Made by a program: the position numbers and the translations under genes. A stretch of 64,000 bases of DNA, from positions 36,418 to 100,417 of the forward strand of contig CAWEWF010000014.1 in NCBI GenBank assembly GCA_963812605.1, read 5' to 3'. Positions 1 to 64,000 of the stretch are shown here, in pieces (within the stretch, counting starts at the first letter, position 1; each line of letters starts with the position of its first letter). Under the pieces are notes generated by a model. That model saw only the letters and a list, made by a program, of their open reading frames with translations, was not told where the DNA came from and did no database searches. The stretch is from an uncultured Verrucomicrobiae bacterium (lineage in GTDB: Bacteria > Verrucomicrobiota > Verrucomicrobiia > Palsa-1439).

Positions 1-1503
1 GATCATGGCGTTGTAGTTCGTCCCAACGGCGTTGGTTTCCCAGTACATGGTGTCGTATTCGTTGCCGCCGTTGATGTTAAAGTTCGCGTCGAAATAGAAG
101 TCGATCGTGTTGGTGGTGGCCTGAAGATTGGTGAGCACAAACCGCTTGACGTAGACGCCGTAGTTGGTGCGCGTCCCATCCGTCACCACGGGCAGTGCGT
201 TGGTCGTCGGGCAGAAGTCGTATTGTTCCACCAGGATATTATTGCCGCCTGCGGTAAAGAGATTCGTGGTGTAGACGACATTGTTGTCCGTGACATAGCG
301 CTGCCCGACAGGATTGTAATCCGTGCCGCTGGTGTTTTGCAGCCAGTGAATGCTGTTCGTGCCGCCTTCGATCGTCCCGATACCGCCCATGGCGGCGATC
401 AGGTTCATCTGGCCGTTGGCTTCCTGGTCGAGGCTGGGGCAGCTCGGGAACTCTTCCGGACCGCGATAGCCTTCATTGGAAGTGCCGACTCCATGGCGGT
501 CGCCGACGCTGGGATAATAAATATCGTAGGTGTTTCCGTTCTGGTCGAGCTGCACCGTCATGTATTGGTTGCCGACGATGGCCTCTTCCTTCCAGTGATG
601 GATGTTTGTGGCGGGATCGCTCGGATAACCCGCCGTCGCGCCGCCCGGCCAGGGCATGGCGTGGGATGTGTAGCTGTAGTTATTTCCCGCGTTGCTGTCC
701 AGGTTCAATGTCAGGGTATCCACGTTGCCGTCGTTCAGCCCGCCGGTCGGCGTGACTGTGGAACTGAACACGTAGTAAGCCACCGTCGCGCCGTTGGGCA
801 TGGGAGGAATTGGCGCCGAATAGCTCGTGCCTGACCCGGATGCTTCGACAAATGTCGTGCTCGCAAAATTATTCGTCGTCCAGCGGATGAAGATATGCTC
901 CTCCACCGATTTCGGCGCACTCAGGCCGATGTTCACGGTAACAGTGTCGTTGGTGCGCGGTACCGCAGGAGACTGGCTCAAACGGGTGACGGAGACGGGA
1001 CGCGCTGAGGTTTTCATCACACCGATTACCGCATTATTGCCGCTCGGCGGGTTCAGAGTGCGAAATGAATAGAAGGCGCCATTTTGCACGGTAATCGTCC
1101 CATTGTTCGCGGAGAACCACGTAAATGTCGTGGTGCCGTCGATGCCGGCGGTCGCGCCGCCCCAATTGCTGCCAAACGAGCCGTCCGCCGCCAACTTGAA
1201 TTCGTAAGTGCCGTTGGTCACGTCCCCACCCGAGGCGGCGACAAACATGACATTGGTGTACCAATCCATTCCCGAGGGCGTACCCGGCGGGGACACTTTA
1301 TTCATGCGAAACGGGCCGGAGGTATCCGCAGCGTTGAAACTGTCCCACGTACCGGGAAGATTCATCGTGGTCCACGCTGTGGCGGTCGACGCGGAAAACC
1401 CGGTGAGCGCCAGCGCGGCGAGCAGGGCAATGAGAATCCGTCCGGGCCGATCTGCTAAAGCGGTTGAGCAACCGAGGCGAGAAGCTCGAAATTCTTGCGT
1501 CAT
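1..1503 (-). CDS. Secreted glycoside-hydrolase-like protein, 5' part only (gene runs off window start). ATG at 1503-1501, signal peptide MTQEFRASRLGCSTALADRPGRILIALLAALALTGFSASTA, then a starch-binding-module-like beta-sandwich (TYEFKLAADGSFGSNWGG).
   Basis: Own reverse-complement translation of 1-1503 gives continuous protein-like sequence with an N-terminal signal peptide. Absent from the ORF track, presumably because no stop lies inside the window. Neighbouring genes are alpha-glucan enzymes. Confidence 0.6.
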   Translation of the reverse strand, partial: MTQEFRASRLGCSTALADRPGRILIALLAALALTGFSASTATAWTTMNLPGTWDSFNAADTSGPFRMNKVSPPGTPSGMDWYTNVMFVAASGGDVTNGTYEFKLAADGSFGSNWGGATAGIDGTTTFTWFSANNGTITVQNGAFYSFRTLNPPSGNNAVIGVMKTSARPVSVTRLSQSPAVPRTNDTVTVNIGLSAPKSVEEHIFIRWTTNNFASTTFVEASGSGTSYSAPIPPMPNGATVAYYVFSSTVTPTGGLNDGNVDTLTLNLDSNAGNNYSYTSHAMPWPGGATAGYPSDPATNIHHWKEEAIVGNQYMTVQLDQNGNTYDIYYPSVGDRHGVGTSNEGYRGPEEFPSCPSLDQEANGQMNLIAAMGGIGTIEGGTNSIHWLQNTSGTDYNPVGQRYVTDNNVVYTTNLFTAGGNNILVEQYDFCPTTNALPVVTDGTRTNYGVYVKRFVLTNLQATTNTIDFYFDANFNINGGNEYDTMYWETNAVGTNYNAMI

Positions 1504-1534
1504 GTGCGTGCGTATCCCGATAGCCCCGACTGAA

Positions 1535-2200
1535 TCAGCCCATGCCGGCGTATTCTTCGTCGGTGATGATATGGCGTCCCATCAGCACGTAATCGTGCGC
1601 GAGAGCCTGCATGTCCTTGACGTAGTCGGGCAGAACCAATAACTCGCTGAATCCCAATTCAGCGAACACCAGTCGCGCAGCCTGCTGGTCGCCCAGAAAC
1701 TCGGCTTCCAGCTTCTCCAACCCAACGTCGCTCGCGATGTCGATCAACTCCTGTACCAATGTTCGCGCCAAGCCACGTCCGCGATAGCCAGGGTGGACCA
1801 CGACGCTGATCCGGCCGATATGACGCTTCCAGCCGCCGAGCTGTTGGTGGAGGGAGGCGTCGGCGACAATTTTGCCATCCGCGATGGCGAGCAAGGGCAG
1901 GATCTTCCCGTAGTCGATGCGCTGGCACCAATCACGGATGACCTCCGGTTCAGTGACGCGATGCTTGAAAAGGAGGCGTTCGTTATCGGGTACGGTGCAG
2001 AAGAATTCGTGAAAGGCCTTTTCGTCCGCCGCTACCAGCGGGCGTATGGTGACATCCAGGTCACCCTTTAGGGTCACCGCCTTCGGATAACGCTCAAGAT
2101 GATCGTCCACTTGTTGCGCTCGGCTCCTAACTTGTTCACGATACCAGATGAACCGGCCAACATCAAGCTGCGAAATTGATTCAATTCCGGCAGTGATCAC
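1535..2200 (-). CDS. GNAT family N-acetyltransferase
   Basis: 221-aa ORF. Acetyl-CoA binding motif region HPGYRGRGLARTLV (Q/RxxGxG/A) is typical of GNAT folds. Confidence 0.8.
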   Translation of the reverse strand: MITAGIESISQLDVGRFIWYREQVRSRAQQVDDHLERYPKAVTLKGDLDVTIRPLVAADEKAFHEFFCTVPDNERLLFKHRVTEPEVIRDWCQRIDYGKILPLLAIADGKIVADASLHQQLGGWKRHIGRISVVVHPGYRGRGLARTLVQELIDIASDVGLEKLEAEFLGDQQAARLVFAELGFSELLVLPDYVKDMQALAHDYVLMGRHIITDEEYAGMG

Positions 2201-3543
2201 GGGACAACCTTGACCTTGTAGTATTTCGTTGCGTCGGTGGTGTCAACGTCCGTATAGCTCGTGGTTGCGCCCGCGGAGGGCACGGTGCTGCCCACGGGCG
2301 CGTAGGCGCCGGCCAGACTCGTCGTGGCATAGACCTGATAGTTTTTCCCGGGGACGCTCGTCCACACGATGACGTTGTTGCCGTTCGGCTGACGCGTAAT
2401 GCTGATAATGTGGAAGAAGGAGCTCGACTTGGTCGGGTCGGTGCCTGTGAGGAATTCCTGGAGATTGCTCTGGCCGTCGCCATCGGGATCAGCGTTGGCG
2501 TTGATGTTCGTGGCGCCAAAGTATTTCAGTTCCCAGGCGGTCGTCAGACCGTTGGTATCCCACGGATTGAACGGATCGGCGCCCAGTTGCGCGGCCTGAT
2601 AATTCTGAATGTTGTCACCATTCGGCGCGGCGTCACCCTGGAGCGCCTTGATTTCCAGGGCGAAACTGAAGGCCGTGTTTGTGCTCTGGAGTTCGACCTG
2701 TTGGGTCTGCGCCTGGTCGCGCATGTTGACGGTGGCAAAGCCAGCGCCCCGGTCGGTAGCCGCGGCGTTGTAGGTGACATTACTGTGGGACGGGACATCG
2801 GCATAATCCAGCGCGGCTACGGCAACCGACGAGGGGCTGATGTTCTCAGCCTGGACGTGACCCGTCGAAGCGGCCAACGCCAGGTTCGCCTGGCCCTGAT
2901 ACATGAGGCTCAGCGCGTCGGGCGACAGGCCGTGGCGGACGTATAGCGTCGTCACGCCCCCGGCCAGCGCGTAGGCGGCTTCCAGCCGGTCCGAGCCGCT
3001 CCCCAACGTGATGGTCTTGGTGATATTGCCGTCGGAGCTGACGAATTGCCAGCCGTTGCTGACCTGCGTGGCGTTGTAGACATTGTTCACGTAGAGATTG
3101 GTGCCGCCGCTGTTGGAGATCGCCCACCAATCCTTGAATCCGGAAGTGCGATACGCCAAAGGTGCGGCCGGGCTACCGGTAGTGTTGCTGATCCCTTCGC
3201 GCTCGCTCTCGTATTCCGGCGTGCTGGCGAGGCTGCCGACGAGTTGATAAGCGCTGCCCGTAATCGGGTCGCGCGCGAATGCGGCGATGAGAACGTCCGC
3301 CGATGCGCTCGAACACCGCGTAGACTGCGTTGTTGTAAAGTAAGTAGTTTGGTTCGCCGGCCTGTTCAACGTCCTGGGCAACAACGACGGTATTGGACGA
3401 CGGGTTCGATCCAGCCCAGATCGCCGCGTGGGCCACGATGCTCGCCTGGCGCGTCGCGCGCGCGGCGCCCTTGAGAGCAAACTGTGAGAGCAAATCCGTC
3501 GTCGTATCGGGATAGACGTAATCGCCGGTCGAGAAGCGGGCAT
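2197..3543 (-). CDS. C-terminal segment of the giant GH13-family gene. Contains a TSP3-like repeat (DPDGDGQSNLQEFLTGTDP) and the shared ~90-aa C-terminal domain ending KYYKVKVVP.
   Basis: The first ~60 codons of the ORF are R-rich nonsense. The real sequence starts where the 3173-4192 frame degenerates. Confidence 0.6.
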   Translation of the reverse strand: MPASRPAITSIPIRRRICSHSLLSRAPRARRARRASWPTRRSGLDRTRRPIPSLLPRTLNRPANQTTYFTTTQSTRCSSASADVLIAAFARDPITGSAYQLVGSLASTPEYESEREGISNTTGSPAAPLAYRTSGFKDWWAISNSGGTNLYVNNVYNATQVSNGWQFVSSDGNITKTITLGSGSDRLEAAYALAGGVTTLYVRHGLSPDALSLMYQGQANLALAASTGHVQAENISPSSVAVAALDYADVPSHSNVTYNAAATDRGAGFATVNMRDQAQTQQVELQSTNTAFSFALEIKALQGDAAPNGDNIQNYQAAQLGADPFNPWDTNGLTTAWELKYFGATNINANADPDGDGQSNLQEFLTGTDPTKSSSFFHIISITRQPNGNNVIVWTSVPGKNYQVYATTSLAGAYAPVGSTVPSAGATTSYTDVDTTDATKYYKVKVVP

Positions 3544-4192
3544 AATTACCGTTATCCTCGTCGTGAAAAGCGGTCTCGAAGATGCCGTTGAGGTATACCA
3601 ATTCCGCGAGCCTGGTCAGGTTGGACTGCCCGGCAGCGGCGGATTGAACGTCTGTCCAGGTATCCGCGAGAATGGTGCCGTTGGTGGCGACGTGACCGAG
3701 TACTTTGGCCGCCAATACCTCACCGTTGGTGCCGAAGTAGAATTCATTACTGTTGGTATCACGAGTCGGTGCCGGCATTATCGTCACCGCGCAGGATCGG
3801 ATGCCGGTTGAAGAAGCTTTCCTCTTGTGAACTGCCGAAGTACCAATTGTTAAGGTTGGTTTCGCTGGCGTGGCGGACGAAGTCCTTCGCTTGGACATTG
3901 AAATTCGCGGAACCGCGTTGATTGATAAACGGCACATCCGAACCATTGACCGTGCCGTCGTTATTGATGTCAAGCTGCCCGGTGGCAAACTGGTCGAGGC
4001 GCACCACCTGAATCCACTGATGATTGGCCAGCCAGCGCAGGTTGAGGTTGAGGTTATCGGGATTGGAATTCCCGCCCACACCCGCTGCGGTTTCCCAGTT
4101 GTCGGCGAGAATGACAACCTGGTCCTGGACGCCATCGATCGCCTTGCGGATGAGAAGTTCGCGCAGGGTGATGCTCGCGCCGAGGTCATCAT
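3173..4192 (-). CDS. Continuation segment 3 of the frameshifted giant GH13-family gene
   Basis: The frame carries plausible protein (…NYLLYNNAVYAVFERI) until about 3300, then Arg-rich nonsense. Confidence 0.55.
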   Translation of the reverse strand: MMTSARASPCANFSSARRSMASRTRLSFSPTTGKPQRVWAGIPIPITSTSTCAGWPIISGFRWCASTSLPPGSLTSITTARSMVRMCRLSINAVPRISMSKRRTSSATPAKPTLTIGTSAVHKRKASSTGIRSCAVTIMPAPTRDTNSNEFYFGTNGEVLAAKVLGHVATNGTILADTWTDVQSAAAGQSNLTRLAELVYLNGIFETAFHDEDNGNYARFSTGDYVYPDTTTDLLSQFALKGAARATRQASIVAHAAIWAGSNPSSNTVVVAQDVEQAGEPNYLLYNNAVYAVFERIGGRSHRRIRARPDYGQRLSTRRQPRQHAGIRERARRDQQHYR

Positions 4193-5141
4193 TCTGGTAG
4201 AGCTGGTCGGACTCCCCGCTGATGAGGAAGGTGTTCATGCCGTTGAATTGATTAAGCTGGTAACCGCCGTCCTGCAATGCGGTCGGCCTTCCATTACCTG
4301 CGCCATAGAGTTGGTCGCCCCACCACCACAGGTGCACCATTTGGTCAAGGATCGCATAATTGTGGCCGCTGTTGGCGGCGAGATCAGACAATGACGGCCC
4401 GTCAGCGGCGCGCTCCGCAAGGTAAATGGGCGTGTTTGCCGTGACGCTGTTCGATCCGTAGGTGCTGCGCATAAGGTCGTCCTGCAATTGGACACCCGCG
4501 CGGTTGACGGCGCCCGTGAAATAAGGCGCCATGTGGTCCGCGAACATGCCGCTGACGAGGGACACTTGATTGGATTGAATCAGCGACGCGATGCGCTGGT
4601 TGAATTTGGCGCCGTCGACGGAGCCGTTGGTATCGGTCGTGGGATCGCTCTTGGCCCATTGCAGCGCGGAAATCAGGGAACCGCTCAAATGCAGGTTCAA
4701 CGGCAGTCCAAAGATCTGGGCCGACTCAAGCGCGCGGTAATAGCCGACAGGGTTGTTGCCGGGGTTGTACGTCGGATCGTAGCTCGTATTGGCGGCACTG
4801 CTGCTGGGGGTGCGCGTTGCGGTATTGGACACGAGATTCTGAATGAGCGTGCCCGGCAGGATCGACTGGTTCCCATGCAGCAGAATCGCAACCTTGGCGA
4901 TACCGGGCCGGCTGGTGACGGAGAGCGAAGACGAATAGGACGAGAGGTTGACGGGGCTCTGGTTGACGGATGTAAACCAATAGTGCAGCGCGTTGCCGTA
5001 ATTGTTGTTTTGGCTTTGGGTGATACCGTTGTCGTAGATCGAGTCGGTGATTCGCGTGGGATTCGAAAGCGTCGTCGGGCCGGCCGTGTCGTAGACCTGG
5101 AAGTTGAGCGGGGTGAAGCCCGACCACCCTGCGTCGAACAA
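3759..5141 (-). CDS. Continuation segment 2 of the frameshifted giant GH13-family gene
   Basis: Protein-like translation continues upstream of the annotated start in the same frame (…RGYQQSGGVQNQYWRADLDSIEFVIPRQALFDAGW…). It overlaps the 3' 445 nt of the 4697-11068 ORF. Confidence 0.6.
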   Translation of the reverse strand: MFDAGWSGFTPLNFQVYDTAGPTTLSNPTRITDSIYDNGITQSQNNNYGNALHYWFTSVNQSPVNLSSYSSSLSVTSRPGIAKVAILLHGNQSILPGTLIQNLVSNTATRTPSSSAANTSYDPTYNPGNNPVGYYRALESAQIFGLPLNLHLSGSLISALQWAKSDPTTDTNGSVDGAKFNQRIASLIQSNQVSLVSGMFADHMAPYFTGAVNRAGVQLQDDLMRSTYGSNSVTANTPIYLAERAADGPSLSDLAANSGHNYAILDQMVHLWWWGDQLYGAGNGRPTALQDGGYQLNQFNGMNTFLISGESDQLYQNDDLGASITLRELLIRKAIDGVQDQVVILADNWETAAGVGGNSNPDNLNLNLRWLANHQWIQVVRLDQFATGQLDINNDGTVNGSDVPFINQRGSANFNVQAKDFVRHASETNLNNWYFGSSQEESFFNRHPILRGDDNAGTDS

Positions 5142-8100
5142 TGCCTGTCGCGGGATGACAAATTCAATCGAGTCAAGGTCCGCGCGCCAGTATTGATTTT
5201 GGACGCCGCCGGATTGCTGATAGCCGCGGGTCTGGTAGATACCGGGACCGAGCCGGGCAGTTTTACGTACAGGTTCGCCGCATAAGAGCCGGCAACCTGA
5301 CCGTAAATGGCCGCCAGGACGTGCCAGCCCATGTCGGTCGTGGCGCCAACATTTTCGGGAAGCGTAGTCTCACCCGTGCCGGGCGAGCCGATGTTGATGG
5401 CCACATAGAGGCTGACGCGCCCGTTCTGGTCCGCGCCAAAGGTAAGGTCGTGCATGTCCACGCGGAAATAGTAATTACCGTCATTGCCACCATCGCGCGC
5501 GTAAAAGGCCACGAGGTCGCGGCTCCAGTCGAAACCGTCGTAGATTGGGTAAATGGTATGGTTGTTCACGTTCGGGCCGATTCCATCGTACGGGCGCACC
5601 ACCTTCAGGTCATTGACGCTCCAGCCCTGGAATTCCGTAAACCACGTATTGCCGGCCGTGCTGCCAATCGTTGCCCCCGAACCGACAATCAACGAACCGG
5701 CATTGACAGCCACGCCATTGCTGTAAAACAGGGTCGGATCCAGTCCATTCAGGAACTTCGTGATGTTCGAGATGCCGTCACCTCGGGGATTGCCCGCCGC
5801 GCCATTCAGGTTCGTGGTGATCAAGGCGCCGGTGTGCCAGTTGGTGTGACCAATGACACCATCGTCCCACGGGTCGAGTCCGTAACGTGTCTTCCAACCA
5901 TCCGGCAGGCCGTTCGGGTCGCCATCGGTGTGCGCATCCATTGGATCCGTTTCGAGAAGTACGGCGTTCGGATACTGTTGAATGAGAGCCTTTCGATTCA
6001 CCCGCGACGTGAGGGGCCAGTAGAGAATGGTGGGCGGCAGTGGAGTGGACAAAACGTTGGTGACGCAGGCGGTGACGTTGCTCACGCACGGACAACCGCA
6101 ACTGGAGGCGTTGTAACCAATGTTGCGGTTGAGCAGGCCGATCTTCAGGAAGCCGGTGCCGCTGGCATTCTCCGCGCCGTCCGGGATGCCATCGCCATCA
6201 GTGTCGGGATTGTTCGGGTCGGTCTCCAACCAGACAGCAGCGGGCCAGACCTGGAGGACTTTCGTGCGGTCGATCATCGAAGTGTTATAGATGGTTGGCG
6301 GGTGGGCGATGACCACGATGCTGGTCGTAATCGCGGTGCCGTTGGGGATCGAGAGGCCACCCATGTTCGGGTACTGCCATGAGGTGCCGTAACCCGCGAT
6401 GACCAGAGAGCCGTTGGCGTTCGAGAGTGTGACCGTGTCGTACGTCAGGCCGGCGATGCCATTGGTGCTGGTCAGCGGGGTGCCGGTGGAATTTGTCAGT
6501 GTGATGTCCACGCGACCGTTGTGATTCATGTCTTCAACGGCGTCGCGCAGACCGTCCGCATCGGTGTCGGGTGTGCTGGGGTTTAACACCGTTCCAGCGA
6601 TCTGGTCGGTGCGCGGGTTGTTGTAGTTGAACGGCCACGGCACGTAGCCTTGATAGCCCGCGGGGGCAGTCGAGTTGTCGAGCGTGTTGTAGAGCGGCGG
6701 ATCCAGGCTCGCGATGAAATTTCGGGTCCCGCAATTCGGATCGAGTCCGGTAACCGTGTTGGTGGCGGCAGGTAGGGGACCGATGCCGAGTTTCAAGCCA
6801 TCCGGTAATCCATTCGGATCGCCATCGCTGTGAGCGCTATTCGGATCGGTCTTGCCGGAGAAGAAATAGACGTGGACATCACTATTCTTCCACGTATCTG
6901 GATTGGTACTGGGCAGCGGCTGGGCGGTGGTCTCCAGGTAATCGCTGATGCCGTCGTTGTCGCTGTCGTCGCTGTTGGGATTGGTCGGCACGATTGGACG
7001 GAAGGCAACGTCAACACTCCGGAACGTCGTATTGGAGCCGCCGCCGAATACATCCGCGCGGATGAGCCAGGCGCCCGCGACCATGTTCGTCCAGTTGAAA
7101 TTCCACAACAACGCGGTGCCGACGTTCGTGGACAACTGCGCGGGACCACCTTGGAACCCGTTGGTGGTGGGCATGAAACTGACCAGGACATTGGTGACGC
7201 TGGTGCTGGTCTGCACGGTGATGGTGTACGCATCATTCGTCGGCGCGGCGCCGCCACCGCACGTGCCGAAGACAATCGTGTCCGGCGGAACGTTCTTGCT
7301 GGGATCAACCGCGGGCGGTTGGAGAATACTTGCCGAAACGCCCGTCAGCGAGACGTTCACGATGCGGGAGGCATAGAGGCTCACAGCGCCGTCGTCATAA
7401 AGGAATTCAATCAGGTGCTGGCCCGCGCTCATGCCGCTCCAGTCGTAACGCAGGTCACGGGTGCCATTGCCGCAGAAACTTCCTTGGAAAAGATACAGCG
7501 GAGTATTGGTGGGAGAGGTCCGCGGCTGCACCGAGCCGTCGATTCGGATGGTGAAATTGGTCGGAACCGCGCTCAGGGAACTGCTGAAGCAGGCGACAAT
7601 CTCGTAGAAGCTATTTTGATCGAGCGAGACCGTGTCGCCGTTATTGACCGGGAAGGCGATATTCAGGACCTGTGACGGCGCGGCGCAGTTTACCTGTCGT
7701 GTCAGGGTTGTGTAGTGGTTCGTATACAGCGTCGAGGAGGCGTCCTTGAGGCGGACGGTGATCGTTGCCGGGCCGCTGCTCGGGATGCCGACATAGTTGA
7801 AGCGAAACTCATGGGGCAGGTTCGGATATTGCAGGCCGATAGATGGCAATGGCGAGACTTCCGTGGCCACGGCCCAGGAAGGCGCGCCGTTGGTGCCGTT
7901 CCCATTTCCGTTAAGCTGGCCGGTCGCCGAATCGTCGTTATTTGCGCTATTGTCGTCAATGTGATAATCGACCTCGGTCGTCGTGTCCTGCGCCCGCACC
8001 ACCACGCCGTAGGTCTGGCTTCCCAGTGTATCGCCATCATTCGTCGGAAAGGCAATAACCCCGCTTGGCGTCTGCGGCGCGTAGTAGAAAGATTGCAGGA

Positions 8101-11068
8101 ACGTGTTGAACACGCTGGCCTGGCCACTGCGCGGCAGGAATGTTCGCAGCCGCAACATGTGGAAACCGGCATCCAGACCGACCTGCGTGCTGTTCGTGTT
8201 CAGGTCGTTGTGCAACCACACGAGCGCGGTGGCGGGATTGAAATTGGTAATGGCAAATTGTGTAAGGCCGTAGAGCTTGGCTGTGTCCGCGTCCGAAATC
8301 GGCGTGCCGACATTGCCATTGTACATGGCGATCTTGTACGTGACCGTGCCCGAGCCCTGGGCGGGAATTATCCCGTACCACCAATCATAAGTGCCGTCGG
8401 CGCCGCTGCTCGTATGGCTAAATTGCAAGGGTATGATCTGCGTGGTCGTGCCATGCTTGGCAACGCCGAACGATCCCTCGGGCGCGGTGCCGTCGGTTGT
8501 GTAGTAAATGTTGCCCGTGGTGGTGTTGAATTGGTAACCGACCTTTACCCAATTGGTCACCGCCTGTCCGCCGGCAATGGGTGAACGCATGGCGAGGCCC
8601 TGATCCGTCGTATCGAGCGGATTGTGGTACACCCATGCGGCCGTTGAAGTGTTGACATTGACACCGCTGCCAAACGTGACCGTCGCGGAGCCGCCGATGG
8701 TGTAGGTGTATGTCTCCGCGCCCAGCGAAACCACGACGTTGCGGGAGATATTTGTAGCGGCAAATTTTTCGGGACCGTAGCGGAACTGGAACATGGCCTG
8801 TTCGTAGCCGAGGTACAGGTCATTGGTGTAACCGGGACGGTTGTCGCGCAGGTCCAGCATCGTACCCGTGAATTGGTTTAGCGGCCCGAAACCCATCTGG
8901 CTGTTGAGGTCGACGCCGCCATCGAGCTTGACCAACATGTTTTGCGTCGAGGCGTCGGCGCGCAACACCAGGTTTATCGGGCCGGAATTCGTGATGATCG
9001 GCACGTCAATCGCATAGGTGAGGTTGGAAACATTCGTGCCGCCGATGATGTTACCGGTTTGATCGATGCTGCCCCGCATTTGAAAGGGGTAGGACGGATT
9101 CCATCCGGTGTCACCATCGGGTCCGTCGGTGCGTAGCGTGGTCATCCGTGGCGCGTCCTGGCCGCCCTGCTGAATGGTGATCGCGTCCTTGAGTCCGGCC
9201 CGACTGGCCTGGGGACCTTGATACGCGTAAATAACGTACCCACCGCTGGGGACGACCAATTCAACCGCACCGCCATTGGCTGGAATGCTTTGCGAGCCTA
9301 CATAGACAGTGGCGCCGTTGCTGGCCACGGCCACGCTCCGGCTATTGGTCGCCGGCCGAACGGTGATCTGACTGAAGGCGCGATTGGCGCCAGGCCCGGA
9401 AGCCGCCAACTGGTAAAGCACCGAGCCGACCGGGAAATCCACCGCCAATCCCTGGGCATCACCGTTTGCGCCGGGGGGAATTGGGTCGCTGCCCGGCCAG
9501 GAGTCATTGATACCGTCCAAAAACGCTATGTCACCGGGAAAGTTAAGGTCGTCATTCATTACGAACAGCGACACCACCTGCGAAGACTGGCTGCTGCCCT
9601 CGCGGTAATCGTAGCGCTCAAACGCAACGGTATACTGATCGCTCCACCGCGGGATGGTGCCGCCGCGCGCTTCCTGGTTGTGGAGGTAGGCGACCTCGGG
9701 CATTTTATTGTCACCGAATTCGCCCAGGAATGGCGCATACGCAATCGCCGGAAATGCCCCGCCGCATTGCGCGCAATTCGCCGATTCATAGTAGCCATCG
9801 CTGTAGAGCGAGGGCAGGCCCTCACGCATGAAAAAGTAGGCCATGAGCACCGCGCGTTGCGCCGTGAAGACGACACCCGGGTCATGTGTGCCCACAAACA
9901 TCTCGCGGTCAAAGGAGCTGAATCCCCCGGCGTCGCGCCCATCGTAGCCGGACAAGCTGTTGCCGTTCGGGTTGCCCAAAATGTTGTTGATGTTGTTGTG
10001 CAGGTTGATGTCTTCCAATCGCATGCCGCGATTGTAGTAATCATCAAAACTCGGCGGCTCCCCGAGGTGTTCGCCAAAGATGATCGCGTCATTGCGCACC
10101 GCTTCGGTGTCGTACGCGCTGTTGCGATTGTCGTCCGGCTCATTGTAGCCGCTGATCGGGTTGTTGTAGCCGTAGCCGTGGACGTAATCGAACATGGTCT
10201 GGATCGCGCCGTTGTAACCGTTGGGCGTGGAGCTGAGGTAGTCGCCGAAGAAAAAGCTCGGCACATGTTTCACCGCGTCCAGGCGAAATCCATCGCATTT
10301 CGTTTGATCCAGTTCCCACAAGACCGCGCGAATTTCGTAGGATGCGGTGTCTTCCGCCACCGGCACGCCGTTGGTCCCGTTGAACGGGTGCCAGACGGTC
10401 GGGCCGGATTGCCCCTGGATCGGCGCGAGGGTGAAATCGGGGTAATACTCCGGATGGGTGGGTTGACGCACAAATATCAACTTTGGATTGGTGCTGCCGT
10501 CAATCGAACCGAAGTTTGCATTCGGGCTTTCCTGCGACAGATCGATCAAATCCGAGAAGCCATGGTTCTGGATTTGGAAGACGTCATTCCAATCGCTGAT
10601 GTTTGGCCACTTGCGGTAAAAGCCATCGGGCGTGGTCTGCAAGTGGAAGTCCTCGGGCAAGAGGCCGGGATAAATCGTAATCGGTGTGTTCGCATCATAC
10701 CCGGGCACACTGTAGCCACGGTGGTTCATGACATTGTCGAGATACACGCGAATGCCAAAACGGTGCGCGACGCGGACCACGTGGATCAATTCCTCCTTCG
10801 TGCCGTAGCGGGTGGGAATCGTGCCATTCTGGTCCTGGTCGCCGAGGTCAAAGGGATCGAAGATGTCATAACCGGCCGAGAACTGGCTGGTGGCCTTGGT
10901 CGGCGGGGGCAGCCACAAGGCCGTGTATCCCGCCTCCGCAATTTCTGGCATCTTGTCTGCAATCTGGTTCCAGGTGAGATTATACAATTGAAGCATCGCC
11001 TCGGCGTGAACCGGCGCTGAAGACGCCACGCAGAGGAAAAGGATCGCGAGTAAGGTTCGGAGCTTCAT
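4697..11068 (-). CDS. GH13 alpha-amylase family giant secreted protein, N-terminal 2,000-aa segment: signal peptide MKLRTLLAILFLCVASSAPVHA, GH13 core with region II GFRLDAVKHV, beta-sandwich repeats, DxDxDG thrombospondin-type-3-like Ca-binding repeats
   Basis: ORF track plus motif reading. The last ~150 codons (ISNPAASKINTGARTLTRLNLSSRDRH...) are out-of-frame read-through. Confidence 0.85.
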   Translation of the reverse strand: MKLRTLLAILFLCVASSAPVHAEAMLQLYNLTWNQIADKMPEIAEAGYTALWLPPPTKATSQFSAGYDIFDPFDLGDQDQNGTIPTRYGTKEELIHVVRVAHRFGIRVYLDNVMNHRGYSVPGYDANTPITIYPGLLPEDFHLQTTPDGFYRKWPNISDWNDVFQIQNHGFSDLIDLSQESPNANFGSIDGSTNPKLIFVRQPTHPEYYPDFTLAPIQGQSGPTVWHPFNGTNGVPVAEDTASYEIRAVLWELDQTKCDGFRLDAVKHVPSFFFGDYLSSTPNGYNGAIQTMFDYVHGYGYNNPISGYNEPDDNRNSAYDTEAVRNDAIIFGEHLGEPPSFDDYYNRGMRLEDINLHNNINNILGNPNGNSLSGYDGRDAGGFSSFDREMFVGTHDPGVVFTAQRAVLMAYFFMREGLPSLYSDGYYESANCAQCGGAFPAIAYAPFLGEFGDNKMPEVAYLHNQEARGGTIPRWSDQYTVAFERYDYREGSSQSSQVVSLFVMNDDLNFPGDIAFLDGINDSWPGSDPIPPGANGDAQGLAVDFPVGSVLYQLAASGPGANRAFSQITVRPATNSRSVAVASNGATVYVGSQSIPANGGAVELVVPSGGYVIYAYQGPQASRAGLKDAITIQQGGQDAPRMTTLRTDGPDGDTGWNPSYPFQMRGSIDQTGNIIGGTNVSNLTYAIDVPIITNSGPINLVLRADASTQNMLVKLDGGVDLNSQMGFGPLNQFTGTMLDLRDNRPGYTNDLYLGYEQAMFQFRYGPEKFAATNISRNVVVSLGAETYTYTIGGSATVTFGSGVNVNTSTAAWVYHNPLDTTDQGLAMRSPIAGGQAVTNWVKVGYQFNTTTGNIYYTTDGTAPEGSFGVAKHGTTTQIIPLQFSHTSSGADGTYDWWYGIIPAQGSGTVTYKIAMYNGNVGTPISDADTAKLYGLTQFAITNFNPATALVWLHNDLNTNSTQVGLDAGFHMLRLRTFLPRSGQASVFNTFLQSFYYAPQTPSGVIAFPTNDGDTLGSQTYGVVVRAQDTTTEVDYHIDDNSANNDDSATGQLNGNGNGTNGAPSWAVATEVSPLPSIGLQYPNLPHEFRFNYVGIPSSGPATITVRLKDASSTLYTNHYTTLTRQVNCAAPSQVLNIAFPVNNGDTVSLDQNSFYEIVACFSSSLSAVPTNFTIRIDGSVQPRTSPTNTPLYLFQGSFCGNGTRDLRYDWSGMSAGQHLIEFLYDDGAVSLYASRIVNVSLTGVSASILQPPAVDPSKNVPPDTIVFGTCGGGAAPTNDAYTITVQTSTSVTNVLVSFMPTTNGFQGGPAQLSTNVGTALLWNFNWTNMVAGAWLIRADVFGGGSNTTFRSVDVAFRPIVPTNPNSDDSDNDGISDYLETTAQPLPSTNPDTWKNSDVHVYFFSGKTDPNSAHSDGDPNGLPDGLKLGIGPLPAATNTVTGLDPNCGTRNFIASLDPPLYNTLDNSTAPAGYQGYVPWPFNYNNPRTDQIAGTVLNPSTPDTDADGLRDAVEDMNHNGRVDITLTNSTGTPLTSTNGIAGLTYDTVTLSNANGSLVIAGYGTSWQYPNMGGLSIPNGTAITTSIVVIAHPPTIYNTSMIDRTKVLQVWPAAVWLETDPNNPDTDGDGIPDGAENASGTGFLKIGLLNRNIGYNASSCGCPCVSNVTACVTNVLSTPLPPTILYWPLTSRVNRKALIQQYPNAVLLETDPMDAHTDGDPNGLPDGWKTRYGLDPWDDGVIGHTNWHTGALITTNLNGAAGNPRGDGISNITKFLNGLDPTLFYSNGVAVNAGSLIVGSGATIGSTAGNTWFTEFQGWSVNDLKVVRPYDGIGPNVNNHTIYPIYDGFDWSRDLVAFYARDGGNDGNYYFRVDMHDLTFGADQNGRVSLYVAINIGSPGTGETTLPENVGATTDMGWHVLAAIYGQVAGSYAANLYVKLPGSVPVSTRPAAISNPAASKINTGARTLTRLNLSSRDRHCSTQGGRASPRSTSRSTTRPARRRFRIPRESPTRSTTTVSPKAKTTITATRCTIGLHPSTRAPSTSRPIRLRSPSPAGPVSPRLRFCCMGTSRSCRARSFRISCPIPQRAPPAAVPPIRATIRRTTPATTLSAITARLSRPRSLDCR

Positions 11069-11413
11069 CCAGAAATTCCGTCAGGGGGCCGAAAGGTCGC
11101 TCGCGCTGCCCAATTCCTGTTGTTCATTTGCGGAGGTCCCGAAATCATCGCGGCGCGGCGTGAACGAAAACGAACCAGCCGCCTCAGGTCTGAGGTAAGC
11201 TTGCCACGTGCCTCGGAAACCCGTCGTGGGGCGATAAGGTCGCATCTGCTAAATCGCTTTACACCCGGCGCAAACCACCAGCGAACATTGACCGCAGTTT
11301 TTGGAAACGTCACCCTGTTGAAACACCGCTATAAGTAGCAAGTTTTGCCAACGATTTCAAGTTAAAACTGGCCTGGAACTGCGCTTGTCCGTGCTGGCCG
11401 AAAGGCCCTGTTT

Positions 11414-12427
11414 TCAGGGCAAAAGACGTACGCGATAATATCGTTGGGACACATTGGTTGCCGACGCATCCGGGTAGGACAGCCAGATCTGTCCTGCAGC
11501 GGCGGTCACCTGCGCATTGGGCAAATTCGTCCACCCTCCGCCAAACGAATCACACGCCATCACTTGATACGTCTTCCCGGGTACGGAGGCCCAGGTGATG
11601 ACGAATCCGCCAACGTCGGATGGCTGAACGGCTTGAATGACAAAGCCCTTGCTGGGATCGAGCCGGTCGTACACCCCGTCCCCGTCGTTGTCGATGAGCG
11701 CGGGAATCGAGAGGAAAAGGAATTCGTTGCTTTCGATATTGCCATTGGGGGTGACGGCCGGGGGCCCCTGCGCGACCAGCGCGCCGCCGTTGGTCGTCGA
11801 ATACGCCGCGGCGCAAACGTAGATGTTGGATGGCATGGAGCCGAACGCTTGCACGAGATTGATCGTGCCTTCCATCAAGCCCGCATTGGTCGCCGCCTTG
11901 AAAGCCTGGTTCGACGCCGTCGTCTGCTGCCAGCCGACGTACGTATTGATGCTCTCGCCGCCGAGAAAGGGTTTTGTCGAGAGCACTGCATTTTGACCGA
12001 CCTTGTTCCAAGTGGGGAAGGCGGGTTGCATTGTCGGCGAGAGCTGGTCGGTCACGATGATGAAGTGATCGTTGACGCCATTGTTGTTGCTGCCCGGTGA
12101 CCAGGTGGCGACGTAGAGCATGGGCCCGCGCACGGCCGCATAGAGGATCATCGGCGACCCGGGCGGAGTTTGCAGATAATTGGTCGAATCCGCGACCCCA
12201 TCCATGATGAATGGCGGATAACTGCCGGCCGGTGGCAGAGTCTGCGTCGTGCCGCAACCGGGCGCCGATTGCGCCGACGCGCCGATGCCATTGGTTGCGG
12301 AGATCGTGTAGCAGTATTGTGTCCGGCTTGTAACCCGCCATCCGTATAGCCCGCTCCGTTTGCCGTCCCGATGGGCACGCCGCCACGGTAAACGATGTAC
12401 CCCGTCGCGCCACTCGACCCGGCCCAC
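11414..12427 (-). CDS. C-terminal segment of the frameshifted GH57-like/FN3 gene. Second FN3-like region (TQYCYTISATNGIGASAQS), TSP3-like LIDNDGDGVYDRLDP, and the shared C-terminal domain ending QRYYRVRLLP.
   Basis: The first ~25 codons are nonsense, and the real protein starts where the upstream ORF degenerates, so there is one frameshift near 12.3-12.4 kb. Confidence 0.6.
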   Translation of the reverse strand: MGRVEWRDGVHRLPWRRAHRDGKRSGLYGWRVTSRTQYCYTISATNGIGASAQSAPGCGTTQTLPPAGSYPPFIMDGVADSTNYLQTPPGSPMILYAAVRGPMLYVATWSPGSNNNGVNDHFIIVTDQLSPTMQPAFPTWNKVGQNAVLSTKPFLGGESINTYVGWQQTTASNQAFKAATNAGLMEGTINLVQAFGSMPSNIYVCAAAYSTTNGGALVAQGPPAVTPNGNIESNEFLFLSIPALIDNDGDGVYDRLDPSKGFVIQAVQPSDVGGFVITWASVPGKTYQVMACDSFGGGWTNLPNAQVTAAAGQIWLSYPDASATNVSQRYYRVRLLP

Positions 12428-14601
12428 GTCACGTTGATTTGGTTGGTTGCGACGCCGCTAGCGGAGACATTGGTGGGGGGCGATGGCGCGGCGGGCGGAG
12501 CGCCCGCATTGGGCGCGACGTACACGTGCTGGATAGGGGAGTTGTAAGTGTTGCCCCGGCTATCCGTTGCGCTCACGTAATAGTCGACGTATGTGTCCGA
12601 AAGACCTGTGATCTTCGCGTAGTAATAATCGGCCAGGTACTTCGGCGGCAGCAGCGTGTTTTGCGCCGCCACGGAGCGTTGTGTCATCGGTTGGAGAACC
12701 CACGGAGCGGTGTCCGCGCCGCCCGCGTAGGTCTTGAATTCATCCTGGGTGGGTGGCCGATTATTGCCGTTGGCGCGATAGAGCAGCGTTACGTTGGTGA
12801 TGCCCGAGACGTCATACGCGTAGGTCCAGACCCAAAAATCGGTATTACTGGGAACGTAAACACTGGAGGAGTATTCGACGCCAAAATTTGTGGTCCCAGG
12901 ATTCCACGGGTTGCGTTGCGGAAGGAAAACCGTGGGTGGGGTTGCGTCCAGGCTTTCGTTGCCCAAGAGGATGGGATCGACATTGCGCACGGCATTGGAC
13001 TGTGCGATCACCGGCCGCCAGCACTCGTCCGCCGTGCAGCCGAAGTACACAAAACCGCTGTCGAGGCCACCCAAATAATAATGCCAGCCGAGTTCGACCG
13101 CGTTTGCCGTCTGGCTGAAGCTGCCCGGGTCGCGAATCTGGTCAATGCGATTGGTGTACAGGCCACCGGAGAGGGAGTTGGTGATTTGCTGTGCGGTCTT
13201 GACACGATTCTCGGTGGCGATGTACGTGCGCCAGACGTCGCCCTTGTCGGTGACGCCGCGGCTCGGGTCAACAACGTTATGCGGGGTGGTATTGGTGGAA
13301 TAGCTTGGCGGCCAATTCCAGCCCACGAAGGTCGGGGATCCGAAATCGTTGGCGCCCTGGTTATAGACCCAGCCGCCATCTTCCACGTGCACGATGTCGC
13401 TGGTGCTGGGGGGAAAATCTGACAGGAATTGCTCAATCGTGGTGGGATCGAAACCCTGGCCGGACGCGTCATTGGCAAACTGGTCCGCCCAACTCGCCCA
13501 GTAGGAATTCCCGTCCGCCCAGGCGTTGTCGCCATCATGGGCCAGCAGGAGAATCGAAGGTTTGCTCGGGTCGTTGCGCGAGGAGATCGGGTTGATCAGG
13601 CTGCCCGAACCGGTGTCAGTCCACGTCCCGGCGCTGTCGGCCCAACCCAGGACCTGGTCGGCGGGAACAACGATGAGGGTCGATGCGACGCCCGTGGTCG
13701 GGTCGACATAGCGCGCGTAATGGGTCTGGAAGGCAAACGGAGCCACCGCCGTCGGCGAACAACCGAGCGATGTGTAGCCGCGTGTAATGTAATTGCCGGC
13801 GCCCTGGGCCGGATTGATCTGGTCGGCTTTATTGGGCAGGTCGCAGGCTTCGCCGGCCTGGCCGAGTCCCGCCAACACGAAGTCCGAACAGGAACGCGTC
13901 AAATGATTGTTCGCCACAACACTCCAGGCGATTCCCAGTTTGTTCAGGGTGGGGATGATGTGTTCGCTGAAGCACGTCTCCGCCGGGAAATATCCGCGAG
14001 AACCCACGCCCCAAAAAATCTGCTGCTGGCGTTGATGAATCAGGATGTCCATCTCCAACGTTTCATCGCTCACCAGCGGGGCGATGCAATGATGATACGT
14101 GAAGTTGGTCAGGTCCATGCGCGGTTTGCCGCCGGAAGTTGTCCAACCGTGCGCTTGCTGGTTGTAAGTGTACCAGGTCGAGCCATAGTACTGGCCCGCT
14201 TGCGCCAGGCTTTGTACGTTCTCCATCAACGCACCGGAAAAGTTCAGTTGTCCGCCGGCATTGGGGAGACTTAAAATGCCGCCGATCGCGTCGTGGGGAT
14301 AATTCTGGTAGTCCTGAATCCGGTTGGCGTCGCCAAACACGCCGGGCAGGCTGGTGTCACTGGGATGAGTAAACCCGTTGTTGTCGAGTTGCATTGTGTC
14401 CCAGGCATTTTGATAGTGATCGCCGGCATGGTTGGCGGGGGCGCGGTCCGGCCAGTAAATTGGCTGGTGCATATGCCAAAGCCAACTGGTGTGGAGGTTG
14501 GTATTTGCGGAAGTGATCAGGCAGGTGGTTTGCAGGAGAACACCAATCCAAATCAAAGCACGGCCCTTCGAGGTCTTCATCCATCCCGACTTGGGGTTCA
14601 T
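12148..14601 (-). CDS. Secreted glycoside hydrolase, GH57-like (motifs WHMHQPIYW and LLLAHDGDNAW), followed by an FN3-like domain. The 3' end (last ~50 codons) is out-of-frame; the gene continues in 11414-12427.
   Basis: Signal peptide. HQP and HDGD motifs resemble GH57 conserved regions I and IV; family assignment is by memory, not a search. FN3-like segment NVSASGVATNQINVTWAGSSGATGYIVYRGG. Confidence 0.65.
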   Translation of the reverse strand: MNPKSGWMKTSKGRALIWIGVLLQTTCLITSANTNLHTSWLWHMHQPIYWPDRAPANHAGDHYQNAWDTMQLDNNGFTHPSDTSLPGVFGDANRIQDYQNYPHDAIGGILSLPNAGGQLNFSGALMENVQSLAQAGQYYGSTWYTYNQQAHGWTTSGGKPRMDLTNFTYHHCIAPLVSDETLEMDILIHQRQQQIFWGVGSRGYFPAETCFSEHIIPTLNKLGIAWSVVANNHLTRSCSDFVLAGLGQAGEACDLPNKADQINPAQGAGNYITRGYTSLGCSPTAVAPFAFQTHYARYVDPTTGVASTLIVVPADQVLGWADSAGTWTDTGSGSLINPISSRNDPSKPSILLLAHDGDNAWADGNSYWASWADQFANDASGQGFDPTTIEQFLSDFPPSTSDIVHVEDGGWVYNQGANDFGSPTFVGWNWPPSYSTNTTPHNVVDPSRGVTDKGDVWRTYIATENRVKTAQQITNSLSGGLYTNRIDQIRDPGSFSQTANAVELGWHYYLGGLDSGFVYFGCTADECWRPVIAQSNAVRNVDPILLGNESLDATPPTVFLPQRNPWNPGTTNFGVEYSSSVYVPSNTDFWVWTYAYDVSGITNVTLLYRANGNNRPPTQDEFKTYAGGADTAPWVLQPMTQRSVAAQNTLLPPKYLADYYYAKITGLSDTYVDYYVSATDSRGNTYNSPIQHVYVAPNAGAPPAAPSPPTNVSASGVATNQINVTWAGSSGATGYIVYRGGVPIGTANGAGYTDGGLQAGHNTATRSPQPMASARRRNRRPVAARRRLCHRPAVIRHSSWMGSRIRPIICKLRPGRR

Positions 14602-14797
14602 TGGTGGTCCGTAGAACGTTTTACTTCACAAGGAAGTTAACATTTCGTTGAGCATTATTGCAAGCCGATTGTACTGAAGCGCGCGAGAAAAGTTGGAGGG
14701 CGAGCCTCCCATAAACCTCTAGGGGCACAGGCGTCCCTGCCTGTGTCGACGGATTTTAGCAGGCTCAAGAGGCTTGTCCACGATAGCGAGATGAGAT

Positions 14798-16036
14798 CTA
14801 ACGCTGTGATTGTGCAACAGCGGTCAGCAGCGCCGCCACTTTCTCAGCCGCTGGCGAGGATTCGTGAGCAGCCCTGCCGGTCTTTGCAGTCCGCCCCTCT
14901 GCGATCAATTTGTCGAGGGCATTTGCCAGCGCCTTGGAGTCAGCGCAATCTACAACTTCACCCTCAGCGCCGTAATGATGATGCGAGACCACCCGGCATT
15001 CCGCCGCCAACGCCTCCGCAATGGTCAGCCCGTAGCTCTCGTGCTTTGAAGGCGAGACAAAGATGTCCGCGCGTTGCAGCAGCGCCGCTTTCTGCGCGCC
15101 GGTGACATGGCCGGTGAATTCCACGCGCGCGGTCGCAATCCGCGCCGCGAGCCGTCGCAGCTTCTGTTCATAAGCGCGCCCCTTCATATAAGCCGGCCCG
15201 CCACAGATAAACACGCGCACCTTCTTGTCCGTGGTATTCAGATGGGGAAGGGCAGCCAGTAAACGTTCGATCCCTTTCTCCGGTGACAGGCGGCTGAGTG
15301 TGAGGATGACAATCTCGTCTTCGCCGATACTGTAGCGGCGCTCTATGAGCGCCGCCGGATCCTGTGAATTTGAGGAACGGCGGTCATAGACCGCCGCTAC
15401 AGATGCGACCGGCTTCGCGATATTCCCCCACGGCAACACGACAATCTTCTCCGGCGCACACCACGGATAGCACCGCAGGATTACCTCCCGCATTGGCGCC
15501 GAAGGCACGACAATCCGAGCACTGTGACGCACGCATTGATACTGTTTCTCAAACACCAGCTTCAACACATCCGGCATGACGCCAAACCAGCGGAACCGCG
15601 CCGCCGTTTCCGGCCGGATCAACCCGCGCAAATAAAACCGCGTGAAATACTCGACCACATCCACATGGAAAATCGTCACAACCCGATACCCGCGCTCGCC
15701 CAACGCCGCGAAATCCGGCCCCTCGCTGATGTCGTTGCTGAGGACGACGCACTGCTGCGGATCGCGCTTTAAGATTTCACTCGTCGCCGCTCGCTCAAAT
15801 TCCCGGCAGAACCGCGCATATTCCAGTTCCTGCATGTCCGTCAGCCGTTGGTAGGGCAGGCGGCCCGCCTGCCACAGCCCTACCGACTTCGGGCTCAACG
15901 CCGCAAGCGGAAACGGATTCCGCTCGCGCCACTCACGAATCAAATAGTCCACGACCGCTTTCCCTCCACCTAGTGGCTCCGAGTCGGGAAAGTCCGCATG
16001 CGCGGCAGAGTAGAGAACTTCAAGATTCACGGACAA
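14798..16036 (-). CDS. Glycosyltransferase family 4 (GT-B, retaining)
   Basis: C-terminal motif SPSKHESYGLTIAEALAAECRVV matches the GT4 E-x7-E region. 412 aa. Confidence 0.8.
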   Translation of the reverse strand: MSVNLEVLYSAAHADFPDSEPLGGGKAVVDYLIREWRERNPFPLAALSPKSVGLWQAGRLPYQRLTDMQELEYARFCREFERAATSEILKRDPQQCVVLSNDISEGPDFAALGERGYRVVTIFHVDVVEYFTRFYLRGLIRPETAARFRWFGVMPDVLKLVFEKQYQCVRHSARIVVPSAPMREVILRCYPWCAPEKIVVLPWGNIAKPVASVAAVYDRRSSNSQDPAALIERRYSIGEDEIVILTLSRLSPEKGIERLLAALPHLNTTDKKVRVFICGGPAYMKGRAYEQKLRRLAARIATARVEFTGHVTGAQKAALLQRADIFVSPSKHESYGLTIAEALAAECRVVSHHHYGAEGEVVDCADSKALANALDKLIAEGRTAKTGRAAHESSPAAEKVAALLTAVAQSQR

Positions 16037-16187
16037 AGTTGTGCTACGTCATTCCGAGCTTGTCGAGGAATCTCTGCCTTTTTCTCGGAACGACAGAGAC
16101 CCTTCGACAAGCTCAGGGTGACACGGTTGGAGGTTTGACCTTGTTGCAAGCAAGACTGCACGCTACCATACTGTTAGCAGATGGCGC

Positions 16188-16685
16188 ATGCGCGGGATAA
16201 AACACTGCAACATCGTCGATGATCCGGCAGATGCGCTGGTTTATTCCACCAATATTCTGCTGAATTGCACGGGTGGAGTTGGCGCGTCGTTGCTAGAACG
16301 GTATGGGCCAAAGTTTCAGGTCGAACTCCACGAAATTCTCAAAAATCGGGGTTCGCGCTTCGCAGATCAAGGTGAGGTTATCAACCACGTTCCTGTGGGT
16401 CTTCCCTACAGATATCTGCTGCATACCACGCCGTGTGATGCGATGTACGACACAACACCTGAGATTGCAGAAGATGTGTTGTTGCGGGCGCTTGCCATCT
16501 GCGCCGGAGATCCGGCTGTGCGGCGTGTTGCAGTCAGTGCGCTTGCCACCGGTTTCGGGCATCTGGGATTCGATGCCTTCGTTTCGATTGCGGCGCGGGT
16601 CTTTAACGATCTCCGCTTTACGCCGCTAACCGTATCATCCTCTGTATCGACGACGCATTTACCTTTCAGTGCGCGCAAGAAATAA
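16188..16685 (+). CDS. Macro domain (ADP-ribose/O-acetyl-ADP-ribose binding) protein
   Basis: N-terminal IKHCNIVDDPADALVYSTNILLNCTGGVGASLLERYG resembles the macro-domain G-rich loop and N(A)N motif. 165 aa. Confidence 0.5.
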   Translation: MRGIKHCNIVDDPADALVYSTNILLNCTGGVGASLLERYGPKFQVELHEILKNRGSRFADQGEVINHVPVGLPYRYLLHTTPCDAMYDTTPEIAEDVLLRALAICAGDPAVRRVAVSALATGFGHLGFDAFVSIAARVFNDLRFTPLTVSSSVSTTHLPFSARKK

Positions 16686-16833
16686 TACGGGACAAGGATT
16701 TGCCCCTGGGAGTTGAATCAGGAAAAATCATTTCACCGAAGCGTCGGCAAAGTCACACTCCCTGAGACCACTCGAGATTCGATGCAGTGGGTGGTCACCC
16801 AAGATACGAGCACACAGGCATGAGTAATCGGTT

Positions 16834-17955
16834 CTACGGCTGTGGGAACTTCTTGTTAAGAAACCGGCCGTTCTTTTGAATGAGCGCGCCGTCGACGTAC
16901 AACTCGCCGCCTTTGCGGAGGTCACAGACCATGTCCCAGTGCAGGCCGCTGCGGTTCTTGTTGCCGGTCTCGGTGTAACCCGCGCCGAGCGCGAGGTGGA
17001 TCGTGCCGCCGATTTTTTCATCGAACAACGTGTTCTTCGTGTAGCGCGTCACGTTGTAATTCGTCCCGATGGCGCCTTCGCCAAGGTAACAGGAGCCGCC
17101 ATCCATGTTGATCATCGCCCGCAGGAAATCCTGCCCTTTTTCCGCCTCGGCTTTCACGACCTTCCCGCGCTCGAAGGTCAGTCGCGCGCCATGCACTTCG
17201 CGTCCGCCATGGACCGCCGGGAAACTGAATTTCACATGGCCTTCGACGCTGTTCTCGACCGGCCCGGTGAAGACCTCGCCGTCGGGGAAATTGTAATGGC
17301 CGTCACAGTTGATCCACTTGCGGCCTTTGCAGGAGTAACGGATGTCGGTGTCTTCCGCGACGATGCGCACTTCGCGCGACTTGTTGAGGAAATTGGTGAG
17401 GGCTTGCTGCTCCTTTGAGATGCGTTTCCAGGCGGCGATGGGATCGCGATCGTCGAGATGGCCCGCGCCGAACACGAATTCCTCATATTCCGTCAGCGAC
17501 ATCTCGGCGTCCTGCGCGCTGGCATTGCACGGCCATTGCGTGCCGACCCACCGCAACTTGCCGCTCGCGCTGCGGTCCATGAAAATTTTGTTGATCGGTT
17601 TGCGCGCGGAAGAGGCCGCCGCCAGCAGTTTCGGGTCAACATTGGTCAACGCCTTGGTGTTCTCCTCGGCCCAGAAGCTGATGAGCGCGTCCACCTTGCT
17701 GAGCTTGTACTTCGCGAACGGCGACACCCACTTGAGCTGCTCTTTATTCGCCTCTGCGTAGAAGATTTCTGCCAGGCTATCAATGCGCACGTCGGTGATC
17801 ACAAATGCGCCGCAGCGTAACGCCGCGCGGTAGCATTCGCGCAGCAACGGGGCGGTGGACGCATCGCCCTGGATGGCGACGATGTCGCCGGGTTTCAGCG
17901 CGACGGAGTATTCCGTCAGCAAGCGGGCAAGTTTTTCGTGGCGCGGGTCTTTCAT
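16834..17955 (-). CDS. Aminopeptidase, peptidase family M29 (AmpS/PepS-like)
   Basis: Full-length similarity in architecture to thermophilic metalloaminopeptidases. Start moved to the internal ATG (MKDPRHEKL), which abuts the stop of the upstream gene at 17958. The first 30 codons of the track ORF are R-rich. Confidence 0.7.
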   Translation of the reverse strand: MKDPRHEKLARLLTEYSVALKPGDIVAIQGDASTAPLLRECYRAALRCGAFVITDVRIDSLAEIFYAEANKEQLKWVSPFAKYKLSKVDALISFWAEENTKALTNVDPKLLAAASSARKPINKIFMDRSASGKLRWVGTQWPCNASAQDAEMSLTEYEEFVFGAGHLDDRDPIAAWKRISKEQQALTNFLNKSREVRIVAEDTDIRYSCKGRKWINCDGHYNFPDGEVFTGPVENSVEGHVKFSFPAVHGGREVHGARLTFERGKVVKAEAEKGQDFLRAMINMDGGSCYLGEGAIGTNYNVTRYTKNTLFDEKIGGTIHLALGAGYTETGNKNRSGLHWDMVCDLRKGGELYVDGALIQKNGRFLNKKFPQP

Positions 17956-17957
17956 GA

Positions 17958-19584
17958 TCACTGAACCTCCTGTATTGATTCGTCTTTGGCGGTCGCGGCG
18001 GCTTCTGGCAGCGGCGCAATCTCCACGACTCGCCACTCCGCCCAATCCAGCGGGTCCACGTCCAGATAATAGGTATGAACGCAGGTGAGCACGCGCTGGG
18101 GATCGCCCAGCACTTTCAGCGGGATGCGCAGGGTCAATTCCTGTCCCCGACGATGGATTTGCACGGCGTTTTTCGGCAATCGGCGCGTCTGATCCACGAC
18201 TTCATGCCACAGCTCCCCGACGTTAATCCGCAGTTTCGGCATCTGCTCAAAGGGCTGACCGGCACGATAGCCGAAGGCAAAAATCGAAGCCGATACGCCG
18301 CCGAACAAGTGCTTTGACAGGCGCACGGTCACCACCAGTTTGTCATCCTCCAGCCGGGTCGACATCTTTTCGATACCGACGAAATTCGTCCGTTCCTCGT
18401 CATTCAACTGTTCCTTGAGCAGTGGAAAGCGTTGTCGGCGACCCGCCAGAAACTGGTTGTTCGTTTGAACGGCGGACGCAGTAACGGGTGGGAAATCGCC
18501 AAACAACTCATTGGCCCGGACAAATGAGTTCAGGTAGGTCCGGCTATACTCCAGTTGACTGCGATGCGCTTGCAATGCTGATTTCTTAACCTGAACCTGT
18601 TGTGGAGACAATGGCACAATGCTCCAATCGACAATGTCGGCCAGCCGCGATGGAGGCTGGATGGGGCTGGGCAATCTGCAAGCCTTCCGGCACCGGCCAG
18701 TGGGCGAAGTGGACGAGGTACGGATAAACTTCCGGGCACATTTCGCTTTCGAGGTCCCACAGCGCCACGCGGGTGAAGAGATACAATGCCTGGTGATCGA
18801 CGTTGTGGTCCGATGGATGGGAAACGAACACTTTGGTCGGCTTGAACTCGCGCAGGTTCGTCTCGATGTCATGGAGGATGTCCTCACCCTTGTAAGGCGC
18901 GCCGGGCCGAAACGCGTTGGCATAGGGGACTTTCGTGACCCGGGTCAACATGCTCTCGAGTGGTGGCTGGTTGGCCCAGTGCCGGTACCAGATGGTCAGC
19001 GTGCCGAAATCCGGATAGCCCAGAAACGCGAGTTGATCCGGCTCAACCCCGAGGACTTTGGCAGCGGCGACGCCCTCATCGTGTCGCACCTCACCCATTT
19101 CCCGAACGGATCCGGGCATTAACACGAATCGCCTGCGATACATCATGAACGACCATTCGTTGTTGTCGCCATAGGTGAGCCAGACAATCCGCACCGGCAG
19201 TTTCATGGCGACCGCTTCCTGAATGACGCCGGCGCAACCAAGAGTCTCGTCATCGGGGTGCGGCGCGAACACGAGGATCCGATCATCTTGACCAAGGGTT
19301 GGCTTGATCGGCAGTGAGGCCTCGACCAGCGGCTGGTCGCGTGCCATCGCGCAGGTGATACCCATCCCGCAGGAGAGGGCAAGGAGAAAGACTCGCCTTG
19401 CTGCGGACCGGAATTGCCGCCAGCGATGAGTCAGATGAGTCAATTGATTGTTAGCCTTCAGCGCCACTTCGAGAATCAGTCCCCAAATCGAATCGGAGGT
19501 TACGTTGTCGCCCCGATTTTGTCCATCCTGACGAAAGGAGGCGAAGCCGGAGCGGAGACAGGAATGGAGTTCACTGAGCCGCAA
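17958..19584 (-). pseudogene. PIG-L/LmbE-family N-acetylglucosaminyl deacetylase with a ~200-aa C-terminal extension; one frameshift near 18.64-18.70 kb splits it into ORFs 18586-19584 and 17958-18923
   Basis: Motif VFAPHPDDETLGCAG (PIG-L signature) in the upstream ORF. The downstream ORF supplies the family's C-terminal AHRSQ motif after nonsense N-terminal codons. Signal-peptide-like LLALSCGMGITCAMA. Confidence 0.6.
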
Positions 19585-19661
19585 GTCATTAGGTGGTCGC
19601 TGACGGCATAGGGAATGCTTTCTTTAGGTGCGTACGAGCAGCGAAAAGGAGGCCGAAAACA

Positions 19662-20474
19662 GTGTACTTGCAGTACTACAACCTGCGGGAAGCGCCGTTC
19701 AATATCACGCCGGACCCGCGTTTTCTTTTTTACAGCGCGAAGCATCAGGAGGCGTTCAATCATCTCCTGTTTGGCGTTCGCGAACGGAAAGGCTTTATCG
19801 AGCTTACCGGCGAAGTCGGCGCGGGCAAGACGACGATTTGCCGCAAGTTGCTTGAAGAACTTGGCCCGACTTACAAAACGGCGCTCATCCTCAACCCGTG
19901 CCTGAGCAGCCACCAGCTCATCAAGACCATCGCCATGGAGTTCGGCCTCAAGGCCCGGGGAATCGATCGCGTGGCCTATCTGCAAGCGATCAATGATTTC
20001 GTCCTCCAAGAGGTCAATCAAGGCCACGATGTGGTTCTCGTCATCGACGAAGCGCAGGATCTCAGCGATGAATTGCTCGAACAGGTGCGGCTGCTTTCCA
20101 ATCTCGAAACGGATCGCCAAAAACTGATGCAGATCATCCTGATGGGGCAACCCGAACTCCGCGAGAAACTGCAACAGCCGAAGCTGCGGCAACTCCGCCA
20201 GCGTATCACCGTGCGCTATCACCTCCGACCGCTCGACGCGACCGAGACGGTCGCCTACATCAACCACCGCCTCACGCTCGCCGGCGCCAACGGCACGCCG
20301 CGTTTCGAGGAAGGCGCGGCCCGACTGGTCTTCAGATATTCCGAAGGCATTCCGCGTTTGATCAACGCTGTTTGTGACAAGACTTTGCTGGCAGGATTCG
20401 TCATGCAGACCGGCTTGATGACGCGGAAACTGGTGGACCTGGCCATCGAAGAACTTCAAGGAGTGGCGGCGTGA
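19662..20474 (+). CDS. ExeA/GspA-like AAA ATPase (PEP-CTERM-locus-type secretion ATPase family)
   Basis: GTG start giving MYLQYYNLREAPF (the ExeA-family N-terminus), Walker A GEVGAGKTT, Walker B VVLVIDEAQ. Confidence 0.75.
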   Translation: MYLQYYNLREAPFNITPDPRFLFYSAKHQEAFNHLLFGVRERKGFIELTGEVGAGKTTICRKLLEELGPTYKTALILNPCLSSHQLIKTIAMEFGLKARGIDRVAYLQAINDFVLQEVNQGHDVVLVIDEAQDLSDELLEQVRLLSNLETDRQKLMQIILMGQPELREKLQQPKLRQLRQRITVRYHLRPLDATETVAYINHRLTLAGANGTPRFEEGAARLVFRYSEGIPRLINAVCDKTLLAGFVMQTGLMTRKLVDLAIEELQGVAA

Positions 20475-20761
20475 GCCTGATTAACGAAGCCCTGAAACGA
20501 ACTCGCGACGCTGCGGCCAATGGGGGCACTCCCCAGCGCGCTACGGCAAGCTATCGCGTCCAGAGCAAAGTCGAGTCGAGCGGCGCCAAGGGCAATTTCT
20601 TCGCCACAATCCTGATCGCCGGCGTGATTCTGGTCAGTGTCATTGTGCTCGGGTCGCGGATCGCCAAACGCGTTCAAAACGTGCAGGACGGTTTCGCTTC
20701 GAGTCCGGATGCTTCGGCGACAGATGCTCCCGTGGTGGAAACAAAGCCGTCCGGCCCGTGA
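20471..20761 (+). CDS. Small single-pass membrane protein, translationally coupled to the ExeA-like ATPase
   Basis: GTGA overlap with the upstream stop. TM helix FFATILIAGVILVSVIVLG, then a Pro/Thr/Ala-rich linker. Confidence 0.5.
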   Translation: MSLINEALKRTRDAAANGGTPQRATASYRVQSKVESSGAKGNFFATILIAGVILVSVIVLGSRIAKRVQNVQDGFASSPDASATDAPVVETKPSGP

Positions 20762-21132
20762 CCCAGACGGCGACGGAGCCAGCGCCCATGCCGGAAGTGT
20801 CACCCGGGGTTGAAACGCCCGCGCCGCCCGTGCCGGCGACAACCGTCGTGGCGCCGACCGCCGATGCAAAAACCACCGAGGACCAAATCGTCAACAAACT
20901 CATGGAGCGGATCAAGGCCGAGCAGGGTGCCACGCCCAAGACGGCATCCGCGGACCTGCCGAAACTCGTTCTTCAGGGAATCACCTACGCGAAGGATGGC
21001 AGCGACGCGATGATCAACAACCAGACGGTCCATGAAGGCGAGGAGATCGAAGGCGCTCGTGTCGTCACGATCGAGAGCCGCCGGGTAAAACTCGATTTCA
21101 ACGGCCACGAGATTTCGCTGCGGTTGCCCTAA
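20758..21132 (+). CDS. Periplasmic-domain protein with a Pro/Thr-rich N-terminus and a C-terminal GspB/PilP-like beta domain; possibly the 3' part of the previous ORF (one frameshift)
   Basis: GTGA overlap. Linker composition continues across the junction. C-terminal LVLQGITYAKDGSDAMINNQTVHEGEEIEGARVVTIESRRVKLDFNGHEISL. Confidence 0.45.
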   Translation: MTQTATEPAPMPEVSPGVETPAPPVPATTVVAPTADAKTTEDQIVNKLMERIKAEQGATPKTASADLPKLVLQGITYAKDGSDAMINNQTVHEGEEIEGARVVTIESRRVKLDFNGHEISLRLP

Positions 21133-21197
21133 CGCGCTTCGCGCCGGTGGGTTTCTCTGGCAAACCCCGCGCCGCCTCCCTATATTCCTCACCGGAG

Positions 21198-21398
21198 ATG
21201 AAAATTTTCCAATGGGGCTTACTGCTGCGTTACATGGTGTACGGCGTTCTGCCGCTCGTCATCAGCTTCATTTTCCTGGAACGCCGCGTCGGCGAAGGCG
21301 CGGCGGGATATTTCTTCGTGGTGCTGGCGCTGGTGCTGCCCTTTGTCGCCGTCGGCTGGCTCGGGTGGCAGCATTTCCGTCATCGAAAGCAGAAGTAA
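21198..21398 (+). CDS. Small two-TM membrane protein (hypothetical)
   Basis: Internal ATG giving MKIFQWGLLLRYMVYGVLPLVISFIFL, then a second hydrophobic helix. Confidence 0.3.
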   Translation: MKIFQWGLLLRYMVYGVLPLVISFIFLERRVGEGAAGYFFVVLALVLPFVAVGWLGWQHFRHRKQK

Positions 21399-21404
21399 GT
21401 TGCC

Positions 21405-22841
21405 GTGAAAGGACAAGGATCCATGGCCCGAATCGCGACGAGTGTCAGTTACAGTTTCACGATGCGTCTGCGCGTTGTGAACAATGTGGGGATGTTCGCG
21501 AAACTCTTGCACGTAATCGCGCGGCAACAGGGCGATCCCGGCGCGGTGGACGTGGTCCGCGCGGACCGCAAATTCAAGGTGCGCGATCTCACGGTCAATG
21601 CCCGCGACGATGAACACGCCCACGCCATCATCGAGGCGGTGAAACGCATTCCGGGCATCACGGTCATCAATGTTTCCGACCGCGTGTTCCTCATGCATCT
21701 TGGCGGCAAGATCCGCATCCAGAACAAAATCCCGCTGACCACGCGCGACGCGCTCTCAATGGCCTACACGCCCGGCGTCGCGCGTGTGTGCCTCGCCATT
21801 GCCGAGGACAAACGCAAGGCCAGCACGCTCACGATCAAACACAACGCCGTTGCCGTGGTCAGCGACGGGTCCGCCGTCCTCGGCTTGGGCAACATCGGCC
21901 CCGAAGCCGCCATGCCCGTCATGGAAGGCAAAGCGATGCTTTTCAAGGAATTCGGCGACATCGATGCCTACCCGATTTGCCTGCAGACGCAAGACACGGA
22001 GGAAATTATCAACGCCGTAAAGTGGATCTCCACCGGATTCGGCGGCATCAACCTCGAAGACATCAGCGCGCCGCGTTGTTTCGAGATCGAAGACCGGCTC
22101 AAGGAGGAACTCGACATTCCCGTGTTCCACGACGACCAGCACGGCACTGCCGTTGTCGTTCTCGCCGCCGCGTTGAACGCCTTGAAGTTGCTCAAGAAAA
22201 AGATGAGCGAGATCAAAATCCTCGTCGTCGGCGCTGGTGCCGCGGGTGTCGCCGTCACCAAAATGCTGCAGGCCGCCGGCGCGCGCCACATTATTTGTTG
22301 CGACCGCAAAGGCATCATCTGCCGCAAACGCCTCCCCGACCTTGATTTCAGCAAGACGTGGCTGGCCGAGCACACCAACGCGCGCAATGTCAGCGGCTCC
22401 CTCGAGGACGCAGCGCGCAGTGCGCACCTGTTTATTGGTGTCAGCGGTCCGGGCGTCTTCACGGTCAACGCGCTCAAGAAGATGGCGAAAGACGCGATCG
22501 TGTTCGCGCTCGCCAACCCGACACCGGAAATCATGCCGGAAGACGCGGAGCCGTACGCGCGCATCATCGCCACGGGCCGCAGCGACTATCCGAACCAGAT
22601 CAACAATGTCCTCGCGTTCCCCGGCATCTTCCGCGGCGCGCTCGACGCCCGCGCCACCGCCATCACCGAACCGATGAAACTCGCCGCCGCCAAGGCCATC
22701 GCCGGCTGCATCACCCCCGACGAACTCAGCGAGGAATACATCATCCCCAGCGTCTTCAACAAACAGGTTTCCCGCCGCGTCGCCCGCGCCGTCGAACAGG
22801 CCGCCTACGCCGGCAATGTGGGGAAAAGGCCGAGGGGTTAG
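21405..22841 (+). CDS. NAD(P)-dependent malic enzyme with N-terminal ACT domain
   Basis: Malic-enzyme signature region (YTPGVARVC) and NAD-binding GAGAAGVA Rossmann motif. An ACT-like ~70 aa N-terminus is typical of bacterial short malic enzymes. Confidence 0.85.
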   Translation: MKGQGSMARIATSVSYSFTMRLRVVNNVGMFAKLLHVIARQQGDPGAVDVVRADRKFKVRDLTVNARDDEHAHAIIEAVKRIPGITVINVSDRVFLMHLGGKIRIQNKIPLTTRDALSMAYTPGVARVCLAIAEDKRKASTLTIKHNAVAVVSDGSAVLGLGNIGPEAAMPVMEGKAMLFKEFGDIDAYPICLQTQDTEEIINAVKWISTGFGGINLEDISAPRCFEIEDRLKEELDIPVFHDDQHGTAVVVLAAALNALKLLKKKMSEIKILVVGAGAAGVAVTKMLQAAGARHIICCDRKGIICRKRLPDLDFSKTWLAEHTNARNVSGSLEDAARSAHLFIGVSGPGVFTVNALKKMAKDAIVFALANPTPEIMPEDAEPYARIIATGRSDYPNQINNVLAFPGIFRGALDARATAITEPMKLAAAKAIAGCITPDELSEEYIIPSVFNKQVSRRVARAVEQAAYAGNVGKRPRG

Positions 22842-22885
22842 TAGCTCCAACAACCAAAAGACAGGCTCGCCATCACTGGTATTGA

Positions 22886-24457
22886 TTATTGTAACTTCGC
22901 CAGGTGACGCGCTTGTCTCGGCGGTGAACCGGGTATTGCGACAGCGCGCCTGCGGTTGGCGTCTTGCTGAAGCGCGCGATGAACCTCCTCTTGCGGAAGG
23001 TTGATTTCTACCGTGAGATACCGCGCCGCCAGGTCCCGCAGTCGCTGCAGGGCGATGCTGTGCGTTTGCCTGGTCTGCGCGTACAGCCAATCCGAGAAAT
23101 GGAGAAATGACCAGAACGGCGAACCCCTCACCTTGATCCTCTCCCCCAAGGGGAGAGGGGACTCTGGAAACGCTGAACCGTCGCGCCAGAGGAGAGGCGT
23201 CGTCTCCACGAAATTGCCGCTGTTGCCAACGAGATCCCAGTAGCGGGCGAAGCGGCGCAGGCGCTGCATCGTGAAAAAATCGATCAGCTTCGTCTGTAGG
23301 ATTTCGTAGGGCGGTTCGGGACTGTAGACCATGCCCCATTCGCGGTCGTGACGCACAATCGGTGTCCCGCGCAGCCGTTTTAGCAGCCCGACCTGGATCT
23401 CCTGCGGTGCGAGCGCAACCAGCCGGTCAAACCCCGCCGCAAAACTTTCCAGATTTTCCCCCGGCAAGCCGACAATCAGGTCGGCATGGACGTGCACGCC
23501 TGTCTCCTTGCGGAGCCAGCGCAGATTTTCCTCGACCTTCGCGTTGTCCTGGCGGCGACTGATGAGCTTGGCGACTTCCTCGTTGAAGGTCTGGACGCCG
23601 ACCTCGAATTGCAGCGCTCCCGCCGGAAACTTTTTGATCGGTTCGCGCAACGCCTCCGGCAAACGGTCGGGAATCATCTCGAAGTGCACGAACAACCCCG
23701 GCCGATGGCGTTCGAGAAAGAAATCCAGGATGGCCGAACTGATCTTGAGGTTGAGATTGAAGGTGCGGTCGACGAACTTGAACTGTCGCGCGCCGCGGTC
23801 GAGCAAGCGCTGCATCGCCGCCAAAAACCTGTCGAGCGTGGCGTTGCGCACCGGGATGTCGAGTGACGACAGGCAAAACTCACATTCAAACGGGCAGCCG
23901 CGCGATGCTTCTACATAGATGACGCGATGCGCAATATCGGCGTCCGTGTAGAGTTCATACGGTAATGCCAGATGGTAGAAATCGGGCAGGGGAGCGGGAA
24001 TGATATGCGGTTGTAGTGGGGCGGGCGTCTCGCCCGCCAATGGTTGTTGATTCAGCGGGCGAGACGCCCGCCCCACTAATTCCCGGCACACCTCCGCAAA
24101 CGCCAGATCGGCCTCACCCGTGATGACGTGATCGACGAGACGGACAATTTCCTGCCGGTCGCATTCATAGCTGACCTCCGGCCCGCCCAGGATGATGATT
24201 AGCTCCGGCCGCAGCCGTTTCAAATCCGCCACCACGTGCAGCGACTGGGTTGCGTTCCAGATGTAAACGCCAATGCCGACGATCTTCGGCTCATGGCGGA
24301 GAATCACCTCGACGACGTCGATGGGCCGCTGATTGATGTCGAATTCGAGAATCCGCGCCCGGCCTTGCAACTCGCCCAGGTTCGCCATCAGGTATCGCAA
24401 CCCAAACGCACAGTGCGCGTACTTCGCGTTCAGCGTGGTGAGAATGATGTCCGGCAT
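22886..24457 (-). CDS. B12-binding domain + radical SAM protein (DUF4080-type)
   Basis: N-terminal cobalamin-binding-like domain, CxxxCxxC cluster motif [12 protein letters not shown], and a C-terminal extension. Confidence 0.8.
24014..24078. repeat. Perfect 24-bp inverted repeat (arms 24014-24037 and 24055-24078, 17-bp spacer) lying in-frame inside the radical-SAM linker
   Basis: tagtggggcgggcgtctcgcccgc … gcgggcgagacgcccgccccacta, read directly from the sequence. Confidence 0.8.
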
Positions 24458-24541
24458 GCTGGCGGCAAATTATGTCATACCCAGCGTTCGGGGCAATGCC
24501 CGAATCATCCCCACCACGTGAAACCGGCGTGAGCCGCCGCG

Positions 24542-25090
24542 TTATTTCTTCTCGAGCGGCGTGAATCGGAATTTCTGCCCGCCCACGCTGGCCTCAAACA
24601 TCAAGCCGCCCTTGGCAACCGTGAAGACCACCACGCCCTGCTTGTACTTCGCATCGGCGGACGCGCTCTCGGCGGCGGCCACCGCGCTGACCCCGGCGCT
24701 CATGGCCCATTCGCTGCCCTTGAAGTTGTCCAGCGAGGTCTTGTCTTCGAAGAAGATCACCTCGGCGAATTTCTGGCCGCCCAATTGCGCGCCGATCGTG
24801 ACTTGTGTCATCCGCGCAGTCCCGACCAATGTTCCCTTCTCGAAAACCTCGCCGTCGCCCGCCGCGCCGCCGATGCCGACCGCGGCTTTGCCGATGCCCG
24901 GAAATACCACGTACCCGTACGCCGTATCGAAAAGCTTCCCAATCGTCGAGTCGGTTTTCTTGAAAAGCTGGATGGCGTCCTTGACTTGTTGATCCACCGT
25001 GGGTTGTGCTTGAGGTTCATCCGCCGACGCCGCGAAGGCGCCCGCAAGTACAGCAACTGCAAACAGACCGATCAATCGTAACTTTCTCAT
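24542..25090 (-). CDS. Secreted SYLF (Ysc84/DUF500) lipid-binding domain protein
   Basis: Signal peptide MRKLRLIGLFAVAVLAGAFAASA. Gly-rich YGYVVFPGIGKAAVGIGGAAGDGEVF is typical of SYLF domains. Confidence 0.5.
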   Translation of the reverse strand: MRKLRLIGLFAVAVLAGAFAASADEPQAQPTVDQQVKDAIQLFKKTDSTIGKLFDTAYGYVVFPGIGKAAVGIGGAAGDGEVFEKGTLVGTARMTQVTIGAQLGGQKFAEVIFFEDKTSLDNFKGSEWAMSAGVSAVAAAESASADAKYKQGVVVFTVAKGGLMFEASVGGQKFRFTPLEKK

Positions 25091-25243
25091 GGTTCCCCCT
25101 CCATTGTGATGGCCGCCGTTGATGACGACCGTCGGGAGTGTAGCATAATGGGAAACCAAAAATCAAAGATTACAGATTCCGGGTAGTGTCCTGATTTGAG
25201 TCTCGCTATTTCATAAGGGCTATTAATAATGTTCGACAGCTAG

Positions 25244-25651
25244 ATGAACATTCGCAGAATGGCACTCGTGTTGAGCGGGACATTATACGGCATCTCGCTT
25301 TTTTGTCCGGTCTTCGCGTTTCAAGAAGGAGACTCAGGATTTCTTCCAGGTTTTGTCTGTCTCGCGTTTGGTGCTTTCGCCGGGCAATTTGCTTGGTACG
25401 CCAACCCGTTTTATTTTGCCGCACTTATCGCATTGGGGATGAAGAAGCGCGATTTCGCTGCCCTCTTTTCATGTTCTGCGCTGGCAATAGCTTTGGCGAC
25501 CTTATTGATCAAGGGAATTGAGAGAGATGAGGCTGGAAACATGACAGCCGTTGTGGGGTATCGACCGGGTTTTTATTTGTGGTTATCCAGCATGTTTGTT
25601 GTATTAGTGGCTGCCGTCATCGGTATCGTGAAGCCAGAATCATCGAACTAA
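25244..25651 (+). CDS. Hypothetical polytopic membrane protein in an AT-rich patch
   Basis: 3-4 predicted TM helices. Local GC is clearly lower than the flanks (25.16-25.72 kb). Confidence 0.4.
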   Translation: MNIRRMALVLSGTLYGISLFCPVFAFQEGDSGFLPGFVCLAFGAFAGQFAWYANPFYFAALIALGMKKRDFAALFSCSALAIALATLLIKGIERDEAGNMTAVVGYRPGFYLWLSSMFVVLVAAVIGIVKPESSN

Positions 25652-25761
25652 ACGCTTCAGCCAAACGCAAAGCGAGTATGTGGATTGGGTAATTGACTGC
25701 GGGAAATGTGGTCGAGGCTTGACACTTGACATTTTACGTCTGGCGGGTCAACGTGCTAAAC

Positions 25762-26715
25762 ATGGCGCGACCGATTCGGGTGGAATTTCCGGGGGCTGTC
25801 TATCACGTGATGGCGCGCGGCAATGAGCGGCGCGACATCTTCCGCGATGATCGGGACCGAGAGCGGTTCCTCGACACCCTGGCCGGGGCGGTCGAGCGAT
25901 ACGGCTGGCGACTGCATGGCTACTGTCTCATGGGCAATCACTACCACGCGCTGGTGGGGACGCCGCGCGGAAACCTCAGCCACGGGATGGGCTGGTTGCA
26001 GGCCACCTACACCGCGCGATTCAATGCGCGGCATCGCCGACGGGGCCACCTGTTTGCCGGTCGCTACAAGGCCCAGATCATTGAAGCCGATGAATATGCG
26101 CGCTGGCTGGTAGAATACTTGCATCTCAATCCAGTGCGTCCCACCAACAAACGTCAACGCCTGGATCCCACGCGTCAGGAGGAATTGCAGCGCTACCGCT
26201 GGAGTAGCCACGGCGACTATGCCGGCTTGCGTCGCCAACCGCCCCCTTGGCTCTGCCTCGAATGGCAACGCTATTGGGGCCGGAACAAACGGGAAGCGGT
26301 CGCGGAATATCGAAAAGCCATGCGGCAGGCGTTTGGGTGTGTCGTCAGCAGCCCTTGGGAGCAAGTACGACGGGGATTGATCCTCGGGAGCGACGCGCTG
26401 TATGATCAGGTCCGACAACAGATCGAACAGCAGGACGGTTTGCAAGAAGCGCGCTGGACAGTTGCCGAAAATCAGCAGCGCGTGACCCAACGGATCAAGG
26501 AACTCGTAGCGCATGAACCGGACCGACGAATCCAACTCTGGGCGCGGGTGTGCTTGGGAGCTGAACGCAGCATCGAGGTGGCACGGGAACGCGGGTATCG
26601 AGACGGAAGCGCCGTGCGCCAGGTCATCAAGCGCCTCGAAGTCACCGCCCAAACCGACCGCCAACTGCGAAACCAACTGGATCGTCTCCGCAAAATGTCA
26701 AGAGTCAAGCCTTGA
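25762..26715 (+). CDS. HUH (Y1) transposase-domain protein, IS200-like/RAYT-like long form
   Basis: VYHVMARGNERRDIF … YCLMGNHYHALV is the HUH motif region of the IS200/IS605 TnpA / REP-associated tyrosine transposase fold. It carries a ~190-aa C-terminal extension. Confidence 0.7.
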   Translation: MARPIRVEFPGAVYHVMARGNERRDIFRDDRDRERFLDTLAGAVERYGWRLHGYCLMGNHYHALVGTPRGNLSHGMGWLQATYTARFNARHRRRGHLFAGRYKAQIIEADEYARWLVEYLHLNPVRPTNKRQRLDPTRQEELQRYRWSSHGDYAGLRRQPPPWLCLEWQRYWGRNKREAVAEYRKAMRQAFGCVVSSPWEQVRRGLILGSDALYDQVRQQIEQQDGLQEARWTVAENQQRVTQRIKELVAHEPDRRIQLWARVCLGAERSIEVARERGYRDGSAVRQVIKRLEVTAQTDRQLRNQLDRLRKMSRVKP

Positions 26716-26756
26716 CCCCTTTATCTTTATTTTATTTACCAGAAGTCTTCCCTGCG

Positions 26757-27230
26757 CTAATCTGGCGCAGACTCCGAGGCTTGCCACGATACGACCCGCC
26801 ATTTTCCCTGGCGGCGCACATACACCTTCGTGAAGCGCCAATCCTCATGGATATTCTTGTCCCCAAAGGTTCGTTCGCGCACCAAACGGCCCGTCACGAC
26901 TGCGGCTTCGCCATAGATGCGGAAAGCGGTGTCGGATGTTTCATAGCGTTGGAACTTCATGCGTCCGGTCCGCCAGATCGCCAACGATTGCGTCTTGTTC
27001 ATCACCTGCATTCTGGGGACCGTAACGACTAATTCGTCCGCCCAGAGGTCGTCGAGGGCGGCGGTATCTCCGCGCAGGTGGGCGTCGTTCCACACTTTTT
27101 CGAGGCGTTGAAGTTCGACTTGGTCCGCGGCGTTGATTGAAGTGTCCTTGCGTTCCTGGGCGACCGCAGGCACGAGTGAAAACGCTAGGAACAGGAGGCT
27201 TGCTGCCTTCGTCAGATCAACGAGTCGCAT
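26757..27230 (-). CDS. Secreted NTF2-like (DUF4440/SnoaL-like) protein
   Basis: Signal peptide, size and fold-typical pattern (LEKVWNDAHLRGDTAALDDLWADELVVT). Confidence 0.55.
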   Translation of the reverse strand: MRLVDLTKAASLLFLAFSLVPAVAQERKDTSINAADQVELQRLEKVWNDAHLRGDTAALDDLWADELVVTVPRMQVMNKTQSLAIWRTGRMKFQRYETSDTAFRIYGEAAVVTGRLVRERTFGDKNIHEDWRFTKVYVRRQGKWRVVSWQASESAPD

Positions 27231-27523
27231 GGATTCATTTAAGGGGCCGGATGAATTTCTGTCAAGGCCAGAGGGAAGGGGTCAGACCCGCGTAATCGCA
27301 TATTTATCAGCCGACTTGGCAAGTATAGGATCAGACTGCGCGAAGGCTCGCCGAATCCGGACACCAGATTCTGCGTGAGACGAATGGACGCGGAGTACTA
27401 TCAGCAGTGCCGTGCAAGGTCTCACCGATATGAGCTTGCGCATTTCGCGGCTTGCGCCTAATACTGTGTTCACACGTTGGTTACGGCTACTGGTCCGGAA
27501 TCTGCGAAACGGAGGATAGGCCC

Positions 27524-28480
27524 ATGAAAGTCAAGAATTTGAAATATACCTTGGTTGCTTCGCTGATGGCGATTACGGCCGCGCTCAATGCCCGCGCCTG
27601 GGATGGCACGGGGCACATGCTCGTCGCGCAGGTTGCGTACGACCGTCTCAATGACAAGGCGCGCGCGCGCGTGGACGAATTGGCCGCCAAACTTCACAAG
27701 GGCGATGCGCCATACAACGGCATCAATATCGCGTGCTGGCCCGACGACATCAAAGGGCCGGCTTCCGACCCGCAATTCCGCGGCTTGTACAAACCGTGGC
27801 ATTACATCGACATCGGCTGCAATCCCAACGATCCGGATCAATTCGCCAATCCTCCCGCGTTGACCCCGACCAATGGCAATGTCCTCGTGGCGCTGACGCA
27901 CTGCGTGGATCTCATTCGCAACAAGCAGTACGATGCGCTCGTGACGAACGAATCCGTCGCGCTGGCCATGGTCATTCATTTCGTGGGCGATATTCACCAG
28001 CCGTTGCATACGACCGCGCGCTACAACCCGGACCCGAAGCCTGACGACAAGTTCAAGGATGACGCCGGCGGCAACGGCGTGACCGTGGCCAATCTTGGCG
28101 ACGAGGTTTGGGGAAAGAACCTGCATTCGTTCTGGGACGAGGCGTATCGGCGCTACTACGAGAATGGCCAGGTCCAGGCCCTCGACCCGCTCGACCATGC
28201 CGACGCGCCGGACAGTCCGCCGTTGAAGGAGTGGATGAAGAAACTTCCTCTTGATGTGCCTGGGAAGCTGGATACGACTTATGACGTGAAGAAGTGGATC
28301 ATGGAATCGCACGAGATCGCCTGCACACAGGTCTATGGCACGCTCGGCGAACCCTACGGTGCCAAGGACATCAAGTTGAAGGAAGAATACGTCAAACAAG
28401 CGACGAACACCGCGCGCCACCAGATCGTCGTCGCCGGCTACCGCCTTGCTGCACTGCTCAACGATCTTTACGGAAAATAA
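27524..28480 (+). CDS. S1/P1-family single-strand-specific nuclease (secreted)
   Basis: Signal peptide, mature N-terminus WDGTGHMLVAQVA (W-x-x-G-H), and zinc-ligand motif HFVGDIHQPLH. Confidence 0.8.
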   Translation: MKVKNLKYTLVASLMAITAALNARAWDGTGHMLVAQVAYDRLNDKARARVDELAAKLHKGDAPYNGINIACWPDDIKGPASDPQFRGLYKPWHYIDIGCNPNDPDQFANPPALTPTNGNVLVALTHCVDLIRNKQYDALVTNESVALAMVIHFVGDIHQPLHTTARYNPDPKPDDKFKDDAGGNGVTVANLGDEVWGKNLHSFWDEAYRRYYENGQVQALDPLDHADAPDSPPLKEWMKKLPLDVPGKLDTTYDVKKWIMESHEIACTQVYGTLGEPYGAKDIKLKEEYVKQATNTARHQIVVAGYRLAALLNDLYGK

Positions 28481-28515
28481 ACTCGTACAGTCGAGTGGTC
28501 GCGCAGCGAATACAA

Positions 28516-28556
28516 AAAGACGCGCTTCGGATACCGAAGCGCGTCTTTGTTTCTGA
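28516..28556. terminator. Bidirectional rho-independent terminator between convergent genes
   Basis: Perfect 15-bp stem aaagacgcgcttcgg / ccgaagcgcgtcttt with a 3-nt loop, followed by a T-rich tract. Confidence 0.7.
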
Positions 28557-28584
28557 AACAGGCGGTTGATCGGGATCGCTGTGT

Positions 28585-28968
28585 CTACCGCCCGCCTTCT
28601 TCGTGTCGCTCCTCGCGTGGAGGCGCAGCATGCGAAGGATATCGCGCCCGAATTTCCTCGTGACGCTCGTAAGGAACCCGCGTGTTCAATCTTACGTTCA
28701 CGCGCGCCCTCTCATGAAGCACAATGGTCGGCGGCAACCGCCGGCCGTTGTGCCACCCGCCGCCTCCGAACCAGAAATAAACGCCGGTAGCGGGGTAAAA
28801 ATAGACTTCTTCGTCGGGATAATAGTAGTAATCGTAGCCTTCGACAGCCACCGGTGGCGGCGGTGGTTGGGCGTACGGTCTTTCTTCATAACAGCCGACA
28901 AGCGCCACCAGCGCAGCGGCTCCGACCAGTGGTAACAACACGTCCTTGGATTTCCTCAGACCCTTCAT
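28585..28968 (-). CDS. Small lipoprotein (hypothetical), Tyr/Pro-rich
   Basis: Lipobox LVGC after a signal sequence. Confidence 0.5.
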   Translation of the reverse strand: MKGLRKSKDVLLPLVGAAALVALVGCYEERPYAQPPPPPVAVEGYDYYYYPDEEVYFYPATGVYFWFGGGGWHNGRRLPPTIVLHERARVNVRLNTRVPYERHEEIRARYPSHAAPPREERHEEGGR

Positions 28969-29167
28969 AACATTCCCCTTTCCGTTGTCGTTCCTTGATG
29001 CACCAAAGAAACGTAAGCCCGGTTTTTAAACTCGTCAAGAGACGGGATGGAATTCCCAGCGCAGCGCTTGTTGTGGATACGATTCCAGGCTTGCACTTTG
29101 GGATGCGTGAGAGTATTTAGCGATCAAGCTTGGAGATGGAGAGGCTCAGTTTGCGAGGTGATGGCAC

Positions 29168-30691
29168 GTGGCTACTTTCAATTCAGTTCCGCCCCGACAT
29201 GAGGACACTGGCGGGGCCCATTACGGTTTTGACCCAATGCGGTTTGGTCTCATCGGCGCGGTGGTCCTGGCCGCCGTGATTGTTGTCGGGTTCGTTTTTG
29301 CCTGGTTCTACTGCCGCATCGAACCCCCCACCGGAACCTGTGCAATTCTGACGCGGCTTGACGGCAAGGATATTCCCGCCAACGAGATCATCGCCACGTC
29401 GCCGGACCAGAAGGGAATCCAGTTGGATCCGCTGAGCGAAGGCCGCTATTTTCGCAATCCGCTGTACTGGCACTGGGAGATTGTGCCATTGGTGCAGATC
29501 CAGCAGAGCGAAGTCGGCGTGCTGGTGCGGCAGTTTGGCAAGACCGCGCCGCCGGGCCAGTTTATCGTGAAGGACAAGGAAGCGGACGGCACGCAGTATC
29601 GCGGGGTGATTGAGGAACCCCTGCGGCCGGGTACCTATCGAATCAATCCCAACGCCTATCACGTCGAGAAACGGCCCGCGGTGAAGATTGAACCCGGCGA
29701 GGTCGGCGTGGTCACGCTCCGTTACGGACGCGACCCGGCGGAGGCGAACACGATCCTGGTGAAGGACGGCGAACGCGGCGTGCAGGAGACGCCGTTGCGG
29801 CCGGGCACGTATTACCTCAACCCGTACATTTATCGCGTGGACGTGGTCGGCGTGCAGAGCCATAAGACGGAATTCGAGATCAACTTCCTCTCGAAGGATG
29901 GTTTCCGCTTTCCCGTCAAGGGTGCGGTCGAGTGGGCGGTGGAGGAGGCGAAGGCGCCCGAGGTTTTCGTGAAGATCGGCGACGAGGAGGACATCGTCAA
30001 CAAGGTCATCCTGCGCTCGGCGCTCTCGATGAGCCGCATCCAGGGATCGAAGTACAGCTCCGCCGATGTCATCAGCGGTACGGTGCGCAAGGCCTTTCAG
30101 GATGAATTCAGCAAGCACATCACGTCCGAATCCGCGAAGAAGAACATCCTGGTGAAGGCGGCGCTGATCAGCGAGATCGAGCCGTCGCAAAAAATCGCCG
30201 AGCCGATTCGCGAGCGCGAGATCGCCATCCAGACCCGCGCGAAGTACCAAAGTGAAATCGAGCGCGCCAAGTCGGACGCGAACGTTGCGCAGCAGATGAA
30301 AATGCAGGACCAGCGCGTTCGTTTCGTGACGGCGGAGACCACGCGCACCAACGAAATTCAAAAAGCCACGAAGGAGCAGCAGGTACAGGTCATCGCCGCG
30401 CAGCGCGACCTTGAAGTGGCGAAAAAAGACCTGGAGACGGCGGAGAACCAGTCCCAGGCGATTGTTTTCACGGGCCAGGGCGACGCGGACGTGATTACCT
30501 ATACGCGGACAGCGGAAGCGAACGCGCTGCGTTCGATCATCCTGCCGTTCGGCAACGGGGAGGCGTACGCGCGCTATTTGTATTTGAAGAAGATCGCGCC
30601 GAACATCGATTCGATCCTCGCCAACTCGGACGGGCCGCTTGCGGAACCTCTGCGGCAACTATCGCTGTCGCCGAAAGGCGGCGCCAAGTGA
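29168..30691 (+). CDS. SPFH/band-7 domain membrane protein with a triplicated N-terminal hairpin motif and a C-terminal coiled coil (paralog A)
   Basis: N-terminal TM, then three repeats of the E-x-G-V-hydrophobic … PG-T-Y-x-x-NP pattern (like the first strand/loop of HflK/C-type SPFH domains), then SPFH-like core and long alpha-helical tail. Confidence 0.65.
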   Translation: MATFNSVPPRHEDTGGAHYGFDPMRFGLIGAVVLAAVIVVGFVFAWFYCRIEPPTGTCAILTRLDGKDIPANEIIATSPDQKGIQLDPLSEGRYFRNPLYWHWEIVPLVQIQQSEVGVLVRQFGKTAPPGQFIVKDKEADGTQYRGVIEEPLRPGTYRINPNAYHVEKRPAVKIEPGEVGVVTLRYGRDPAEANTILVKDGERGVQETPLRPGTYYLNPYIYRVDVVGVQSHKTEFEINFLSKDGFRFPVKGAVEWAVEEAKAPEVFVKIGDEEDIVNKVILRSALSMSRIQGSKYSSADVISGTVRKAFQDEFSKHITSESAKKNILVKAALISEIEPSQKIAEPIREREIAIQTRAKYQSEIERAKSDANVAQQMKMQDQRVRFVTAETTRTNEIQKATKEQQVQVIAAQRDLEVAKKDLETAENQSQAIVFTGQGDADVITYTRTAEANALRSIILPFGNGEAYARYLYLKKIAPNIDSILANSDGPLAEPLRQLSLSPKGGAK

Positions 30692-31194
30692 GCGGGCAAC
30701 GGCGGGAACGTCGAATGCTCAACATTGAACTTTCAACGCTGAAAGAGGGAGGCGCGACCTACCAGGTTTACGACTTGGAGGAGAGACTTCTGGAGTACGC
30801 GGCAAGTATCATCCGTCTGGTGGAGCGGTTGCCTGCGACTCGTGCAGGCAATCATATCGCGGCGCAGTTGTTGAGGTCGGGGACTTCGCCGTTGCCCAAC
30901 CACGCCGAGGCACAAGCGGCAGAGTCGCGCAATGACTTCATCCACAAGTTAAGAATTTGTCTCAAGGAACTGCGGGAATCACTTCGCTGGTTGAAGCTCA
31001 TGAGGCGCGTGCCGCTTTTACAGCCGGCGTCGCAAGTTGACGCGCTCCTGACGGAGACGGAAGCCTTGGTAAAAATCTTCGTGGCGAGCGTCCGCACCGC
31101 CACGGCGAAAAATGGTCGCCCGTCCGCAGTTGGACGTTCGAAGTTCAACGTTGGACGTTCCGAGTTGAATTCGTTGCAGGAAGGTGGGCAATGA
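30688..31194 (+). CDS. Four-helix-bundle protein (23S rRNA intervening-sequence-protein family)
   Basis: YQVYDLEERLLEYAASIIRLVERLP … FIHKLRICLKELRESLRWLKL matches the family pattern. The alternative ATG at 30715 is possible. Confidence 0.65.
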   Translation: MSGQRRERRMLNIELSTLKEGGATYQVYDLEERLLEYAASIIRLVERLPATRAGNHIAAQLLRSGTSPLPNHAEAQAAESRNDFIHKLRICLKELRESLRWLKLMRRVPLLQPASQVDALLTETEALVKIFVASVRTATAKNGRPSAVGRSKFNVGRSELNSLQEGGQ

Positions 31195-32810
31195 AGAACC
31201 GCACTTTCATGATGGTGACTGCCGGGGTGCTGGTGCTGCTGCTGGCGTACGTGTTCGTCTACGAAGGGTTTTGGGTTTGGGTGGTGGAGAATACCGTGGT
31301 GCCGTCGAACAAGATGCTTGTCGTGATCGCCAAGACGGGCCGGGAAATGCCGGCCGGCCAAATCATCGCGGAGCCCGGGCAAAAAGGCGTGCTCCTCGAA
31401 CCGCTCGGCCCAGGCCGTCACTTCGTCAATCCGTTCCTGTACGAGCGGCAACTGAAAGACCAGGTTGTCGTGTCCGGCGGCGAAGTCGGCGTGGTGATCA
31501 CCAAGTTCGGCAAAGAACTACCTGAGGGTGAGTTTCTTGCTGGTCCGGGGGAACGCGGCATCCAGCGCGAGGTGCTGTTGCCCGGCACCTACCGGCTCAA
31601 TCCGTACGCCTACGAAATTCGGGTGGTAAAAATGATCGAGATCGATCCCGGTTACGTGGGCGTGGTCACGGCGCGTTCGGGCAAGCCCGCGGAAACGCAG
31701 TTGGCCGGTCCCGGTGAGCGCGGCGTGCAAAAGGTTGTCCTGCAACCCGGCTTGTACCCGCTCAATCCCGAGGCCTTTTCCGTCGAGCGCATCGAAATTG
31801 GTTACAACCAGATCACGATGGCCCACGCGGGCAAATTGCCGCAGTCGCAAACCTCGGGCCAGTTCGCCGGCAAGGAGAAACAGGCGGAAGCGATTGGCGA
31901 GGCGATGCAGCGGGCCCAGGTTCCCTCGGGCCAGTACGGCATTCCCGTCCTGCCCGCGGTAACGTTCCCATCGAGCGACGGATTTGAGATCACCATCGAC
32001 GTGACACTGCTCTGGCAATTGCTGCCGGAGGATGCGCCGTCGGTCGTGGCGCGGTACGGCAACATCAAGAAGATCGAGGAAAACATCCTGATCCCGCAGA
32101 TCAATTCCACCGCCCGCATCAAGGGGTCCACTTTTGGCGCGGTGGACTTCATCGTCGGCGACAAACGCGAGGAATTCCAGCGGGCGTTCCAGGAAACCAT
32201 CGAGACGACGTTGCAGGAGAAGAAACTGCAAGTGGACCTCGCGCTCGTGCAGGACACGCTGGTCCCCGACAACATTTCGGGGCCAATTCAGGACGCGCGC
32301 ATCGCGGCTGAGTGGAACATCACGAATGTCGAGAAGACAAAGACGGAAGCCAACAAGGCGGAACTGGACGAGAACATCGGCAAGATTCGCCAGGTTGAGC
32401 AGGTCGTCGAATACGAGACGCAGCGGCTGGAAGGCAACATCCACGCCGAGCAGGAAAAACAGGTGAATGAGACTGCCGCGCAGACGCGGTTGCTCGTCGC
32501 GGAGTTGGCGCGGCAGACCGCCGCGATTCGAGCGGACATCAAACGCAAACTTGGCGGCGCCGAGGCAAAGGTGGTGGAACTCAAGGGCAAAGCGGAAGGC
32601 GACGGCTACGCCTTGCAGGTGAAAGCGGTCGGCACGCCGGCAGATTACGCGTTCTACCAGTTCGCCCAGCAATTGCCTGAACAGATGAAGCTGATGTTGA
32701 TCTACGCCGGCACCGGCACGTTGTGGACGGACCTGGACAAGGCGATGAAGATTGCGCCGCTCGGCGTGCTACAGGAGCTGCAACAAGGTCCGCCGCCCGC
32801 CAGCAAGTGA
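31191..32810 (+). CDS. SPFH/band-7 domain membrane protein with a triplicated N-terminal hairpin motif (paralog B)
   Basis: Same architecture as 29168-30691: EPGQKGVLLEPLGPGRHFVNPFLYE / GPGERGIQREVLLPGTYRLNPYAYE / GPGERGVQKVVLQPGLYPLNPEAF. Confidence 0.65.
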   Translation: MKNRTFMMVTAGVLVLLLAYVFVYEGFWVWVVENTVVPSNKMLVVIAKTGREMPAGQIIAEPGQKGVLLEPLGPGRHFVNPFLYERQLKDQVVVSGGEVGVVITKFGKELPEGEFLAGPGERGIQREVLLPGTYRLNPYAYEIRVVKMIEIDPGYVGVVTARSGKPAETQLAGPGERGVQKVVLQPGLYPLNPEAFSVERIEIGYNQITMAHAGKLPQSQTSGQFAGKEKQAEAIGEAMQRAQVPSGQYGIPVLPAVTFPSSDGFEITIDVTLLWQLLPEDAPSVVARYGNIKKIEENILIPQINSTARIKGSTFGAVDFIVGDKREEFQRAFQETIETTLQEKKLQVDLALVQDTLVPDNISGPIQDARIAAEWNITNVEKTKTEANKAELDENIGKIRQVEQVVEYETQRLEGNIHAEQEKQVNETAAQTRLLVAELARQTAAIRADIKRKLGGAEAKVVELKGKAEGDGYALQVKAVGTPADYAFYQFAQQLPEQMKLMLIYAGTGTLWTDLDKAMKIAPLGVLQELQQGPPPASK

Positions 32811-32821
32811 GGCCTGCGCTT

Positions 32822-33223
32822 ATGCCAGCGAACTTCGACCACCGCATCTTTCACCGACGCCGCAAGCTGTTCAAGGTCATCGGCCTCGTGCTCGCGCTGG
32901 CAGGCGTGTTCGTACTCCTGAACATGATGGGCGAATTACCCGAGGAGCCGCTGAAAGGCACCAGTGCGATCTTCGCGGGGACCGTGTTGGTTCTTTTTGG
33001 AATCCTTTTTCTCTACCAGGGCTACAAGCTCCCACTCGAAGAAGCGCTTGAACTCATCCACGAACGCGGACGCGGGGTCACCGAATCGGAAATCGTCCAT
33101 GCCATGCGCGTGGACCAACCCACCGCCGGCCGCATCCTCCGCGGCCTCATTGCCAAGGGTTTCCTTCGCCGCGCCACCGAGCAGCCCAGTCACGCCGAGG
33201 AAGTCTTCGAGCCGGTAAGGTAG
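32822..33223 (+). CDS. Small membrane protein with two TM helices and a C-terminal winged-helix-like domain
   Basis: FKVIGLVLALAGVFVLL and AIFAGTVLVLFGILFLY helices. C-terminal TESEIVHAMRVDQPTAGRILRGLIAKGFLRR resembles a MarR/wHTH recognition helix. Confidence 0.5.
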   Translation: MPANFDHRIFHRRRKLFKVIGLVLALAGVFVLLNMMGELPEEPLKGTSAIFAGTVLVLFGILFLYQGYKLPLEEALELIHERGRGVTESEIVHAMRVDQPTAGRILRGLIAKGFLRRATEQPSHAEEVFEPVR

Positions 33224-33366
33224 CGGCCGCGGTCGTGGAACTGAAAAGCGGTTTTTTTCTGGAACAAATCCCTCGCGCCCGCCTCGTACTGTGAAGATGG
33301 GAAATGGCGCGGTCGCCGCGATGGCCGGGGCTGCATTGGTCAACACAGTACGACGGGGGCTAGGGA

Positions 33367-33990
33367 ATGAGAACTGCGACGAAGTCGATTCTGATGGCGG
33401 GGGCATGTCTGGTGCTTGTGGGGATGACCGATCTGGCCGCAACAAACACAATCCAAATATACAACTTTAATTTCGGCACGCCACCGTCCACCCATATTGA
33501 TCCGGTCATCACCGTCGGCGACACGGTTACGTGGGTCTGGACAAATGGCACTCACAGCACCACGGCGGCGCCCGGACAACTGGAGAGTTGGGACTCCGGT
33601 GTGCAGTCAACGGGAGCGACATTCAGCCATACGTTTACCCAACTGGGCACGTTCAACTACTACTGCATGATTCACGGCACCTCTACGGGTTGCCGGGGTG
33701 TCGGCGCGATGTCGGGAAAGGTCATCGTGACGCTGCCCAACACGGCGCCGTATCCGATCACCGGAATTGTGGCGCAAGGCAGTGACATCAGCGTCACCTG
33801 GGTCACGGGCGGTATTTGCCAAACCAATATCTTACAGCGTTCGACCGGTGCGCCCGACGGCAGTTACACGAACACTTTCACGGATATTTTCACCGTGTCC
33901 GGTGCCACTGGCAACACCACCAACTACCTCGATGTCGGCGCGGTCACCAATTTTCCGTTTTCCTACTACCGCATACACATACCGCAGTAG
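33367..33990 (+). CDS. Secreted cupredoxin (plastocyanin/azurin-like type-1 copper protein) fused to the shared ~90-aa C-terminal domain
   Basis: Signal peptide. Cu ligand pattern H…C-x2-H-x4-M in THSTT … YYCMIHGTSTGCRGVGAMSGKV. C-terminal …FPFSYYRIHIPQ. Confidence 0.65.
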   Translation: MRTATKSILMAGACLVLVGMTDLAATNTIQIYNFNFGTPPSTHIDPVITVGDTVTWVWTNGTHSTTAAPGQLESWDSGVQSTGATFSHTFTQLGTFNYYCMIHGTSTGCRGVGAMSGKVIVTLPNTAPYPITGIVAQGSDISVTWVTGGICQTNILQRSTGAPDGSYTNTFTDIFTVSGATGNTTNYLDVGAVTNFPFSYYRIHIPQ

Positions 33991-34030
33991 TCAGGGGCGC
34001 CAAATAAGCCAGCGGGCACCACAAGGACAA

Positions 34031-35614
34031 CTAGGCTGAGGGTTCTTCTTTGCGATAACTGGAGACAACCCAGTCGCTGAGGAATTTGTCGGGGTCGGCC
34101 AGGGCGGATTTGGGGATGACGAATTCAGACTGGCCGGCGTTGCTCTTCACCAGGTTCAGGCCGAACTGGTAGTCCTTGAAAAGCTCGCGGCAGAGGTCGG
34201 TGACGGATTTGTGGGCGTGCTGGGCGCGCTCAATGATTTCTTCGATCGCGTCGGGTTCCAGGCGCATCCGCAGTTTGTGTTTCTCCTCGAACCTTCGCTC
34301 GTAATCGTGGACGAGTTGGCGCATCAATTCGCGCTGTTCGTACGCCGGTTCGTTGAGGATGCGTTGCAGTTCCGCCTCGGGGTTCTCCACAAGCGAGCGC
34401 GTGACGACGAATTGCCGCACCGTCGAGGAGGGCAGCTCGAACTTGAATTCCCGCAGGGCGCGTTCGCAAACAGTGAGCAACCCGCGCGCGCCGGTGTTTT
34501 CGAGCGCGGCTTTCTCGGCGATGGCGTGCAAACCCTCGTCCGAAAACATCACGTCGATGCCAAACGCGTGGAAGCTCGATTCGTACTGCTTGATCACCGA
34601 GCCCTCGCTTTGCTTGAGGATATGGTAGAGGTCGGCGACCGCGAGTTTATCGAGGACGACGCGGACGGGAAGGCGCCCAATGAACTCCGGTTCAAAACCG
34701 AATTTCACGAAGTCCTCCGTTTGCGCCCGCCGCTGAAGTTCCGCTTCGGTCACGGATTCCGCCAGGTGGCCGCCGAAACCGATATCCGCCTGGCGCACGC
34801 GCTTGCGGATGATCTCGAGCATCTGGTCGAAAGCGCCGCTAACGATGAAGAGAATGTGCTTGGTATTGATCGTCTCGCGTTTGACCTTGCCGCGCCGCTG
34901 GTATTCGAAAGCGGCCTGCAATTGTGCCTGGATGTCCGTGGGCGAGCGGAGAGGGACTTCCGTTTCCTCCATGAGTTTCAAGAGATTGGTCTGCACTCCG
35001 CGGCCGCTCACGTCGCGCCCGATGATATTGGCGGGCGCGGCAATTTTATCGATCTCATCGAGGTAAACGATGCCGTAGCTCGCGAGGTTTACGTCGCCGT
35101 CCGCGCGGTGGATGAGCTCACGGACAAGGTCTTCCACGTCGCCGCCGACGTAACCGGTTTCGCTGAACTTGGTGGCGTCCGCTTTCACGAACGGCACGCC
35201 GATGAGGTCGGCAATCGTCTTGATGAGATACGTCTTGCCCACGCCCGTGGGGCCGATGAGCAGCACGTTTTGTTTTACGTAATCGCGCAGTTCCTCGCCG
35301 TGCTCAGCGGCCTTGACGTGGTTGTAATGGTCGCAGACCGCGATGGCGAGGGCCTTTTTGGCGTCTTCCTGCTGGATGACAAAGCGGTCGAGATGCGCTT
35401 TGACCTCCTTCGGCTTGAGATGGAAATCGAACTCGAGTTCCTTGCGTTTTGGTTCCTCGCTCGGCGGCGCGGTTTCCACCGTCTCGGCCTGGGGCGAGGC
35501 AAAGACGACCCGGTCGCCAAACTCCTGTTTCATGAATTCAGAAAGTTTCTTCTGGATCTCTTCCGGCGACGGCAGTGGTTGGTCAGAACTCATATCATGG
35601 ATACTGTAGCTCAC
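34031..35614 (-). CDS. ClpX-family AAA+ unfoldase, atypical (no N-terminal zinc-binding domain, extended C-terminus)
   Basis: Walker A LLIGPTGVGKT, GYVGGDVE pore-loop region, Walker B IVYLDEIDK. Confidence 0.7.
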   Translation of the reverse strand: MSYSIHDMSSDQPLPSPEEIQKKLSEFMKQEFGDRVVFASPQAETVETAPPSEEPKRKELEFDFHLKPKEVKAHLDRFVIQQEDAKKALAIAVCDHYNHVKAAEHGEELRDYVKQNVLLIGPTGVGKTYLIKTIADLIGVPFVKADATKFSETGYVGGDVEDLVRELIHRADGDVNLASYGIVYLDEIDKIAAPANIIGRDVSGRGVQTNLLKLMEETEVPLRSPTDIQAQLQAAFEYQRRGKVKRETINTKHILFIVSGAFDQMLEIIRKRVRQADIGFGGHLAESVTEAELQRRAQTEDFVKFGFEPEFIGRLPVRVVLDKLAVADLYHILKQSEGSVIKQYESSFHAFGIDVMFSDEGLHAIAEKAALENTGARGLLTVCERALREFKFELPSSTVRQFVVTRSLVENPEAELQRILNEPAYEQRELMRQLVHDYERRFEEKHKLRMRLEPDAIEEIIERAQHAHKSVTDLCRELFKDYQFGLNLVKSNAGQSEFVIPKSALADPDKFLSDWVVSSYRKEEPSA

Positions 35615-37779
35615 CCTGCCGCATTTTCAACGATGGGCGCAAGCGCGGCCCGGAATTGCGCGAGGTTTTCCGATTTGCCGATGACCACGAGATCGTCGCC
35701 TATGACCAGCCGCGTGGCGGGTTCGGGCATCTCCGTGAGGCTGCGACCCGTGACCGGATCACGGCGCTTGATGGCAAGGATGTGGACGCCGTAGCTGGCG
35801 CGGGGCGCCAGGTCCGCCAGCGTGCGACCGCCCAGGTGCGCGGGCAATTCGAGCGTCCGCAGTTCGAAGCCCTCGGGCAGCTCCAGGAAAACATCGCGTT
35901 TCTCATCGCCTTCCTTGACGACAAAGTGCCCGAGAAGCTGCCGCTTGTGCATGATCTCCTGGCTGTAGACGCCCAGCAGGTCGCGTTTCGAAATCCAGCC
36001 AATCAGTTTGCGATCCGTGGGATTGTTGATCACGGGCAGGCGTTCGGCGTTTTCCCGCCAGAAAATGTCCATCGCGTCGGCCAGGTTCTGGCGCGGGGTC
36101 ACGAATTGGAACGAGTCGTCCACCAGATCATCGGCGATGACAGATGACAGCGATTCGCCCTGATGCAACATTTCCTTCATCGAATGGAGTCGAATCGCCC
36201 CGAGAAACCTGCCCTCGCTATTCACCACGTAAAGATTGCTGTACGGCTCCTTCAGGAATTGCTCCACAATCATGGAGAAAGGGACCGAGTGGCTGACCGC
36301 GGGCACGTCATCATGCATGATGTCCTCCACCCGCAGCGATTGCATGACGCCGGCTTCGAGTCCCGTGGGTAGCACCACGCCGCTGCGGTGGAGTGACTCC
36401 TCTTCCAGCGAGCGGGCCTTGAAGAGGCGCGTCGTGAAATGGCTGACGATACAAACGAACATCAATGGCAGCACAATCTGGTAGTTGTTGGTCTGTTCAA
36501 AAATCATCATGATGGCCGTGAGGGGCGCATGTGTCATTCCCGCGAGAAGCCCGCCCATGCCCACCAGCGCGTAGGCGCCATGCTCGGCCGTCGCGTGCGG
36601 AAATAATTCGTGGACACCATAGCCGAACGCGCCTCCCAGCAGGGACCCCAGCATCAGGGACGGTGTAAACATCCCGCCCGCGCCACCGGATCCAAATGTC
36701 AGTGAGGAAGCGAGCATCTTCAGGGGAATCAGCGTCAATAGCAGCAGGATCGGAAGCTGCCCGCGCAGCGTCAGATTCACTGTTTCGAAGCCGTTGCCGT
36801 ACACGTGGGGATACCAAACCCCGATCACCCCGACCAGTGCCATGCCAAGCGCGGGCTTTACCCATTTCGGCACGGGGAGTTTCTCGAAAGCATCCTGCGA
36901 ACCGAACAGCACGCGCATGAATAGCAGGGAGATTAACCCCGAAAGCAATCCCAGGATGAGATAGGGCAGGAGTTCCCACGCCGACACGAGTTCGTAATGC
37001 GGGACCTCAAAGCGCGGCAGGTTGCCCATACAACTGCGGAACACCAGCGTCGAAATCACCGACACCACGACGACGGGTCCGAGCACCTCGATGGCGAAGT
37101 TGCCCATGAGAATTTCCAGCGCGAACAGCGAGCCGCCAATCGGCGCGTTGTACACCGCCGCCAACGCTGCCGCCGCCGAGGCGCAGACCAATATGCGTAG
37201 CTGCTGGGTTGTCAGGTTGAAGCGGCGTCCCATATAAGAGCCAATCGCGCTGGCCAGCAGCGCCATGGCGCCTTCACGACCCAGGGAACCGCCCGTGGAA
37301 ATCGTCACAATCGCCGCCCAGTCGCGCGGCACCGTCTGCCGTACGGAGATCGCACCGCCTTTCAGGGACACGGCTTGCATAATGGTGGTGATGCCGCCAC
37401 CGCGGGTCTGGACGCGAAAGAACCAGCCGATCAAGCCCACCAACAATCCGCCGACAAGGGGAATGATAATACGGACCGGCCAGGGATTATCGGCGGCGGC
37501 ATCGAGCAGATTCTGGCCGCTGCCCCAGAACTGGTTCTGGAGAAAGGAAATGATGTGCGCGGTCACCACGGAGGTGAGGCCGACCGTCAAGCCCACCAGC
37601 GGCAGGAGCAAGAGAAACACGTTCTCGCCGGGAGAGCGTTTGGCCAGCTGCGGCCAGATCAAGGTCCGGAATTTGTTGCCGATTGACCGAACCCATGGCA
37701 GCAATGGTTGCATCTGAGGTATTGTAGTAACAAATCGGGCGCGATGGGTCAAACCATGCGCTGCAGGAAAGTCTTGCAA
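35611..37779 (-). CDS. ClC-family chloride channel/antiporter with C-terminal CBS pair and TrkA-C (RCK_C) domain
   Basis: ClC motifs GGSLGREGA and GGMFTPSL, about 10 TM helices, and a C-terminal regulatory domain. ATGA overlap with the downstream ClpX-like gene. Confidence 0.8.
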   Translation of the reverse strand: MQDFPAAHGLTHRARFVTTIPQMQPLLPWVRSIGNKFRTLIWPQLAKRSPGENVFLLLLPLVGLTVGLTSVVTAHIISFLQNQFWGSGQNLLDAAADNPWPVRIIIPLVGGLLVGLIGWFFRVQTRGGGITTIMQAVSLKGGAISVRQTVPRDWAAIVTISTGGSLGREGAMALLASAIGSYMGRRFNLTTQQLRILVCASAAAALAAVYNAPIGGSLFALEILMGNFAIEVLGPVVVVSVISTLVFRSCMGNLPRFEVPHYELVSAWELLPYLILGLLSGLISLLFMRVLFGSQDAFEKLPVPKWVKPALGMALVGVIGVWYPHVYGNGFETVNLTLRGQLPILLLLTLIPLKMLASSLTFGSGGAGGMFTPSLMLGSLLGGAFGYGVHELFPHATAEHGAYALVGMGGLLAGMTHAPLTAIMMIFEQTNNYQIVLPLMFVCIVSHFTTRLFKARSLEEESLHRSGVVLPTGLEAGVMQSLRVEDIMHDDVPAVSHSVPFSMIVEQFLKEPYSNLYVVNSEGRFLGAIRLHSMKEMLHQGESLSSVIADDLVDDSFQFVTPRQNLADAMDIFWRENAERLPVINNPTDRKLIGWISKRDLLGVYSQEIMHKRQLLGHFVVKEGDEKRDVFLELPEGFELRTLELPAHLGGRTLADLAPRASYGVHILAIKRRDPVTGRSLTEMPEPATRLVIGDDLVVIGKSENLAQFRAALAPIVENAAG

Positions 37780-37898
37780 TCGAAAAAAATTGAGCGATTA
37801 TGGAATGCGGCGTGTCTGACGTAACAAGGAGGTCTGACGTGCCGCACAACTGAAGGATGGCTGGCAACGCAGAGGAAGAAGAAAGGGGGACGACAGGC

Positions 37899-38126
37899 AT
37901 GACGCAACAGAATTTGACGCCGGAGCAGATTGCCGCTCGTGCCTACCAGCTTTATCTCGAACGGGGACGCACTCATGGGCACGATTTCGATGATTGGCTG
38001 CAGGCCGAATACGAGTTGAGGCAATTGCCGGTCCGCAAACTCGCCGAGTTGGAGCCGCCGCCGGTTCCGCGAGGCAAAACCAATTCAAGGTCCATCATCG
38101 ACCTCGTCCGGACAGCGATGTACTAG
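37899..38126 (+). CDS. DUF2934 family protein
   Basis: IAARAYQLYLERGRTHGHDFDDWLQAEYEL is the DUF2934 signature. Confidence 0.55.
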   Translation: MTQQNLTPEQIAARAYQLYLERGRTHGHDFDDWLQAEYELRQLPVRKLAELEPPPVPRGKTNSRSIIDLVRTAMY

Positions 38127-38202
38127 CGGCGACGCGATGGAAGAAGAACCGCCGGGTACTGCCGTCGAGTCTGTGATTTCGCCGGACGATCAACTGTGAT
38201 CG

Positions 38203-39021
38203 TTACTTTCCGAGTTGCGCGTGCCTTTTCATGAAACTGGCGACGCGCTTCACGTCCACAGCGTTTGACCATAAGCCGCCGACTTTGAAGTGCGATCCGA
38301 CAATGAACCCGTCCGCGAGAGCGTAGTACTTCGCCAGGTTTTGCGCCGCCACGCCGGAGCCGAGATAGATTGGCAGGCGACAACGTTTCTTGACGGCCCG
38401 TATATCCGCGGGCCCGGGCGGGTCGCCCGTGACCGTTCCGGTGATGATCACTGCGTCGCCGCGCATAAACTCGACCGCTTCCGCCGTCTCGCCGATACCG
38501 ATATCAGCGGTGATCGCATGCGAACTGTGCTTCTTTTTCACGTCGGCCCAGACCTGCACGTGGTCGGCGCCGATCTGCTTGCGGTAACGGAGCAGGGGAG
38601 CCGCGGAGGCCTGGATGAGCCCCTCGTCGGCCACGTGGGCGAAGGCGAAACCTTCGACGCGGATGAAATCCAAACCTGCCGCGTGGGCGATTGCCATGGC
38701 TTCCGTGTTGGCGCCGGCCAGGACCTGGACGCCGCAAGTCAGTTTGGTTGATTTCTTTATCGCGGAGGCGACGATGGCCATCACCGCGACAACCTCCGGG
38801 CCGACCGCACCCCGCAAGTACGGCGTGTCGTGCATATTCTCGATCAGGATGCCGTGCACGCCTTCCTCGCGATAAATTTTGGCCTCGCGTAACGCCAGCG
38901 ATTCGATCTCACGCACGGTTCGCCGACTGGCGGGCGTGCCCGGCAGCGCTTCGAGGTGAATCATGCCAATGACCGGTTTGGATGACGAAAAGAGCGGATT
39001 CTTTGCAGGCATAGAAAACAA
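38203..39021 (-). CDS. BtpA/SgcQ family TIM-barrel protein
   Basis: N-terminal VIGMIHLEALPGTP and overall size are typical of the BtpA family. Confidence 0.6.
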   Translation of the reverse strand: MFSMPAKNPLFSSSKPVIGMIHLEALPGTPASRRTVREIESLALREAKIYREEGVHGILIENMHDTPYLRGAVGPEVVAVMAIVASAIKKSTKLTCGVQVLAGANTEAMAIAHAAGLDFIRVEGFAFAHVADEGLIQASAAPLLRYRKQIGADHVQVWADVKKKHSSHAITADIGIGETAEAVEFMRGDAVIITGTVTGDPPGPADIRAVKKRCRLPIYLGSGVAAQNLAKYYALADGFIVGSHFKVGGLWSNAVDVKRVASFMKRHAQLGK

Positions 39022-39053
39022 TTATAACGATCCGCTTCGACAAACCAAGCGCG

Positions 39054-40964
39054 TTGATGAACTTGGCAGAATATCTGTATGCGAGTTCTCTCTTGTTCGC
39101 GCCGCCGCAACGTGGTTTGCTTTTCGCGATGCCGACACCCGCGACCATGCAAGCGAATACGCAATCCGACTGGACGGTCATCCGTCGTCTGCTGGCACTG
39201 AGTTGGCGCTATCGCGCGGGCTGCATCAAGGTGTTCATTTACCAGTTGGTCCTGCTCTCGATGGGGCTGGCGGGGCTGGGGTTGACGGGGCTGGGGATTG
39301 ATTTTGTTCGCTGGCAAATTCACTCGACAGCGACACCGCCGCACTGGCCGTTCGGGCTGGCGCCGCCAGCGGCGTGGTCGCCGATGAAGGTGCTCACGGT
39401 CATCGCGGCCATCATGTTCACGTTCGCGATCCTGCGAGCGGTGCTGAACTACGTTTACAGCATCGCCGTGGCCGTGCTTGTGGAGCGGTACATTGTGGTC
39501 GAGATGCGGGCGCAGGTCTATGAGAAACTCCAACGGCTCAGCTTTCGCTTTTATGATGCCAACGAGACCGGCTCGATCATCAACCGCGTCACCGGCGACT
39601 CGCGCGCGGTCGCGAACTTCGTCAACAACGTGTTGATCCAAAGCATCATCATGGTGTTGTCGCTCGTCGTGTTCCTGTCGTACATGCTGACCATTCATGT
39701 AAAGCTCACGCTGGCGTGCCTGGCGGTGATTCCGCTGCTCTGGGTGATCGCCGCTGTCTTCTCGCGTGTCGTCCAGCCCGAATATGTCCGCAATCGCGAG
39801 CTGGTGGATCGGATGATTCTGCATGTCGCCGAGACCGCACAGGGAATCCAAACGATCAAGGGTTTCGCCCGCGAACGGGAGCAGAGCGCCATCTTCGCCG
39901 CCAGCAACGAAGCCGTGCGCGCGCAACAGCAGACGATTTTCTGGCGCGTGAGCCTGTTTGTGCCGTCGATCGGGATGCTGACGCAGGTGAGCTTGTTTGT
40001 GCTGCTGATTTACGGCGGGCACCTGGTCATCGTGGGCGAATTGCCGTTGGGCACCGGCATGGTCGTGTTCGCGGGACTCTTGCAGCAGTTCGCGGCGCAA
40101 ATCGCGAACATCGCGCAAATCGCCAACACCATCCAGCAGAGCCTCACGGGGGCGCGGCGCGTGTTTGAGGTGCTGGACGCGCCCATCGAAATCGTCAATC
40201 CGCCCAATGCGACCCGGCTGGCGCGCGCCAAGGGCGACGTGCGGTTCGAGAGCGTCAGTTTCGGGTACAACGCCGGGGATGATCCGGAGTTGCAAGGGGT
40301 GACCTTTGAGGTGCGACCAGGCGAGAGCATCGCCATTCTTGGGCCGACTGGCTCGGGCAAGACAACGTTGTTGAGTTTGATCACGCGATTCTATGATCCC
40401 CAGCGCGGGCGGGTGCTGGTCGACGGCACCGACGTGCGGCGATTTAATCTCGACGATCTGCGCCGCAACGTGGGGTTGGTGTTCCAGGAGAGTTTTCTTT
40501 TCAGCAACACCGTCGCGGCCAATATCGCGTTCGGGCATCCGGATGCGACACGCGACGAGATCGAGCGGGCGGCGAAGATCGCCGCCGCGCACGAGTTTAT
40601 CGTGAACCTGCCCAAGGGCTACGACACGCTGCTCGGCGAAGGCGGCAAGGATTTGTCGGGCGGGCAGCGCCAGCGGCTGGCCATCGCGCGCGCGTTGTTG
40701 CTCGATCCCGCGATCCTGTTGCTCGACGACCCGACGGCAGCGGTCGATCCCGAGACGGAAAAGGAGATTCTCGAAGCGATTGAGAATGCGATGCGCGGGC
40801 GCACCACGTTCATGGTGGCCAACCGCATCAGCACGTTGCGGCGCGCCGACCGCATCCTCGTGCTGGAGGACGGACGGATCGTACAGGTCGGCACGCACGA
40901 GGAGCTGGTTCGCATTGATGGGCCGTATCGGCGCACGACGGAATTGCAGTTTGCCACCTCATGA
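39054..40964 (+). CDS. ABC exporter subunit (TMD-NBD half transporter) with a degenerate Walker B/catalytic site (ILLLDDPTAAVD)
   Basis: Six TM helices, Walker A GPTGSGKTT, signature LSGGQRQRLAIARAL. Walker B has D in place of the catalytic E. Confidence 0.85.
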   Translation: MMNLAEYLYASSLLFAPPQRGLLFAMPTPATMQANTQSDWTVIRRLLALSWRYRAGCIKVFIYQLVLLSMGLAGLGLTGLGIDFVRWQIHSTATPPHWPFGLAPPAAWSPMKVLTVIAAIMFTFAILRAVLNYVYSIAVAVLVERYIVVEMRAQVYEKLQRLSFRFYDANETGSIINRVTGDSRAVANFVNNVLIQSIIMVLSLVVFLSYMLTIHVKLTLACLAVIPLLWVIAAVFSRVVQPEYVRNRELVDRMILHVAETAQGIQTIKGFAREREQSAIFAASNEAVRAQQQTIFWRVSLFVPSIGMLTQVSLFVLLIYGGHLVIVGELPLGTGMVVFAGLLQQFAAQIANIAQIANTIQQSLTGARRVFEVLDAPIEIVNPPNATRLARAKGDVRFESVSFGYNAGDDPELQGVTFEVRPGESIAILGPTGSGKTTLLSLITRFYDPQRGRVLVDGTDVRRFNLDDLRRNVGLVFQESFLFSNTVAANIAFGHPDATRDEIERAAKIAAAHEFIVNLPKGYDTLLGEGGKDLSGGQRQRLAIARALLLDPAILLLDDPTAAVDPETEKEILEAIENAMRGRTTFMVANRISTLRRADRILVLEDGRIVQVGTHEELVRIDGPYRRTTELQFATS

Positions 40965-42790
40965 AAGCGGCCCTGACACAAGTGCGACAGGAAGACCTGG
41001 ACGAGTTGAACCTGCGTCCGCTGGAAATGAACTTGATCTGGCGGATGTTCCGGTACACGCAGGCGCACGCGCGCAAACGGAATTGGTTGTTCACGCTCGT
41101 GATTGTGCGGTCGATTCAATTGCCGATGCTGGCGTGGGCCATCGGCGCGGTGATCAACGGGCCGATTGCCCGGCACGATTCGCGCGGCGTCATGTGGGGT
41201 GCGGTCGGATTCCTGGCGTTCGCGGCAGTGACGCAGTTCTGCTTCCACTTTCGCCAGCGGCTGGCGCTGGAGTTGGGCGAGTCGGTTCTCCAGGATTTGC
41301 GACGCGACATTTTCCAGCATTTGCTGCGGATGCCGATGAGTTTCTACAACCGCACGAAAATCGGGCGCATCATCAGCCGTTACACGTCCGATGCCGAGGC
41401 CATGCGGGTCGGCTGGCAGGACGTGTTTTTCATCACGGCGGTCCAGGCAGGACAGATGTTTTTTTCGGCGCTGCTGATGTTGTGGTACGACCGGGTGCTG
41501 TTTCTGGTCGTACTGGCCATGGCACCGGTGTTGGGGGCCATGAATTATCATTTCCGCCGCACGCTGAGCAACGCGAACCGCAAGGTGCAGGAGAGCTGGA
41601 GTCGCGTGACGGCGACCATCGCGGAATCGGTCACGGGAATTCGCGTGACGCAGGGATTCGTGCGGCAGGATGTGAACGCGGGCCTGTTTACGGACCTGCT
41701 GATGGACCATTCGGTTTACAATCTCGGTGTGGCGCGGGCGACGGGTGTGTTTCTGCCGATGCTGGAATTGAACAGCCAGACGTTCACCGCGGCGCTGCTG
41801 GTGCTGGGCGGCTATCGGGTGTTGAGCCCGACGATTCATATGGACGTGGGCAACCTGATCCAGTTCTTTTTTCTCGCCAACCTGTTTTTCAGTTCCATTC
41901 AGCCGCTGGGCAACATGTACAACCAGGCGCTGGCGGCGATGGCGGGGGCGGAGCGCGTTTTCCGTCTGCTCGACACCAAGCCTGATTGGGAGGAACCGCC
42001 GACGGTGCGCGAGTTGCCGCGCATCCGGGGACGCGTCGAGTTTCGCGATGTCAGCTTCGGTTACGTCCCCGATCGGCTGGCGCTGGACGAAATGAATTTC
42101 ATCGCTGAACCCGGGCAGACTATCGCGCTCGTCGGTCACACGGGCAGCGGCAAGAGTTCCATCGTCAATCTGATCACAAAATTCTATCTGCCGGGGGAAG
42201 GCGCTGCGCTGATTGACGGGTTCGATACGCGTGATATCCAGGGCGACTCACTGCATCGGCAAATGGGTATCGTCAGCCAGCAGAATTTCCTGTTTAGCGG
42301 CACGGTGATGGATAACATCCGCTTTGGCCGGCCCGCCGCGACCGACGAGGAAGTTGTGGATGCCGTCCGCAAACTGGATTTCCTCGACGTGATCGGTTCG
42401 CTCTCGGCGGGATTCGCGACGGCGGTGGGGGAACGCGGCACGAACCTCTCGCTTGGCCAGCGCCAGCTTATTTGTTTTGCGCGCGCGATGCTGGCCGACC
42501 CGCGCATCTTGATTCTCGATGAGGCCACGAGTTCCGTGGACGCCATGACCGAAGCGCGCATCCAGAAGGCGCTTGTAAGGTTGTTGCAAGGCCGCACCAG
42601 TTTCGTCGTCGCCCACCGCCTCAGCACGATCCGCCATGCCGACCTGGTTCTCGTGCTGAGCCACGGAAAAATCGTGGAACGCGGCACGCACACGCAGTTG
42701 CTGGCGGCGAACGGCACTTATGCGGAATTGTACCGGCAATTCATCCGCGCGACGGGGACGACGCCAAGGCAGACGGTAACAGGTGTGTAA
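40961..42790 (+). CDS. ABC exporter subunit (TMD-NBD half transporter), canonical ATPase site; heterodimer partner of 39054-40964
   Basis: Walker A GHTGSGKSS, signature LSLGQRQLICFARAM, Walker B ILILDEATSSVD. 4-nt overlap with the upstream gene. Confidence 0.85.
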   Translation: MKAALTQVRQEDLDELNLRPLEMNLIWRMFRYTQAHARKRNWLFTLVIVRSIQLPMLAWAIGAVINGPIARHDSRGVMWGAVGFLAFAAVTQFCFHFRQRLALELGESVLQDLRRDIFQHLLRMPMSFYNRTKIGRIISRYTSDAEAMRVGWQDVFFITAVQAGQMFFSALLMLWYDRVLFLVVLAMAPVLGAMNYHFRRTLSNANRKVQESWSRVTATIAESVTGIRVTQGFVRQDVNAGLFTDLLMDHSVYNLGVARATGVFLPMLELNSQTFTAALLVLGGYRVLSPTIHMDVGNLIQFFFLANLFFSSIQPLGNMYNQALAAMAGAERVFRLLDTKPDWEEPPTVRELPRIRGRVEFRDVSFGYVPDRLALDEMNFIAEPGQTIALVGHTGSGKSSIVNLITKFYLPGEGAALIDGFDTRDIQGDSLHRQMGIVSQQNFLFSGTVMDNIRFGRPAATDEEVVDAVRKLDFLDVIGSLSAGFATAVGERGTNLSLGQRQLICFARAMLADPRILILDEATSSVDAMTEARIQKALVRLLQGRTSFVVAHRLSTIRHADLVLVLSHGKIVERGTHTQLLAANGTYAELYRQFIRATGTTPRQTVTGV

Positions 42791-42947
42791 ATTATAGGGC
42801 GTGGACTCCTTCGACCACGAAGCCACGAAGGACACGAAGATTTATGGATAGCATTATCCATAGCCGAGGGTGGCGAGGAGGGAAACGGGCGGCGGAACTG
42901 ACGAAAGCGGCTTGTGAATTGTAAAGCGGTGACACTCTAAACTTCGC

Positions 42948-43835
42948 TCAACCGGAAATATGAGCGACTTCCTTCCGTATGTCTTCGCCAGCGGCCTTAA
43001 TTCCGTGCGGTATGTCGATCCAGATTATACCCTGAATATCTGAGGGTAGTTCAATAGGTCCCTTTCGTAGCGCAATGACTCGGCCAGTCTTTCTCCCCAT
43101 TTGGGCGTAGAAGAATCCAAGCTCGAAGACCACGTTCTGTCGCGCTCTCCGCTTGTCGTCGTCAGTTGCGAGACTAACACCCGAATCGTCCGGTGTCAGA
43201 AGAACGAAGACGCAGTCAATGCGAGACGCGAATTCTTCAAATTTTTCAATGATGGTCTTGCCCCGACTTGGTTGCTCGCGGAGCACAACTGGTTCTTGCC
43301 ACTTCAGCGTATTCTGGAGGTAGTCCTTAAGTTCGGTTAGTGTTGCTTCGTCATGCCCGTGAACGATGAATGCTTTCGGAGCCGGAATGGTCGATAAAAC
43401 CCCGATCTTTTCGAGGGCCCGAAGTAGAGAATGCGGGCCTTCATCCTTGAATATGAAGGGGATTCCCTGTTCGGACGCCCATTCGCTCGCCTCGCCCCCC
43501 ACGATTCCCGACGAAAGCAAGATGAGGGGCATCTTATGGCCGCGATTTTTGACTTCTCGGCACAGTGCGACGCCAGAGAAGAAACCTGCCCGTGCTGATT
43601 CCGGTGAAATCCCCGATTCCGCGGGATCATTGGGCAGCATCACATCCGAAATTACGCAACCGAAACCTTCGAGAGGCATATGCAGCGCCTGCTGCACACT
43701 TCCAGCGACGACACTTTCAAAGCCGTTATCGGACAAGAGTTCTGTAAGTCGGATGGCGTAATAGTGGTCGTCTTCAACGATCAGGATTTTCATACGCATT
43801 TTAGAAAGACATTCTTCCAGTTGCTTTCGATTCAA
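42948..43835 (-). CDS. Response-regulator receiver domain fused to a TIR-like nucleotide-binding domain (COG4271 / CAP12-Pycsar-effector-type)
   Basis: N-terminal REC (MKILIVEDD … ISDVMLP). C-terminal KAFIVHGHDEATLTELKDYL … CVFVLLTPDD … RARQNVVFELGFFYAQMGRKTGRVIAL … ELPSDIQGI matches the TIR-like family consensus (FAIVLLTPDD … ARQNVIFELG … PSDL) from memory. The likely true start is MRMKILIV at 43793-43799. Confidence 0.7.
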   Translation of the reverse strand: MNRKQLEECLSKMRMKILIVEDDHYYAIRLTELLSDNGFESVVAGSVQQALHMPLEGFGCVISDVMLPNDPAESGISPESARAGFFSGVALCREVKNRGHKMPLILLSSGIVGGEASEWASEQGIPFIFKDEGPHSLLRALEKIGVLSTIPAPKAFIVHGHDEATLTELKDYLQNTLKWQEPVVLREQPSRGKTIIEKFEEFASRIDCVFVLLTPDDSGVSLATDDDKRRARQNVVFELGFFYAQMGRKTGRVIALRKGPIELPSDIQGIIWIDIPHGIKAAGEDIRKEVAHISG

Positions 43836-44217
43836 TTAACTTCCTCGCCGTGTCTAATGGTGTCTCCCCTTTCCTCAGGTATAAAATGTTCTGCTTCTTT
43901 AGGTCTTCGATCTTCTCCGCATCAGCTATGACCGATAAGCAGATGATCGCGACCCCTCGCCATTGCTGCCGGATCTTACGTACAAAGTGGAATCCTGCGG
44001 AAGATGAATCGACTCCTGGGAATCCATCACCTGCAGGCATCATTATATCAGTCACGACGACATCGATATGTTGGTGCTGAAGAATGTCCCATCCATCTGT
44101 CACATTCGTTTTCGAAATGCAATTGTAGCCTCTGGATTCCAAGGAAAGTCGCAATGCCTCACTAAGCCACGGTTCATCGTCGACAAAAAGGATAGTATAC
44201 TTTGCATTGTCATTCAT
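43801..44217 (-). CDS. Stand-alone response-regulator receiver (CheY-like)
   Basis: ILFVDDEPWL … phospho-acceptor D in DVVVTDIMMP … K in YLRKG. No output domain. Confidence 0.8.
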   Translation of the reverse strand: MNDNAKYTILFVDDEPWLSEALRLSLESRGYNCISKTNVTDGWDILQHQHIDVVVTDIMMPAGDGFPGVDSSSAGFHFVRKIRQQWRGVAIICLSVIADAEKIEDLKKQNILYLRKGETPLDTARKLIESKATGRMSF

Positions 44218-44984
44218 GCCATTCGGCTCCGGGGAAAAACAAGCGTAAACTGGGAGGTCTTTCCATTGGTATCGAGTGTCACTCTGCCCTCGTGAAGTTG
44301 CATCACACGCGTCGCCAAGTAGAGACCAATGCCTGTTCCTGCCGGGACTCTCTGTTTGGCAGCCGCACCGCGAACGCCCCGCTCGAATATCTTTTCCCTT
44401 TCTGCTCCGCTTATCGGCATGCCTACACTGGTTACCGAAACCCCAACACCATCCAACTTTTCGGCGCGAACGGTGATTGCAGTCCTGGCGTCTGCATATT
44501 TTACGGCATTCTCCAGGAGGTTGGATATAGCCTGAGCAACCAAGTTCTTCTCTGCCCGTACCTTCCGAGTATCCAAGATGTCCTTGAATGAGTCGTTGTC
44601 GACAATAATATTTTTCTCAACGTCGAAAGCTTGGGGCTGAAAATCATTGGCGAGGTTGATTGCCAGCAGCATCAGGTCAATGGGTACTTGGTTTCGCATT
44701 TGTCCAAGCTGTTCGTCGGCTTCAAGGTTCGACATCAGAGCGAAGTTCTTAATTAAGTGAACCAGAATTGTCGCTTGGGAATACACAGAGCGAAGAAGAT
44801 TTCCTTTGCGAGGCACCGGAATGCTTTCATCCTTGAGCGCTTCAATGCTCCACTTGATGGCCCCTAGCGGCGCGGTCAACTGGTGAGCAACATTCTGGAG
44901 ATACATCCTGCTTAGGTCTTTGGAGGATTGAAGTTGTTTTTTTAGGTCTTCGACCTGTTTGCGGAGCTCTTCGATTTCACTCAT
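44214..44984 (-). CDS. Cytoplasmic histidine kinase (coiled coil + HisKA + HATPase_c, no sensor or TM domain)
   Basis: H-box NVAHQLTAPL, N-box LLENAVKY, G-boxes GTGIGL. ATGA overlap with the downstream REC gene. Confidence 0.8.
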   Translation of the reverse strand: MSEIEELRKQVEDLKKQLQSSKDLSRMYLQNVAHQLTAPLGAIKWSIEALKDESIPVPRKGNLLRSVYSQATILVHLIKNFALMSNLEADEQLGQMRNQVPIDLMLLAINLANDFQPQAFDVEKNIIVDNDSFKDILDTRKVRAEKNLVAQAISNLLENAVKYADARTAITVRAEKLDGVGVSVTSVGMPISGAEREKIFERGVRGAAAKQRVPAGTGIGLYLATRVMQLHEGRVTLDTNGKTSQFTLVFPRSRMA

Positions 44985-45390
44985 AGGAAGTTCCTTAAAC
45001 TGGATGCTTCTTCACTCGAATCTCGCCCGACACTCGCCTCAGCAACAGCACGGTGCTGCATGCTGGAGTCTACCAAGCGTTTCGCCGTTCGAGCAAGCCT
45101 GGCGAGTATGGAGTTGCGGCAAAGGATCTAGTATTGGTTATCGGTTTACCCTCTTTTCGGTCAAATCGACCTCAAAACGCCAATGTTTACGAGCATTTCG
45201 TAGAAAAGCTTCCAAACCTTCCAAAGCTTCCAGAGTGCACGCATGCGATTTTGGGCGTTGGGGTAGAGTTGGCATGTGAGTTGTATGAAGAAGGTTTCCA
45301 GTCGCGGTATGACCGAGAGGACTGCCCACAACAACCAGACGGCGCGCGGGACGCACGCCCTACAATCGGACCCCAGGAAAGGATGTAGTT

Positions 45391-46332
45391 ATGATTCCCA
45401 GTGATCTAGTCCCCGCAGCAGAGTCAGCAGAAAACAGGCGGGACGCCTGTTCAGCGAAGATGTTGGCGGCGAATCGGAGGAATGCTCGCAGATCCACGGG
45501 GCCGCGCACGGCGGAAGGGAAGGCGGCTTCGCGGATGAATGCGGTGAAACATGGAATCCTGTCATCGGAGGTGGTGGTGCGGGGGTTGCGGATCCAGGAG
45601 CGGGAGGATGAGTTCCGGGTGTTGCGCGAACGGTGCTGGAAGAGCCTGGCGCCGGTGGGGCCGGTGGAGGAAATGTTGGTGGACAAGATCGTGACAGCGC
45701 AATGGCGGTTGCGGCGGGCGTTGCTGGCGGAAACGGGGGAGATCGTTCTGAGCGTGGACGGCGGGCGCTGGGAGCGGTCGAGGCGGGACCCGATTCCGCT
45801 GGTGACGTTTTTGGATGAATTCCATGACGCGTCGGTGGCGATGACCAAGTCGACGCAGGGATTGGAATACCTGAGACATATCCTGAAGAAAGTCCGCGAG
45901 GGTTTGGAACTGGACGGAGAATTGACGGAGAAGACGTGCGAGTGGGTGCGGAGGCGATTCATGAACGAACCAAATGCGATGACGCAGGCGCTGGAGGAGT
46001 ATCGCGCGGAGTTCCTGGCGAATGCGGAGGGGTTGAGTGCGGAGGTGCTGAAGGATCGGCATCGGGTGGCCGTGGAGCGGTACATCGAGTTGAAATTGAT
46101 CGGCTACGCCGAGTTGAGCGGTGAGCGGAAGGAGCGGGAAGACAAGGAGGAGACGGCGCGGCAGGCGGCGAATGTGTTGCCGTCGACGGAGGTGCTGGAG
46201 AAGATTTTGCGGTATGAGAGCGCGCTGGAGCGGCAGTTGTATCGGGCGATGAACCAGCTTGAGAGGCTGCAACGACGACGGGAAGGGGAGGATGTTCCCC
46301 CACCAGTAACGATGCAGTTATCGCGGGGATGA
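45391..46332 (+). CDS. Hypothetical protein with a basic N-terminus (RRNARRSTGPRTAEGKAASRMNAVKHG) and coiled-coil C-terminus
   Basis: ORF track. Compositionally normal, no recognisable catalytic motif. The antisense 236-aa ORF was rejected. Confidence 0.45.
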   Translation: MIPSDLVPAAESAENRRDACSAKMLAANRRNARRSTGPRTAEGKAASRMNAVKHGILSSEVVVRGLRIQEREDEFRVLRERCWKSLAPVGPVEEMLVDKIVTAQWRLRRALLAETGEIVLSVDGGRWERSRRDPIPLVTFLDEFHDASVAMTKSTQGLEYLRHILKKVREGLELDGELTEKTCEWVRRRFMNEPNAMTQALEEYRAEFLANAEGLSAEVLKDRHRVAVERYIELKLIGYAELSGERKEREDKEETARQAANVLPSTEVLEKILRYESALERQLYRAMNQLERLQRRREGEDVPPPVTMQLSRG

Positions 46333-46416
46333 CGGGGCTTGAAAACATGTGTTTCTGCGAAACGAACCCATTTTGGGGGCGTACCGATGAGGTTTGGGAG
46401 AGTTCGCCTGCTTTTG

Positions 46417-46659
46417 CTACAGGCGCTTTTTGGCGAAGGATCGGCCTGATGCGGTTTTGAGGTAACGCTCAAAGTCCAAGGCCGATTGGCGATGGGTAAA
46501 CGCAATGCAAGTCTTGATACGCCAGGGACGAAACGCTCTCGTGTGAATGGACTTTCCGGAGTTGTGCTCGGCAAGTCGCGCCTTGAAGTCTTCAGTGAAG
46601 CCGGCATAGAAGCGGGTTGGGTCTTTTTCGCTGGCGAGGATGTAGACGTAGTAGAATTT
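46417..46659 (-). CDS. GIY-YIG nuclease-domain protein (short, URI-type)
   Basis: MKFYYVYILASEKDPTRFYAGFTEDFKARLAEHNSG is the GIY-YIG signature. About 81 aa from the internal ATG. Confidence 0.65.
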   Translation of the reverse strand, partial: KFYYVYILASEKDPTRFYAGFTEDFKARLAEHNSGKSIHTRAFRPWRIKTCIAFTHRQSALDFERYLKTASGRSFAKKRL

Positions 46660-46725
46660 CATGGCTTGCGCGGCTGCCCGCCTTCGCTTCGCTACGACGC
46701 GGCAATTTTCGCTCCGAGCGAAAAT

Positions 46726-46768
46726 TGGCGGAGGGGGCGAGATTCGAACTCGCGAGGCCAACATGACC
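46726..46768 (-). other. Partial tRNA gene, 3' part only (T-arm GCGAG-TTCGAAT-CTCGC, acceptor 3' strand CCCCTCC, discriminator G, encoded CCA); candidate att site remnant
   Basis: Minus-strand sequence …GGCCTCGCGAGTTCGAATCTCGCCCCCTCCGCCA. No complementary GGAGGGG 5' acceptor strand, D-arm or anticodon arm upstream, so it is not an intact tRNA. Confidence 0.55.
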
Positions 46769-46873
46769 GCACACAATGCAACTTTACTAGGAAATATGAC
46801 ACTATAGAACGCTATTGACAGGGGTGGACGTTATGATAATCTGTTATGACAAAACGAACAAAGATTATCCCAT

Positions 46874-48068
46874 ATGGCCAGCCTACACAAAGATCCGCAG
46901 GGGCGAAGCAAGTTTTGGTACTGCGCTTTCAGCGAATGGGACGCGGACGAACAACGTTGGCAGCGCCGGTTCCGGTCCACCAAGACTGCCAACAAAGAAC
47001 AGGCCCTTCAAATCTGCCGGACATGGGAGCAAGCGGCCAAGACTGCCCAGACAGGCCGACTGACACCCGACCGCGCGCGGGAAATCCTCGCCAACGGGCT
47101 GGAAGGAATTTTTCTCGCCAGCAATCGCGAGCCCATGAAGCGGTACACGGTCCGGGAGTGGGGGCAGCAATGGCTCGACAGCAAGTTGATCGAGAACACC
47201 CCGCGCACCCATGAGCGATATGCCGGCATCATCACCCGGTTTTATGAGCACCTCGGCGCGAAGGCTGACAGGGACATTGCCGCTGTGACGGCATCGGAGA
47301 TCACCGCCTTTCGGGACAAGCTGGCAAAAGAGCTTTCGATCAATACCGCCAACCTTGCCGTGAAGACTTTGCGTGTGTGTTTCGGTGCCGCCTACAGCAA
47401 TGACCTTATTACCAGCAATACCGCCGCGAAGGTAAAGAAGTTAAAACTGCCGCGCATGGGGCACCGCCGCGAGTTTAAGCCGGCGGAAATCCGCCTTCTA
47501 CTGCAGGCCGCCGGTGACAGTGAATGGCGCGGCATGATTCTGACCGCACTCTATTCCGGGCAACGGCTCGGTGATGTGTCACGGTTGCGGTGGGGGGACG
47601 TGCGGCTGGACACCCGCGAGATCGTCTTTCGCGTCAGTAAAACCAACGAAGTTCTGCCGTTGCCGATGGCGCGCCCGCTGTCCGACTATCTCGAAAGCTT
47701 CCCGTCGAGCGACGACGCCAACAGTTTCCTTTTTCCGAAAGCTGCCGCTTGTACCCGCACCGGGTATGTTGAGCAATCAGTTTTACAAGGTCATGGAACA
47801 AGCCGGGCTCGTACCGCAGCGGAAGAACGTCGACACTGGTAAAGGCCACCGCGAGCGTCGCACAGTCAGTTCCTTGTCCTTCCACAGTTTGCGTCATAGC
47901 TGTGTGACGTTTCTCAAAGCCGCCGGAGTCAGCGATGCCATCGCGCAAGCCATCGCCGGCCATGCGTCTAGTGCCGTCTCGCGGATTTACACCCACCTTG
48001 ACGTGGAAACCCTACGCGGCGCTGTCGCCAAACTGCCGGACGTGACGAAGGATGACGCAAAGCGTTGA
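46874..48068 (+). pseudogene. Phage-type tyrosine integrase, one frameshift near 47.73-47.76 kb in a T5 run (ORFs 46874-47842 and 47571-48068)
   Basis: N-terminal SAM-like/core-binding domain. The catalytic C-terminus HSLRHSCVTFL … GHAS … IYTH (R-H-R-Y family) sits in the second frame. Confidence 0.7.
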
Positions 48069-48180
48069 ACCCAGATTTCCCAGATTCGCTTCACAAGTCA
48101 ATGTTAGTGACATACAATGAAGCCGCATAAACAAAGGGTGTGATCGATGTTGAAGCGACAAAAAACGGAGAATCCAATGG

Positions 48181-49613
48181 GTGCAAGCTAACAAACAGGC
48201 TCTGCGGGTGACTTTCGATAGTCGTTTGAAGCTGGAGTTTCACGGTTCCAAGGTCACCTCCGATGCGGGCTTGCTGGCTTACCGGGAACTGGATGAGGCG
48301 CTGGGACTGACCGCCATGGTGAGTGACCTGCTGAATGATTGGCGCACGGGAAAGAACACGCAACACTCGATGGTGGCGCTGCATGCGGCAGTCGATTTTC
48401 AGCCGTCTGGCTGGATACGAGGACACCAATGACGCCGAACGGCTCTCGGTTGATCCCACCATGCGGCATGTGGTTGGCGGGCGAGCCACGGAACGCACGG
48501 CGGCTTCCACCAGCCAGATGGGTCGCTTCGAGACCGAGGTGTTGACGCAGCCGCGGAATCTGGCGGAGTTGACGAAGCTGTCGGGAATATGGATTGAGCG
48601 GCTGCGGGAACGCCAGCCGATGCGGGAACTGATCCTGGACATGGATAGTTCGGTGAGCGAAACCTATGGGGAGCAGGAAGGCACGGCCTACAACGGGCAT
48701 TTCGGCTGCACCTGCTACCACCCGCTGTTTTGCTTCAATCAGTTTGGCGATGTGGAAGCAGTCCCTGTTGCGGGAAGGCAACGTCCATAGCGCCAAGGAT
48801 TGGCTGAGCGTGCTGGAACCGGTGGTGGCACGCTATCGCGGCCAGAAGTTGCCGCTCTATTTCCGGGCGGATGCCGCCTTTGCCAACCCGGAGATTTATG
48901 AGTATCTGGAAGCCGAAGGTTACGGGTATGCCATCCGGCTGCCAGCCAATGATGTGTTGCTGCGGGAGATCGCGCCGCTGCTGACCCGTCCAGTGGGGCG
49001 TCCCTCGAACGCGCCGGTGTCTGGTATGCGGACTTTCAGTATCAGGCGAAGAGTTGGGATCGCGCCCGTCGGGTGGTGGCCAAGGTGGAATGGCACAAGG
49101 GGCGAATTGTTCCCTCGCGTCGGGTTCATCGTGACCAATCTGAGCCGGCCAGCCAAACGGGTGGTGCGGTTCTACAACCAGCGGGGGACGGCGGAGCAGT
49201 GGATCAAGGAAGGCAAGAACGCGGTGAAATGGACGCGGCTGTCCTGCCACGACTTTGTGGACAACCAGGTGCGGCTGCAACTGTTCGTGCTGGCGTACAA
49301 CCTGGGCAACTTCCTGCGTCAGGCGGTGCTGCCGCAGGTCGGTGCGTCACTGGACGTTGACGACGTTGCGGGAGAAACTGATCAAGATCGGGGCGAAGGT
49401 CGTGCGCCATTCCCGGCAGGTGATCTTCCAGATGGCGGAGGTGGCGGTTCCACGAGAGTTGTTCCGGGCTATTCTGGAAAGGATTGGATGGCTGAGATTG
49501 CCCATGCCGCTGCCCGGCTGATGCTCGCTGGGCGGCAAATGCGGGAAAGCAAAATGGCTGACGGCGATGCTTTGTCTGCGTTCGGTCGAAAATCGGTGCA
49601 GAACGCAATTTAG
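48181..49613 (+). mobile_element. IS1380-family-like DDE transposase gene, disrupted by at least two frameshifts (ORFs 48181-48432, 48335-48790, 48666-49613)
   Basis: VTSDAGLLAYRELDEALGLT N-terminus, GHFGCTCYHPLF, and RFYNQRGTAEQWIKEGK are recalled as IS1380-type transposase motifs; family call is by memory. Terminal inverted repeats could not be confirmed by eye. Confidence 0.55.
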
Positions 49614-49739
49614 AGCCGAAGGCATCGTCTCCGGAGCCTAGAAAAGGCTTGCTTGCAGTGTCAGGAGAGATAAAATGCGATCAATGAAACTGAATGGCCC
49701 GCGCTGATCGCGGGCCGTAGGTCATATGGGAAATGTAGG

Positions 49740-51743
49740 ATGAATACACACGGGCTTACAGACCGGCGTATTGGCATCGCAATTCTCTGCGCCTTGTTCT
49801 TCGCCTCCGCGCCGGCGCAGGCAACGCTGACCACGAATAGTTGGGGCAGTTTTTTCAGCGGCCCCTGGCAGGGCGGAAGTTTATGGTCCCTTGGTGTACC
49901 TCCTTCCAGCAGCCAGAGCATCGTCACGATCACCAATAGTTTCGTGACCGGAACCTCCAAGACCATCACCATCGACGGCACCACTGCGACGAATTTCCCG
50001 GCCACGATGACCATCAGCAATCTCGCCGTGCTGGGCTCACTGGCCCTCGGCAACGTGCCGCCGTTGGGCAACAATATTTTGGCGCTCAGCGGCACCTCGA
50101 CCTCGGCGCTGACCGTGCTCAATTCCCTCGTGGTCAGCAACGGCGGCATCATCTCCATCTCGAATTCCATTCTGAATACCGGAGGGAATGAACTCATCGG
50201 GGCCCTCGGCACCATGTTCCTGTCGAGCGGAACGAATAATACCGCGGACAACTTGGTCATCGGCGACGGCGTGAATGGCGCCGCGTTGTGGATGAACGGC
50301 GGCGCGTTGAACGCGGCGGCTCTCACCATCAACAACGGAGCGCTCCTCGTCCAATCCAACGGCACGGCAAATATTTACGGCGCGGAGTGCGTCGTATTCG
50401 GCAACTGGGCTTTGGCCGGTGGAACGCAGAATGGTACCCTGATCGTTGGAAATGGTGGCACGCCCGGTACCGCCACCATGACCGGCGGGCAACTGCTTGG
50501 CGGCCTCGGTATCAACCGCGGCACGATGGTGGTGTCCAATGGTCAGGTGAACCTTGCTCAATCCGACGTGGGTTCCCCCGCGAATTCTGATGGCACGTTG
50601 ACCATTGCGGGCGGGACAATTTCTTTGGAAACACTTCAGATTGGCGGCGGGACGGGAACACTTTGGATGACCGGCGGCAGTCTTCAGATTACCAACAACT
50701 ATCTGTACGACGGAACCGGCAACGGAGGTGCCTCCGGAACATTGATTCAATCCAACGGAACCATGGCGCTGTTTGGAGAACTTGTAGGCTCCCCATTCAT
50801 CGGCGGTCCTCCATCTGGCACCCTGACCGTCGCCGGCGGCGTCCATACGATCGGCGCCGGTGGATTGGCCGTGGGGTCTGCGGGAACCGGAACCTTCTGG
50901 TTGACGGGCGGACAAGTGATCGTCACCAATGGCTACACGTATCTCGGCTACGAGGGCTTTGCCACAATGACCGTCTCGAGCGGCACCTGGATGGCTCGCG
51001 ATGTTTATGTGGGTACCGATGATAGTGAAGGAACGCTGACCTTTCTGGGCGGCATCACGACAATCTCCTCCAATCTCACCTTGGGCGATTGCGGCGAGGG
51101 GTCTTTGGGCCACTTGTTTCTAAAAGATGGCTATCTGTTTATCACCAACGCCGCCCACAACGCCACGCTCAACGTCCGTAACGACGTGGTCTTGATCACG
51201 GGTGGTCACTTGATCGTGGACCGGGTCGTCATGACCAACGACTGCGGCCTGTTCATCCACGCCGGCGGCACTGTGAGCGTCGGCAGCGAGCTTCTCGATC
51301 CAAATCTGGACGCCGATAACGATGGCCTGCCAAACGGCTGGGAAATCGCCCACGGTCTCGACCCGCTCGACTCCAGTGGCGTCAATGGCGCCGACGGCGA
51401 TCCCGATGGCGACGGCTACAGCAACATGCAGGAATACCTCGCCGGCTCCGATCCGCAAAATCCTTTGTCCACCCCACTCAATCCCGGCGGCACTTTCGCC
51501 TTCACCTCAATCGTGCACACCGGAAACAATATCGTCCTAACATGGAATACCGTCGGCGGAACAACCAACCAGGTACAAGTTTCCCCCGGTAGTGTCGGGG
51601 GAAGCTACTCGACCAACGCCTTCACCAATCTCGGCGCGCAAATGCTCATCACCGGCAGCGGCGCCGTCATCACCAATTTCACCGACACCAACGGCGCCAC
51701 CAACAAACCCGCCCGTTACTATCGGATCCGCCTCGTACCATAA
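49740..51743 (+). CDS. Secreted autotransporter-associated beta-strand-repeat (PATR) protein with TSP3-like Ca-binding repeats and the shared C-terminal domain (…ARYYRIRLVP)
   Basis: Signal peptide. About 20 Gly-rich beta-strand repeats (GG.L.I.NG…). DADNDGLPNGWE … DPDGDGYSNMQEYLAGSDP. Confidence 0.8.
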   Translation: MNTHGLTDRRIGIAILCALFFASAPAQATLTTNSWGSFFSGPWQGGSLWSLGVPPSSSQSIVTITNSFVTGTSKTITIDGTTATNFPATMTISNLAVLGSLALGNVPPLGNNILALSGTSTSALTVLNSLVVSNGGIISISNSILNTGGNELIGALGTMFLSSGTNNTADNLVIGDGVNGAALWMNGGALNAAALTINNGALLVQSNGTANIYGAECVVFGNWALAGGTQNGTLIVGNGGTPGTATMTGGQLLGGLGINRGTMVVSNGQVNLAQSDVGSPANSDGTLTIAGGTISLETLQIGGGTGTLWMTGGSLQITNNYLYDGTGNGGASGTLIQSNGTMALFGELVGSPFIGGPPSGTLTVAGGVHTIGAGGLAVGSAGTGTFWLTGGQVIVTNGYTYLGYEGFATMTVSSGTWMARDVYVGTDDSEGTLTFLGGITTISSNLTLGDCGEGSLGHLFLKDGYLFITNAAHNATLNVRNDVVLITGGHLIVDRVVMTNDCGLFIHAGGTVSVGSELLDPNLDADNDGLPNGWEIAHGLDPLDSSGVNGADGDPDGDGYSNMQEYLAGSDPQNPLSTPLNPGGTFAFTSIVHTGNNIVLTWNTVGGTTNQVQVSPGSVGGSYSTNAFTNLGAQMLITGSGAVITNFTDTNGATNKPARYYRIRLVP

Positions 51744-51865
51744 CCCCTTCTGCCTCTCACATTCGCACGGGCCTCCGAAGAATCGAAAGCCCAACAGCCT
51801 GCCACCCAACTGACAAGGCTCGGTTGAAACCAAAGAAAGCCAGACGTAGTCGCAAACACGAGGCC

Positions 51866-52108
51866 ATGGCGCACGGTGGCAAACAACAATTGCAGGTGCC
51901 TTCGGAAATCGTGTTTGAAGTGTACAGGCCGAGGGAAGGCGGTTATGTGGCACGGGCAGTCGGGTATTCGATTTTCACTGAGGGCGACACACGCCCGCAG
52001 GTTGCACAGAACGTCAGGGCCGCAGTTTTTTGTTATTTCGGCGGGAAAGAGTTGTCACCAACACGAATCCGATTGCGTTTCATTTACCCAGCGGATGTTG
52101 ACGTATGA
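51866..52108 (+). CDS. HicB-like (UPF0150) antitoxin-fold protein
   Basis: EIVFEVYRPREGGYVARAVGYSIFTEGDTRPQVAQNVRAAVFCYF fits the HicB N-terminal domain pattern. ATGA overlap with the next gene. Confidence 0.45.
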   Translation: MAHGGKQQLQVPSEIVFEVYRPREGGYVARAVGYSIFTEGDTRPQVAQNVRAAVFCYFGGKELSPTRIRLRFIYPADVDV

Positions 52109-53103
52109 GCATATCCGCCAATGCTTCGGGAGTCGAGTTGGTCGAGCAGCTTCGCGCAGTCGGCTACGAGCGGATTGCCCGGAGCGACGGGCACTTCGTT
52201 CTGGACACAGACCGCAACGGCGCTCATCGGATTGTCCTACCTGATTGTGATCGACTATGCGAGCACACGGTGCGCTCAATTATGCAAGACGCAGGCTCTC
52301 ATGTGGGACGTGAGTCTTCTGATACATGGGAGGGTGCGAAACCGCCCCCAGGCGGCGGAAGCGTCGTGATCTACCGTGAAGGCGTCGGACAGGTCCGGCT
52401 GTGGTATGACGAGACCGGCAAATTGGAGAAAGAGGAGCCGGTCGAGCAACCCGTATCCCCAAGCCAAACCCAACGGGTGTGCCGTCCGCGTGACAAGAAA
52501 CTACAAGAGTGGCTTGGAATGATGGGCTATGCGTCCCTTTACGAATGGCCAATGCCAGAGTGGGCCTGGAACGCCTACGCAGAAATGCAGCGGATGTATC
52601 TTCCGGAACTGTGGAAGCGGTTTACGACGTGGGACGCATTCTTGAACGATCCCCTCCAGCAGGGACTACGGACTGGCTATCAATTGGCGCTGTGCGTGAC
52701 CACCATGGACAACGCGACGCTGCTGGACAGACGCGATCCGGAAGCTGCGATAGCGGCTAGAAAAGAGCGGCCAATCTACATTGAAAATGTCGAGCGAGTC
52801 TGCGAAGAATGGTCTCTTCCGCGCCAGCAGAAGTTCTTTAAGGGATTTACAATGGCACTCACCGAGGACGCCGTCTACTTTGAAACGGGCAAACCCACAG
52901 TTGACGCTGGCAGATTCGCAGTGCTGGGGTTCCTTCTCGACCATCGCGCTGAAGTGAAAGAAAAGTATATGAAGAAGCGCCAGACTATCGGTGACCTCTA
53001 CACTTGGGTGAGCGGTGATCTTGAATCCCGTTGTATGGAACTGAAAACGTTCCAGAATCTTTGCAGTAGAATTGGCCTTCGTCTGCGATCCCGCAAGCGA
53101 TAA
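52105..53103 (+). CDS. HicA-like (YcfA) N-terminal domain fused to a ~260-aa uncharacterised C-terminal domain
   Basis: LVEQLRAVGYERIARSDGHFVL … HRIVLPDCDRLCEHTVRSIMQDAG follows the HicA pattern (GSHh … vtvPhH … gtl.sIlkqAG). The remainder has no recognisable motif. Confidence 0.5.
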   Translation: MSISANASGVELVEQLRAVGYERIARSDGHFVLDTDRNGAHRIVLPDCDRLCEHTVRSIMQDAGSHVGRESSDTWEGAKPPPGGGSVVIYREGVGQVRLWYDETGKLEKEEPVEQPVSPSQTQRVCRPRDKKLQEWLGMMGYASLYEWPMPEWAWNAYAEMQRMYLPELWKRFTTWDAFLNDPLQQGLRTGYQLALCVTTMDNATLLDRRDPEAAIAARKERPIYIENVERVCEEWSLPRQQKFFKGFTMALTEDAVYFETGKPTVDAGRFAVLGFLLDHRAEVKEKYMKKRQTIGDLYTWVSGDLESRCMELKTFQNLCSRIGLRLRSRKR

Positions 53104-53220
53104 ACACCGCCCACATTGACGCGGCAGTCCGAAGTAGGAGTTTAGCCACCGCACTTTCCCGGCCCCACCCTCTTTCTGCCCGGGAAAACGACCGCTTGCA
53201 TAGGAGTACGGTCGCGTCCA

Positions 53221-53505
53221 ATGAAAGCCGATACTGTCACACCGCACACCGCCAGTGCGAATAAAACGGCGGCCCCGATTGCGCCCGGTGCGAGTGGCGC
53301 GCAGCCTGAATTTTGTAGGCCCGCGGATATGCCCCGGCTGTTCGGAATCGGGCGCACATACGCCTACCAACTCATCAACGAAGGGAAAATCAAATCTATC
53401 TCACTTCGGAAACGGGGTGCACGCACTGGTGTGCGTCTGATTTCTTGCGACTCCGTGCGGGAGTTCTTGGCGAGCGAAATGGAGAAGGGCGAGGAGAAGG
53501 TATGA
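53221..53505 (+). CDS. Xis/AlpA-like helix-turn-helix DNA-binding protein
   Basis: MPRLFGIGRTYAYQLINEGKIKSISLRKRGARTGVRLISCDSVREFL has HTH_17/excisionase-like features. The true start may be the ATG at 53326. Confidence 0.5.
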   Translation: MKADTVTPHTASANKTAAPIAPGASGAQPEFCRPADMPRLFGIGRTYAYQLINEGKIKSISLRKRGARTGVRLISCDSVREFLASEMEKGEEKV

Positions 53506-53984
53506 AGCAGCAAGGGAAACCGGTTCGGCATTTGGACGACTTGTCGTTGGAGGAGTTGCAGGGCTACGCCGCACGAATGTCCGAATTGGAACCCTCTCAG
53601 CAGGGAGCGTTACGTGGAGAAGGTGGCTAAACACAGAGGGTTCTCTATCATATTCCGCGCGTTACAACGGATCGACGAGTGTTACGACCCCGACGAGATT
53701 CGGTTTCCCTGGGCTCTTTTCGGAAAGGTGATCAGGGATGTGGCGAACGGGCGTGACGGGAGTTGAGGGACAAATTTTCACCGGCCAAGTTCCACGAGGC
53801 AACATTTCACGGGCCTATTTCCATCTAGCGATTCGGTACCCGTCCGCGTTTCTGGCTCGACACCCTATAGCCGCCCCCCGCTGGAATCAAGTTCATCAAG
53901 AAGGCAGGCCGGTGATGGGCTGTCAAGGCCGCGCTCACATATTCCTTGAATATTGGACGGCATTCGTCCATATTTCACGGTGCC

Positions 53985-55136
53985 ATGAAGATTAGCCGAC
54001 TGGAGTTGAAGCACCGGGTGGAGCAGGGATTAAAAACCTTCCCTGTCACGGCGCTCTTGGGGCCGCGGCAGAGCGGCAAGACCACGCTTGCCCGCGAGAT
54101 CGCTGGAAAGAAAGGCCGATACTTCGATCTCGAAAATCCCCGTGACCAAGCGCGACTGACACAGGCGCAATCCGTCCTTGAGGAGTTGCGCGGCTTGGTC
54201 GTACTGGACGAAATACAACGCCGACCCGATTTGATGCCGTTGCTGCGGGTGCTGGCGGATCGCCGTCCATTGCCCGCTCGGTTTCTGCTGCTCGGCAGTG
54301 CTTCGCCCGATTTAATGAAACATTCATCGGAGTCGCTAGCGGGCCGGATTCACTTCGTGGATATGAGCGGGTTCAGTCTACTGGAAGTCGGCGCAATCCA
54401 GCAACGCAAGCTGTGGGTGCGCGGCGGCTTCCCGGACTCGTTCCTGGCCCGAAACGATGCCGATAGTCTGGCATGGCGCGATGATTTTATCCGCACGTTT
54501 CTGGAGCGCGACCTGCCGCTGCTCGGAGTTCACATTCCGCCGGAGACGTTACGGCGGTTTTGGACGATGCTGGCGCATTATCACGGGCAAATCTGGAATG
54601 CTTCGGAGTTGGGCAACTCCCTCGGTGTGGCGCACCATGCCACGCGCCGCTACCTGGACGCCTTGGTGGGAGCCTATGTGGTGCGGCAATTGCAACCGTG
54701 GTTTGAGAACGTCGGCAAGCGCGTGGTCAAATCGCCGAAGGTCTATATCCGTGACAGCGGGCTGCTTCACGCCCTGCTCGGCATTCCGGATTGGACAAGT
54801 TTGCAAGCGCACCCGAAGCTCGGCGCATCGTGGGAAGGCTTCGCGTTGGAGCAGGTCTTGGCGTGGGCAGGCGAACGCAATGCCTATTTCTGGGCCACGC
54901 ACGGTGGCGCGGAGTTGGATTTGATGGTGACGCTCGGTGGCAAGCGGTGGGGCTTCGAGTTCAAGTGCTCCGACACGCCGGCGCTGACCAAGTCCATGAT
55001 GATTGCCTTGGAAGACCTGAAATTGAAGAAGTTGTGGGTCGTTTACCCCGGCAAGGAGTCCTATCCGCTGCATGACCGTGTTGAGTGCATTGGCCTAGGT
55101 GACTTGGAGAAAGCCCGGCGAGCGAGCGGGGGCTAA
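53985..55136 (+). CDS. AAA+ ATPase with DUF4143 C-terminal domain (COG1373-like)
   Basis: Walker A GPRQSGKTT, Walker B LVVLDEIQ, conserved C-terminal domain pattern. Confidence 0.7.
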   Translation: MKISRLELKHRVEQGLKTFPVTALLGPRQSGKTTLAREIAGKKGRYFDLENPRDQARLTQAQSVLEELRGLVVLDEIQRRPDLMPLLRVLADRRPLPARFLLLGSASPDLMKHSSESLAGRIHFVDMSGFSLLEVGAIQQRKLWVRGGFPDSFLARNDADSLAWRDDFIRTFLERDLPLLGVHIPPETLRRFWTMLAHYHGQIWNASELGNSLGVAHHATRRYLDALVGAYVVRQLQPWFENVGKRVVKSPKVYIRDSGLLHALLGIPDWTSLQAHPKLGASWEGFALEQVLAWAGERNAYFWATHGGAELDLMVTLGGKRWGFEFKCSDTPALTKSMMIALEDLKLKKLWVVYPGKESYPLHDRVECIGLGDLEKARRASGG

Positions 55137-55610
55137 GATGCAGGCGGGAAAGCCATTTGAAGGCTTCTGATTAGACTGGGACGTATAGTTAAAGCCATAC
55201 TTGAACTGGATCGCCTAAATCAAGCTACAGCCAAGACAATATATGTCCGGACAATTCGGGCAGGAAGGCGGGCGGTTTATCCAAACGCTGCCGCAGCCGA
55301 GACCAACGCCCGCCGCACAAGTCGCCGCACAGTTCGAGGATCAGGAAAACCGCCAGTAGGACAGGCTATTGCGTGACATTAGCGGCACTTTCACATACCC
55401 AAACCCACCGCTGCCTGATCTCAAGGTGCTTGGCATCATTGTTGTCTATCCGTCGCGATGTCGATATGAAGTCCTATTACAAGCTGCTAGTGACAAAGTT
55501 CGCCATTGTTGGCGGGCTAGGTGAATTGCACTATCATCGTGTGATTATTCTTGCTGATACCGGGACATAGCGTTCACCTGGTCTTGGCTCACGTGCGGCA
55601 CGCGTTGCCG

Positions 55611-56321
55611 TCATGGGTCGTAGCGAACATTCCGTTTTTTTACTTGGCCGATAGCGAGGGTCTCCACGTGTCCATCGGTGAAAAGGAAGTTGGCGGCTGT
55701 ATTCGCCCGCTGCCGCCAGCGAATAAAGCCGGCACTGCTACCGGTATTAACGTCGTCAACATTCGGCCCGGGGGCAATAGGATCGTCATTGTCTGAAGCG
55801 CCCGCAACATATTGCTGGTAGATACATTGAACGGAGTAGGCTGTCGACAGGGCGTTCCCGCTCCACGCCTGGCAGCCATCCATGACGAGAATGGTTTCAC
55901 TGGGGCGACTCAAGCGGGAGCGTCGATAGAGGCCAGTGGATCGGGTATCCGGCACGAGCATAGGATGGGCGGAATAGTCAAGGTGCCCGATGGTCGTGAG
56001 ACCGTTTGGGCACTTGAACACTTTACTGTAATCGCTAGTGGTCGCGTATGTTCCCCCGGCTTTTGAGAGGTACGGTTGAATCAACAGCGTCCAATCGGTA
56101 GTGCCGGTGTAACCAGCCGGGAAGTAATCGTCGTGATCGTCGGCATACATCAAGGTCGCTAGGCCAATCTGGCGCAGGTTGGCAACTCCGGAAGCCGTCC
56201 GGGCCGTCCGGCGCGGTCCCAGCGCCGGTAAGAGCATCCCAGCCAATATGCCAATGATGGCTATGACGACCAGGAGTTCGATCAACGTGAATGCCTTTCG
56301 GCTGTTAGCGAACATTCTCAT
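55611..56321 (-). CDS. Prepilin-type N-terminal cleavage/methylation domain + DUF1559 protein (type II secretion pseudopilin-like)
   Basis: [25 protein letters not shown] followed by a DUF1559 body ending in the H-x-G motif region FLFTDGHVE. Confidence 0.8.
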
Positions 56322-56469
56322 CGGATCCTTCCATGAAGGAAGGCATCGGCCAACGGCAGACATGAAAAGTGGGCGCAACCACTCGTTGTTCACCGAGTCG
56401 TGAACGTGGGACTTTGTGCCTGTTGTTTGTTTGCCCATAGTGGTTGCGCCTGAACAAATCGGCTTCTTA

Positions 56470-57963
56470 CTACGGCACCAGCACGCGAACGCGGTAGTAG
56501 CGCGACGGTTTATTCGTCGCCCCGCCCAGATCCACCATATTGGTAAGGGTGCCAAGCCCCACACCGCCCATGAGGACGTTCGTCACGCCAGTGCTTGCGA
56601 AGTTGTTACTGTTGTAGCTGCCGTTGGCCGTGCCCACAGTGAACTCCAGCACGTTGGTGCGGCTCCCCAACGGTGGCATGCGGCTGCTATCGCCGCTGGC
56701 TCCCAGGTAACTCACAAAGACGTTCGTGCCGCCGTTCGTCGCAGCGATGCTAATGATGTGAACGTATGCCGCAGCATTGGTGGGATTGAATCCCGCCAGG
56801 AACTGGTTGGTGTTGCTCATCCCTTTGCCAAACGGATCCGCGCCCGGTCCACTGAATGCTGGATTGGTCAGTTCACCGGACGTGAAATACTGGTTCTGCC
56901 AGACTGCAAATGGATCCGTCCCCAGCGGCTGAAACGCGGCATCATCAAAATACACGGATCCACTGCTGTACGCGACGTTCTTGAACAGTAAGGTATACCG
57001 GGATAACATCGTGTTCGGGGGTGCGGTGGCAGTCAATACCAGTTGTGTGTACACATTCAGCGTTAGATTGTTCTGGTTGACGTCGACCTCCTGCGCAGCC
57101 AGCAGACCATTGGTCGTGTCCTCAAACTCAATTTTCAAGGTCGCGGCATTGTTGGTGCCGATAGGGTCGGATGACAGGCTCTGTACCCACGCCGTTGCCA
57201 TCCAGGCCTGTCCCGCCGTCGCGAGGACATCCTGATACGCGCCGGAGTAGTTCGGGTCGGCATTGAATCCGCCAAACATCTTGAGGTCCTGCGTTCCGGT
57301 GTGTGAATTGCCCGAGTTACGCAGAACATTGGGGATGACGTTATTGAAGAAAACCCAGTTGAGGGCATTTGTATCTCCGAACTCAAAACCTGGATTCTCC
57401 AATTGCGTCGATGCAAACTCCGCATCATCAAAATACACGGAACCGCTGTTGAATGCGACGTTCTTAAACACTAAGGCATACCGGGCATACATCGTGTTCG
57501 GGGGTGCGGTGGCAGTCAATACCAGTTGTGTGTATACATTCAGCGTTAGATTGTTCTGGTTGACGTCGACCTCCTGCGCAGCCAGGAAACCGTTGGTCGC
57601 GTCATGAAACTCAATTTTCAAGGTCGCGATATTGTTGGTGCCCATAGGGTCGGATGACAGGCTCTTGACGAACACCGTTGCCTTCCACGTGTCTCCCGCC
57701 GTCGCGAGGACGTCCTGATACGCGCCGGAGTAGTTCGGGTCAGCGTTGAATCCGCCAAACACCTTGAGGTCCTCCGTTCCGGTGCGGGAATTGCCAAAGT
57801 CACGCTGAACATTGGGGATGACGTTATTGAAGAAAACCCAGTAAGAGGCATTTGAATCTCCGTACTCAAAGCTTGCGTTCTGGAGTTGGGCCGGGCTCGA
57901 TGTTGCGAAAGCGGCGTACACGAGAAGACCAAAACCGTAGCCAATCCACTTGCTGTGCGAATT
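56470..57963 (-). CDS. Secreted protein with two tandem CBM_4_9-like carbohydrate-binding modules and the shared C-terminal domain (…[12 protein letters not shown])
   Basis: Signal peptide [26 protein letters not shown]. Two ~153-aa modules about 80% identical. Shared C-terminal domain. Confidence 0.75.
56941..57873. repeat. Tandem direct duplication, 2 x ~470 bp, inside the CBM gene; copies include >100-bp identical stretches
   Basis: For example, ccgggataacatcgtgttcgggggtgcggtggcagtcaataccagttgtgtgta… occurs at ~57000 and ~57480. Confidence 0.8.
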
Positions 57964-57986
57964 CATAAAGCTTATCCCTTCAGAAC

Positions 57987-58000
57987 TAAGTGTTACGCAT
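57987..58000. promoter_or_regulatory. Candidate LacI-family operator half-palindrome TGTTACGCATAACA; second inverted copy at 58193-58206
   Basis: 14-bp site with palindromic arms TGTTA/TAACA. Two copies lie in the AT-rich divergent region between the CBM gene and the LacI gene. A TTGACA-17 bp-TATGCG sigma70-like element sits at ~58171-58205. Confidence 0.35.
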
Positions 58001-58553
58001 AACATGTCACAACCAATACTTCTTGTCAACAACATTTGAAGCCAGACCCACGAGCCGGAAAGGCGGTCATCGTTACAAAAAGCGCTATTTTATTGAAAAA
58101 TGCGCAAAAATGATCGGCAAATTTTGTTGTAGTTGCATCTGTTTTCATTGGCGGGGCTTCCACGAGTGGCTGTTGACAATTCAAAAAATATATGTTATGC
58201 GTAACTGGTGGAAAGTGAAGGCGCGTTGCACGCGGTTGGATGGGTTCCAAGAGTCGGTCTTTGCCCAAACAATTCGTCGCAGTCCCGTTGGGTGGGTGAT
58301 GAGGTTGTGACGTGAACGTGATTACTCGTATTGCACTGACCTTCATGACTGTGGGTGTGGCTTTCGTCACGCTGTTTAACCCACAGCAAGACTGCAAGCG
58401 ATTTTAGCATTGGTATATTGATATATGGATACCTTCAATTTCATCACGGCGCGCGGGATCTCTGACTCTTCGAAAAAGCCCGTTGACAAGGCAGAGACGG
58501 CGAAGCTACAAGGGCTCGCGTATTTGGGGAGCTGCGTGAAACGAACCGTAACA

Positions 58554-59574
58554 ATGAACGACATTGCCCAGAAAACGGGTTTATCGGCGATGACCGTCTC
58601 CCGAGTCCTCGCTGGCAAGAAATGGGTATCGAAGTCTACCCAGGATCGGGTTCTTCAAGTCGCGAAAGAACTCGACTATCGCATGAACTCGCTGCCCCGC
58701 CAATTGCGGACCAATCGTAGCGAGCTAATTGGAGTGATCGCTCCTTTTAGCGGATTCGTCACGAGCTATTATTTTGGGCTGATCCTGTGCGGGATGAACC
58801 ACGCTCTGGATGGTACCCACTACCACTTGACTTTCTATGACAGCACATCCGGAAACTTGGACACGGTGGCGAAATGCCCGGAGCTTCTGTCGCGAAGGAC
58901 GGGTTGACGGGTTGATTGTTGTGGATCCGACCGGTCGTGAGGACTTCTCGAAAACCTTTGTCAACCTGGGCATGCCTATGGTGGTCGTAGGTGCTTCGTA
59001 CGGTAATCAGCGGATTAGTTACATCGATATGGACAATTACCAGGGCGCCGTGCTTGCCACTGAGCATCTAATTGCTCTGGGACATCGCCGGATCGGCTTT
59101 TGCGGTGGAATTGTTGAGCACGTCGATGCGATAGAACGCGAACGGGCGTTCCGCAAGACAATGCGCAGGCATGGCTTGCCGGTGATCGAGAAATGGGTTC
59201 TTCACTGCGACTTTGAAATGCGTAAAGCGCTGCATGCGGGACTAAAGTTGCTCGATACCCGCGATCGCCCCACCGGCATTTTCTCCGCAAATGACGTTAT
59301 GGCTTTTGGTTTGATTGACGCTGCAAGGATTCTTGGACTGGCTGTGCCAAGCGATTTGTCCGTGGCTGGATTCGATGACATTGATGACGCTGCAGCATTT
59401 CTACCGCCACTGACTACGGTGGGCCAGCCGATTCAGGAAATTGGCCGCACGGCGGTGGCCTATCTTCTGGGGGCCATTGGCAACCCCCGTCCTCCCATCC
59501 TCCACCAGAGACTACCTGCGCAACTTTTCATACGTGCGTCGACCGCGGCGCCGCCCAAGACCGGCGGTTCGTGA
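58554..59574 (+). pseudogene. LacI-family transcriptional regulator, one frameshift near 58.88-58.90 kb (ORFs 58425-58907 and 58837-59574)
   Basis: HTH MNDIAQKTGLSAMTVSRVL in the first frame. Periplasmic-binding-fold core (…GLIVVDP … GFDDI …) in the second frame. Confidence 0.7.
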
Positions 59575-59881
59575 GCCCTTCACTCAAAGGTTTATGCTGA
59601 TGAAGCTTGATATCGATTCTTCAACGGGATCGCGACCGGCAAGACGATATCTTTGTACTGTAATTGGCTTCACAATGATTTGTTTTCATGGGTGCACGAA
59701 TCGATTAGACATACCCGCAGGTTCCACCGTGAGCACGTCATCGGGATCGAATGTTCAAACGATCAGCGTGTCCCCTTTTATCAAGTCGTTCAGAAGTCCA
59801 CCGGCTATTTCTTCCAGCAGGGTACGAATCTGTTCTTGTCGACAGGCGTCTGCTCTGTGAATCCTGCAGAGTGGTCACCGG

Positions 59882-61606
59882 GTGCCGGCGGAGTCCATCC
59901 TGAAGAAGGCACAAGGTTCCTACGATGCCTTGCCGCGGTTCGGTGGCAATACCCAGCAGTGGGCTGTAGCCACGGTGGATCGGATTCGCTCATGGGGCTT
60001 CAACACCGCTGCGGCTTGGTGCGATGAGGAGATCTACAAGCAACCGATTCCATGCGCGCGCGTAATCTGGTTCGGCAACGATTCGCCGAGTGGCAACCGC
60101 CTTGTGGATGTGTTCAGCGCCGATTACGCGGCGCTGATTGAGGGCACCGCCGCAAAAGATGTCGAGCCGCACCGAAACGATGCATGGTTGATCGGGTATT
60201 TTATAAATAACGAACTGCCGTGGTACGGTGAATTCGGCTGGGCAACCGATCCTGAGAAGTCGTTGTTTAACCAATACTTCGCATTGCCCCCGGGCGCGCC
60301 AGGGCGACGCGAACTGTTTCGTTTTTTGCACGAACGCTACAGCTCCGTCGAGAAGCTGAAAGCGGATTGGAATACCAGCGCTGCCGACTGGGAAGAGTTG
60401 GAGAAAGAAGCGCACCTCACCGGCACGACGCTTACAGCTCATCGCGTGAAGTTTTCCTGGGCCGGCCGCGTGGCGGAACGTTACTTCGCGTTATGCGCGG
60501 AGGCCATCCGCCGCCACGATCCGAATCATCTGATTCTTGGCTGCCGATTTGCAACCAAACCGCCGCGTTCTGTTGTCGAGGCGATCGGCAACTACGCCGA
60601 TGTCGTCAGTATCAATATGTATTCTAAGAGCGGCGATCTGAACTTGGAATACTTGCGTAACGTGTATGCGCTCACACGTAAGCCCATCATGATTACAGAG
60701 TTCTCCTGGCGCGGGATGCAGAACCGTTCTGGCGATGCGAACACGGGCGGCGCGGATGTGACCGTCCAGACTCAGCAGGAGAGGGCGGATCACTATCGAC
60801 GTTACGTCTCGCACCTGCTGCAGGAGCCTTACATAGTCGGCATGCATTGGTTCCAATATGTGGATCAACCGCCGGCTGGCCGTTATCTCGACGGTGAGAA
60901 TTCCAATTATGGCATCGTTGATATCCATGACGAGCCCTATGAGGAACTGACCGGCGCGATGCAGCAAACCAATGCGCGTCTACCATCGCTTCGAGAGGGA
61001 CGAGTGGGGACGGTTCCCGTCGCATTCGACGAGAGATCATGGAACGAATTGATGCCGATCCACGTCGCCGCAGGCAAGCTCGCTCAGCCGGTAATATTAG
61101 CAGCCGCAACGTCGAAAGCACCTCTGTCTTTGTTTGAATTGCATGCCGACAGTTCGCAGGGGAATCAAGGGGCATGGGAACGCGCTCCCGATGCCTGGAT
61201 TTTCCATTATCAATCTGCTCGCGGGTGGGGGGTGCACGGTGACATACCACTTGAGGAGATCCTGCCCGCAGGTGCTGCCAACGTCGAAGTCGAGCTTCAA
61301 GCGCCATCTGGTTTGCAAATGCAAGTGTTCCTCCAAGAGACCGGGGATGGCCCGACAGGTCTACAAGTGTATCAAGGCAAGAACGGTGCCGACGGTGAAT
61401 CATTCGAGTTGCCACAATTCGCTGCCACGGGTACACGTCAGGTCGTACGCTTCAACTTGAACGATTGTGTGCGTCGGGTTTACTGGGGTAACCAGGGGGG
61501 CAATCTAACAGTAGATACACAGGGACTCCGCAGCCTGAGTATCTATCTCCATGCCGGACAGGGATCAGGCGACGTACGCATCTATGCCGTTAGCTTTACA
61601 AGTTGA
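59882..61606 (+). CDS. Glycoside hydrolase, TIM-barrel (clan GH-A-like); N-terminus probably truncated or frameshifted
   Basis: WGFNT…, ITEFSW and GMHWFQYVDQ strand-end motifs are typical of GH-A retaining hydrolases. A lipoprotein-like signal (…MICFHGC) sits upstream at ~59590 in the same frame but is separated by a stop. Confidence 0.55.
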   Translation: MPAESILKKAQGSYDALPRFGGNTQQWAVATVDRIRSWGFNTAAAWCDEEIYKQPIPCARVIWFGNDSPSGNRLVDVFSADYAALIEGTAAKDVEPHRNDAWLIGYFINNELPWYGEFGWATDPEKSLFNQYFALPPGAPGRRELFRFLHERYSSVEKLKADWNTSAADWEELEKEAHLTGTTLTAHRVKFSWAGRVAERYFALCAEAIRRHDPNHLILGCRFATKPPRSVVEAIGNYADVVSINMYSKSGDLNLEYLRNVYALTRKPIMITEFSWRGMQNRSGDANTGGADVTVQTQQERADHYRRYVSHLLQEPYIVGMHWFQYVDQPPAGRYLDGENSNYGIVDIHDEPYEELTGAMQQTNARLPSLREGRVGTVPVAFDERSWNELMPIHVAAGKLAQPVILAAATSKAPLSLFELHADSSQGNQGAWERAPDAWIFHYQSARGWGVHGDIPLEEILPAGAANVEVELQAPSGLQMQVFLQETGDGPTGLQVYQGKNGADGESFELPQFAATGTRQVVRFNLNDCVRRVYWGNQGGNLTVDTQGLRSLSIYLHAGQGSGDVRIYAVSFTS

Positions 61607-61760
61607 GGTAACACACGTATCAGACTTTGGATCAGTATCGCGGGGATTGCCTTAAATCCCAAACTGGACTGGAGGCGAGACATGCCAAGGCGCGATGAGA
61701 ACGACTAAACCAACGGCCCGCACTTGCCGCGCAGGTTTACCGGAGAACTCGTCAACGAAA

Positions 61761-62417
61761 CTACACGCGACGCCGCTTGGCGAACGCGACAAGACCCAGC
61801 AGACCCGTCAGCGCCAGCGCGACGGTGCTCGGCTCGGGAACCAGCGTCTGGTCATCGAAGTAAACGGTGACCGGTGTGGCATCAAGGACGAGATCAAACA
61901 CCTGTATGGACGCCGTGCCCGCCGGAGCAGTAGCCGTTACTGACAGTGGCACCCAAACACCCGCCACGGCATTGGTGCCGTTGATCTCATTGCCGAGCTC
62001 GGCGTTTCCTGGCGACGTCTCGGCAGTACCGAGATTACTCCCCGTGCCAGCGGGTCCAGACCAGTAGGTAATCTGCAAGGCGCCCCAAGTGTTGACGTTG
62101 GTGCCGGGGACTGTTGGCGTGAGGCCAAATGCCGTCATGGTGAAAATCTGACCAGCACTCGCCGGGAACGTTTGATAAGCGCCTGGGACGGTGAAACCTC
62201 CCGGGCCCGCCAACTTGTTTGCATTTGTTCCGGAATGCGCGAAGTCGGTTGAAAACACGCCGCCGTTAAAGAACGTCCAACCGCCAACACCGTTGCCGGA
62301 GGGGCTGGTGACCGACCCTTCAGAACCTGGATCTACGAGAAGATTGGCCCTACTCGTTGTGGACATAGTCAGTGTGCAGACGGCGACGCAGACCAGTAGA
62401 ATACTAACTCGCTTCAT
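61761..62417 (-). CDS. PEP-CTERM sorting-domain protein (secreted, exosortase substrate)
   Basis: Signal peptide. C-terminal VPEPSTVALALTGLLGLVAFAKRRRV is the PEP motif plus TM plus basic tail. Confidence 0.85.
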   Translation of the reverse strand: MKRVSILLVCVAVCTLTMSTTSRANLLVDPGSEGSVTSPSGNGVGGWTFFNGGVFSTDFAHSGTNANKLAGPGGFTVPGAYQTFPASAGQIFTMTAFGLTPTVPGTNVNTWGALQITYWSGPAGTGSNLGTAETSPGNAELGNEINGTNAVAGVWVPLSVTATAPAGTASIQVFDLVLDATPVTVYFDDQTLVPEPSTVALALTGLLGLVAFAKRRRV

Positions 62418-62648
62418 AACCTTATCTCCCTTGGGTTTTACTAACCCTAACTATACTCGCTTGATGCAAATCATTGCAGTTTCTTCGAAATATGTCAAGC
62501 GCATATTTAGAAGCAAATGGGAACCCGTGGGTACATCATGACCCCCCTGTGGTGAAGTTGAAGGTGATGAGTATGAGGCGGCTGCGGGATGGCCAGCCGC
62601 ATACGTCAATTCACAGCATGTGTGAGATGGGAGCGAGGACGCTCCACT

Positions 62649-64000
62649 CTACGATGAGCCTCTACTGATCGGGGTGATACTGATCAAGGCTACGAAAGGT
62701 TCGGCACGGTCAAGATCGGCATACCGTCTGGGTTGCATGTGGACTGTGGCGAGTTCATTTTCCCGGAGCAAATCGGCCAGTCGACCGAGACGCCAACCCA
62801 AAATCATCACGTCGGCGTTGGAGAAGGCGAGCGCAAGTTTTTGCGGCGGAGCGTTCTTATCTTGCCCCGCGTCCGGGTTGGGTTCCAGGGTGTAATCAAT
62901 CAACTGGTTGGTGTGAAAGCCACGCCGGCGCTCCTCGTCGACATGGAACTCGATGCAGGCGCAATACTTGACGGAGGTTGTATAGCAGTCGTCTTTGGTG
63001 GGGTGCATGGGGTGATTGAGGGTTGAATGTTCAGACACCAATGCCGCGAGAGTGGCCGATGCTTTCAGGCGGGGTGATGCCCCGACGCAGCTTGCGGCGG
63101 GCGGACTGCTCTTGCTGCAGAGCTTCCTTGACCGTGCGAGATCGTTTGAGGCCGCTGGTTCGTTTGACGGAGTCGGCCGTTTGACGGAGTCAGCCTGTTT
63201 TATGGACTCAGCTTGTTTGATGGACTCGGTTTGCTCAAACTTGGTCGTGACAGTTTCCTTTTGCTCAATGACGGACCGTTCGCGAAGCCATCGCTGCACA
63301 TCTTCGGCCACCTGTGCGAGCCGTTGCACCGGAGATAAACGCGTGGCGCGGAAAGCTCGCGGCGACTGACGCATCGGGCGCACCGTGCGAAAATCTTGGT
63401 GCACCGCGCTCGCCGGGGTGCCGATATCCTGCTCTTGCTGCGGTTGTCGCAGGAAACCGAGTTTGGCCAGGTCATCGCGCAGGCCTTGGAGTTCGACCGC
63501 AGCCTTGCGTTCGTGCGAATCGGTCACGCGACGCGCGAGCAGTTCGGCATCATCGGTGAACACATGAACACGCTTGCGCCCGCGCGAAATGGAAACGTAG
63601 AACTGTTCACGGTTCACCGCGCCGAACGAACGCGACGATGCGACCAAAAGCACGTCATCGACGGTCTTGCTCTGTGATGAGTGTGAGGTTACGGCGTAGC
63701 CGTGGGTGAAGGTGTTGAATGTGCCAGGCAGCACCCGGCCATCGGTGAGACTGATACGGCCACCGCTGATCTCCCGAACCTGAACACGCTCACCGTTGAT
63801 GAACTCTTTGCCATGATTAGCTTGCAACAATAGCCAATCGCCAGCAGCGACTTTCAACTCGCGGGACACGCCCACGTCGAACGAGGCGGCGGCACCGGCC
63901 GGGATAAAATCCACTTCCATTCCATCCGGACGGCGAACGCGCAGTCCGTTTTCGAGAACGGCTCGGATTTCGACCGTCTCGCCCCGATCAAAGTCGCGCG
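62649..64000 (-). CDS. C-terminal part of an SF1 helicase/relaxase-like protein (RecD/TraA/TrwC-type motif VI), runs off window end; low-complexity repeat-containing tail
   Basis: HGYAVTSHSSQSKTVDDVLLV … NREQFYVSISRGRKRVHVF matches helicase motif VI and the downstream region. The frame stays open to position 64000. Confidence 0.55.
   Translation of the reverse strand, partial: RDFDRGETVEIRAVLENGLRVRRPDGMEVDFIPAGAAASFDVGVSRELKVAAGDWLLLQANHGKEFINGERVQVREISGGRISLTDGRVLPGTFNTFTHGYAVTSHSSQSKTVDDVLLVASSRSFGAVNREQFYVSISRGRKRVHVFTDDAELLARRVTDSHERKAAVELQGLRDDLAKLGFLRQPQQEQDIGTPASAVHQDFRTVRPMRQSPRAFRATRLSPVQRLAQVAEDVQRWLRERSVIEQKETVTTKFEQTESIKQAESIKQADSVKRPTPSNEPAASNDLARSRKLCSKSSPPAASCVGASPRLKASATLAALVSEHSTLNHPMHPTKDDCYTTSVKYCACIEFHVDEERRRGFHTNQLIDYTLEPNPDAGQDKNAPPQKLALAFSNADVMILGWRLGRLADLLRENELATVHMQPRRYADLDRAEPFVALISITPISRGSS

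What the first reader, a model, noticed from the sequence alone, without database searches (positions are those of the whole stretch)
2197..2480. A shared ~90-aa C-terminal domain ending YYR[VI]R[LV]xP on five unrelated secreted proteins: candidate sorting/anchoring signal
The same C-terminal module recurs at the extreme C-terminus of the giant GH13 protein (…KYYKVKVVP, 2197-2480), the GH57-like/FN3 protein (…QRYYRVRLLP, 11414-11700), the cupredoxin (…FSYYRIHIPQ, 33700-33990), the PATR adhesin (…ARYYRIRLVP, 51450-51743) and the tandem-CBM protein (…[11 protein letters not shown], 56470-56780). Its pattern is roughly F-x-I-x-SI…N-x-V-L-TW-x-(S/T)V-x-G-x-(T/N)YQV … G-x-Y … T-x-D-x-GA(T/V)N … YYRVRL-x-P. 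In three of the five it is preceded by a thrombospondin-type-3-like DxDxDG Ca-binding repeat. Its position and carrier diversity mirror PEP-CTERM or T9SS CTD sorting domains, yet it is distinct from the PEP-CTERM signal also present in this window (61761-62417).
Basis: seen in the sequence. Interest (0 to 1): 0.6.

Follow-up and report, generated by a model that had tools for sequence, protein, structure and literature searches.

The report
Conserved C-terminal FN3-like tail domain
Five unrelated secreted proteins in this soil Verrucomicrobia fragment end in the same ~80-residue fibronectin-III-like domain that stops exactly at ...RYYRVRLVP; thousands of relatives in metagenomes do the same, which marks it as an uncatalogued candidate tag for sorting or docking proteins at the cell surface, although no function has been shown.

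Summary
An HMM built only from database sequences finds all five window copies, each ending at the stop codon (E 1e-32 to 2e-5), and no sixth copy. The family is large: 5,532 clusters at 50% identity with E<=1e-3. It was seen almost only in uncultured soil and peat Verrucomicrobiia MAGs. No Pfam or NCBIfam model covers it.

It is positionally locked. 145 of the 148 best representatives, and 142 of 147 genomic ORFs, carry it at the extreme C-terminus. The distance from YY to the C-terminus is 8 or 9 residues in 256 of 264 tails, and the last residue is Pro in 95%.

Carriers have signal peptides and diverse passengers: GH13, GH57, cupredoxin, PATR, CBM, pectate lyases. Adjacent paralogues carry either this domain or PEP-CTERM on the same passenger.

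It is not a T9SS CTD, not a tripartite sortase-type signal and not a dockerin. No partner machinery was found, and a few proteins carry internal copies.

Best reading (about 0.5): a shared surface-targeting or docking module. Function is inferred, not shown. Two of the five carrier genes are frame-broken in this assembly.

The parts
2200..2418 (-). Copy 1 of the C-terminal FN3-like domain (divergent subtype, ...TKYYKVKVVP); stop codon at 2197-2199
2428..2490 (-). TSP3-type DPDGDG Ca-binding-like repeat directly upstream of copy 1
   Evidence: TSP3_bac residues 352-372, weak (E 0.24). The sequence DPDGDGQSNLQEFLTGTDP is seen.
2197..11068 (-). Carrier 1: GH13-like giant gene with a signal peptide, read in four different frames in this assembly (frame changes near 5300, 3800 and 3400)
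   Evidence: Alpha-amylase, E 2e-12. GC3 frame plot. N-terminus MKLRTLLAILFLCVASSAPVHAEA. L063 is an intact homologue that ends in the domain.
11417..11644 (-). Copy 2 of the domain (...QRYYRVRLLP); stop codon at 11414-11416
   Evidence: E 1.2e-8, residues 272-347 of 347.
11414..14601 (-). Carrier 2: GH57-like protein with a signal peptide and a canonical FN3, split into two overlapping frames (12148-14625 and 11414-12457)
   Evidence: Glyco_hydro_57, E 6e-7; frames; signal peptide; canonical FN3 end ...YCYTISATNGIGASAQSAP.
33748..33987 (+). Copy 3 of the domain (...FSYYRIHIPQ), on a 207-aa cupredoxin with a signal peptide (gene 33367-33990)
   Evidence: E 7.6e-28. Copper-bind and halocyanin matches in residues 38-106.
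51492..51740 (+). Copy 4 of the domain (...ARYYRIRLVP), on a 667-aa beta-helix/PATR-like adhesin (gene 49740-51743)
   Evidence: E 1.1e-32. AF2 pLDDT 84.9, core above 90.
51399..51464 (+). TSP3_bac repeat (DPDGDGYSNMQEYLAGSDP) upstream of copy 4
   Evidence: TSP3_bac E 2.3e-10, two stretches, best at residues 554-575.
56473..56766 (-). Copy 5 of the domain (...[11 protein letters not shown], with an insertion after strand B), on the tandem CBM-like protein (gene 56470-58035), preceded by a degenerate TSP3 repeat
   Evidence: E 5.6e-31, residues 442-539 of 539.
61761..62417 (-). Comparator, not part of the family: a PEP-CTERM protein whose CBM-like passenger weakly resembles carrier 5
   Evidence: PEP-CTERM, E 4e-5; 29% identity over 152 aa to the 56470-58089 ORF, E 8e-5.

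Best explanation
Shown: the module is a lineage-specific offshoot of the bacterial fibronectin type III domain. It keeps strands A, B, C, C', E and F, and the polypeptide ends two to three residues after strand F. The consensus tail is N-Y-L-D-x-G-G-A-T-N-x-P-A-R-Y-Y-R-V-R-L-V-P-COOH. The FG loop and G strand of a normal FN3 are absent. It is usually preceded by a TSP3-type DxDGDG repeat. It sits at the extreme C-terminus of dozens of Sec-exported proteins per genome, with unrelated passengers (glycoside hydrolases, pectate lyases, a cupredoxin, beta-helix adhesins, CBM proteins), in uncultured soil and peat Verrucomicrobiia.

Inferred: it is a shared address or docking module. After Sec export, one common partner at the outer membrane or cell surface recognises the conserved E-F loop (GGATNxP) and the free C-terminal F strand. 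This may occur by beta-strand augmentation, filling the slot of the missing G strand. The partner then either passes the cargo outward or holds it on the surface. In this reading it fills the architectural slot that PEP-CTERM fills on paralogous proteins of the same genomes. It would work like a T9SS CTD or a dockerin without belonging to either family. Whether it is cleaved off is unknown.
For: Family reality and size:
- 281 word-indexed hits.
- 5,532, 2,098 and 641 representatives at E<=1e-3, 1e-10 and 1e-30.
- 373 confirmed stretches in GTDB genomes; the best 80 come from 23 assemblies, 22 of them titled Verrucomicrobia.

Positional lock:
- 116 of 132 domain hits end at the very C-terminus.
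- 145 of 148 representatives and 142 of 147 genomic ORFs have a terminal copy.
- 138 of 159 domain matches in those loci (a looser hit set) end exactly at the stop codon.
- YY to the C-terminus is 8 or 9 residues in 256 of 264 tails; the last residue is Pro in 251 of 264.

Conserved polar and loop residues beyond a fold core: T, N, G, F, T-N-x-x-D, A-T-N and R-Y-Y-R-V-R are at least 90% conserved across 121 sequences.

Many copies per genome, clustered: up to 5 carriers per 20-kb locus, and at least 17 in the sampled parts of one MAG.

Exported, diverse carriers.

Swap with PEP-CTERM on homologous passengers:
- The adjacent L017 genes are 31% identical over about 330 aa (E 1e-40), and similarity stops where PEP-CTERM or the domain starts.
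- L024 versus L038: 56% identity.
- A weaker case lies inside the window.

FN3 homology and the missing G strand:
- hhalign probability 91%, E 9e-7; domain columns 4-81 of 83 align to FN3 columns 18-85 of 106.
- The AF2 model of the flagged copy has six strands; the model of copy 4 has five main strands plus short bridges.
Against: - No experiment bears on function.
- No candidate partner was found. The window's other genes are unrelated housekeeping, mobile-element and signalling genes.
- Clustering the ORFs of 73 loci gave no recurrent non-carrier neighbour. Most apparent clusters are antisense shadow ORFs.
- Pilin-like genes adjoin only 5 of 145 carriers.
- Real internal copies exist (P0121 has three, followed by PKD or TSP3 modules). 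The domain therefore folds and is tolerated away from a free C-terminus, which is unusual for a cleaved sorting signal.
- The YRVR part of the tail is also the F-strand consensus of ordinary FN3 domains in the same proteins (YWYRVRA), so part of the 'motif' is inherited fold sequence.
- The tail statistics come from top-scoring hits and are biased towards the consensus.
- The open-edge and strand-complementation idea rests on alignment and secondary structure only. No model coordinates could be inspected.
Confidence: 0.5

Rival explanations
1. Substrate- or glycan-binding module: the truncated FN3 acts like a CBM or lectin. It holds enzymes and adhesins on plant or microbial polysaccharide, or on the cell's own capsule, rather than being recognised by a sorting machine.
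For: Many carriers are polysaccharide-active (GH13, GH57, pectate lyase, RGL11, pectinesterase, apiosidase). The closest structures are FN3 modules of multi-modular glycoside hydrolases (5g56, 3mpc, GH3 enzymes). Internal and tandem copies occur, as with CBMs. The conserved Asn/Thr/Asp/Tyr residues are typical sugar-binding chemistry.
Against: CBMs and accessory FN3 modules are not confined to the last residue of a protein, whereas this domain is terminal in 97-98% of carriers with a fixed end. Carriers include a cupredoxin and beta-helix adhesins with no obvious need for one common polysaccharide ligand. The swap with PEP-CTERM points to a cell-envelope role.
Confidence: 0.2
2. Passive structural module: a TSP3+FN3 cassette that spread by duplication and recombination within one lineage. 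It serves only as a stabilising C-terminal cap or spacer. The conservation reflects recent common ancestry rather than a shared partner.
For: The fold is generic FN3. The family was seen essentially in one clade of MAGs. The cassette is often accompanied by the same TSP3 repeat (37 of 61 carriers). YRVR is ordinary F-strand sequence.
Against: Copies within one window are only 21-41% identical overall, yet keep the loop and tail residues. Neutral shuffling would not always place the cassette last or fix the stop codon 8-9 residues after YY in 97% of cases. Ordinary FN3 domains in the same proteins are internal and keep their G strand.
Confidence: 0.2
3. It is a divergent type IX secretion system CTD, and these bacteria have a T9SS.
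For: Same logic of use: a folded beta-sandwich of about 80 aa at the extreme C-terminus of many Sec-exported hydrolases and adhesins.
Confidence: 0.03
4. The repeated tail is a chance similarity or a low-complexity artefact.
For: None beyond the Thr/Asn/Gly-rich composition.
Against: Independent HMM E-values down to 1e-32, thousands of homologues and confident AF2 folds.
Confidence: 0

Closest known systems
Bacterial fibronectin type III modules of multi-modular glycoside hydrolases (e.g. PDB 3mpc Fn3-like protein and the Fn3 module of CtXyl5A, 5g56, both Clostridium thermocellum)
   Different: The chain stops after strand F, with no FG loop or G strand. The position is fixed at the protein's C-terminus. 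There is an extra conserved GGATNxP loop and a terminal LVP. It is not detected by Pfam fn3 at E<=1.
Type IX secretion C-terminal domain (T9SS CTD, NCBIfam TIGR04183 / Pfam Por_Secre_tail)
   Same: A folded beta-sandwich of similar size, at the extreme C-terminus, on many unrelated Sec-exported hydrolases and adhesins per genome.
   Different: No sequence or close structural match. Different phylum. Occasional internal copies. No T9SS genes were seen, though they were not searched genome-wide.
PEP-CTERM / exosortase sorting signal (and other tripartite signals: LPXTG, GlyGly-CTERM, MYXO-CTERM)
   Same: C-terminal, many copies per genome, on otherwise unrelated exported proteins. These are the criteria listed in bioRxiv 10.1101/2023.06.07.544157. 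It occupies the same slot on paralogous passengers.
   Different: It has no signature motif, transmembrane helix or Arg cluster. It is a soluble folded domain of about 80 aa, so it cannot be a substrate of an intramembrane or membrane-embedded sortase in the same way. PEP-CTERM proteins co-exist as a separate class.
Dockerin module of cellulosomal enzymes
   Same: A mostly C-terminal (occasionally internal) small module on many polysaccharide-degrading enzymes, adjacent to Ca-binding-type DxDxDG repeats. It would explain the tolerance of internal copies.
   Different: A different fold: a beta sandwich rather than a duplicated Ca-binding helix-loop-helix. No dockerin family was among the matches returned. 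No cohesin-like scaffold was identified.
Chaperone-usher pilins (Ig fold lacking its last strand, completed by a donor strand)
   Same: An Ig-like sandwich that lacks the final G strand. This leaves an edge that a partner strand could fill.
   Different: Purely an analogy. No chaperone or usher genes and no N-terminal donor extension were seen, and the AF2 models are confident without a donor strand. Complementation was not tested.

Membership tests
Fibronectin type III (FN3) superfamily | Detectable homology to FN3 profiles | tested here: met
   hhalign against canonical FN3 domains taken from the same carrier proteins: probability 91.4%, E 9e-7. Pfam's fn3 HMM itself gives no hit at E<=1.
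Fibronectin type III (FN3) superfamily | FN3-type beta-sandwich fold | tested here: met
Fibronectin type III (FN3) superfamily | Complete seven-strand topology including the FG loop and G strand | tested here: not met
   The alignment ends at FN3 column 85 of 106. The xNxxGxSxYSNxAxAxT segment has no counterpart. The model of the flagged copy has six strands.
T9SS C-terminal sorting domain | Match to TIGR04183 / Por_Secre_tail-type models | tested here: not met
   No such hit at E<=1 for the 5 carriers or for 28 isolated domains.
T9SS C-terminal sorting domain | Extreme C-terminal location on Sec-exported cargo | tested here: met
   Signal peptides seen by inspection.
T9SS C-terminal sorting domain | Host encodes T9SS components (PorV, PorU, SprA and others) | not tested
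   Only 64 kb plus 73 loci were held, and no whole-genome search was possible. The hosts are Verrucomicrobiia, outside the known T9SS range by established knowledge.
PEP-CTERM / tripartite sortase-type signals | Signature motif, then a transmembrane helix, then a basic cluster at the C-terminus (definition in bioRxiv 10.1101/2023.06.07.544157) | tested here: not met
   The tail ...GGATNKPARYYRVRLVP has no hydrophobic helix and no PEP motif. The Pfam PEP-CTERM model hits only the separate protein at 61761-62417.
Dockerin | Duplicated Ca-binding loop-helix motif (Pfam Dockerin_1) | tested here: not met
   No dockerin hit in the five carriers or in 28 cores. The predicted fold is all-beta.
Bacterial TSP3 repeat (accompanying element, not the domain itself) | DxDxDG-type repeat matching PF18884 | tested here: met
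   Copy 4 E 2.3e-10; copy 1 weak at E 0.24. 37 of 61 carriers from the database. Absent from the cupredoxin carrier.
Generic C-terminal protein-sorting domain (operational criteria) | Near the C-terminus, many per genome, on otherwise unrelated proteins, co-occurring with a cognate processing or transport protein | tested here: inconclusive
   The first three criteria are met. The fourth could not be tested. Neighbourhood analysis found nothing.

The most novel reading that the evidence does not exclude
The domain is the cargo tag of an undescribed protein-sorting or surface-docking system of soil Verrucomicrobiia, a functional analogue of the T9SS CTD or of dockerin-cohesin. In this reading a G-strand-less FN3 is recognised through its free C-terminal F strand, possibly by strand complementation from an outer-membrane or scaffold partner. 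It would address a whole secretome of polysaccharide-degrading enzymes and adhesins.
Probability: 0.35. Interest if true: 0.85.

Novelty: new variant of a known kind. Interest (0 to 1): 0.6.

Why it matters
Verrucomicrobiia are abundant polysaccharide degraders in soil and peat. How they export and display their large enzymes and adhesins is poorly understood: they lack the T9SS of Bacteroidota, and only PEP-CTERM/exosortase has been proposed.

This domain is uncatalogued, very abundant and locked to the C-terminus, so it gives a concrete handle. Its HMM can define the putative surface or secreted proteome of these uncultured lineages. Phylogenetic profiling with it could reveal the cognate machinery.

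The 'FN3 that stops after strand F' architecture suggests a testable recognition mechanism. Even if it proves to be only a binding module, it deserves a family model, because thousands of proteins currently carry it unannotated.

Tried and rejected
- A single-sequence search with copy 2 returned only one hit, because of the word index. A profile of the divergent subtype worked better.
- The afdb50 fold library was unavailable. Foldseek against PDB gave nothing below E 0.05.
- Searching for a partner by clustering all ORFs >=150 aa of the 73 loci failed. The large non-carrier clusters are antisense shadow ORFs of the carriers. The next clusters (a large multi-pass membrane protein not annotated further, an MFS-type transporter, a DUF1559 pilin-like protein) occur in only 6-8 loci and may reflect synteny.
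- A link to N-methyl pilin-like genes was suggested by the gene at 55611-56564, next to carrier 5. It was rejected because only 5 of 145 carriers have such a neighbour.
- Source annotations say only 'hypothetical protein'.
- Full-text searches for the motif strings, and for Verrucomicrobia with sorting, T9SS or exosortase, found no description of this domain.
- Homopolymer indels as the cause of the frame breaks: no homopolymer >=5 lies at four of the five junction regions, so the cause is unresolved.
- Membership in T9SS CTD, PEP-CTERM and dockerin was considered and rejected (see the membership table).
- I first read the exposed Arg-Tyr face of the last strand as a specific basic binding stripe. 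I dropped this because ordinary FN3 domains in the same proteins have the same YRVR pattern.
Full report

Yes. Translating the five ORF ends shows the same module directly before each stop codon. A regex scan of every six-frame ORF of at least 60 aa for an aromatic-aromatic-basic-x-basic tail returns exactly those five.

To avoid circularity I built an HMM from database hits only and searched all 1,185 window ORFs. The five copies score E = 1.1e-32 (ending 51740), 5.6e-31 (56473), 7.6e-28 (33987), 1.2e-8 (11417) and 1.8e-5 (2200). Each lies at the very end of its ORF, and nothing else scores below E = 1. The flagged copy (2197-2480) is the most divergent.

The TSP3 remark holds for copies 1, 2 and 4. 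Copy 5 has a degenerate repeat and the cupredoxin has none.

Two corrections to the carrier descriptions:
- The 'giant GH13 protein' changes coding frame three times, near 5300, 3800 and 3400.
- The 'GH57-like/FN3 protein' is split into two overlapping frames.

A LacI gene is split in the same way. The window matches ENA assembly ERZ25039605, contig_134252. Four of the five junction regions contain no homopolymer of 5 or more bases, so I cannot say whether these are assembly errors or pseudogenes. An intact GH13-like carrier exists in a related MAG (L063).

**2. How big is the family, and where does it occur?**

- A profile of the five copies found 281 proteins through the word-indexed search. 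The top hits all end ...GGATNKPARYYRVRLVP.
- An exhaustive HMM search of 1.84 billion cluster representatives gave 5,532 hits at E<=1e-3, 2,098 at 1e-10 and 641 at 1e-30. The weak end probably includes ordinary FN3 domains.
- A scan of one genome per GTDB species gave 373 confirmed stretches. The best 80 lie in 23 assemblies. All but one are titled Verrucomicrobia, from soil and peat (palsa, SPRUCE, SMAG and MFD series). The exception is titled Acidimicrobiales and is probably mis-binned.
- The 73 loci hold 153 ORFs with the domain, up to five per 20 kb. One MAG has at least 17 in the roughly 140 kb sampled.
- A profile of the divergent subtype (window copies 1 and 2) reveals a wider superfamily of C-terminal tails such as ...QRFYRVSSP...RFYRLQSNW and ...QRFYRVRLGP.

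**3. Positional constraint**

- Of the 148 best representatives, 145 have a copy ending within 3 residues of the C-terminus.
- Of 147 genomic ORFs with a strong full-length copy, 142 have it at the stop codon. In a looser hit set from the same loci, 138 of 159 domain matches end exactly at the stop.
- In 264 of 268 database proteins the tail could be anchored on YY. The distance to the C-terminus is 8 residues in 210 and 9 in 46, and the last residue is Pro in 251.
- These figures come from top-scoring hits, so they lean towards the consensus.

The lock is not absolute. Twenty representatives also have upstream copies, about twelve of them strong. P0121 has three copies, followed by PKD or TSP3 modules. 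Five genomic ORFs have only an internal copy, usually with an altered tail.

**4. What is the domain?**

No Pfam or NCBIfam model covers it. This was tested on the five full carriers and on 28 isolated domains at E<=1.

AlphaFold2 gives confident beta-sandwich models:
- Copy 4: pLDDT 84.9, core above 90.
- The flagged copy: pLDDT 90.9, with exactly six strands.

- Foldseek finds nothing significant, and no T9SS CTD appears among the hits listed.

The only faint PDB sequence match is also 3mpc. It aligns TNYxDxGATN..RYYRV with FN3 strands E and F.

I then took 19 canonical FN3 domains from the same carrier proteins (consensus ...VTxYxDxGxxxxTTYWYRVRAxNxxGxSxYSNxAxAxT) and compared profiles. hhalign gives probability 91.4% and E 9e-7. 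Domain columns 4-81 of 83 align to FN3 columns 18-85 of 106.

So the domain is an FN3 that ends at the end of strand F. RYYRVRL corresponds to YWYRVRA, and the FG loop and G strand are missing. The features specific to this family are the GGATNxP loop, the TN and GxYxNNF motifs, the terminal LVP and the truncation itself.

**5. Carriers and context**

All five window carriers begin with Sec-type signal peptides, judged by inspection. A crude hydrophobicity check is consistent with this for the database carriers: of the 108 whose sequence starts with Met, 69 have a hydrophobic stretch near the N-terminus.

Passengers are diverse. The window has GH13, GH57, a cupredoxin, a beta-helix/PATR adhesin and tandem CBM-like modules. 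The database adds pectate lyase, RG lyase, pectinesterase, apiosidase, PKD, RCC1, LamG, canonical FN3 and a sedolisin. TSP3_bac occurs in 37 of 61 carriers.

The rest of the window is unrelated: GNAT, GT4, M29 peptidase, malic enzyme, radical SAM, SPFH proteins, ClpX-like AAA, a CLC channel, ABC exporters, a TIR-response regulator with a kinase, transposases, an integrase and a DUF1559 pilin-like gene. No recurrent neighbour emerged from the 73 loci.

**6. A 'choice of anchor' observation**

The same loci contain 20 PEP-CTERM proteins. In L017, two adjacent genes share a passenger of about 330 aa, signal peptide included (31% identity, E 1e-40). The alignment stops exactly where one protein continues with IPEPSTALLTMSGLFGVATMMRRRRR and the other with the FN3-like domain.

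A second pair shows the same pattern: a PEP-CTERM protein in L024 is 56% identical to the N-terminus of a carrier in L038. Inside the window, the PEP-CTERM protein at 61761-62417 weakly resembles the CBM modules of carrier 5.

The domain therefore occupies the slot that an accepted sorting signal occupies on homologous proteins. This rests on few examples and is suggestive only.

**7. Mechanism**

Shown:
- A truncated FN3 family.
- A C-terminal lock.
- Many copies per genome.
- Exported, diverse carriers.
- Conserved loop and tail residues.
- Co-existence and exchange with PEP-CTERM.

Inferred (about 0.5): a common partner at the outer membrane or cell surface recognises the domain, and either exports or retains the cargo. 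The missing G strand leaves strand F, carrying the free C-terminus, as an open sheet edge. Beta-augmentation by a partner is an attractive but untested way to read it. I had no model coordinates with which to check exposure.

The internal copies argue against an obligatorily cleaved signal. They favour a docking or retention module, dockerin-like in logic.

Rivals: a glycan-binding FN3 (0.2), a passive structural cassette (0.2), a divergent T9SS CTD (0.03) and chance (0).

**8. Comparison with known systems**

- It is a member of the FN3 superfamily by homology and fold, but it fails the complete seven-strand topology.
- It is not a T9SS CTD: there is no model match, no close structural match, and the phylum is wrong.
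- It is not a tripartite sortase-type signal as defined in bioRxiv 10.1101/2023.06.07.544157.
- It is not a dockerin.

It meets three of the four operational criteria for a sorting domain. The fourth, a co-occurring machinery, could not be tested with the tools and caps available.

**9. Novelty and verdict**

The fold is known. The family, its truncation and its positional lock are not described in Pfam (2025), in NCBIfam (June 2026) or in the searchable literature. I rate it a new variant of a known kind, with interest 0.6. There is a 0.35 chance that it marks a genuinely new sorting or docking system, which would deserve about 0.85.

Noticed in passing
window 2197-11080, 11414-14625, 58425-59574: Several genes are broken into overlapping ORFs in different frames: the giant GH13 gene (3 shifts), the GH57-like gene (1) and a LacI regulator (HTH and ligand-binding halves split). 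Four of the five junction regions have no homopolymer >=5. A sister assembly shows the same pattern: a 161-aa ORF holding only the tail domain starts 26 nt after a sedolisin gene (L076). Assembly indels or real pseudogenes: unresolved.
   Followed up: partly
window 42948-43835 (-) and 44214-44984 (-): A response-regulator receiver domain is fused to a CAP12/Pycsar-type TIR effector domain (E 5e-32), next to a histidine kinase. This looks like a two-component system wired to a TIR effector, possibly defence-related.
   Followed up: no
window 25726-26715, 46874-47842, 48666-49613: An IS200-like Y1 transposase, a tyrosine integrase and a DDE transposase (matching only the C-terminal half of its profile) are present. 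The last two lie just upstream of the PATR-like carrier gene, which suggests a mobile or rearranged region.
   Followed up: no
window 55611-56564 (-): An N-methyl/DUF1559 pseudopilin-like gene lies directly downstream of, and overlaps, the tandem-CBM carrier. Across related loci such adjacency is rare (5 of 145 carriers), so it is probably coincidental.
   Followed up: yes
loci L004 14765-15487, L026 3292-5313, L029 2-733, L034 6886-7227; proteins P0272-P0311: There is a wider superfamily of C-terminal FN3-like tails with other fixed endings (...QRFYRVSSP...RFYRLQSNW...QRFYRVRLGP...NRFYKIKSAY). Each subtype has its own conserved last residues. The main HMM does not detect them.
   Followed up: partly
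L017 7836-8930 and 9056-10252: Adjacent paralogues share an uncharacterised passenger domain of about 330 aa. One ends in PEP-CTERM and the other in the FN3-like tail. The passenger family itself has no annotation.
   Followed up: partly
L001 (CAWIWK010000058.1): The best genomic match (72% identity to copy 4) sits in a MAG titled Acidimicrobiales, while all other hits are Verrucomicrobia. The contig is probably mis-binned.
   Followed up: no
window 29168-32810 (+): Two long SPFH/Band-7 proteins flank a small gene that the source annotation assigns to the 23S rRNA-intervening-sequence protein family (PF05635). The cupredoxin carrier lies just downstream.
   Followed up: no

Follow-up and report, generated by a model that had tools for sequence, protein, structure and literature searches.

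Subunits of the solved, membrane-bound SPFH cages that were recovered as structural matches here (HflK/C, prohibitin, erlin, flotillin, stomatin, and QmcA) are described as having one SPFH1 module each. Multiple copies have so far been known only from the vault, a soluble and mostly eukaryotic particle for which few homologues from bacteria and Asgard lineages have been reported; the Asgard MVP homologues contain five repeats (PMC12962969). In erlin and prohibitin complexes, aromatic residues of SPFH1 touch the membrane (PMC12624060). Pairing with NfeD has been described for stomatin-type SPFH1 and SPFH5 proteins (PMC2636767, PMC2644673). The 2009 classification of prokaryotic SPFH proteins makes no mention of repeats, and our full-text literature searches found no description of the protein family analyzed here.

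The window, a 64,000-nucleotide stretch of DNA from an uncultured Verrucomicrobiae bacterium, contains four ORFs that are referred to as genes A to D.

29168..30691, forward strand: gene A, 507 aa; TM helix, three SPFH1-like modules, SPFH2 core, and long helix
30688..31194, forward strand: gene B, 168 aa; four-helix-bundle protein of the 23S rRNA IVS protein family
31191..32810, forward strand: gene C, 539 aa; architecture like that of A plus a subunit-specific insertion
32822..33223, forward strand: gene D, 133 aa; two TM helices and a C-terminal MarR-like winged helix

All four ORFs of the original prediction were confirmed at these positions, as was its overlap of B with the A stop codon at 30688 (4 nt, GTGA). 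The end of B likewise overlaps the start of C by 4 nt (ATGA), and the D start at 32822 is supported by the lengths of its homologues (130-141 aa). Terminator-like matches showed no meaningful excess over the shuffled expectation, Rfam returned only two matches at E <= 1, both sub-threshold and at chance level, and PADLOC gave no defence-system match except one weak TM/HTH hit for D.

Both A and C matched Pfam Band_7 (PF01145) above the gathering score (A, aa 173-371, E 8.5e-24; C, aa 150-387, E 7.3e-22), which places them in the SPFH/Band 7 superfamily, and the two proteins align colinearly across their full length. They are thus paralogous SPFH genes, as had been proposed. Their parts are as follows.

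29234..29311, forward strand: N-terminal TM helix of A, aa 23-48 (AF2 helix, hydropathy)
29315..29497, forward strand: repeat 1 of A, aa 50-110; membrane-proximal module with conserved YF..NP..W.W aromatics
29498..29683, forward strand: repeat 2 of A, aa 111-172
29684..29857, forward strand: repeat 3 of A, aa 173-230; canonical SPFH1 module, where the Band_7 match begins
29858..30187, forward strand: SPFH2 alpha/beta core of A, aa 231-340
30188..30550, forward strand: long helix of A, aa 341-461; equivalent of the CC1/CC2 wall and roof in SPFH cages
31275..31466, forward strand: repeat 1 of C, aa 29-92
31467..31637, forward strand: repeat 2 of C, aa 93-149
31638..31808, forward strand: repeat 3 of C, aa 150-206, where the Band_7 match begins
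31821..31955, forward strand: C-type-specific insertion of ~45 aa between repeat 3 and SPFH2

Pairwise local alignments among the segments A1-A3 and C1-C3 gave z-scores of 6.6 to 22.5 (300 shuffles each); the triplication in A and C is thus genuine and lies well above chance level. A profile of the repeat unit (57 positions) gave three matches per protein in family members, and AlphaFold2 predicted three consecutive beta modules with pLDDT > 90 (repeats 1+2, 92.8; full-length A, 82). The original prediction had been staked on the repeats being detectable as internal duplications, and they were, by z-score and by structure prediction. It had described a triplicated N-terminal hairpin motif, of which the triplication stands; the unit, however, is not a single hairpin but a complete ~57-residue beta module of 4-5 strands, and its third copy is the canonical SPFH1 subdomain. 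In repeat 1, Y94, F95, W101, and W103 are invariant or near-invariant. The repeats are followed by the expected SPFH core and long helix (Band_7, AF2). The pLDDT of the long helix of A drops at aa 379-387 in the AF2 model, and the helix is possibly kinked there. The ~45-aa insertion is found in 92-98% of 67 C-type orthologues, where its sequence is poorly conserved. The domain arrangement is therefore as non-canonical as had been suspected, since HflK/C, prohibitin, stomatin, and flotillin proteins as described have one SPFH1 module.

Members of the A-C family turned up in no fewer than 504 species representatives, which belong to Verrucomicrobiota, Kiritimatiellota, Lentisphaerota, Desulfobacterota, Gammaproteobacteria, Planctomycetota, Omnitrophota, and Auribacterota. 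Wherever the flanking sequence was long enough, the A-type gene had a C-type gene after it. In the gap analysis, 67/78 loci showed a 4-nt overlap of A stop and C start, and 4 others showed one of 1 or 0 nt (71/78 in total). The conserved unit is the A-C pair. Neighbour-gene clustering of 80 loci revealed no other conserved neighbour except D in one clade, and no conserved third gene was found in the ~40%-identity clades of other phyla. It should be noted that many of the neighbour clusters labeled '1-' and '5-' are antisense shadow ORFs, which are typical of GC-rich DNA. Cultured Pontiellaceae isolates carry the pair (L029 and L036), making the system accessible to experiment.

Gene B matched Pfam 23S_rRNA_IVP (PF05635; E 5e-12, 46.3 bits against a cut-off of 33.8) and NCBIfam TIGR02436 (E 4e-23, 81.6 bits against a cut-off of 24), in agreement with its original assignment as a 23S-IVP-type four-helix-bundle gene. 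This family is very large, with 5873 matches at E <= 1e-10. Comparison of junctions and the gap analysis delimited a cassette bounded by inverted repeats.

30692..31190, forward strand: inserted cassette of ~500 bp between the A stop and the C start
30705..30737, no strand: left inverted-repeat arm, 33 nt, 76% complementary; conserved outer stem
31129..31161, no strand: right inverted-repeat arm, which pairs with the left arm; conserved outer stem

Equivalent arms of 31-47 nt are present in loci L002, L081, and L084, and neither B nor its repeat arm recurs elsewhere in the window. As in rRNA IVS elements, the ORF of B lies between long inverted repeats able to form a stem; unlike 23S rRNA IVS, B sits between two protein genes with 4-nt overlaps and not in an rRNA gene.

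The original prediction treated the four genes as one functional module, with B and D as the fixed partner set of A and C. The gene layout lends itself to such a reading, as all ORFs share a strand with stops and starts that overlap or nearly abut, and B occurs at the same A-C junction in L002, L081/L082/L083, and L084/L085. Set against this, 76 of the 81 related loci with an A-C junction (the 78 of the gap analysis plus the window, L082, and L083) lack B. The closest locus by A identity (L001, 95% identical to the A protein of the window) is among those that do without B, and its A stop and C start overlap directly (TGATG). The lineages that do carry B number only five and are not monophyletic. 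B, a member of a very large family, lies inside a cassette bounded by inverted repeats and is thus a variable insertion. D, in turn, is absent outside Verrucomicrobiota. Comparative sequence data thus largely refute the four-gene module, which we regard as highly improbable: the predicted conservation of gene order holds for A-C, but not for B, nor for D outside its clade. We also considered B to be a very recent insertion and dropped this idea, as diverged copies (70-73% identity) occupy the same junction in a sister clade.

Gene D had been described as a small two-TM protein with a wHTH-like tail, and this description is borne out by two hydrophobic helices (aa 19-36 and 49-65) and a winged helix (aa 72-133). 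The latter contains a MarR-type HTH (Pfam, aa 75-117, E 2.4e-6, 27.8 bits against a threshold of 24.6) that aligns with the MarR HTH cores of PDB 3bpx and 2fbh. Of the two families proposed for comparison, only MarR was recovered; Pfam gave HTH and TM-type matches to D and none to NfeD. The suggestion that D stands in place of the usual NfeD is a weak comparison, as the closest structural relatives of A and C are of the HflK/C and prohibitin types. To our knowledge, NfeD pairing is not typical of these SPFH proteins, and its absence is normal there. Within the Verrucomicrobiota clade, all 17 loci whose sequence extends far enough downstream have D, abutting C, and the family has a mean column identity of 67%. 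Judged from these sequence comparisons, D is a genuine partner with close linkage and strong conservation, but in this clade only. Its absence from most phyla with the A-C pair implies that it is not essential to the core function.

One reading of D is that of a membrane-tethered transcription factor gated by the A/C assembly and acting in envelope-stress signalling. The winged helix that passes the Pfam threshold, its alignment to the MarR cores, the clade-wide linkage to C, and the NCBI name of D (MarR family regulator) all suit this role. MarR regulators, however, have a soluble ~140-aa fold in which N- and C-terminal dimerisation helices surround the wHTH, whereas D is without these helices, its N-terminal half being two TM helices and its chain ending right after the wing. 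Moreover, no DNA target or operator repeat was found, the promoter scan gave no sigma-70-like site upstream of A, and D is lacking in most A-C phyla. We therefore consider this role for D unlikely.

Our current hypothesis, to which we assign a probability of roughly 60%, is that A and C form a hetero-oligomeric, HflK/C-like periplasmic cage whose wall is heightened by two extra SPFH1-like rings. As subunits of an SPFH cage resembling those of HflK/C, prohibitin, and erlin, both proteins would keep their N-terminus in the cytoplasm and be held by a single N-terminal TM helix, and everything that follows this helix would be located on the periplasmic side of the inner membrane. The positive-inside rule alone favours this orientation, clearly for C-type proteins (mean of 1.89 K/R and 0.15 D/E in the N-flank; 0.88 K/R and 1.47 D/E in the C-flank) and weakly for A-type proteins, which follow the same trend to a lesser degree. 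Because translation of A and C is coupled, similar subunit amounts are expected. We infer ring formation, with A and C alternating in the ring, by analogy with HflK/C, PHB1/2, erlin1/2, and FLOT1/2. The aromatic-rich repeat 1 would sit on the membrane, with repeats 2 and 3 stacked as further rings beneath that of SPFH2 and the helical dome; by analogy with vault repeats, this would raise the wall by roughly 5-6 nm. Such a cage would fence off a patch of membrane and offer client membrane proteins a larger chamber in the periplasm. In the Verrucomicrobiota clade, D may be a dedicated partner, plausibly located in or at the enclosed patch, where its two-TM hairpin and cytoplasmic winged helix would link the patch to the cytoplasm. 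With the cage in the periplasm, the winged helix would lie across the membrane, and D could be linked to the cage through the TM hairpin only. B would be a hitch-hiking cassette that was inserted with coupling kept and is not part of the machine. Gene structure, repeats, similarity of fold, conservation of A-C, and the occurrence pattern of B are direct observations, whereas ring assembly, alternation, orientation, the wall extension, the clients, and the role of D are inferred. Against the cage stand the lack of any match to the NCBIfam HflK/HflC models and the lack of a conserved protease or other client gene near A-C.

The cage could also be a functional HflK/C equivalent, which encloses and modulates the membrane protease FtsH and in which the extra modules only adjust height. 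The NCBIfam HflK/HflC models did not match either protein at E <= 1, the nearest solved structure by sequence is prohibitin at only E ~1e-3, and linkage to ftsH was found in 0/80 loci. We hold this equivalence to be somewhat unlikely.

Relatives with 4-15 repeats were also found, some of which have a C-terminal VWA domain and weak matches to CshA adhesin repeats. The range from 3 to 15 repeats and these features could point to a periplasmic stalk or spacer, in which the repeats, as a ruler or tether, hold the SPFH/helical part out toward the peptidoglycan or outer membrane with a reach set by repeat number. The VWA domains and adhesin-repeat matches fit a stalk as well as they fit a cage wall. 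Against the stalk, SPFH modules pack laterally into rings in every solved assembly among the matches listed, including MVP (PMC11348225), and the strict pairing and translational coupling of A- and C-type proteins suit a hetero-oligomeric ring. We thus deem a stalk improbable.

In a Foldseek search with the A model, alignments to MVP were the longest by far (E 3.6e-12 to 9e-8), spanning 534-565 columns, a count that exceeds the 507-residue query; the other matches listed span 163-383 columns. The tandem beta repeats, SPFH-like shoulder, and long helix of MVP are all found in one chain of A. On the other hand, Band_7 was the sole Pfam match of A and C at E <= 1, without the MVP-specific families (vault repeat, MVP shoulder), and the relatives with 5-15 repeats gave Band_7 and no MVP family at E <= 0.01. 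Membership in MVP is therefore unsupported, and only the architecture is common. The repeat profile searched against PDB sequences recovered neither MVP (E <= 10) nor SPFH proteins, so the link to MVP is structural only.

A membrane anchor, a hetero-pair, and three SPFH1-like modules are combined in this widespread bacterial family. With relatives of up to 15 modules, the family would make wall height an evolvable cage parameter and would be a tractable series for how ring stacking sets cage geometry, offering a concrete route from an SPFH protein to a vault-like barrel. A bolder proposal, which we consider quite unlikely, is that the 3-repeat pair and its 4-15-repeat relatives are a bacterial radiation of 'tall' SPFH cages, from which or in parallel with which the vault architecture arose by serial SPFH1 duplication and anchor loss. 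If true, the A/C proteins would be present-day links between cages of the HflK/C or prohibitin type and MVP, and cage height would be tuned through the number of repeats.

Compared with known systems, D following C recalls the stomatin/NfeD (e.g., QmcA-YbbJ) and flotillin-NfeD pairs, in which an SPFH gene precedes that for a small membrane protein whose C-terminal domain is soluble; D differs in its winged helix, in having no NfeD match, and in being limited to one clade. Stomatins, moreover, face the cytoplasm, whereas A and C are probably closer to the type II SPFH proteins, which face the periplasm. HflK and HflC come from two adjacent paralogous genes and form a hetero-oligomer; A and C are adjacent and coupled in the 71 loci noted above and may form one as well. 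HflK/C, PHB1/PHB2, and erlin1/2 subunits have one SPFH1 module each, whereas A and C have three, and the model shows a helical C-terminal region, not a demonstrated beta-barrel cap. MVP differs in having nine repeats to the three of A and C, in being a single protein rather than a hetero-pair, and in forming a soluble, closed, membrane-free particle, whereas the A and C families have a conserved N-terminal TM helix. The building principle of A and C would be that of the MVP barrel, set in a membrane-anchored cage.

The four plus-strand open reading frames named in the original prediction are all present in the window sequence and are arranged as follows.

29168-30691, plus strand: gene A, SPFH protein, 507 aa
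30688-31194, plus strand: gene B, four-helix-bundle protein, 168 aa
31191-32810, plus strand: gene C, SPFH protein paralogous to A, 539 aa
32822-33223, plus strand: gene D, winged-helix protein with two transmembrane (TM) helices, 133 aa

The 5' end of B shares GTGA with the stop of A, and its 3' end shares ATGA with the start of C. Pfam places a Band_7/SPFH domain in A (aa 173-371, E 8.5e-24) and in C (aa 150-387, E 7.3e-22), a 23S_rRNA_IVP domain in B, and a MarR-type HTH in D (aa 75-117). The sole match added by NCBIfam was TIGR02436 ('four helix bundle protein') for B, and neither A nor C matched its HflK or HflC models. A and C align colinearly over their full length. The host belongs to the Verrucomicrobiota, and its nearest relatives are peat and permafrost MAGs (A identity 85-95%). 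Three very long antisense ORFs, at 29183-30658 (minus), 31518-32672 (minus), and 34211-35794 (plus), encode 491, 384, and 527 aa and cover gene A, gene C, and an AAA ATPase gene, respectively. These were rejected as genes, being shadow ORFs typical of GC-rich DNA; when neighbouring genes were clustered, they also produced groups that were falsely "conserved".

A and C each contain three units of ∼57 residues, which lie ahead of the Band_7 match and take in its start, with the consensus xIxxGxVGVxxxxxGxxxPxGxIxAxxGxKGIxxxxLxPGxYxxNPYxxxV. All 15 pairings of the six units scored 6.6-22.5 standard deviations over shuffled controls. An AlphaFold2 model of A, built on a 65-sequence alignment, had a mean pLDDT of 82 with the repeats above 90. 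It runs from a TM helix (aa 23-48) through three consecutive all-beta modules and an alpha/beta SPFH core (aa 232-337) to a helix at aa 341-461. Predicted separately, repeats 1 and 2 of A reached a pLDDT of 92.8. The shuffle-controlled comparisons and the predicted modules establish that the internal triplication proposed for both SPFH proteins is real. The repeat had been described as a hairpin motif; because AlphaFold2 predicts consecutive all-beta modules, the unit is instead a full beta module. The third copy is SPFH1, the canonical N-terminal portion of the SPFH domain.

A pattern scan that took one genome per species returned at least 504 loci with a relative, and 80 were kept. These belong to the Verrucomicrobiota (73-95% identity) and to a ∼40%-identity group with members in Kiritimatiellota/Pontiella, Lentisphaerota, Desulfobacterota, Gammaproteobacteria, Planctomycetota, Omnitrophota, and Auribacterota. 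Wherever the flank was sufficient, a C-type gene comes after the A-type gene, which bears out the expected conservation of gene order for this pair, and the duplication therefore happened before the family spread. Of 78 loci, 67 have a 4-nt overlap between the stop of A and the start of C, and four others an overlap of 1 or 0 nt; judged from this spacing, A-C translational coupling is strong and conserved. Between repeat 3 and SPFH2, C-type proteins carry a poorly conserved insertion of ∼45 residues (92-98% of 67 orthologues). The neighbourhood analysis found no neighbour conserved family-wide other than the A-C pair. The claim of a non-canonical partner set is mostly explained away: the A-C pair stands, B is a variable insertion, and D is a partner in the Verrucomicrobiota clade alone.

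Other genes lie close by. An IS200-like Y1 transposase ORF with a long C-terminal extension (25726-26715, plus strand, 329 aa; Y1_Tnp at aa 25-133, E 4.7e-13, Pfam) sits 2.5 kb 5' of the SPFH genes, and an S1/P1 nuclease gene (27452-28480, plus strand) lies just upstream of them. In the related loci L081 (7646-8602) and L082 (2721-3677) the nuclease gene is found just downstream of D, and a B12-binding radical SAM gene is close by in the window as well as in L081. These surroundings are conserved yet rearranged, and no functional link of the nuclease or radical SAM gene to the SPFH genes was seen.

D is directly 3' of C in every Verrucomicrobiota-clade locus with sufficient downstream sequence. 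Its homologues form 107 clusters of 130-141 aa, all from Verrucomicrobiota, and an iterative search found none in the other phyla; D is a clade-specific partner. The homologues are highly conserved, with an FHRRRK motif, a GYKLPLEEA junction, the HTH, and an EEVFEPVR tail. From the basic N-terminus and the acidic loop of 12 residues, both ends of D, the winged helix among them, are predicted to be cytoplasmic. D scores above the Pfam MarR threshold, yet is without the dimerisation helices present in MarR structures.

B is common only to the window and to L002, L081/L082/L083, and L084/L085, and an A-C gap of ∼490-500 nt is confined to these loci. In L001, A is 95% identical to that of the window, yet the junction is TGATG and B is absent. 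A neighbour-joining tree of A proteins showed that the B-bearing lineages are not monophyletic, which implies that B was either lost precisely more than once or gained more than once at one site. The insert was delimited in four loci.

Copies of the B cassette (∼500 bp)
Window: 30692-31190
L002: 7525-8023
L081: 5005-5500
L084: 1708-2194

Each copy is flanked by imperfect inverted repeats (31-47 nt) of a TTGAACGT-like motif. Folding the four copies to a consensus retains the outer stem, with little covariation, and the predicted fold of the entire insert is slightly more stable than that of shuffled sequences (z -2.7). The B family is very large (5873 matches, E ≤ 1e-10), and all B copies have 4-nt overlaps on both sides, preserving the coupling. 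Because of its variable presence, inverted repeats, large family, and two-sided overlaps, we regard B as a hitch-hiking, IVS-like cassette outside the SPFH system. Its non-monophyletic presence among close relatives suggests a mobile element able to enter and leave operons precisely. The cassette end at 31162-31190 (GAGTTGAATTCGTTGCAGGAAGGTGGGCA, ∼30 nt) resembles the 3' end of A at 30660-30691 (TCGCTGTCGCCGAAAGGCGGCGCCAAGTGA), and the corresponding regions of L002 show the likeness too; it covers a purine-rich stretch where ribosomes would bind to translate C. A target duplication, since diverged, may have restored coupling to C in this way, although the likeness is modest and could be due to chance. 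A public record of the identical protein (P0377) starts at Met10 (30715; 159 aa), but in L081 and L084 the gene callers chose a start overlapping the A stop. That position is an ATG in L081, where no internal Met lies nearby, and this speaks for the overlapping start (30688).

A profile of the repeat, searched against 1.84 billion representatives (E ≤ 0.001), recovered 1588 clusters. Three copies per protein are commonest; 4, 5, 6, 7, 8, 9, 11, 13, and 15 were also seen, and repeat number is therefore variable within the lineage. Band_7 follows the repeats in eight of nine multi-repeat relatives scanned (none was found in P0245), and none of the nine matched MVP (major vault protein)-specific Pfam families. 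Two (P0228 and P0274) have a C-terminal VWA domain. Those inspected have a hydrophobic N-terminal stretch, an apparent TM helix. P0228, P0231, P0235, P0238, P0245, and P0274 carry 9-15 tandem copies in 875-1802 aa, and P0228, P0238, and P0274 gave weak CshA adhesin-repeat matches. We found no mention of such giant SPFH proteins in the literature.

The N-side flank of the C-type TM helix averages 1.89 K/R and 0.15 D/E, and the C-side flank 0.88 K/R and 1.47 D/E. Flanking charges favour a cytoplasmic N-terminus (N-in) for both subunits, clearly in C-type and weakly in A-type proteins, and the bulk of A and C would then be periplasmic. A juxtamembrane motif, W-F/G-F-C-R-I/F, with a near-invariant cysteine follows the TM helix (29303-29320 in A); it occurs in A-type and many C-type proteins, including the equivalent C-type site in the ∼40%-identity clade. 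The cysteine may serve for lipidation or for a disulfide bond.

By analogy, we propose, with a probability of roughly 0.6, that A and C together build an SPFH cage of the HflK/C-prohibitin type, hetero-oligomeric and anchored in the membrane, with two extra SPFH1-like rings adding to the height of its wall. We infer the A/C assembly, the cage height, and the function. The additional rings would extend the wall on the vault-barrel principle, and the TM hairpin of D could sit within the enclosed membrane patch. SPFH1 is the membrane-contact part in erlin and prohibitin complexes (PMC12624060). Repeat 1, with its conserved aromatics (Y94, F95, W101, and W103), probably takes this role here.

Published work describes vault repeats as SPFH1 copies and reports MVP homologues in bacteria and Asgard archaea; our literature search found no description of a bacterial family that is paired, TM-anchored, and multi-SPFH1. 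At the sequence level nothing links A and C to MVP, as they match Band_7 alone in Pfam and the repeat profile retrieved no MVP from PDB sequences. The longest Foldseek alignments of the 507-residue query were to MVP chains (534-565 columns), with other listed matches at 163-383 columns. The HflC N-terminus is cytoplasmic, the same N-in topology that the flanking charges favour for A and C, and the likeness to the vault barrel would lie in a wall built from SPFH1-like modules added in tandem.

What the first reader, a model, noticed from the sequence alone, without database searches (positions are those of the whole stretch)
42948..44984. Three-gene cassette: histidine kinase - receiver - receiver::TIR-like (CAP12/Pycsar-effector-type) domain, beside an att-like site
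The terminal gene fuses a phospho-receiver domain to the COG4271/TIR-like nucleotide-binding domain. In CBASS/Pycsar-type defence systems that domain is the NAD-depleting or signalling effector, and it is normally controlled by a cyclic-nucleotide sensor (SAVED/STING/cNMP-binding). Here the controller is a two-component phosphorelay: a sensor-less cytoplasmic HK and an extra stand-alone REC that could act as a phosphate sink. The cassette sits in a lower-GC patch and is convergent with core ABC genes. About 2-4 kb away are a GIY-YIG nuclease, a partial tRNA and an integrase, which is a defence-island-like context. A phosphorylation-gated TIR-like effector is not a described system as far as I know.
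Basis: partly seen in the sequence, partly recalled or inferred. Interest (0 to 1): 0.8.

Follow-up and report, generated by a model that had tools for sequence, protein, structure and literature searches.

The report
Phosphorelay-gated TIR-like effector cassette (Detocs-like)
A compact three-gene operon (a sensor-less histidine kinase, a lone receiver, and a receiver fused to a TIR-type NAD-cleaving domain) copies the layout of the known "Detocs" anti-phage two-component system, but is built from unrelated parts and carries an effector not reported for Detocs.

Summary
On the minus strand, 44984-42948 encodes three tightly packed genes. The first is a 256-aa HisKA/HATPase_c kinase with no sensor domain. 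The second is a 138-aa stand-alone receiver. The third is a 283-aa receiver fused to a PF10137 (CAP12/PycTIR) TIR domain (E=4.9e-32).

The TIR domain keeps all four active-site residues of the SfSTING NADase: R220, N222, E226 and D254. All four are invariant in 26 homologues.

The trio is a conserved, self-contained module. Every close orthologue I examined has the same kinase and receiver in the same order, across at least five phyla and in unrelated genomic contexts. DNA homology to the nearest relative covers exactly the three genes.

The claim that phosphorylation-gated defence effectors are undescribed is wrong in principle. Detocs (Rousset et al. 2023) has the same layout: kinase, buffer receiver, receiver::effector. 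However, this cassette has no TPR sensor, no significant sequence similarity to DtcA/B/C, and a TIR effector absent from the Detocs effector list.

My verdict is a probable abortive-infection or defence module, and a new variant of a known kind. Function is inferred, not shown. The "att-like" context is only a lone tRNA 3' fragment beside a frameshifted integrase.

The parts
44214..44984 (-). Sensor-less cytoplasmic histidine kinase (256 aa). It consists of an N-terminal coiled-coil/DHp helix with the phospho-acceptor His34 (codon 44885-44883) and a CA domain. The H-box is atypical, NVAHQLTAPL: Gln at H+1 and Ala at H+4. The G1 box is SxGxP instead of DxGxG.
   Evidence: Pfam HisKA 28-89 and HATPase_c 147-252. 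Aligned to the solved kinases VicK and HK853. The motifs are conserved in 13 orthologues and in the family representatives. All full-length family representatives are 290 aa or shorter.
43801..44217 (-). Stand-alone receiver (138 aa). It has the acidic pair D13/D14, the phospho-acceptor D57 (codon 44049-44047), a Ser at the T position and the conserved 'LRKGETPL' Lys. An insertion of about 11 aa lies between the DxxMP motif and helix 3. Candidate phosphate sink or buffer.
   Evidence: Pfam Response_reg E=8.1e-15. Orthologue alignment. Always found between or next to the HK and the effector.
43380..43799 (-). Receiver domain of the effector protein (residues 1-140). E9-D10-D11, the phospho-acceptor D52 (codon 43646-43644), S96 and K118 are all invariant or nearly invariant. 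An insertion of about 13 aa follows D52 and is modelled as two short helices.
   Evidence: Pfam Response_reg. Invariant columns in alignment A1. AF2 model with pLDDT 83-97 over this domain. Foldseek matches to BfmR, RstA and MtrA receivers with TM about 0.8.
42948..43379 (-). TIR-like (PF10137, CAP12/PycTIR-type) effector domain (residues 141-283 plus the stop codon). The catalytic motif is R220-Q-N222-V-V-F-E226 (43142-43122). D254 lies in the LPSD motif (43040-43038).
   Evidence: PF10137 E=4.9e-32. PADLOC PDC-S35 E=5.7e-46. PDB matches to Cap12/TIR-STING (9lmq, 7un8) and PycTIR (8jsj). SfSTING residues R78/N80/E84/D110 align to R220/N222/E226/D254, which are invariant in A1.
42750..45250 (.). 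Low-GC patch (0.46-0.54 against about 0.60 in the flanks) that coincides with the cassette. This is consistent with horizontal acquisition.
   Evidence: Composition profile. DNA homology to the nearest relative, L001, spans exactly 44984-42955.
46726..46765 (-). Orphan 3' fragment of a tRNA or tmRNA gene: T-arm GCGAG-TTCGAAT-CTCGC, acceptor strand CCCCTCC, discriminator G, then CCA. It is followed by a hairpin at 46700-46730. Possible att remnant. Its link to the cassette is unproven.
   Evidence: Rfam tmRNA 3'-end hit, E=0.013. Sequence read directly. Unique in the window. ARAGORN finds no complete tRNA.
46874..48068 (+). Tyrosine integrase pseudogene. The catalytic domain is split between two reading frames. 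This is context only and not part of the cassette.
   Evidence: ORFs 46874-47842 and 47571-48068 carry PF00589 positions 5-100 and 124-170 respectively.

Best explanation
The three genes form one horizontally mobile operon. It works as a self-contained phosphorelay switch for a toxic NAD+-cleaving enzyme, and is most likely an abortive-infection or anti-mobile-element defence module built on the same logic as Detocs.

Proposed mechanism:
1. The soluble kinase autophosphorylates on His34.
2. It passes the phosphoryl group to Asp52 of the receiver::TIR protein and to Asp57 of the small receiver.
3. The small receiver competes for phosphate and drains it, so basal kinase flux does not switch the effector on. 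The kinase lacks the H+4 Thr/Asn phosphatase residue, which would make such a sink necessary.
4. When flux rises or the sink is overwhelmed, the phosphorylated receiver domains dimerise.
5. Dimerisation brings two TIR domains together, so that the Asp254 loop of one completes the Glu226 active site of the other, as in TIR-STING.
6. NAD+ is hydrolysed and growth of the infected cell stops.

Shown here: the gene and domain architecture, intact phospho-acceptor and catalytic residues, conserved synteny, and mobility.

Inferred: phosphotransfer itself, the direction of regulation, NADase activity, the trigger, and the defence role.
For: Architecture and operon packing.

Phospho-acceptor residues:
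- Both receivers keep the acidic pocket, the phospho-Asp, the Ser/Thr and the Lys.
- The kinase keeps the His, the N-box, the F-box and the G2-box.

Effector:
- The TIR domain matches PF10137 and Cap12/TIR-STING by sequence and by fold.
- It conserves SfSTING R78/N80/E84 and the trans-acting D110 as R220/N222/E226/D254.
- The SfSTING paper shows that D110 from the dimer mate completes the active site, so activity depends on TIR-TIR packing (PMC9402430).

Synteny:
- HK-REC-REC::TIR is kept in L001, L004-L010, L030, L084, L085/L086 and L087/L088.
- A 37-41% identity clade keeps the same three genes in a permuted order: L017, L021 and L024, with L014 cut off by its contig end.
- Hosts span Acidobacteriota, Dormibacterota, Desulfobacterota, Planctomycetota, Nitrospirota and Alphaproteobacteria.
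- Flanks are unrelated between loci, and DNA homology is limited to the three genes.

Signs of cost or decay, typical of toxic defence genes: IS insertions (L002), a deletion remnant (L011) and frameshifts (L030).

Defence and mobile-element neighbours in some loci:
- Cas9-Cas1/Cas2 next door in L085, and a resolvase plus an 869-aa ThsB-type TIR protein in L084.
- Strong PADLOC hits to BrxA, NucC, PDC-S01 and PD-T4-6 among 121 neighbour ORFs from 16 loci.

The same TIR clade is PADLOC candidate PDC-S35. It is common on viral and prophage contigs.

Precedent: in Detocs, kinase His and receiver Asp mutants lose defence, and mutating the Asp of the stand-alone receiver DtcB is toxic in an effector-dependent way.
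Against: - No experiment on this family was found in the searchable literature.
- The kinase has no sensor domain, so there is no candidate for what detects infection.
- The kinase H-box has Gln where an acidic general base is expected. The G1 box lacks the adenine-binding Asp. It may be a poor ATP-dependent autokinase, or it may use other chemistry.
- This window has no recognised defence system nearby.
- Some homologous loci sit among housekeeping genes, for example L087.
- The defence-neighbour count has no matched control and comes from only 16 loci.
- The direction of control is not determined: phosphorylation could switch the effector on or off.
Confidence: 0.5

Rival explanations
1. Inverted logic, a guard or addiction-type module. 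The constitutively active sensor-less kinase keeps the receiver::TIR protein phosphorylated and OFF. When ATP falls, or when kinase synthesis is shut off by phage takeover or by loss of the mobile element, the effector dephosphorylates and NAD+ is destroyed. The lone receiver sets the dephosphorylation clock.
For: The absence of a sensor domain in every family member fits a kinase that reports cell state rather than binding a ligand. The tight operon on a mobile, low-GC module resembles toxin-antitoxin organisation.
Against: In the only characterised analogue, Detocs, phosphorylation activates the effector and the lone receiver prevents activation. Receiver phosphorylation usually promotes dimerisation, and TIR NADases need self-association to be active. 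The atypical H-box suggests a slow kinase, not a strongly constitutive one.
Confidence: 0.17
2. An ordinary physiological two-component pathway, not immunity. The TIR-like domain either makes a signalling nucleotide (a cADPR-like molecule) or tunes NAD+/nucleotide pools, in response to a metabolic cue sensed by the kinase core.
For: Some loci lie among housekeeping genes (L087: ATP synthase and transporters; L001). Bacterial TIR domains can be signal producers, as in Thoeris (background in the paper read). Enzymatic response regulators are common; PleD and PorX appear among the fold hits.
Against: The distribution is patchy and cuts across phyla, at roughly 55-60% identity whatever the host phylum. 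Flanks are unrelated. Copies are repeatedly inactivated by IS elements, deletions or frameshifts. No receptor or effector gene for a signal is conserved next to the cassette. The closest TIR relatives are defence effectors or defence candidates.
Confidence: 0.18
3. The TIR-like domain is non-catalytic here. It would act as a nucleotide-binding or protein-interaction output domain, as the old COG4271 name 'predicted nucleotide-binding protein' suggests.
For: JGI annotates many members as 'predicted nucleotide-binding protein'. No activity data exist.
Against: All four residues that build the SfSTING NADase site are invariant across 26 homologues. That is hard to explain without catalysis.
Confidence: 0.07
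4. It is simply a Detocs system: a divergent orthologue of dtcABC that the standard models would already call.
For: Same three gene types in the same order. Receivers of both systems carry an unusual 9-17 aa insertion at the same place, between the DxxLP motif and helix 3. CheY, Spo0F and PhoB lack it.
Against: The kinase is 256 aa with no TPR region, whereas DtcA has its phospho-His at residue 645. BLASTP against a bona fide Detocs locus (L089) gives E=9.2 for the kinase, 0.054 for the lone receiver and 19 for the effector protein. Profile scores for DtcB and DtcC are no better than for PhoB or CheY. The DtcA kinase part is not even recognised by Pfam HisKA/HATPase_c, whereas this kinase is. 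No TIR appears among the effector types in Detocs Table S5.
Confidence: 0.08

Closest known systems
Detocs (DtcA/DtcB/DtcC; Rousset et al. 2023)
   Same: Three-gene operon in the order kinase, stand-alone receiver, receiver::toxic effector. The effector is a metabolite-depleting enzyme. The extra receiver is a plausible phosphate buffer. The receivers share an insertion after the phospho-Asp loop. Both are mobile and patchily distributed.
   Different: There is no TPR sensor: the kinase is 256 aa, against more than 800 aa for DtcA. The kinase is a Pfam-recognisable HisKA/HATPase_c type, and DtcA is not. There is no significant pairwise or profile similarity to DtcA, DtcB or DtcC. The effector is a PF10137 TIR domain rather than PNP, REase, OLD-TOPRIM or a TM hydrolase. 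The predicted target is NAD+ rather than ATP.
CBASS Cap12 (TIR-STING) and Pycsar PycTIR effectors
   Same: Same Pfam family (PF10137). Same catalytic constellation (Arg, Asn, Glu, plus a trans Asp). Probably the same requirement for TIR-TIR association to form the active site.
   Different: Those effectors are switched on by a cyclic nucleotide binding to a fused STING or cNMP-binding domain, with a cyclase in the operon. Here the fused regulator is a phospho-receiver and the operon partner is a kinase.
PADLOC candidate PDC-S35 and the wider 'FIVHGHD' TIR-like clade
   Same: The C-terminal domain matches the PDC-S35 models at E=5.7e-46. The same effector clade occurs on prophage and viral contigs.
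   Different: PDC-S35 is a single-gene candidate whose N-terminal part does not align to the receiver. Relatives carry other N-termini: TIR_2, a DnaJ-type zinc finger and unknown helical domains. None of these come with the kinase and receiver partners.
Enzymatic response regulators with phosphate-sink partners (CheB, PleD, PorX; CheY-type sinks in chemotaxis). Named from general knowledge.
   Same: A receiver domain gates a fused enzyme, and a second single-domain receiver can drain phosphate from the kinase.
   Different: Those are housekeeping signalling pathways with sensor inputs and non-toxic outputs.

Membership tests
Detocs | Three adjacent genes: kinase, stand-alone receiver, receiver::effector | tested here: met
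   The order matches dtcA-dtcB-dtcC.
Detocs | DtcA carries a long N-terminal TPR sensor region (phospho-His at about residue 645) | tested here: not met
   The kinase is 256 aa, with His34 preceded only by a coiled coil. All family representatives are 290 aa or shorter.
Detocs | Sequence homology to the DtcA/DtcB/DtcC profiles | tested here: not met
   BLASTP against Detocs locus L089 gives E=9.2, 0.054 and 19. Profile scores for Va/Ec DtcB and DtcC are no better than for the PhoB and CheY controls. The DefenseFinder HMMs themselves were not available.
Detocs | Effector is PNP, REase, OLD-TOPRIM or TM-hydrolase | tested here: not met
   The effector is PF10137 TIR. 'TIR' occurs zero times in the Detocs supplementary tables. 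Table S5 lists PNP, REase, OLD-like TOPRIM, hydrolase and 'Unclear'.
Detocs | Phage defence that depends on the kinase His and the receiver Asp; toxicity when the buffer receiver Asp is mutated | not testable with these tools
   Needs cloning and phage assays.
PF10137 CAP12/PycTIR TIR domain | HMM match above the gathering threshold | tested here: met
   110.9 bits against a cutoff of 24.7, E=4.9e-32.
PF10137 CAP12/PycTIR TIR domain | Catalytic Glu plus the Arg/Asn substrate-binding residues and the trans-acting Asp | tested here: met
   R220/N222/E226/D254 align to SfSTING R78/N80/E84/D110. They are invariant in 26 sequences.
PF10137 CAP12/PycTIR TIR domain | NAD+ glycohydrolase activity | not testable with these tools
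   Needs a biochemical assay.
CBASS Cap12 / Pycsar PycTIR proteins proper | Fused cyclic-nucleotide sensor (STING or cNMP-binding) and a cyclase in the operon | tested here: not met
   The N-terminal domain is a receiver. NCBIfam Cap12 models score 30 bits against a cutoff of 450. No cyclase gene is adjacent.
Canonical HisKA two-component kinase | H-box His, plus N, F and G2 boxes | tested here: met
Canonical HisKA two-component kinase | Acidic residue at H+1, Thr/Asn at H+4, and Asp in the G1 box (DxGxG) | tested here: not met
   The H-box is H-Q-L-T-A-P and the G1 box is S-x-G-x-P. Both are conserved across the family and in GAF-bearing relatives.
Phospho-accepting receiver (REC) domain | Acidic pair, phospho-Asp, Thr/Ser and Lys | tested here: met
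   Effector REC: E9-D10-D11, D52, S96, K118. Stand-alone REC: D13-D14, D57, Ser, Lys.
tRNA-integrated genomic island | Integrase next to a tRNA gene, with a direct repeat of the tRNA 3' end at the far boundary | tested here: not met
   There is only an orphan 3' fragment, no intact tRNA and no second copy. The integrase is frameshifted.

The most novel reading that the evidence does not exclude
This is an independently evolved 'defensive two-component system'. It is a widespread soil and sediment bacterial immune module in which a minimal, sensor-less kinase with an unusual catalytic core (His-Gln H-box, no G1 Asp) and a buffer receiver gate a TIR NADase by phosphorylation-driven dimerisation. 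Infection would be sensed by the kinase core or by the receiver insertions rather than by a dedicated sensor domain. That would make phosphorelay gating of suicide effectors a convergent, general design rather than a peculiarity of Detocs.
Probability: 0.35. Interest if true: 0.75.

Novelty: new variant of a known kind. Interest (0 to 1): 0.6.

Why it matters
If the cassette is a defence system, it would be a second and apparently unrelated case of bacteria using His-Asp phosphotransfer as the trigger for an abortive-infection effector. That would extend the Detocs principle to TIR NADases.

It would add phosphorylation to the known ways of activating TIR enzymes, alongside ligand-induced filamentation and scaffold assembly.

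The kinase is stripped to its catalytic core, so the module is a very small experimental system (about 2 kb, three soluble proteins). It could be used to ask how a two-component kinase detects infection and how a sink receiver prevents autoimmunity.

The family is abundant in uncultivated Acidobacteriota, Verrucomicrobiota, Desulfobacterota and Planctomycetota. Current defence-system catalogues derive mostly from Proteobacteria and Firmicutes and are thin for these phyla.

Tried and rejected
1. I tried to recover a full-length DtcA kinase domain to compare H-boxes. The supplementary table truncates DtcA at 400 residues. A database search with that N-terminal part returned only four partial proteins. 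One of them led to a real Detocs locus, L089, with a frameshifted dtcA. That locus was enough to show no similarity.

2. Profile scoring of the Detocs receivers against the window's receiver profiles showed no specific affinity beyond generic receivers. The shared loop insertion therefore remains an observation, not proof of homology.

3. The sigma-70 promoter and intrinsic-terminator scan gave no more sites than shuffled sequence. It is uninformative for this organism.

4. A search for an att partner repeat of the tRNA fragment, or any island-bounding direct repeat, found only short chance-level repeats.

5. Literature searches for REC-TIR fusions, COG4271, PF10137 and two-component TIR defence found no description. 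Burroughs & Aravind 2020 (J Bacteriol; PMC7685563), probably the bioinformatic prediction that Rousset et al. cite, is not held. I could not check whether it mentions TIR-bearing variants.

6. The viral-contig scan found many TIR-like relatives but no copy of this kinase cassette.

7. I considered that the kinase might be a degenerate pseudokinase and rejected it. The odd H-box and G1 motifs are conserved across the whole family and in GAF-bearing relatives, which means they are under selection.
Full report
**1. What is in the sequence.**

Three minus-strand ORFs occupy 44984-42948.
- Gene 1 (44984-44214, 256 aa) has HisKA (E=2.2e-6) and HATPase_c (E=3e-16) and nothing else.
- Gene 2 (44217-43801, 138 aa) is a single receiver domain (E=8.1e-15).
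- Gene 3 has a receiver domain followed by PF10137, the 'CAP12/Pycsar effector protein, TIR domain' (E=4.9e-32; 110.9 bits against a cutoff of 24.7).

The kinase stop overlaps the receiver start (ATGA). One base separates the receiver stop from the ATG at 43799. Homologues begin at MKIL, so gene 3 is 43799-42948 (283 aa) rather than the 295-aa TTG ORF.

GC falls to 0.46-0.54 across the cassette, against about 0.60 on both sides. The cassette is convergent with two ABC-type genes.

**2. Are the parts functional?**

Receivers. In an alignment of 26 homologues at 53-82% identity, the effector's receiver keeps E9-D10-D11, D52, S96 and K118. The stand-alone receiver keeps D13-D14, D57, a Ser and the Lys of a strongly conserved LRKGETPL motif. 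Both receivers carry an insertion of about 11-13 residues between the DxxMP motif and helix 3. The AlphaFold model (pLDDT 86.7, pTM 0.75) folds this insertion as two short helices.

TIR domain. Its closest solved relatives are Cap12/TIR-STING (9lmq, 7un8) and PycTIR (8jsj), by sequence and by fold.
- The motif A-R-Q-N-V-V-F-E-L-G aligns to P-R-D-N-V-V-F-E-F-G of SfSTING.
- L-P-S-D aligns to L-P-T-D.
- The SfSTING cryo-EM paper identifies R78, N80, the catalytic E84 and D110 from the dimer mate as the NADase site (PMC9402430).
- These correspond to R220, N222, E226 and D254, all invariant in the alignment.
The conserved trans-acting Asp also suggests that the enzyme needs TIR-TIR association.

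Kinase. It keeps His34 and the N, F and G2 boxes, but it is atypical. The H-box reads H-Q-L-T-A-P, where canonical kinases have H-E/D-x-x-T/N-P. The G1 box reads S-x-G-x-P, where canonical kinases have D-x-G-x-G. These features are conserved in all orthologues and also in more distant GAF-bearing relatives. They therefore define a kinase subfamily rather than decay. Their biochemical meaning is unknown. From general knowledge of HisKA kinases, loss of the H+4 Thr/Asn predicts weak phosphatase activity. That would make an external phosphate sink useful.

**3. Is the trio a unit?**

An all-against-library HMMER search finds only 29 cluster representatives at E<=1e-30 for the kinase. Every full-length one is 256-290 aa. 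The next hits are generic large sensor kinases at about 30% identity. The sensor-less state is therefore a family trait.

The effector protein has thousands of database relatives. The best 120 clusters (E<=3e-98) are essentially all proteins of about 280 aa with the REC+PF10137 architecture.

In reference genomes and metagenome contigs:
- Every close orthologue I examined sits directly downstream of the same kinase and receiver: L001, L004-L010, L030, L084-L088.
- A more distant clade (37-41% identity) has the same three genes in the order effector-kinase-receiver: L017, L021 and L024, with L014 cut off by its contig end.
- Still more distant REC::TIR fusions lack this kinase: L013, L016 and L031 (L025 is cut by its contig end); L015 and L018 have other GHKL genes nearby.

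Host phyla include Acidobacteriota, Dormibacterota, Desulfobacterota, Planctomycetota, Nitrospirota and Alphaproteobacteria.

Flanking genes differ in every locus. DNA similarity between the window and its nearest relative (82% protein identity) starts at the kinase ATG and ends at the effector stop.

Several copies are broken: IS insertions in L002, a deletion fusion in L011 and frameshifts in L030. Together these describe a mobile, dispensable and probably costly three-gene module.

**4. Context.**

In the window the neighbours are:
- an unknown 313-aa ORF with no hit in Pfam, NCBIfam, PADLOC or PHROGs;
- a small GIY-YIG gene;
- an orphan tRNA or tmRNA 3' fragment at 46726-46765 (T-arm, acceptor strand, G, CCA);
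- a frameshifted tyrosine integrase;
- a frameshifted IS transposase.

ARAGORN finds no tRNA, and the fragment has no partner repeat. An island boundary therefore cannot be drawn. No known defence system lies next to this copy.

Elsewhere, the cassette lies 2 kb from Cas9-Cas1/Cas2 in L085. In L084 it lies near a resolvase and an 869-aa ThsB-type TIR protein. A PADLOC scan of 121 neighbour ORFs from 16 loci gave strong hits to Cas9, Cas1, BrxA, NucC, PDC-S01 and PD-T4-6. Other loci are among housekeeping genes. This is suggestive of defence association, but there is no matched control.

The TIR clade itself (motif FIVHGHD) matches PADLOC candidate PDC-S35 at E=5.7e-46. It has 144 relatives on IMG/VR contigs and a PHROG family. 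It is fused to many different N-terminal domains. This behaviour fits an exchangeable effector.

**5. Comparison with what is known.**

Detocs (Rousset et al. 2023) is a validated anti-phage system made of DtcA (TPR sensor plus kinase), DtcB (stand-alone receiver) and DtcC (receiver::PNP ATP nucleosidase). In Detocs:
- defence needs the kinase His and the DtcC Asp;
- mutating the DtcB Asp is toxic in an effector-dependent way, which led to the 'buffer' model;
- about 20% of systems carry other effectors.

Membership of Detocs fails where I could test it:
- There is no TPR region.
- There is no significant similarity to the Dtc proteins of V. alginolyticus, E. cloacae or a metagenomic Detocs locus.
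- The DtcA kinase part is not recognised by the Pfam kinase models, whereas this kinase is.
- TIR is absent from the Detocs effector table.

The one specific resemblance is the loop insertion after the phospho-Asp, seen in the receivers of both systems and absent from CheY, Spo0F and PhoB. It could reflect distant ancestry or convergence.

I found no paper describing this cassette. One possibly relevant paper is not held.

**6. Mechanism and verdict.**

Most likely (about 0.5): this is a Detocs-like abortive-infection switch. Kinase-derived phosphate on D52 dimerises the effector and assembles the composite TIR active site. The lone receiver acts as a sink that suppresses leak.

Rivals:
- the inverted 'phosphorylated = off' guard logic (about 0.17);
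- a non-immune signalling role (about 0.18);
- a non-catalytic TIR-like domain (about 0.07);
- plain Detocs membership (about 0.08).

It is a new variant of a known kind. It is of moderate-to-good interest because it is widespread in poorly studied phyla, minimal and directly testable. It is not categorically new.

Noticed in passing
window 46874-48068 (+): The tyrosine integrase is split between two overlapping reading frames (46874-47842 and 47571-48068). The PF00589 catalytic domain is divided between them. This is a frameshifted pseudogene.
   Followed up: partly
window 48181-49613 (+): IS-type DDE transposase (PF13701 DDE_Tnp_1_4, E=8.8e-41). Only profile positions 185-380 lie in the longest ORF, and the upstream parts are in other frames. 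It is probably a degraded IS element next to the integrase remnant.
   Followed up: partly
window 46700-46765 (-): An orphan tRNA or tmRNA 3' end (T-arm + CCCCTCC-G-CCA) is followed directly by a near-perfect 15-bp hairpin (46700-46730). The discriminator G and a GGAGGGG-type acceptor look tRNA-Ser-like (my inference from memory). No 5' half exists.
   Followed up: partly
window 45391-46332 (+): A 313-aa ORF divergent from the kinase gene. It has very strong GC skew (0.29-0.38) and no hit in Pfam, NCBIfam, PADLOC or PHROGs. It is not conserved next to the cassette in other loci.
   Followed up: partly
window 44214-44984 (-) and relatives P0162, P0172, P0182: The kinase belongs to a subfamily with a His-Gln H-box and a G1 box lacking the usual Asp (Ser or Asn in nearly all members). 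Longer relatives of 400-670 aa carry what look like GAF-type N-terminal domains. This suggests an undescribed HisKA variant with possibly altered nucleotide use or kinetics.
   Followed up: partly
L089:6001-10466: A bona fide Detocs locus (frameshifted dtcA, dtcB, dtcC-PNP) sits in a defence island with AbiEii, NERD, HNH and an integrase. The DtcA proteins are labelled only by Pfam PF27260 (Y4jQ). The standard kinase models do not detect them.
   Followed up: partly
L034:5608-6426; L049:4329-5093; L020:5119-6465: The same TIR-like clade is fused to a second, classical TIR_2 domain (L034), to a DnaJ-type CXXCXGXG zinc finger (L049), and to large unannotated helical domains (L019, L020, L022, L023, L028). 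This is a set of uncharacterised single-gene effector architectures.
   Followed up: no
L085:2316-10849: In one metagenomic genome the cassette lies about 2 kb downstream of a type II CRISPR-Cas locus (Cas9 and a Cas1-Cas2 fusion). The gene caller missed the stand-alone receiver there, but tblastn finds it at 9606-9980.
   Followed up: partly
window 4697-11068 (-) and 49740-51743 (+): A very long ORF (2123 aa) and a 667-aa Gly/Thr/Asn-rich repeat protein that ends in a DPDGDGYSNMQEYLAGSDP motif. These look like large surface or secreted repeat proteins. Not examined.
   Followed up: no

Follow-up and report, generated by a model that had tools for sequence, protein, structure and literature searches.

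Genomic islands that integrate at tRNA genes (tDNAs) have two characteristic ends: a regenerated tDNA and a displaced 3' fragment, with the fragment found downstream of the tDNA (PMC4383910). Note that an island enters the Islander database only if both of its att sites are present and its integrase is intact (Hudson, Lau & Williams 2015, PMC4383910). Integrative mobilizable elements (IMEs) were reviewed in 2017; at that time, no characterised canonical IME had a MobF or MobH relaxase (Guedon et al., PMC5704250). Transposition units of the ISEcp1 type mobilize adjacent DNA by a one-ended process, using an imperfect alternative right inverted repeat (IRR), and generate 5-bp target duplications (PMC12589106 and references therein).

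The window analysed here is a stretch of 64,000 nucleotides from a probable Verrucomicrobiota genome. Positions 46726-64000 represent, with high confidence, the junction nearest the integrase and some four fifths of an IME with a predicted size of about 21 kb, which entered a tRNA-Ser(GGA) gene at its 3' end. Features shared with tDNA islands in Islander are a tyrosine integrase, variable cargo, and a displaced 3' tDNA fragment, with the regenerated tRNA gene predicted upstream of it. In the window, the integrase is inside the island and the tDNA fragment reaches the tRNA 3' end. The block of identity runs from the T-stem region to CCA, as in the Islander 'J' subsite class (PMC4383910). Unlike Islander entries, the second att site is placed beyond the window, the integrase gene (int) is frameshifted, and the host, from an uncultured and probably Verrucomicrobiota lineage, is no genome of that database. 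Like canonical IMEs (Guedon et al. 2017, PMC5704250), the element has an integration/excision module, shows no mating-pore genes in the window part or the complete relative, and is small (3.5-21 kb in its family); a relaxase of its own is predicted from the orthologue in the closest relative. The module consists of the frameshifted int and an HTH_17 protein with a predicted role in excision. Unlike in canonical IMEs of the 2017 review, the predicted relaxase is of the MOBF/TrwC type, and mobilization here is predicted from sequence.

The int-proximal junction has the following features.

46705-46725, minus strand: hairpin ATTTTCGC-TCGGA-GCGAAAAT, directly 3' of CCA
46726-46768, minus strand: displaced tRNA-Ser 3' fragment, 43 nt, ending in CCA (attR-type junction)
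46769-46873, plus strand: element arm (P arm) between core and int, with three direct TATGAYA repeats
46874-48068, plus strand: int, a tyrosine integrase of 397 aa after correction (Pfam)

The initial annotation described a 43-nt tRNA 3' segment about 100 bp from a phage-type integrase. The segment is real, tRNA-Ser-like and unique in the window, and 105 bp separate it from the int start codon (ATG at 46874). Alignment with complete tRNA-Ser genes assigns it the variable arm, T arm, acceptor 3' strand and CCA. Within the window, the 34-mer GGCCTCGCGAGTTCGAATCTCGCCCCCTCCGCCA is single-copy (46726-46759, minus strand), with no further match at up to 3 mismatches (chance expectation 0). Similarly, the 24-mer core of the fragment has no second copy in the window at up to 3 mismatches. 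ARAGORN, a check proposed in the initial annotation, finds no tRNA gene across the whole window. Rfam gives no match at the gathering score; its only match is to the tRNA/tmRNA clan, 5'-truncated, with E=0.0032.

A 31-nt core, CTCGCGAGTTCGAATCTCGCCCCCTCCGCCA (46726-46756), is identical to the tRNA-Ser(GGA) 3' end of relatives. This 31-nt block is the exact repeat common to fragment and intact tRNA-Ser(GGA) in L003/L018, L014 and L016. The intact tRNA of the relatives has a one-base difference from the 34-mer, just 5' of the core, and the variable-arm-like portion (46757-46768) is part of the element arm. Left of CCA, identity between the window and L003 falls to chromosome level. The hairpin here, on the chromosomal B' side, probably served the tRNA gene as its native terminator; at the equivalent place, L003 has a different hairpin with compensating changes. 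When genome contigs were scanned with the 34-mer, two CPR tRNA-Ser(TGA) genes were the only matches, and metagenome contigs gave only fragments and one unrelated tRNA. Exact-sequence searches with four proteins of the window gave no match. A TGA anticodon for the target, taken from the CPR matches, was rejected since the true relatives have GGA. Comparison with these relatives supports tRNA-Ser(GGA) as the integration target.

The closest relative is on contig k141_21307 (loci L003 and L018), where a 20.7-kb island, with an int 95% identical at the amino acid level, occupies the same locus. Its far end was reached via the flanking gene Sua5 (L018). The fragment (L003 9853) and the intact tRNA-Ser(GGA) (L018 11315-11404) are 20.7 kb apart on one 117.5-kb contig. 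The order is fragment, int, HTH_17, cargo, DUF4143 ATPase, 117-aa gene, MOBF/TrwC relaxase-helicase, second HTH_17, tRNA-Ser(GGA), and Sua5, followed by a purU-like gene. Two further integrase relatives (P0005 and P0010, 72% identity) are from islands of 9.9 and 3.55 kb. These sizes are the fragment-to-tRNA distances in L014 and L016 respectively, where the fragment is beside int and an intact tRNA-Ser(GGA) is at the far end, in the same orientation. In both islands, a core of 26-31 nt is thereby present as a direct repeat, once in the fragment and once at the 3' end of the tRNA. Indeed, every related copy readable to both ends has the fragment next to int and the intact tRNA opposite. In L014, L016 and L003+L018, the intact cognate tDNA is upstream of the fragment, in the same orientation and on the same replicon. 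The geometry of the window element agrees with the island-end rule of PMC4383910, and the proposal of a tRNA-targeting integrative element is supported.

Two other loci were considered. At L012, an integrase abuts tRNA-Tyr. No matching fragment was seen at this locus, and L012 was set aside as a possible analogue. P0253/L022 has one tRNA-Ser(GGA) with different neighbours and is uninformative as an empty attB.

Window blocks 46675-48073, 51823-53488, 53874-55281 and 62642-64000 match the closest relative at 91-93% DNA identity, in the same order, and the two elements are collinear as far as the last base of the window. Because of this collinearity, the intact tRNA-Ser(GGA) of the window copy would be about 4.0 kb beyond position 64000, and the second att copy is also predicted to lie beyond that point. 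The adjacent BtpA/ABC-transporter chromosome is only 77% identical to that of the relative. Compared with 91-93% for the backbone, this points to horizontal spread of the element. Composition, also put forward in the initial annotation as a check, is a partial guide. Tetranucleotide correlations (r) of 0.73-0.89 for 46.7-64 kb do depart from the 0.92-0.96 of the 1-42.7 kb core. However, the 4 kb that adjoin the fragment outside the island, on its chromosomal side (42742-46674), are likewise atypical. Hence, composition alone is insufficient to define the island.

Pfam identifies Phage_integrase and SAM-like domains in int, which bears out the earlier assignment to the tyrosine (phage-type) integrases. 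An additional G, in the run at 47762-47764, splits the gene between two frames, 46874-47842 and 47571-48068. This is a single-base insertion compared with L003 and is upstream of the catalytic residues, HxxR and Tyr. After correction, the protein is 95% identical to intact P0001 across all 397 aa. The whole window has seven TATGAYA sites, and three of them (at 46795, 46832 and 46845) are within the 105-bp arm, where 0.01 would be expected. These are candidate arm-type integrase sites and/or part of the int promoter. The arm is at least 95% conserved in L003/L006 and recognisable in L008.

The window copy has eight frameshift lesions: one (+1) in int, five in a transposase gene, one in a LacI-family gene and one in the relaxase tail. 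Because there are eight, with one in int, the copy is probably immobilised; since int is frameshifted, current activity is doubtful. Alternatively, the element may be functional, with all of these lesions being assembly consensus errors. In int, the lesion adds just one G to a GG run, and the frame-corrected transposase covers the whole Pfam profile without a stop codon. Furthermore, several related contigs are from assemblies with fragmented housekeeping genes (ClpB in L017 and an ABC transporter in L016). Even so, we regard this explanation as rather unlikely. Long genes in 1-42.7 kb are intact (a 2123-aa ORF, M29 peptidase, BtpA, both ABC transporters and a radical SAM protein), so that widespread assembly frameshifts are rejected as a general cause of split genes, although for individual lesions they stay a rival. 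The eight lesions are also concentrated in 17 kb, and the 1-nt deletion in the relaxase tail, near 63179, is outside any homopolymer.

Decay of the window copy, rather than faulty assembly, is the preferred reading. Five of the lesions are in an insertion sequence (IS) next to int.

48070-51822, plus strand: ISEcp1-like transposition unit of the IS1380 family, 3.75 kb, recognised by inverted repeats and target duplication
48070-49740, plus strand: IS proper, with left inverted repeat (IRL) CCCAGATTTCCCAGAT and cognate IRR at 49725-49740
about 48154-49521, plus strand: transposase pseudogene (DDE_Tnp_1_4) with 5 frameshifts
49741-51822, plus strand: passenger DNA of the unit, 2.1 kb, holding a 667-aa TSP3-repeat gene (49740-51743)

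The decayed IS1380-like transposase of the initial annotation is thus present. Rebuilt with five frame corrections, it aligns with positions 3-432 of the 435 in DDE_Tnp_1_4 (E=1e-133). The IS1380 transposition unit inserted at the int stop codon. Its target duplication, GTTGAA, is at 48064-48069 and 51823-51828; L003 has the empty site, AAGCGTTGAAACC, and the window has both junctions. IRL and IRR match at 13 of 16 positions, while the likeness of the far end of the unit to IRL is weak (8/13 with a 1-nt offset). Hence, a transposase, terminal inverted repeats and a short duplication around the IS and downstream DNA are found together, as expected for an IS1380/ISEcp1-like unit. As in ISEcp1 units, a good cognate IRR directly follows the IS1380-family transposase gene, and the duplicated target brackets the IS plus 2.1 kb of downstream passenger, with a weakly IRL-like far end. 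There are also differences. The duplication reads 6 bp here, or 5 bp plus a chance match, compared with 5 bp for ISEcp1. The passenger is a surface-repeat protein gene rather than a resistance gene, the host is non-proteobacterial, and the transposase is now a pseudogene. Codon use in the passenger is host-like. Note that its 667-aa product, previously called a PATR adhesin, matches bacterial TSP3 repeats instead.

Beyond the unit are accessory and backbone genes, followed by a cargo slot.

51824-53103, plus strand: two accessory genes, which follow int in the uninterrupted relative (91% DNA identity to L003)
51824-52108, plus strand: 94-aa accessory gene (sequence comparison with L003)
52105-53103, plus strand: 332-aa accessory gene (sequence comparison with L003)
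53329-53505, plus strand: HTH_17 small DNA-binding protein, MerR/AlpA/excisionase-type (Pfam)
53874-55281, plus strand: conserved backbone block (93% DNA identity to L018 and L017)
53946-55136, plus strand: AAA_14+DUF4143 ATPase (Pfam)
55282-62641, no strand: window-specific cargo slot, 7.4 kb (Pfam, and comparison with L018/L019)
55611-56564, minus strand: DUF1559/N-methyl protein (Pfam)
56470-58035, minus strand: 521-aa secreted-looking repeat protein of the cargo slot
58425-59574, plus strand: LacI-family regulator with one frameshift (Pfam)
59882-61606, plus strand: GH-like 574-aa protein (Pfam)
61761-62417, minus strand: PEP-CTERM protein (Pfam)

The 94-aa and 332-aa proteins are 95% and 87% identical to those of L003; L014 and L016 have no counterparts. 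A HicA/HicB identity for the pair was set aside, since the HicA-like match of the 332-aa N-terminus is weak and under the cut-off (E=0.012). An AlpA/Xis-like HTH gene had been proposed and is present, although its HTH_17 match (27-28 bits) is at the Pfam threshold (cut-off 27). The protein is 89% identical to that of L003, and paralogues (58-65%) adjoin the tRNA end of L018 and L014. It is a candidate recombination directionality factor or regulator. The DUF4143 AAA ATPase was correctly recognised; its block has 97% amino acid identity to L018 and L017, and PADLOC matches the protein to PDC-S01 at 2.4e-80. For backbone genes of unknown function, PHROGs and PADLOC gave no matches.

The cargo slot has the lowest GC content and the most atypical tetranucleotides of the window. 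Its genes have no counterpart in L018/L019, where the slot is 2.2 or 0.5 kb of other genes. Pfam agrees with the initial annotation on the DUF1559, PEP-CTERM, LacI and GH-like genes. Together, the 3.75-kb transposition unit and the 7.4-kb variable cargo slot are two sources that explain the interleaved "native" genes. The element was earlier said to be old or mosaic. With the IS1380 unit and the cargo slot, it is mosaic; great age fits the several frameshifts of the window copy but not a backbone 91-97% identical to copies in other hosts. Cargo slots differ between hosts, with restriction-modification in one and a glycan/secreted-protein cluster in the window.

The IS1380 element inside the island, and the degraded state of this copy, could mean that the window holds an orphan fragment. 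In this case, the far end or tRNA 5' part would have been lost or moved by rearrangement (e.g. IS-mediated), leaving no cognate tRNA nearby. We consider this improbable, since, to either side of each window-specific insertion, the backbone keeps the order and orientation that it has in the intact relative. The intact target duplication of the IS unit also argues against IS-mediated deletion at that site.

The favoured interpretation, an IME that continues past the window, draws on the final two features.

62649-63011, minus strand: conserved 119-aa gene, after the relaxase-helicase in every copy
63012-64000, minus strand: C-terminal ~330 codons of a MOBF (TrwC-type) relaxase/SF1B helicase, running off the window end

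The initial annotation was right to note a relaxase/SF1-helicase-like C-terminus here. The frame is open to the window end, and this part matches UvrD_C_2 and TraA_Ti/TraI/RecD. Only the helicase C-terminus is in the window; the relaxase domain falls beyond 64000. DNA identity to the gene for a 919-aa L018 protein is 91.5%. This orthologue passes NCBIfam MobF (198.6 bits, cut-off 100) and relax_trwC (165.2, cut-off 145.5), and matches Pfam TrwC at 1.5e-71. Hence, by family-level match, the relative encodes a bona fide MobF/TrwC protein. The L003 contig is absent among the matches listed in the relaxase homologue search. As in TrwC (R388) and TraI (F), an N-terminal TrwC relaxase in the relative's orthologue precedes AAA_30/TraI_hel_assoc_N/UvrD_C_2 helicase domains; to this comparison, the window contributes the helicase C-terminus. 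The element protein, at about 920-1000 aa, is shorter than TraI. Unlike TrwC and TraI, it is chromosomal and element-borne, has no partner type IV secretion system (T4SS), and is always followed by a conserved 117-128-aa gene. The 119-aa protein is 72-82% identical to the products of separate 117-128-aa genes in L012, L013, L017 and L018. In the window copy, the deletion described above fuses this gene in frame to the relaxase tail.

With a relaxase present and the right end outside the window, a self-transmissible integrative and conjugative element, with T4SS genes past position 64000, might be suspected. This is very unlikely. The window is collinear, to its last base, with the complete 20.7-kb relative, which has about 4 kb from that point to the tRNA: the rest of the relaxase, 128-aa and 189-aa genes, and HTH_17. 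T4SS and coupling-protein families are absent from the other genes of this relative and from 46.7-64 kb. Likewise, there are no VirB4 or VirD4-type families, or mating-pore genes, in the window part or any related copy read. Because the relative has a MOBF relaxase without type IV secretion genes, the element is better described as mobilizable than as "possibly conjugative", the earlier suggestion. Integration of a prophage or phage satellite at the tRNA is highly improbable, despite the phage-type integrase and excisionase-like HTH gene, since no capsid, terminase, tail or lysis family is present in the window part or complete relatives, PHROGs is empty for genes of unknown function, and a MOBF relaxase is found instead.

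For the IME that we prefer, the following mechanism is proposed. The attP of the circular element would carry a duplicate of the final 31 nt of the tRNA, spanning T arm, acceptor 3' strand and CCA, along with a terminator. The tyrosine integrase would join attP to the tRNA gene on the chromosome by recombination around the T arm, and we infer that crossover is within this arm. At the far junction, the tRNA gene would be rebuilt out of element DNA. The original tRNA 3' end would be pushed to the junction beside int, where the native terminator follows it. Excision would rely on int together with an HTH_17 protein, and mobilization would presumably occur in trans. No excised circle, oriT or helper T4SS was seen, nor an empty attB in a near-identical host.

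The element is an ordinary mobile genomic island of a kind already known, and leaves current concepts unchallenged. For annotation, its value is that 46.7 kb to about 68 kb can be marked as mobile, with pseudogenes and an odd gene mix explained, and that the positions of the tRNA-Ser(GGA) gene and island end are precisely predicted. It also provides, in a phylum that has received little study, a defined and recurring mobile element whose att site, backbone and cargo slots are described. Such an element could help to follow horizontal transfer through soil metagenomes, or serve as a basis on which genetic tools are developed. We give about even weight to a wider proposal: that a family of small MOBF (TrwC) IMEs is now spreading among soil/peat Verrucomicrobiota with host core genes only ~77-84% identical, always at tRNA-Ser(GGA), with exchangeable cargo and the 119-aa relaxase partner. 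If true, the family would represent a relaxase class that is poorly documented among IMEs, and would belong to a phylum about whose conjugation almost nothing is known. ISEcp1-style one-ended transposition would also have captured a host surface-protein gene outside Proteobacteria.

The initial annotation described a lone tRNA 3' segment close to a phage-type integrase, and this description holds. The tRNA-like stretch is 43 nt long (46726-46768), as judged by alignment with complete tRNA-Ser genes, and comprises the variable arm (GGTC-ATGTT-GGCC), T arm, acceptor 3' strand, discriminator G, and CCA. In the same alignment, sequence upstream has no tRNA resemblance. A hairpin (46705-46725) is found immediately 3' of the CCA. 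The ATG of the integrase gene, on the opposite strand, is 105 bp from the fragment. When the whole window was scanned, the 34-mer noted previously occurred once, on the minus strand at 46726-46759. No second copy was present in the window at up to 3 mismatches, with 0 expected by chance, and a scan of the window for the 24-nt core again found only the copy in the fragment. Similarly, ARAGORN predicted 0 tRNA genes across the whole window. Rfam gave no match in the window at the gathering score; at a lenient threshold the sole match was 5'-truncated, to the tRNA/tmRNA clan (E = 0.0032). Among 185,579 reference genomes, exact matches to the 34-mer were all at the 3' ends of complete tRNA-Ser genes.

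Genes of the putative island, assigned using Pfam and NCBIfam, are as follows.

ATG at 46874, tyrosine integrase
DDE_Tnp_1_4 transposase, IS1380-type
HTH_17 protein
53946-55136, AAA_14+DUF4143 ATPase
DUF1559/N-methyl protein
LacI-family regulator
GH-like protein
PEP-CTERM protein
UvrD_C_2/TraA-like helicase C-terminus, reading frame running off the window end

These assignments confirm the genes listed in the initial annotation, except that the 667-aa 'adhesin' matches bacterial TSP3 repeats, not PATR. Three of the seven TATGAYA sites in the window are inside the 105-bp arm (46769-46873) between core and integrase, where 0.01 are expected. The arm is conserved in other copies of the element, and we infer that the repeats are candidate arm-type sites. 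Note that the 94-aa and 332-aa genes directly after the integrase gene (51824-53103) overlap by 4 bp and are restricted to copies of the L003 type (L003 is a related metagenome locus, see below). The first 72 residues of the 332-aa protein weakly resemble HicA toxin (PF07927, E = 0.012, full profile length, below cut-off). The DUF4143 ATPase (53946-55136) matches the PADLOC candidate defence family PDC-S01 (2.4e-80). It has 97% amino acid identity across three contigs (window, L018, and L017), and the integrase is less conserved.

The integrase ORF is split over two frames. Once joined, it encodes 397 aa and aligns, gapless and with 95% identity, to an intact 397-aa metagenomic integrase, P0001. 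We found P0001 on four metagenome contigs (loci L003-L006). All have BtpA and two ABC transporters as chromosomal neighbours, as does the window, and carry the same tRNA fragment ~120 bp ahead of the integrase gene. There is no tRNA within 10 kb at these loci. Close homologues carry names pointing to Verrucomicrobiota. Comparing the window with L003, the chromosomal flank has only 77% DNA identity and element parts 46675-48073 and 51823-53488 have 91-92%. Identity switches at the CCA, being at least 95% on the right; on the left, the terminators have diverged, with changes that compensate one another. Since the element is far more conserved than the flanking chromosome, it carries, at the level of sequence, the signature of horizontal spread.

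Two remoter integrases, with 72% identity, are in small islands (L016 and L014) for which both ends are readable. In L016, one copy of the core (9859-9884) is in the fragment adjoining the integrase gene and the other (13409-13434) is the 3' end of an intact tRNA-Ser(GGA). The layout of L014 is the same, with a spacing of 9.9 kb. All core copies in both islands are in direct orientation, and the tRNA is followed by Sua5 and a purU-like gene. In the model for tDNA islands, attP holds a tDNA fragment; on integration, the gene is rebuilt and the original fragment is pushed out of place. Hence, the island is bordered by the tDNA upstream and the 3' fragment downstream (PMC4383910). The arrangement in the window fits this established model. 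Because the tRNA here reads from right to left, the island extends rightward from the fragment, as the initial annotation proposed. In terms of Islander, the identity block of the window begins at the T stem, which is its combined T-loop/junction subsite class.

Using the Sua5 protein of L016 as a query, we identified an orthologue, P0266, on the contig that contains L003 (k141_21307). The P0266 locus, L018, overlaps L003 and has an intact tRNA-Ser(GGA) at 11315-11404, 20.7 kb from the fragment. The complete relative thus delimited is organized as follows.

Start: fragment, integrase, 94-aa gene, 332-aa gene, HTH_17, Eco57I-like restriction-modification cargo
Then: DUF4143 ATPase, small genes, 117-aa gene, 919-aa relaxase-helicase
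End: 128-aa gene, 189-aa gene, second HTH_17, tRNA-Ser(GGA)

The exact repeat between fragment and intact tRNA in k141_21307 is 31 nt, CTCGCGAGTTCGAATCTCGCCCCCTCCGCCA. The preceding base differs in the intact tRNA; hence, a 34-mer scan of metagenome contigs gave only fragments, apart from one unrelated tRNA. Two blocks of the window match the L018 element, in the same order and orientation: 53874-55281 (DUF4143, 93% identical) and 62642-64000 (119-aa gene and helicase C-terminus, 91.5% identical). By collinearity, the 3' end of the intact tRNA in the window's genome should lie ~4.0 kb past 64000, so the island would be ~21 kb. In L016 (9830-9884 and 13380-13434), and likewise L014, the direct repeat does not end at the CCA but continues for ~29 nt, taking in the terminator hairpin with 2-3 mismatches. 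In the window and L003, what follows the fragment shows no relation to what follows the intact tRNA. Together, these observations suggest that the tRNA end and terminator of the element were captured from an L016-like host.

The native-looking genes of the initial annotation fall into two parts of the island, a cargo slot and an IS1380 transposition unit. The cargo slot (55282-62641) encodes DUF1559, a 521-aa protein, LacI, GH-like, and PEP-CTERM proteins, and has the most deviant composition in the window. In L018 and a further relative, L019, the corresponding slot is occupied by different genes, which take up 2.2 kb or 0.5 kb. The other part, 48070-51822, is an insert missing from L003, which reads AAGCGTTGAAACC there. 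It lies precisely at the stop codon of the integrase gene, with GTTGAA on both sides (48064-48069 and 51823-51828). The insert begins with an IS1380-type IRL, and the cognate IRR (49725-49740, 13/16 match) directly follows the transposase. However, the insert runs another 2.1 kb past this IRR and carries the 667-aa TSP3-repeat gene. This pattern matches ISEcp1-type one-ended transposition units (PMC12589106). We conclude that the IS1380 element and the 2.1 kb downstream of it moved together, as an ISEcp1-like transposition unit. Codon use of the passenger gene is host-like, which fits with capture from the same genome. The A of its ATG is the last base of the IS1380-family element.

Eight frame lesions, which may be mutations or consensus errors of the assembly, concentrate in the island, since long chromosomal genes (1-42.7 kb) appear intact. 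DNA alignment with a relative places the integrase lesion, one extra G, in the run 47762-47764, with the HxxR and Tyr residues downstream. The transposase needs five frame corrections, after which 3-432 of the 435 Pfam profile positions are covered (E = 1e-133) without a stop codon. The LacI gene has one frameshift, at about 58.9 kb. At 62649-63200, a 1-nt deletion in the relaxase tail near 63179, compared to two relatives, creates an in-frame fusion with the conserved 119-aa downstream gene. The deletion falls in a region of 18-nt tandem repeats (SIKQAE repeats) and the fused ORF is 449 aa. In L018, an in-frame stop breaks the relaxase tail instead.

On the chromosomal side of the fragment is a 4-kb low-GC segment (42742-46674, 0.50-0.53) of atypical composition, missing from L003-L006, which contains the following.

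42948-43835, minus, response-regulator receiver fused to CAP12/Pycsar-type TIR domain (PADLOC PDC-S35, 5.7e-46)
44214-44984, minus, histidine kinase
within 42742-46674, 313-aa unknown protein
46417-46662, minus, GIY-YIG protein

A GIY-YIG gene also adjoins the fragment in locus L008. The 4-kb segment could represent either a defence islet or what is left of an earlier insertion at this hotspot. Elsewhere in the window, a minus strand ORF of 2123 aa (4697-11068) matches only an N-terminal alpha-amylase catalytic domain (residues 33-165), and no family matches the other ~1950 residues. In locus L012 (1491-3403), an intact tRNA-Tyr has a 526-aa integrase immediately at its 5' end, and inspection by eye revealed no tRNA fragment between them. 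The same island encodes a TrwC relaxase-helicase together with the 128-aa partner gene. In L022 (11323-11420), GCATAAC repeats directly downstream of an intact tRNA-Ser(GGA) resemble those in the arms of the L014 and L016 elements. There is no Pfam integrase within 10 kb on the repeat side, and the repeats may mark a remnant or another element.

Neither T4SS nor phage structural genes were present in the window part of the element (Pfam/NCBIfam, PHROGs). Hence, we set aside a prophage, which lacks support from structural genes, and an integrative conjugative element (ICE), given the missing T4SS. The initial proposal of an integrative, possibly conjugative, element is supported for integration, by the integrase and the tDNA geometry of relatives, but not for conjugation. 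The relaxase of the complete relative scores above curated NCBIfam cut-offs for MobF and relax_trwC (Pfam TrwC, 1.5e-71), and no other gene of this 20.7-kb element matches T4SS or coupling-protein families. Judged from gene content, the element is a probable integrative mobilizable element (IME) in the sense of PMC5704250, with an integration module of its own, a relaxase predicted from the complete relative, and no mating-pore genes. The integrase and HTH_17 protein would excise the element, and the MOBF relaxase would move it via a borrowed T4SS. At the time of review, there was no characterised canonical IME with a MobF relaxase (PMC5704250). All else is textbook, and it is the MobF relaxase that gives this IME family some modest curiosity value.
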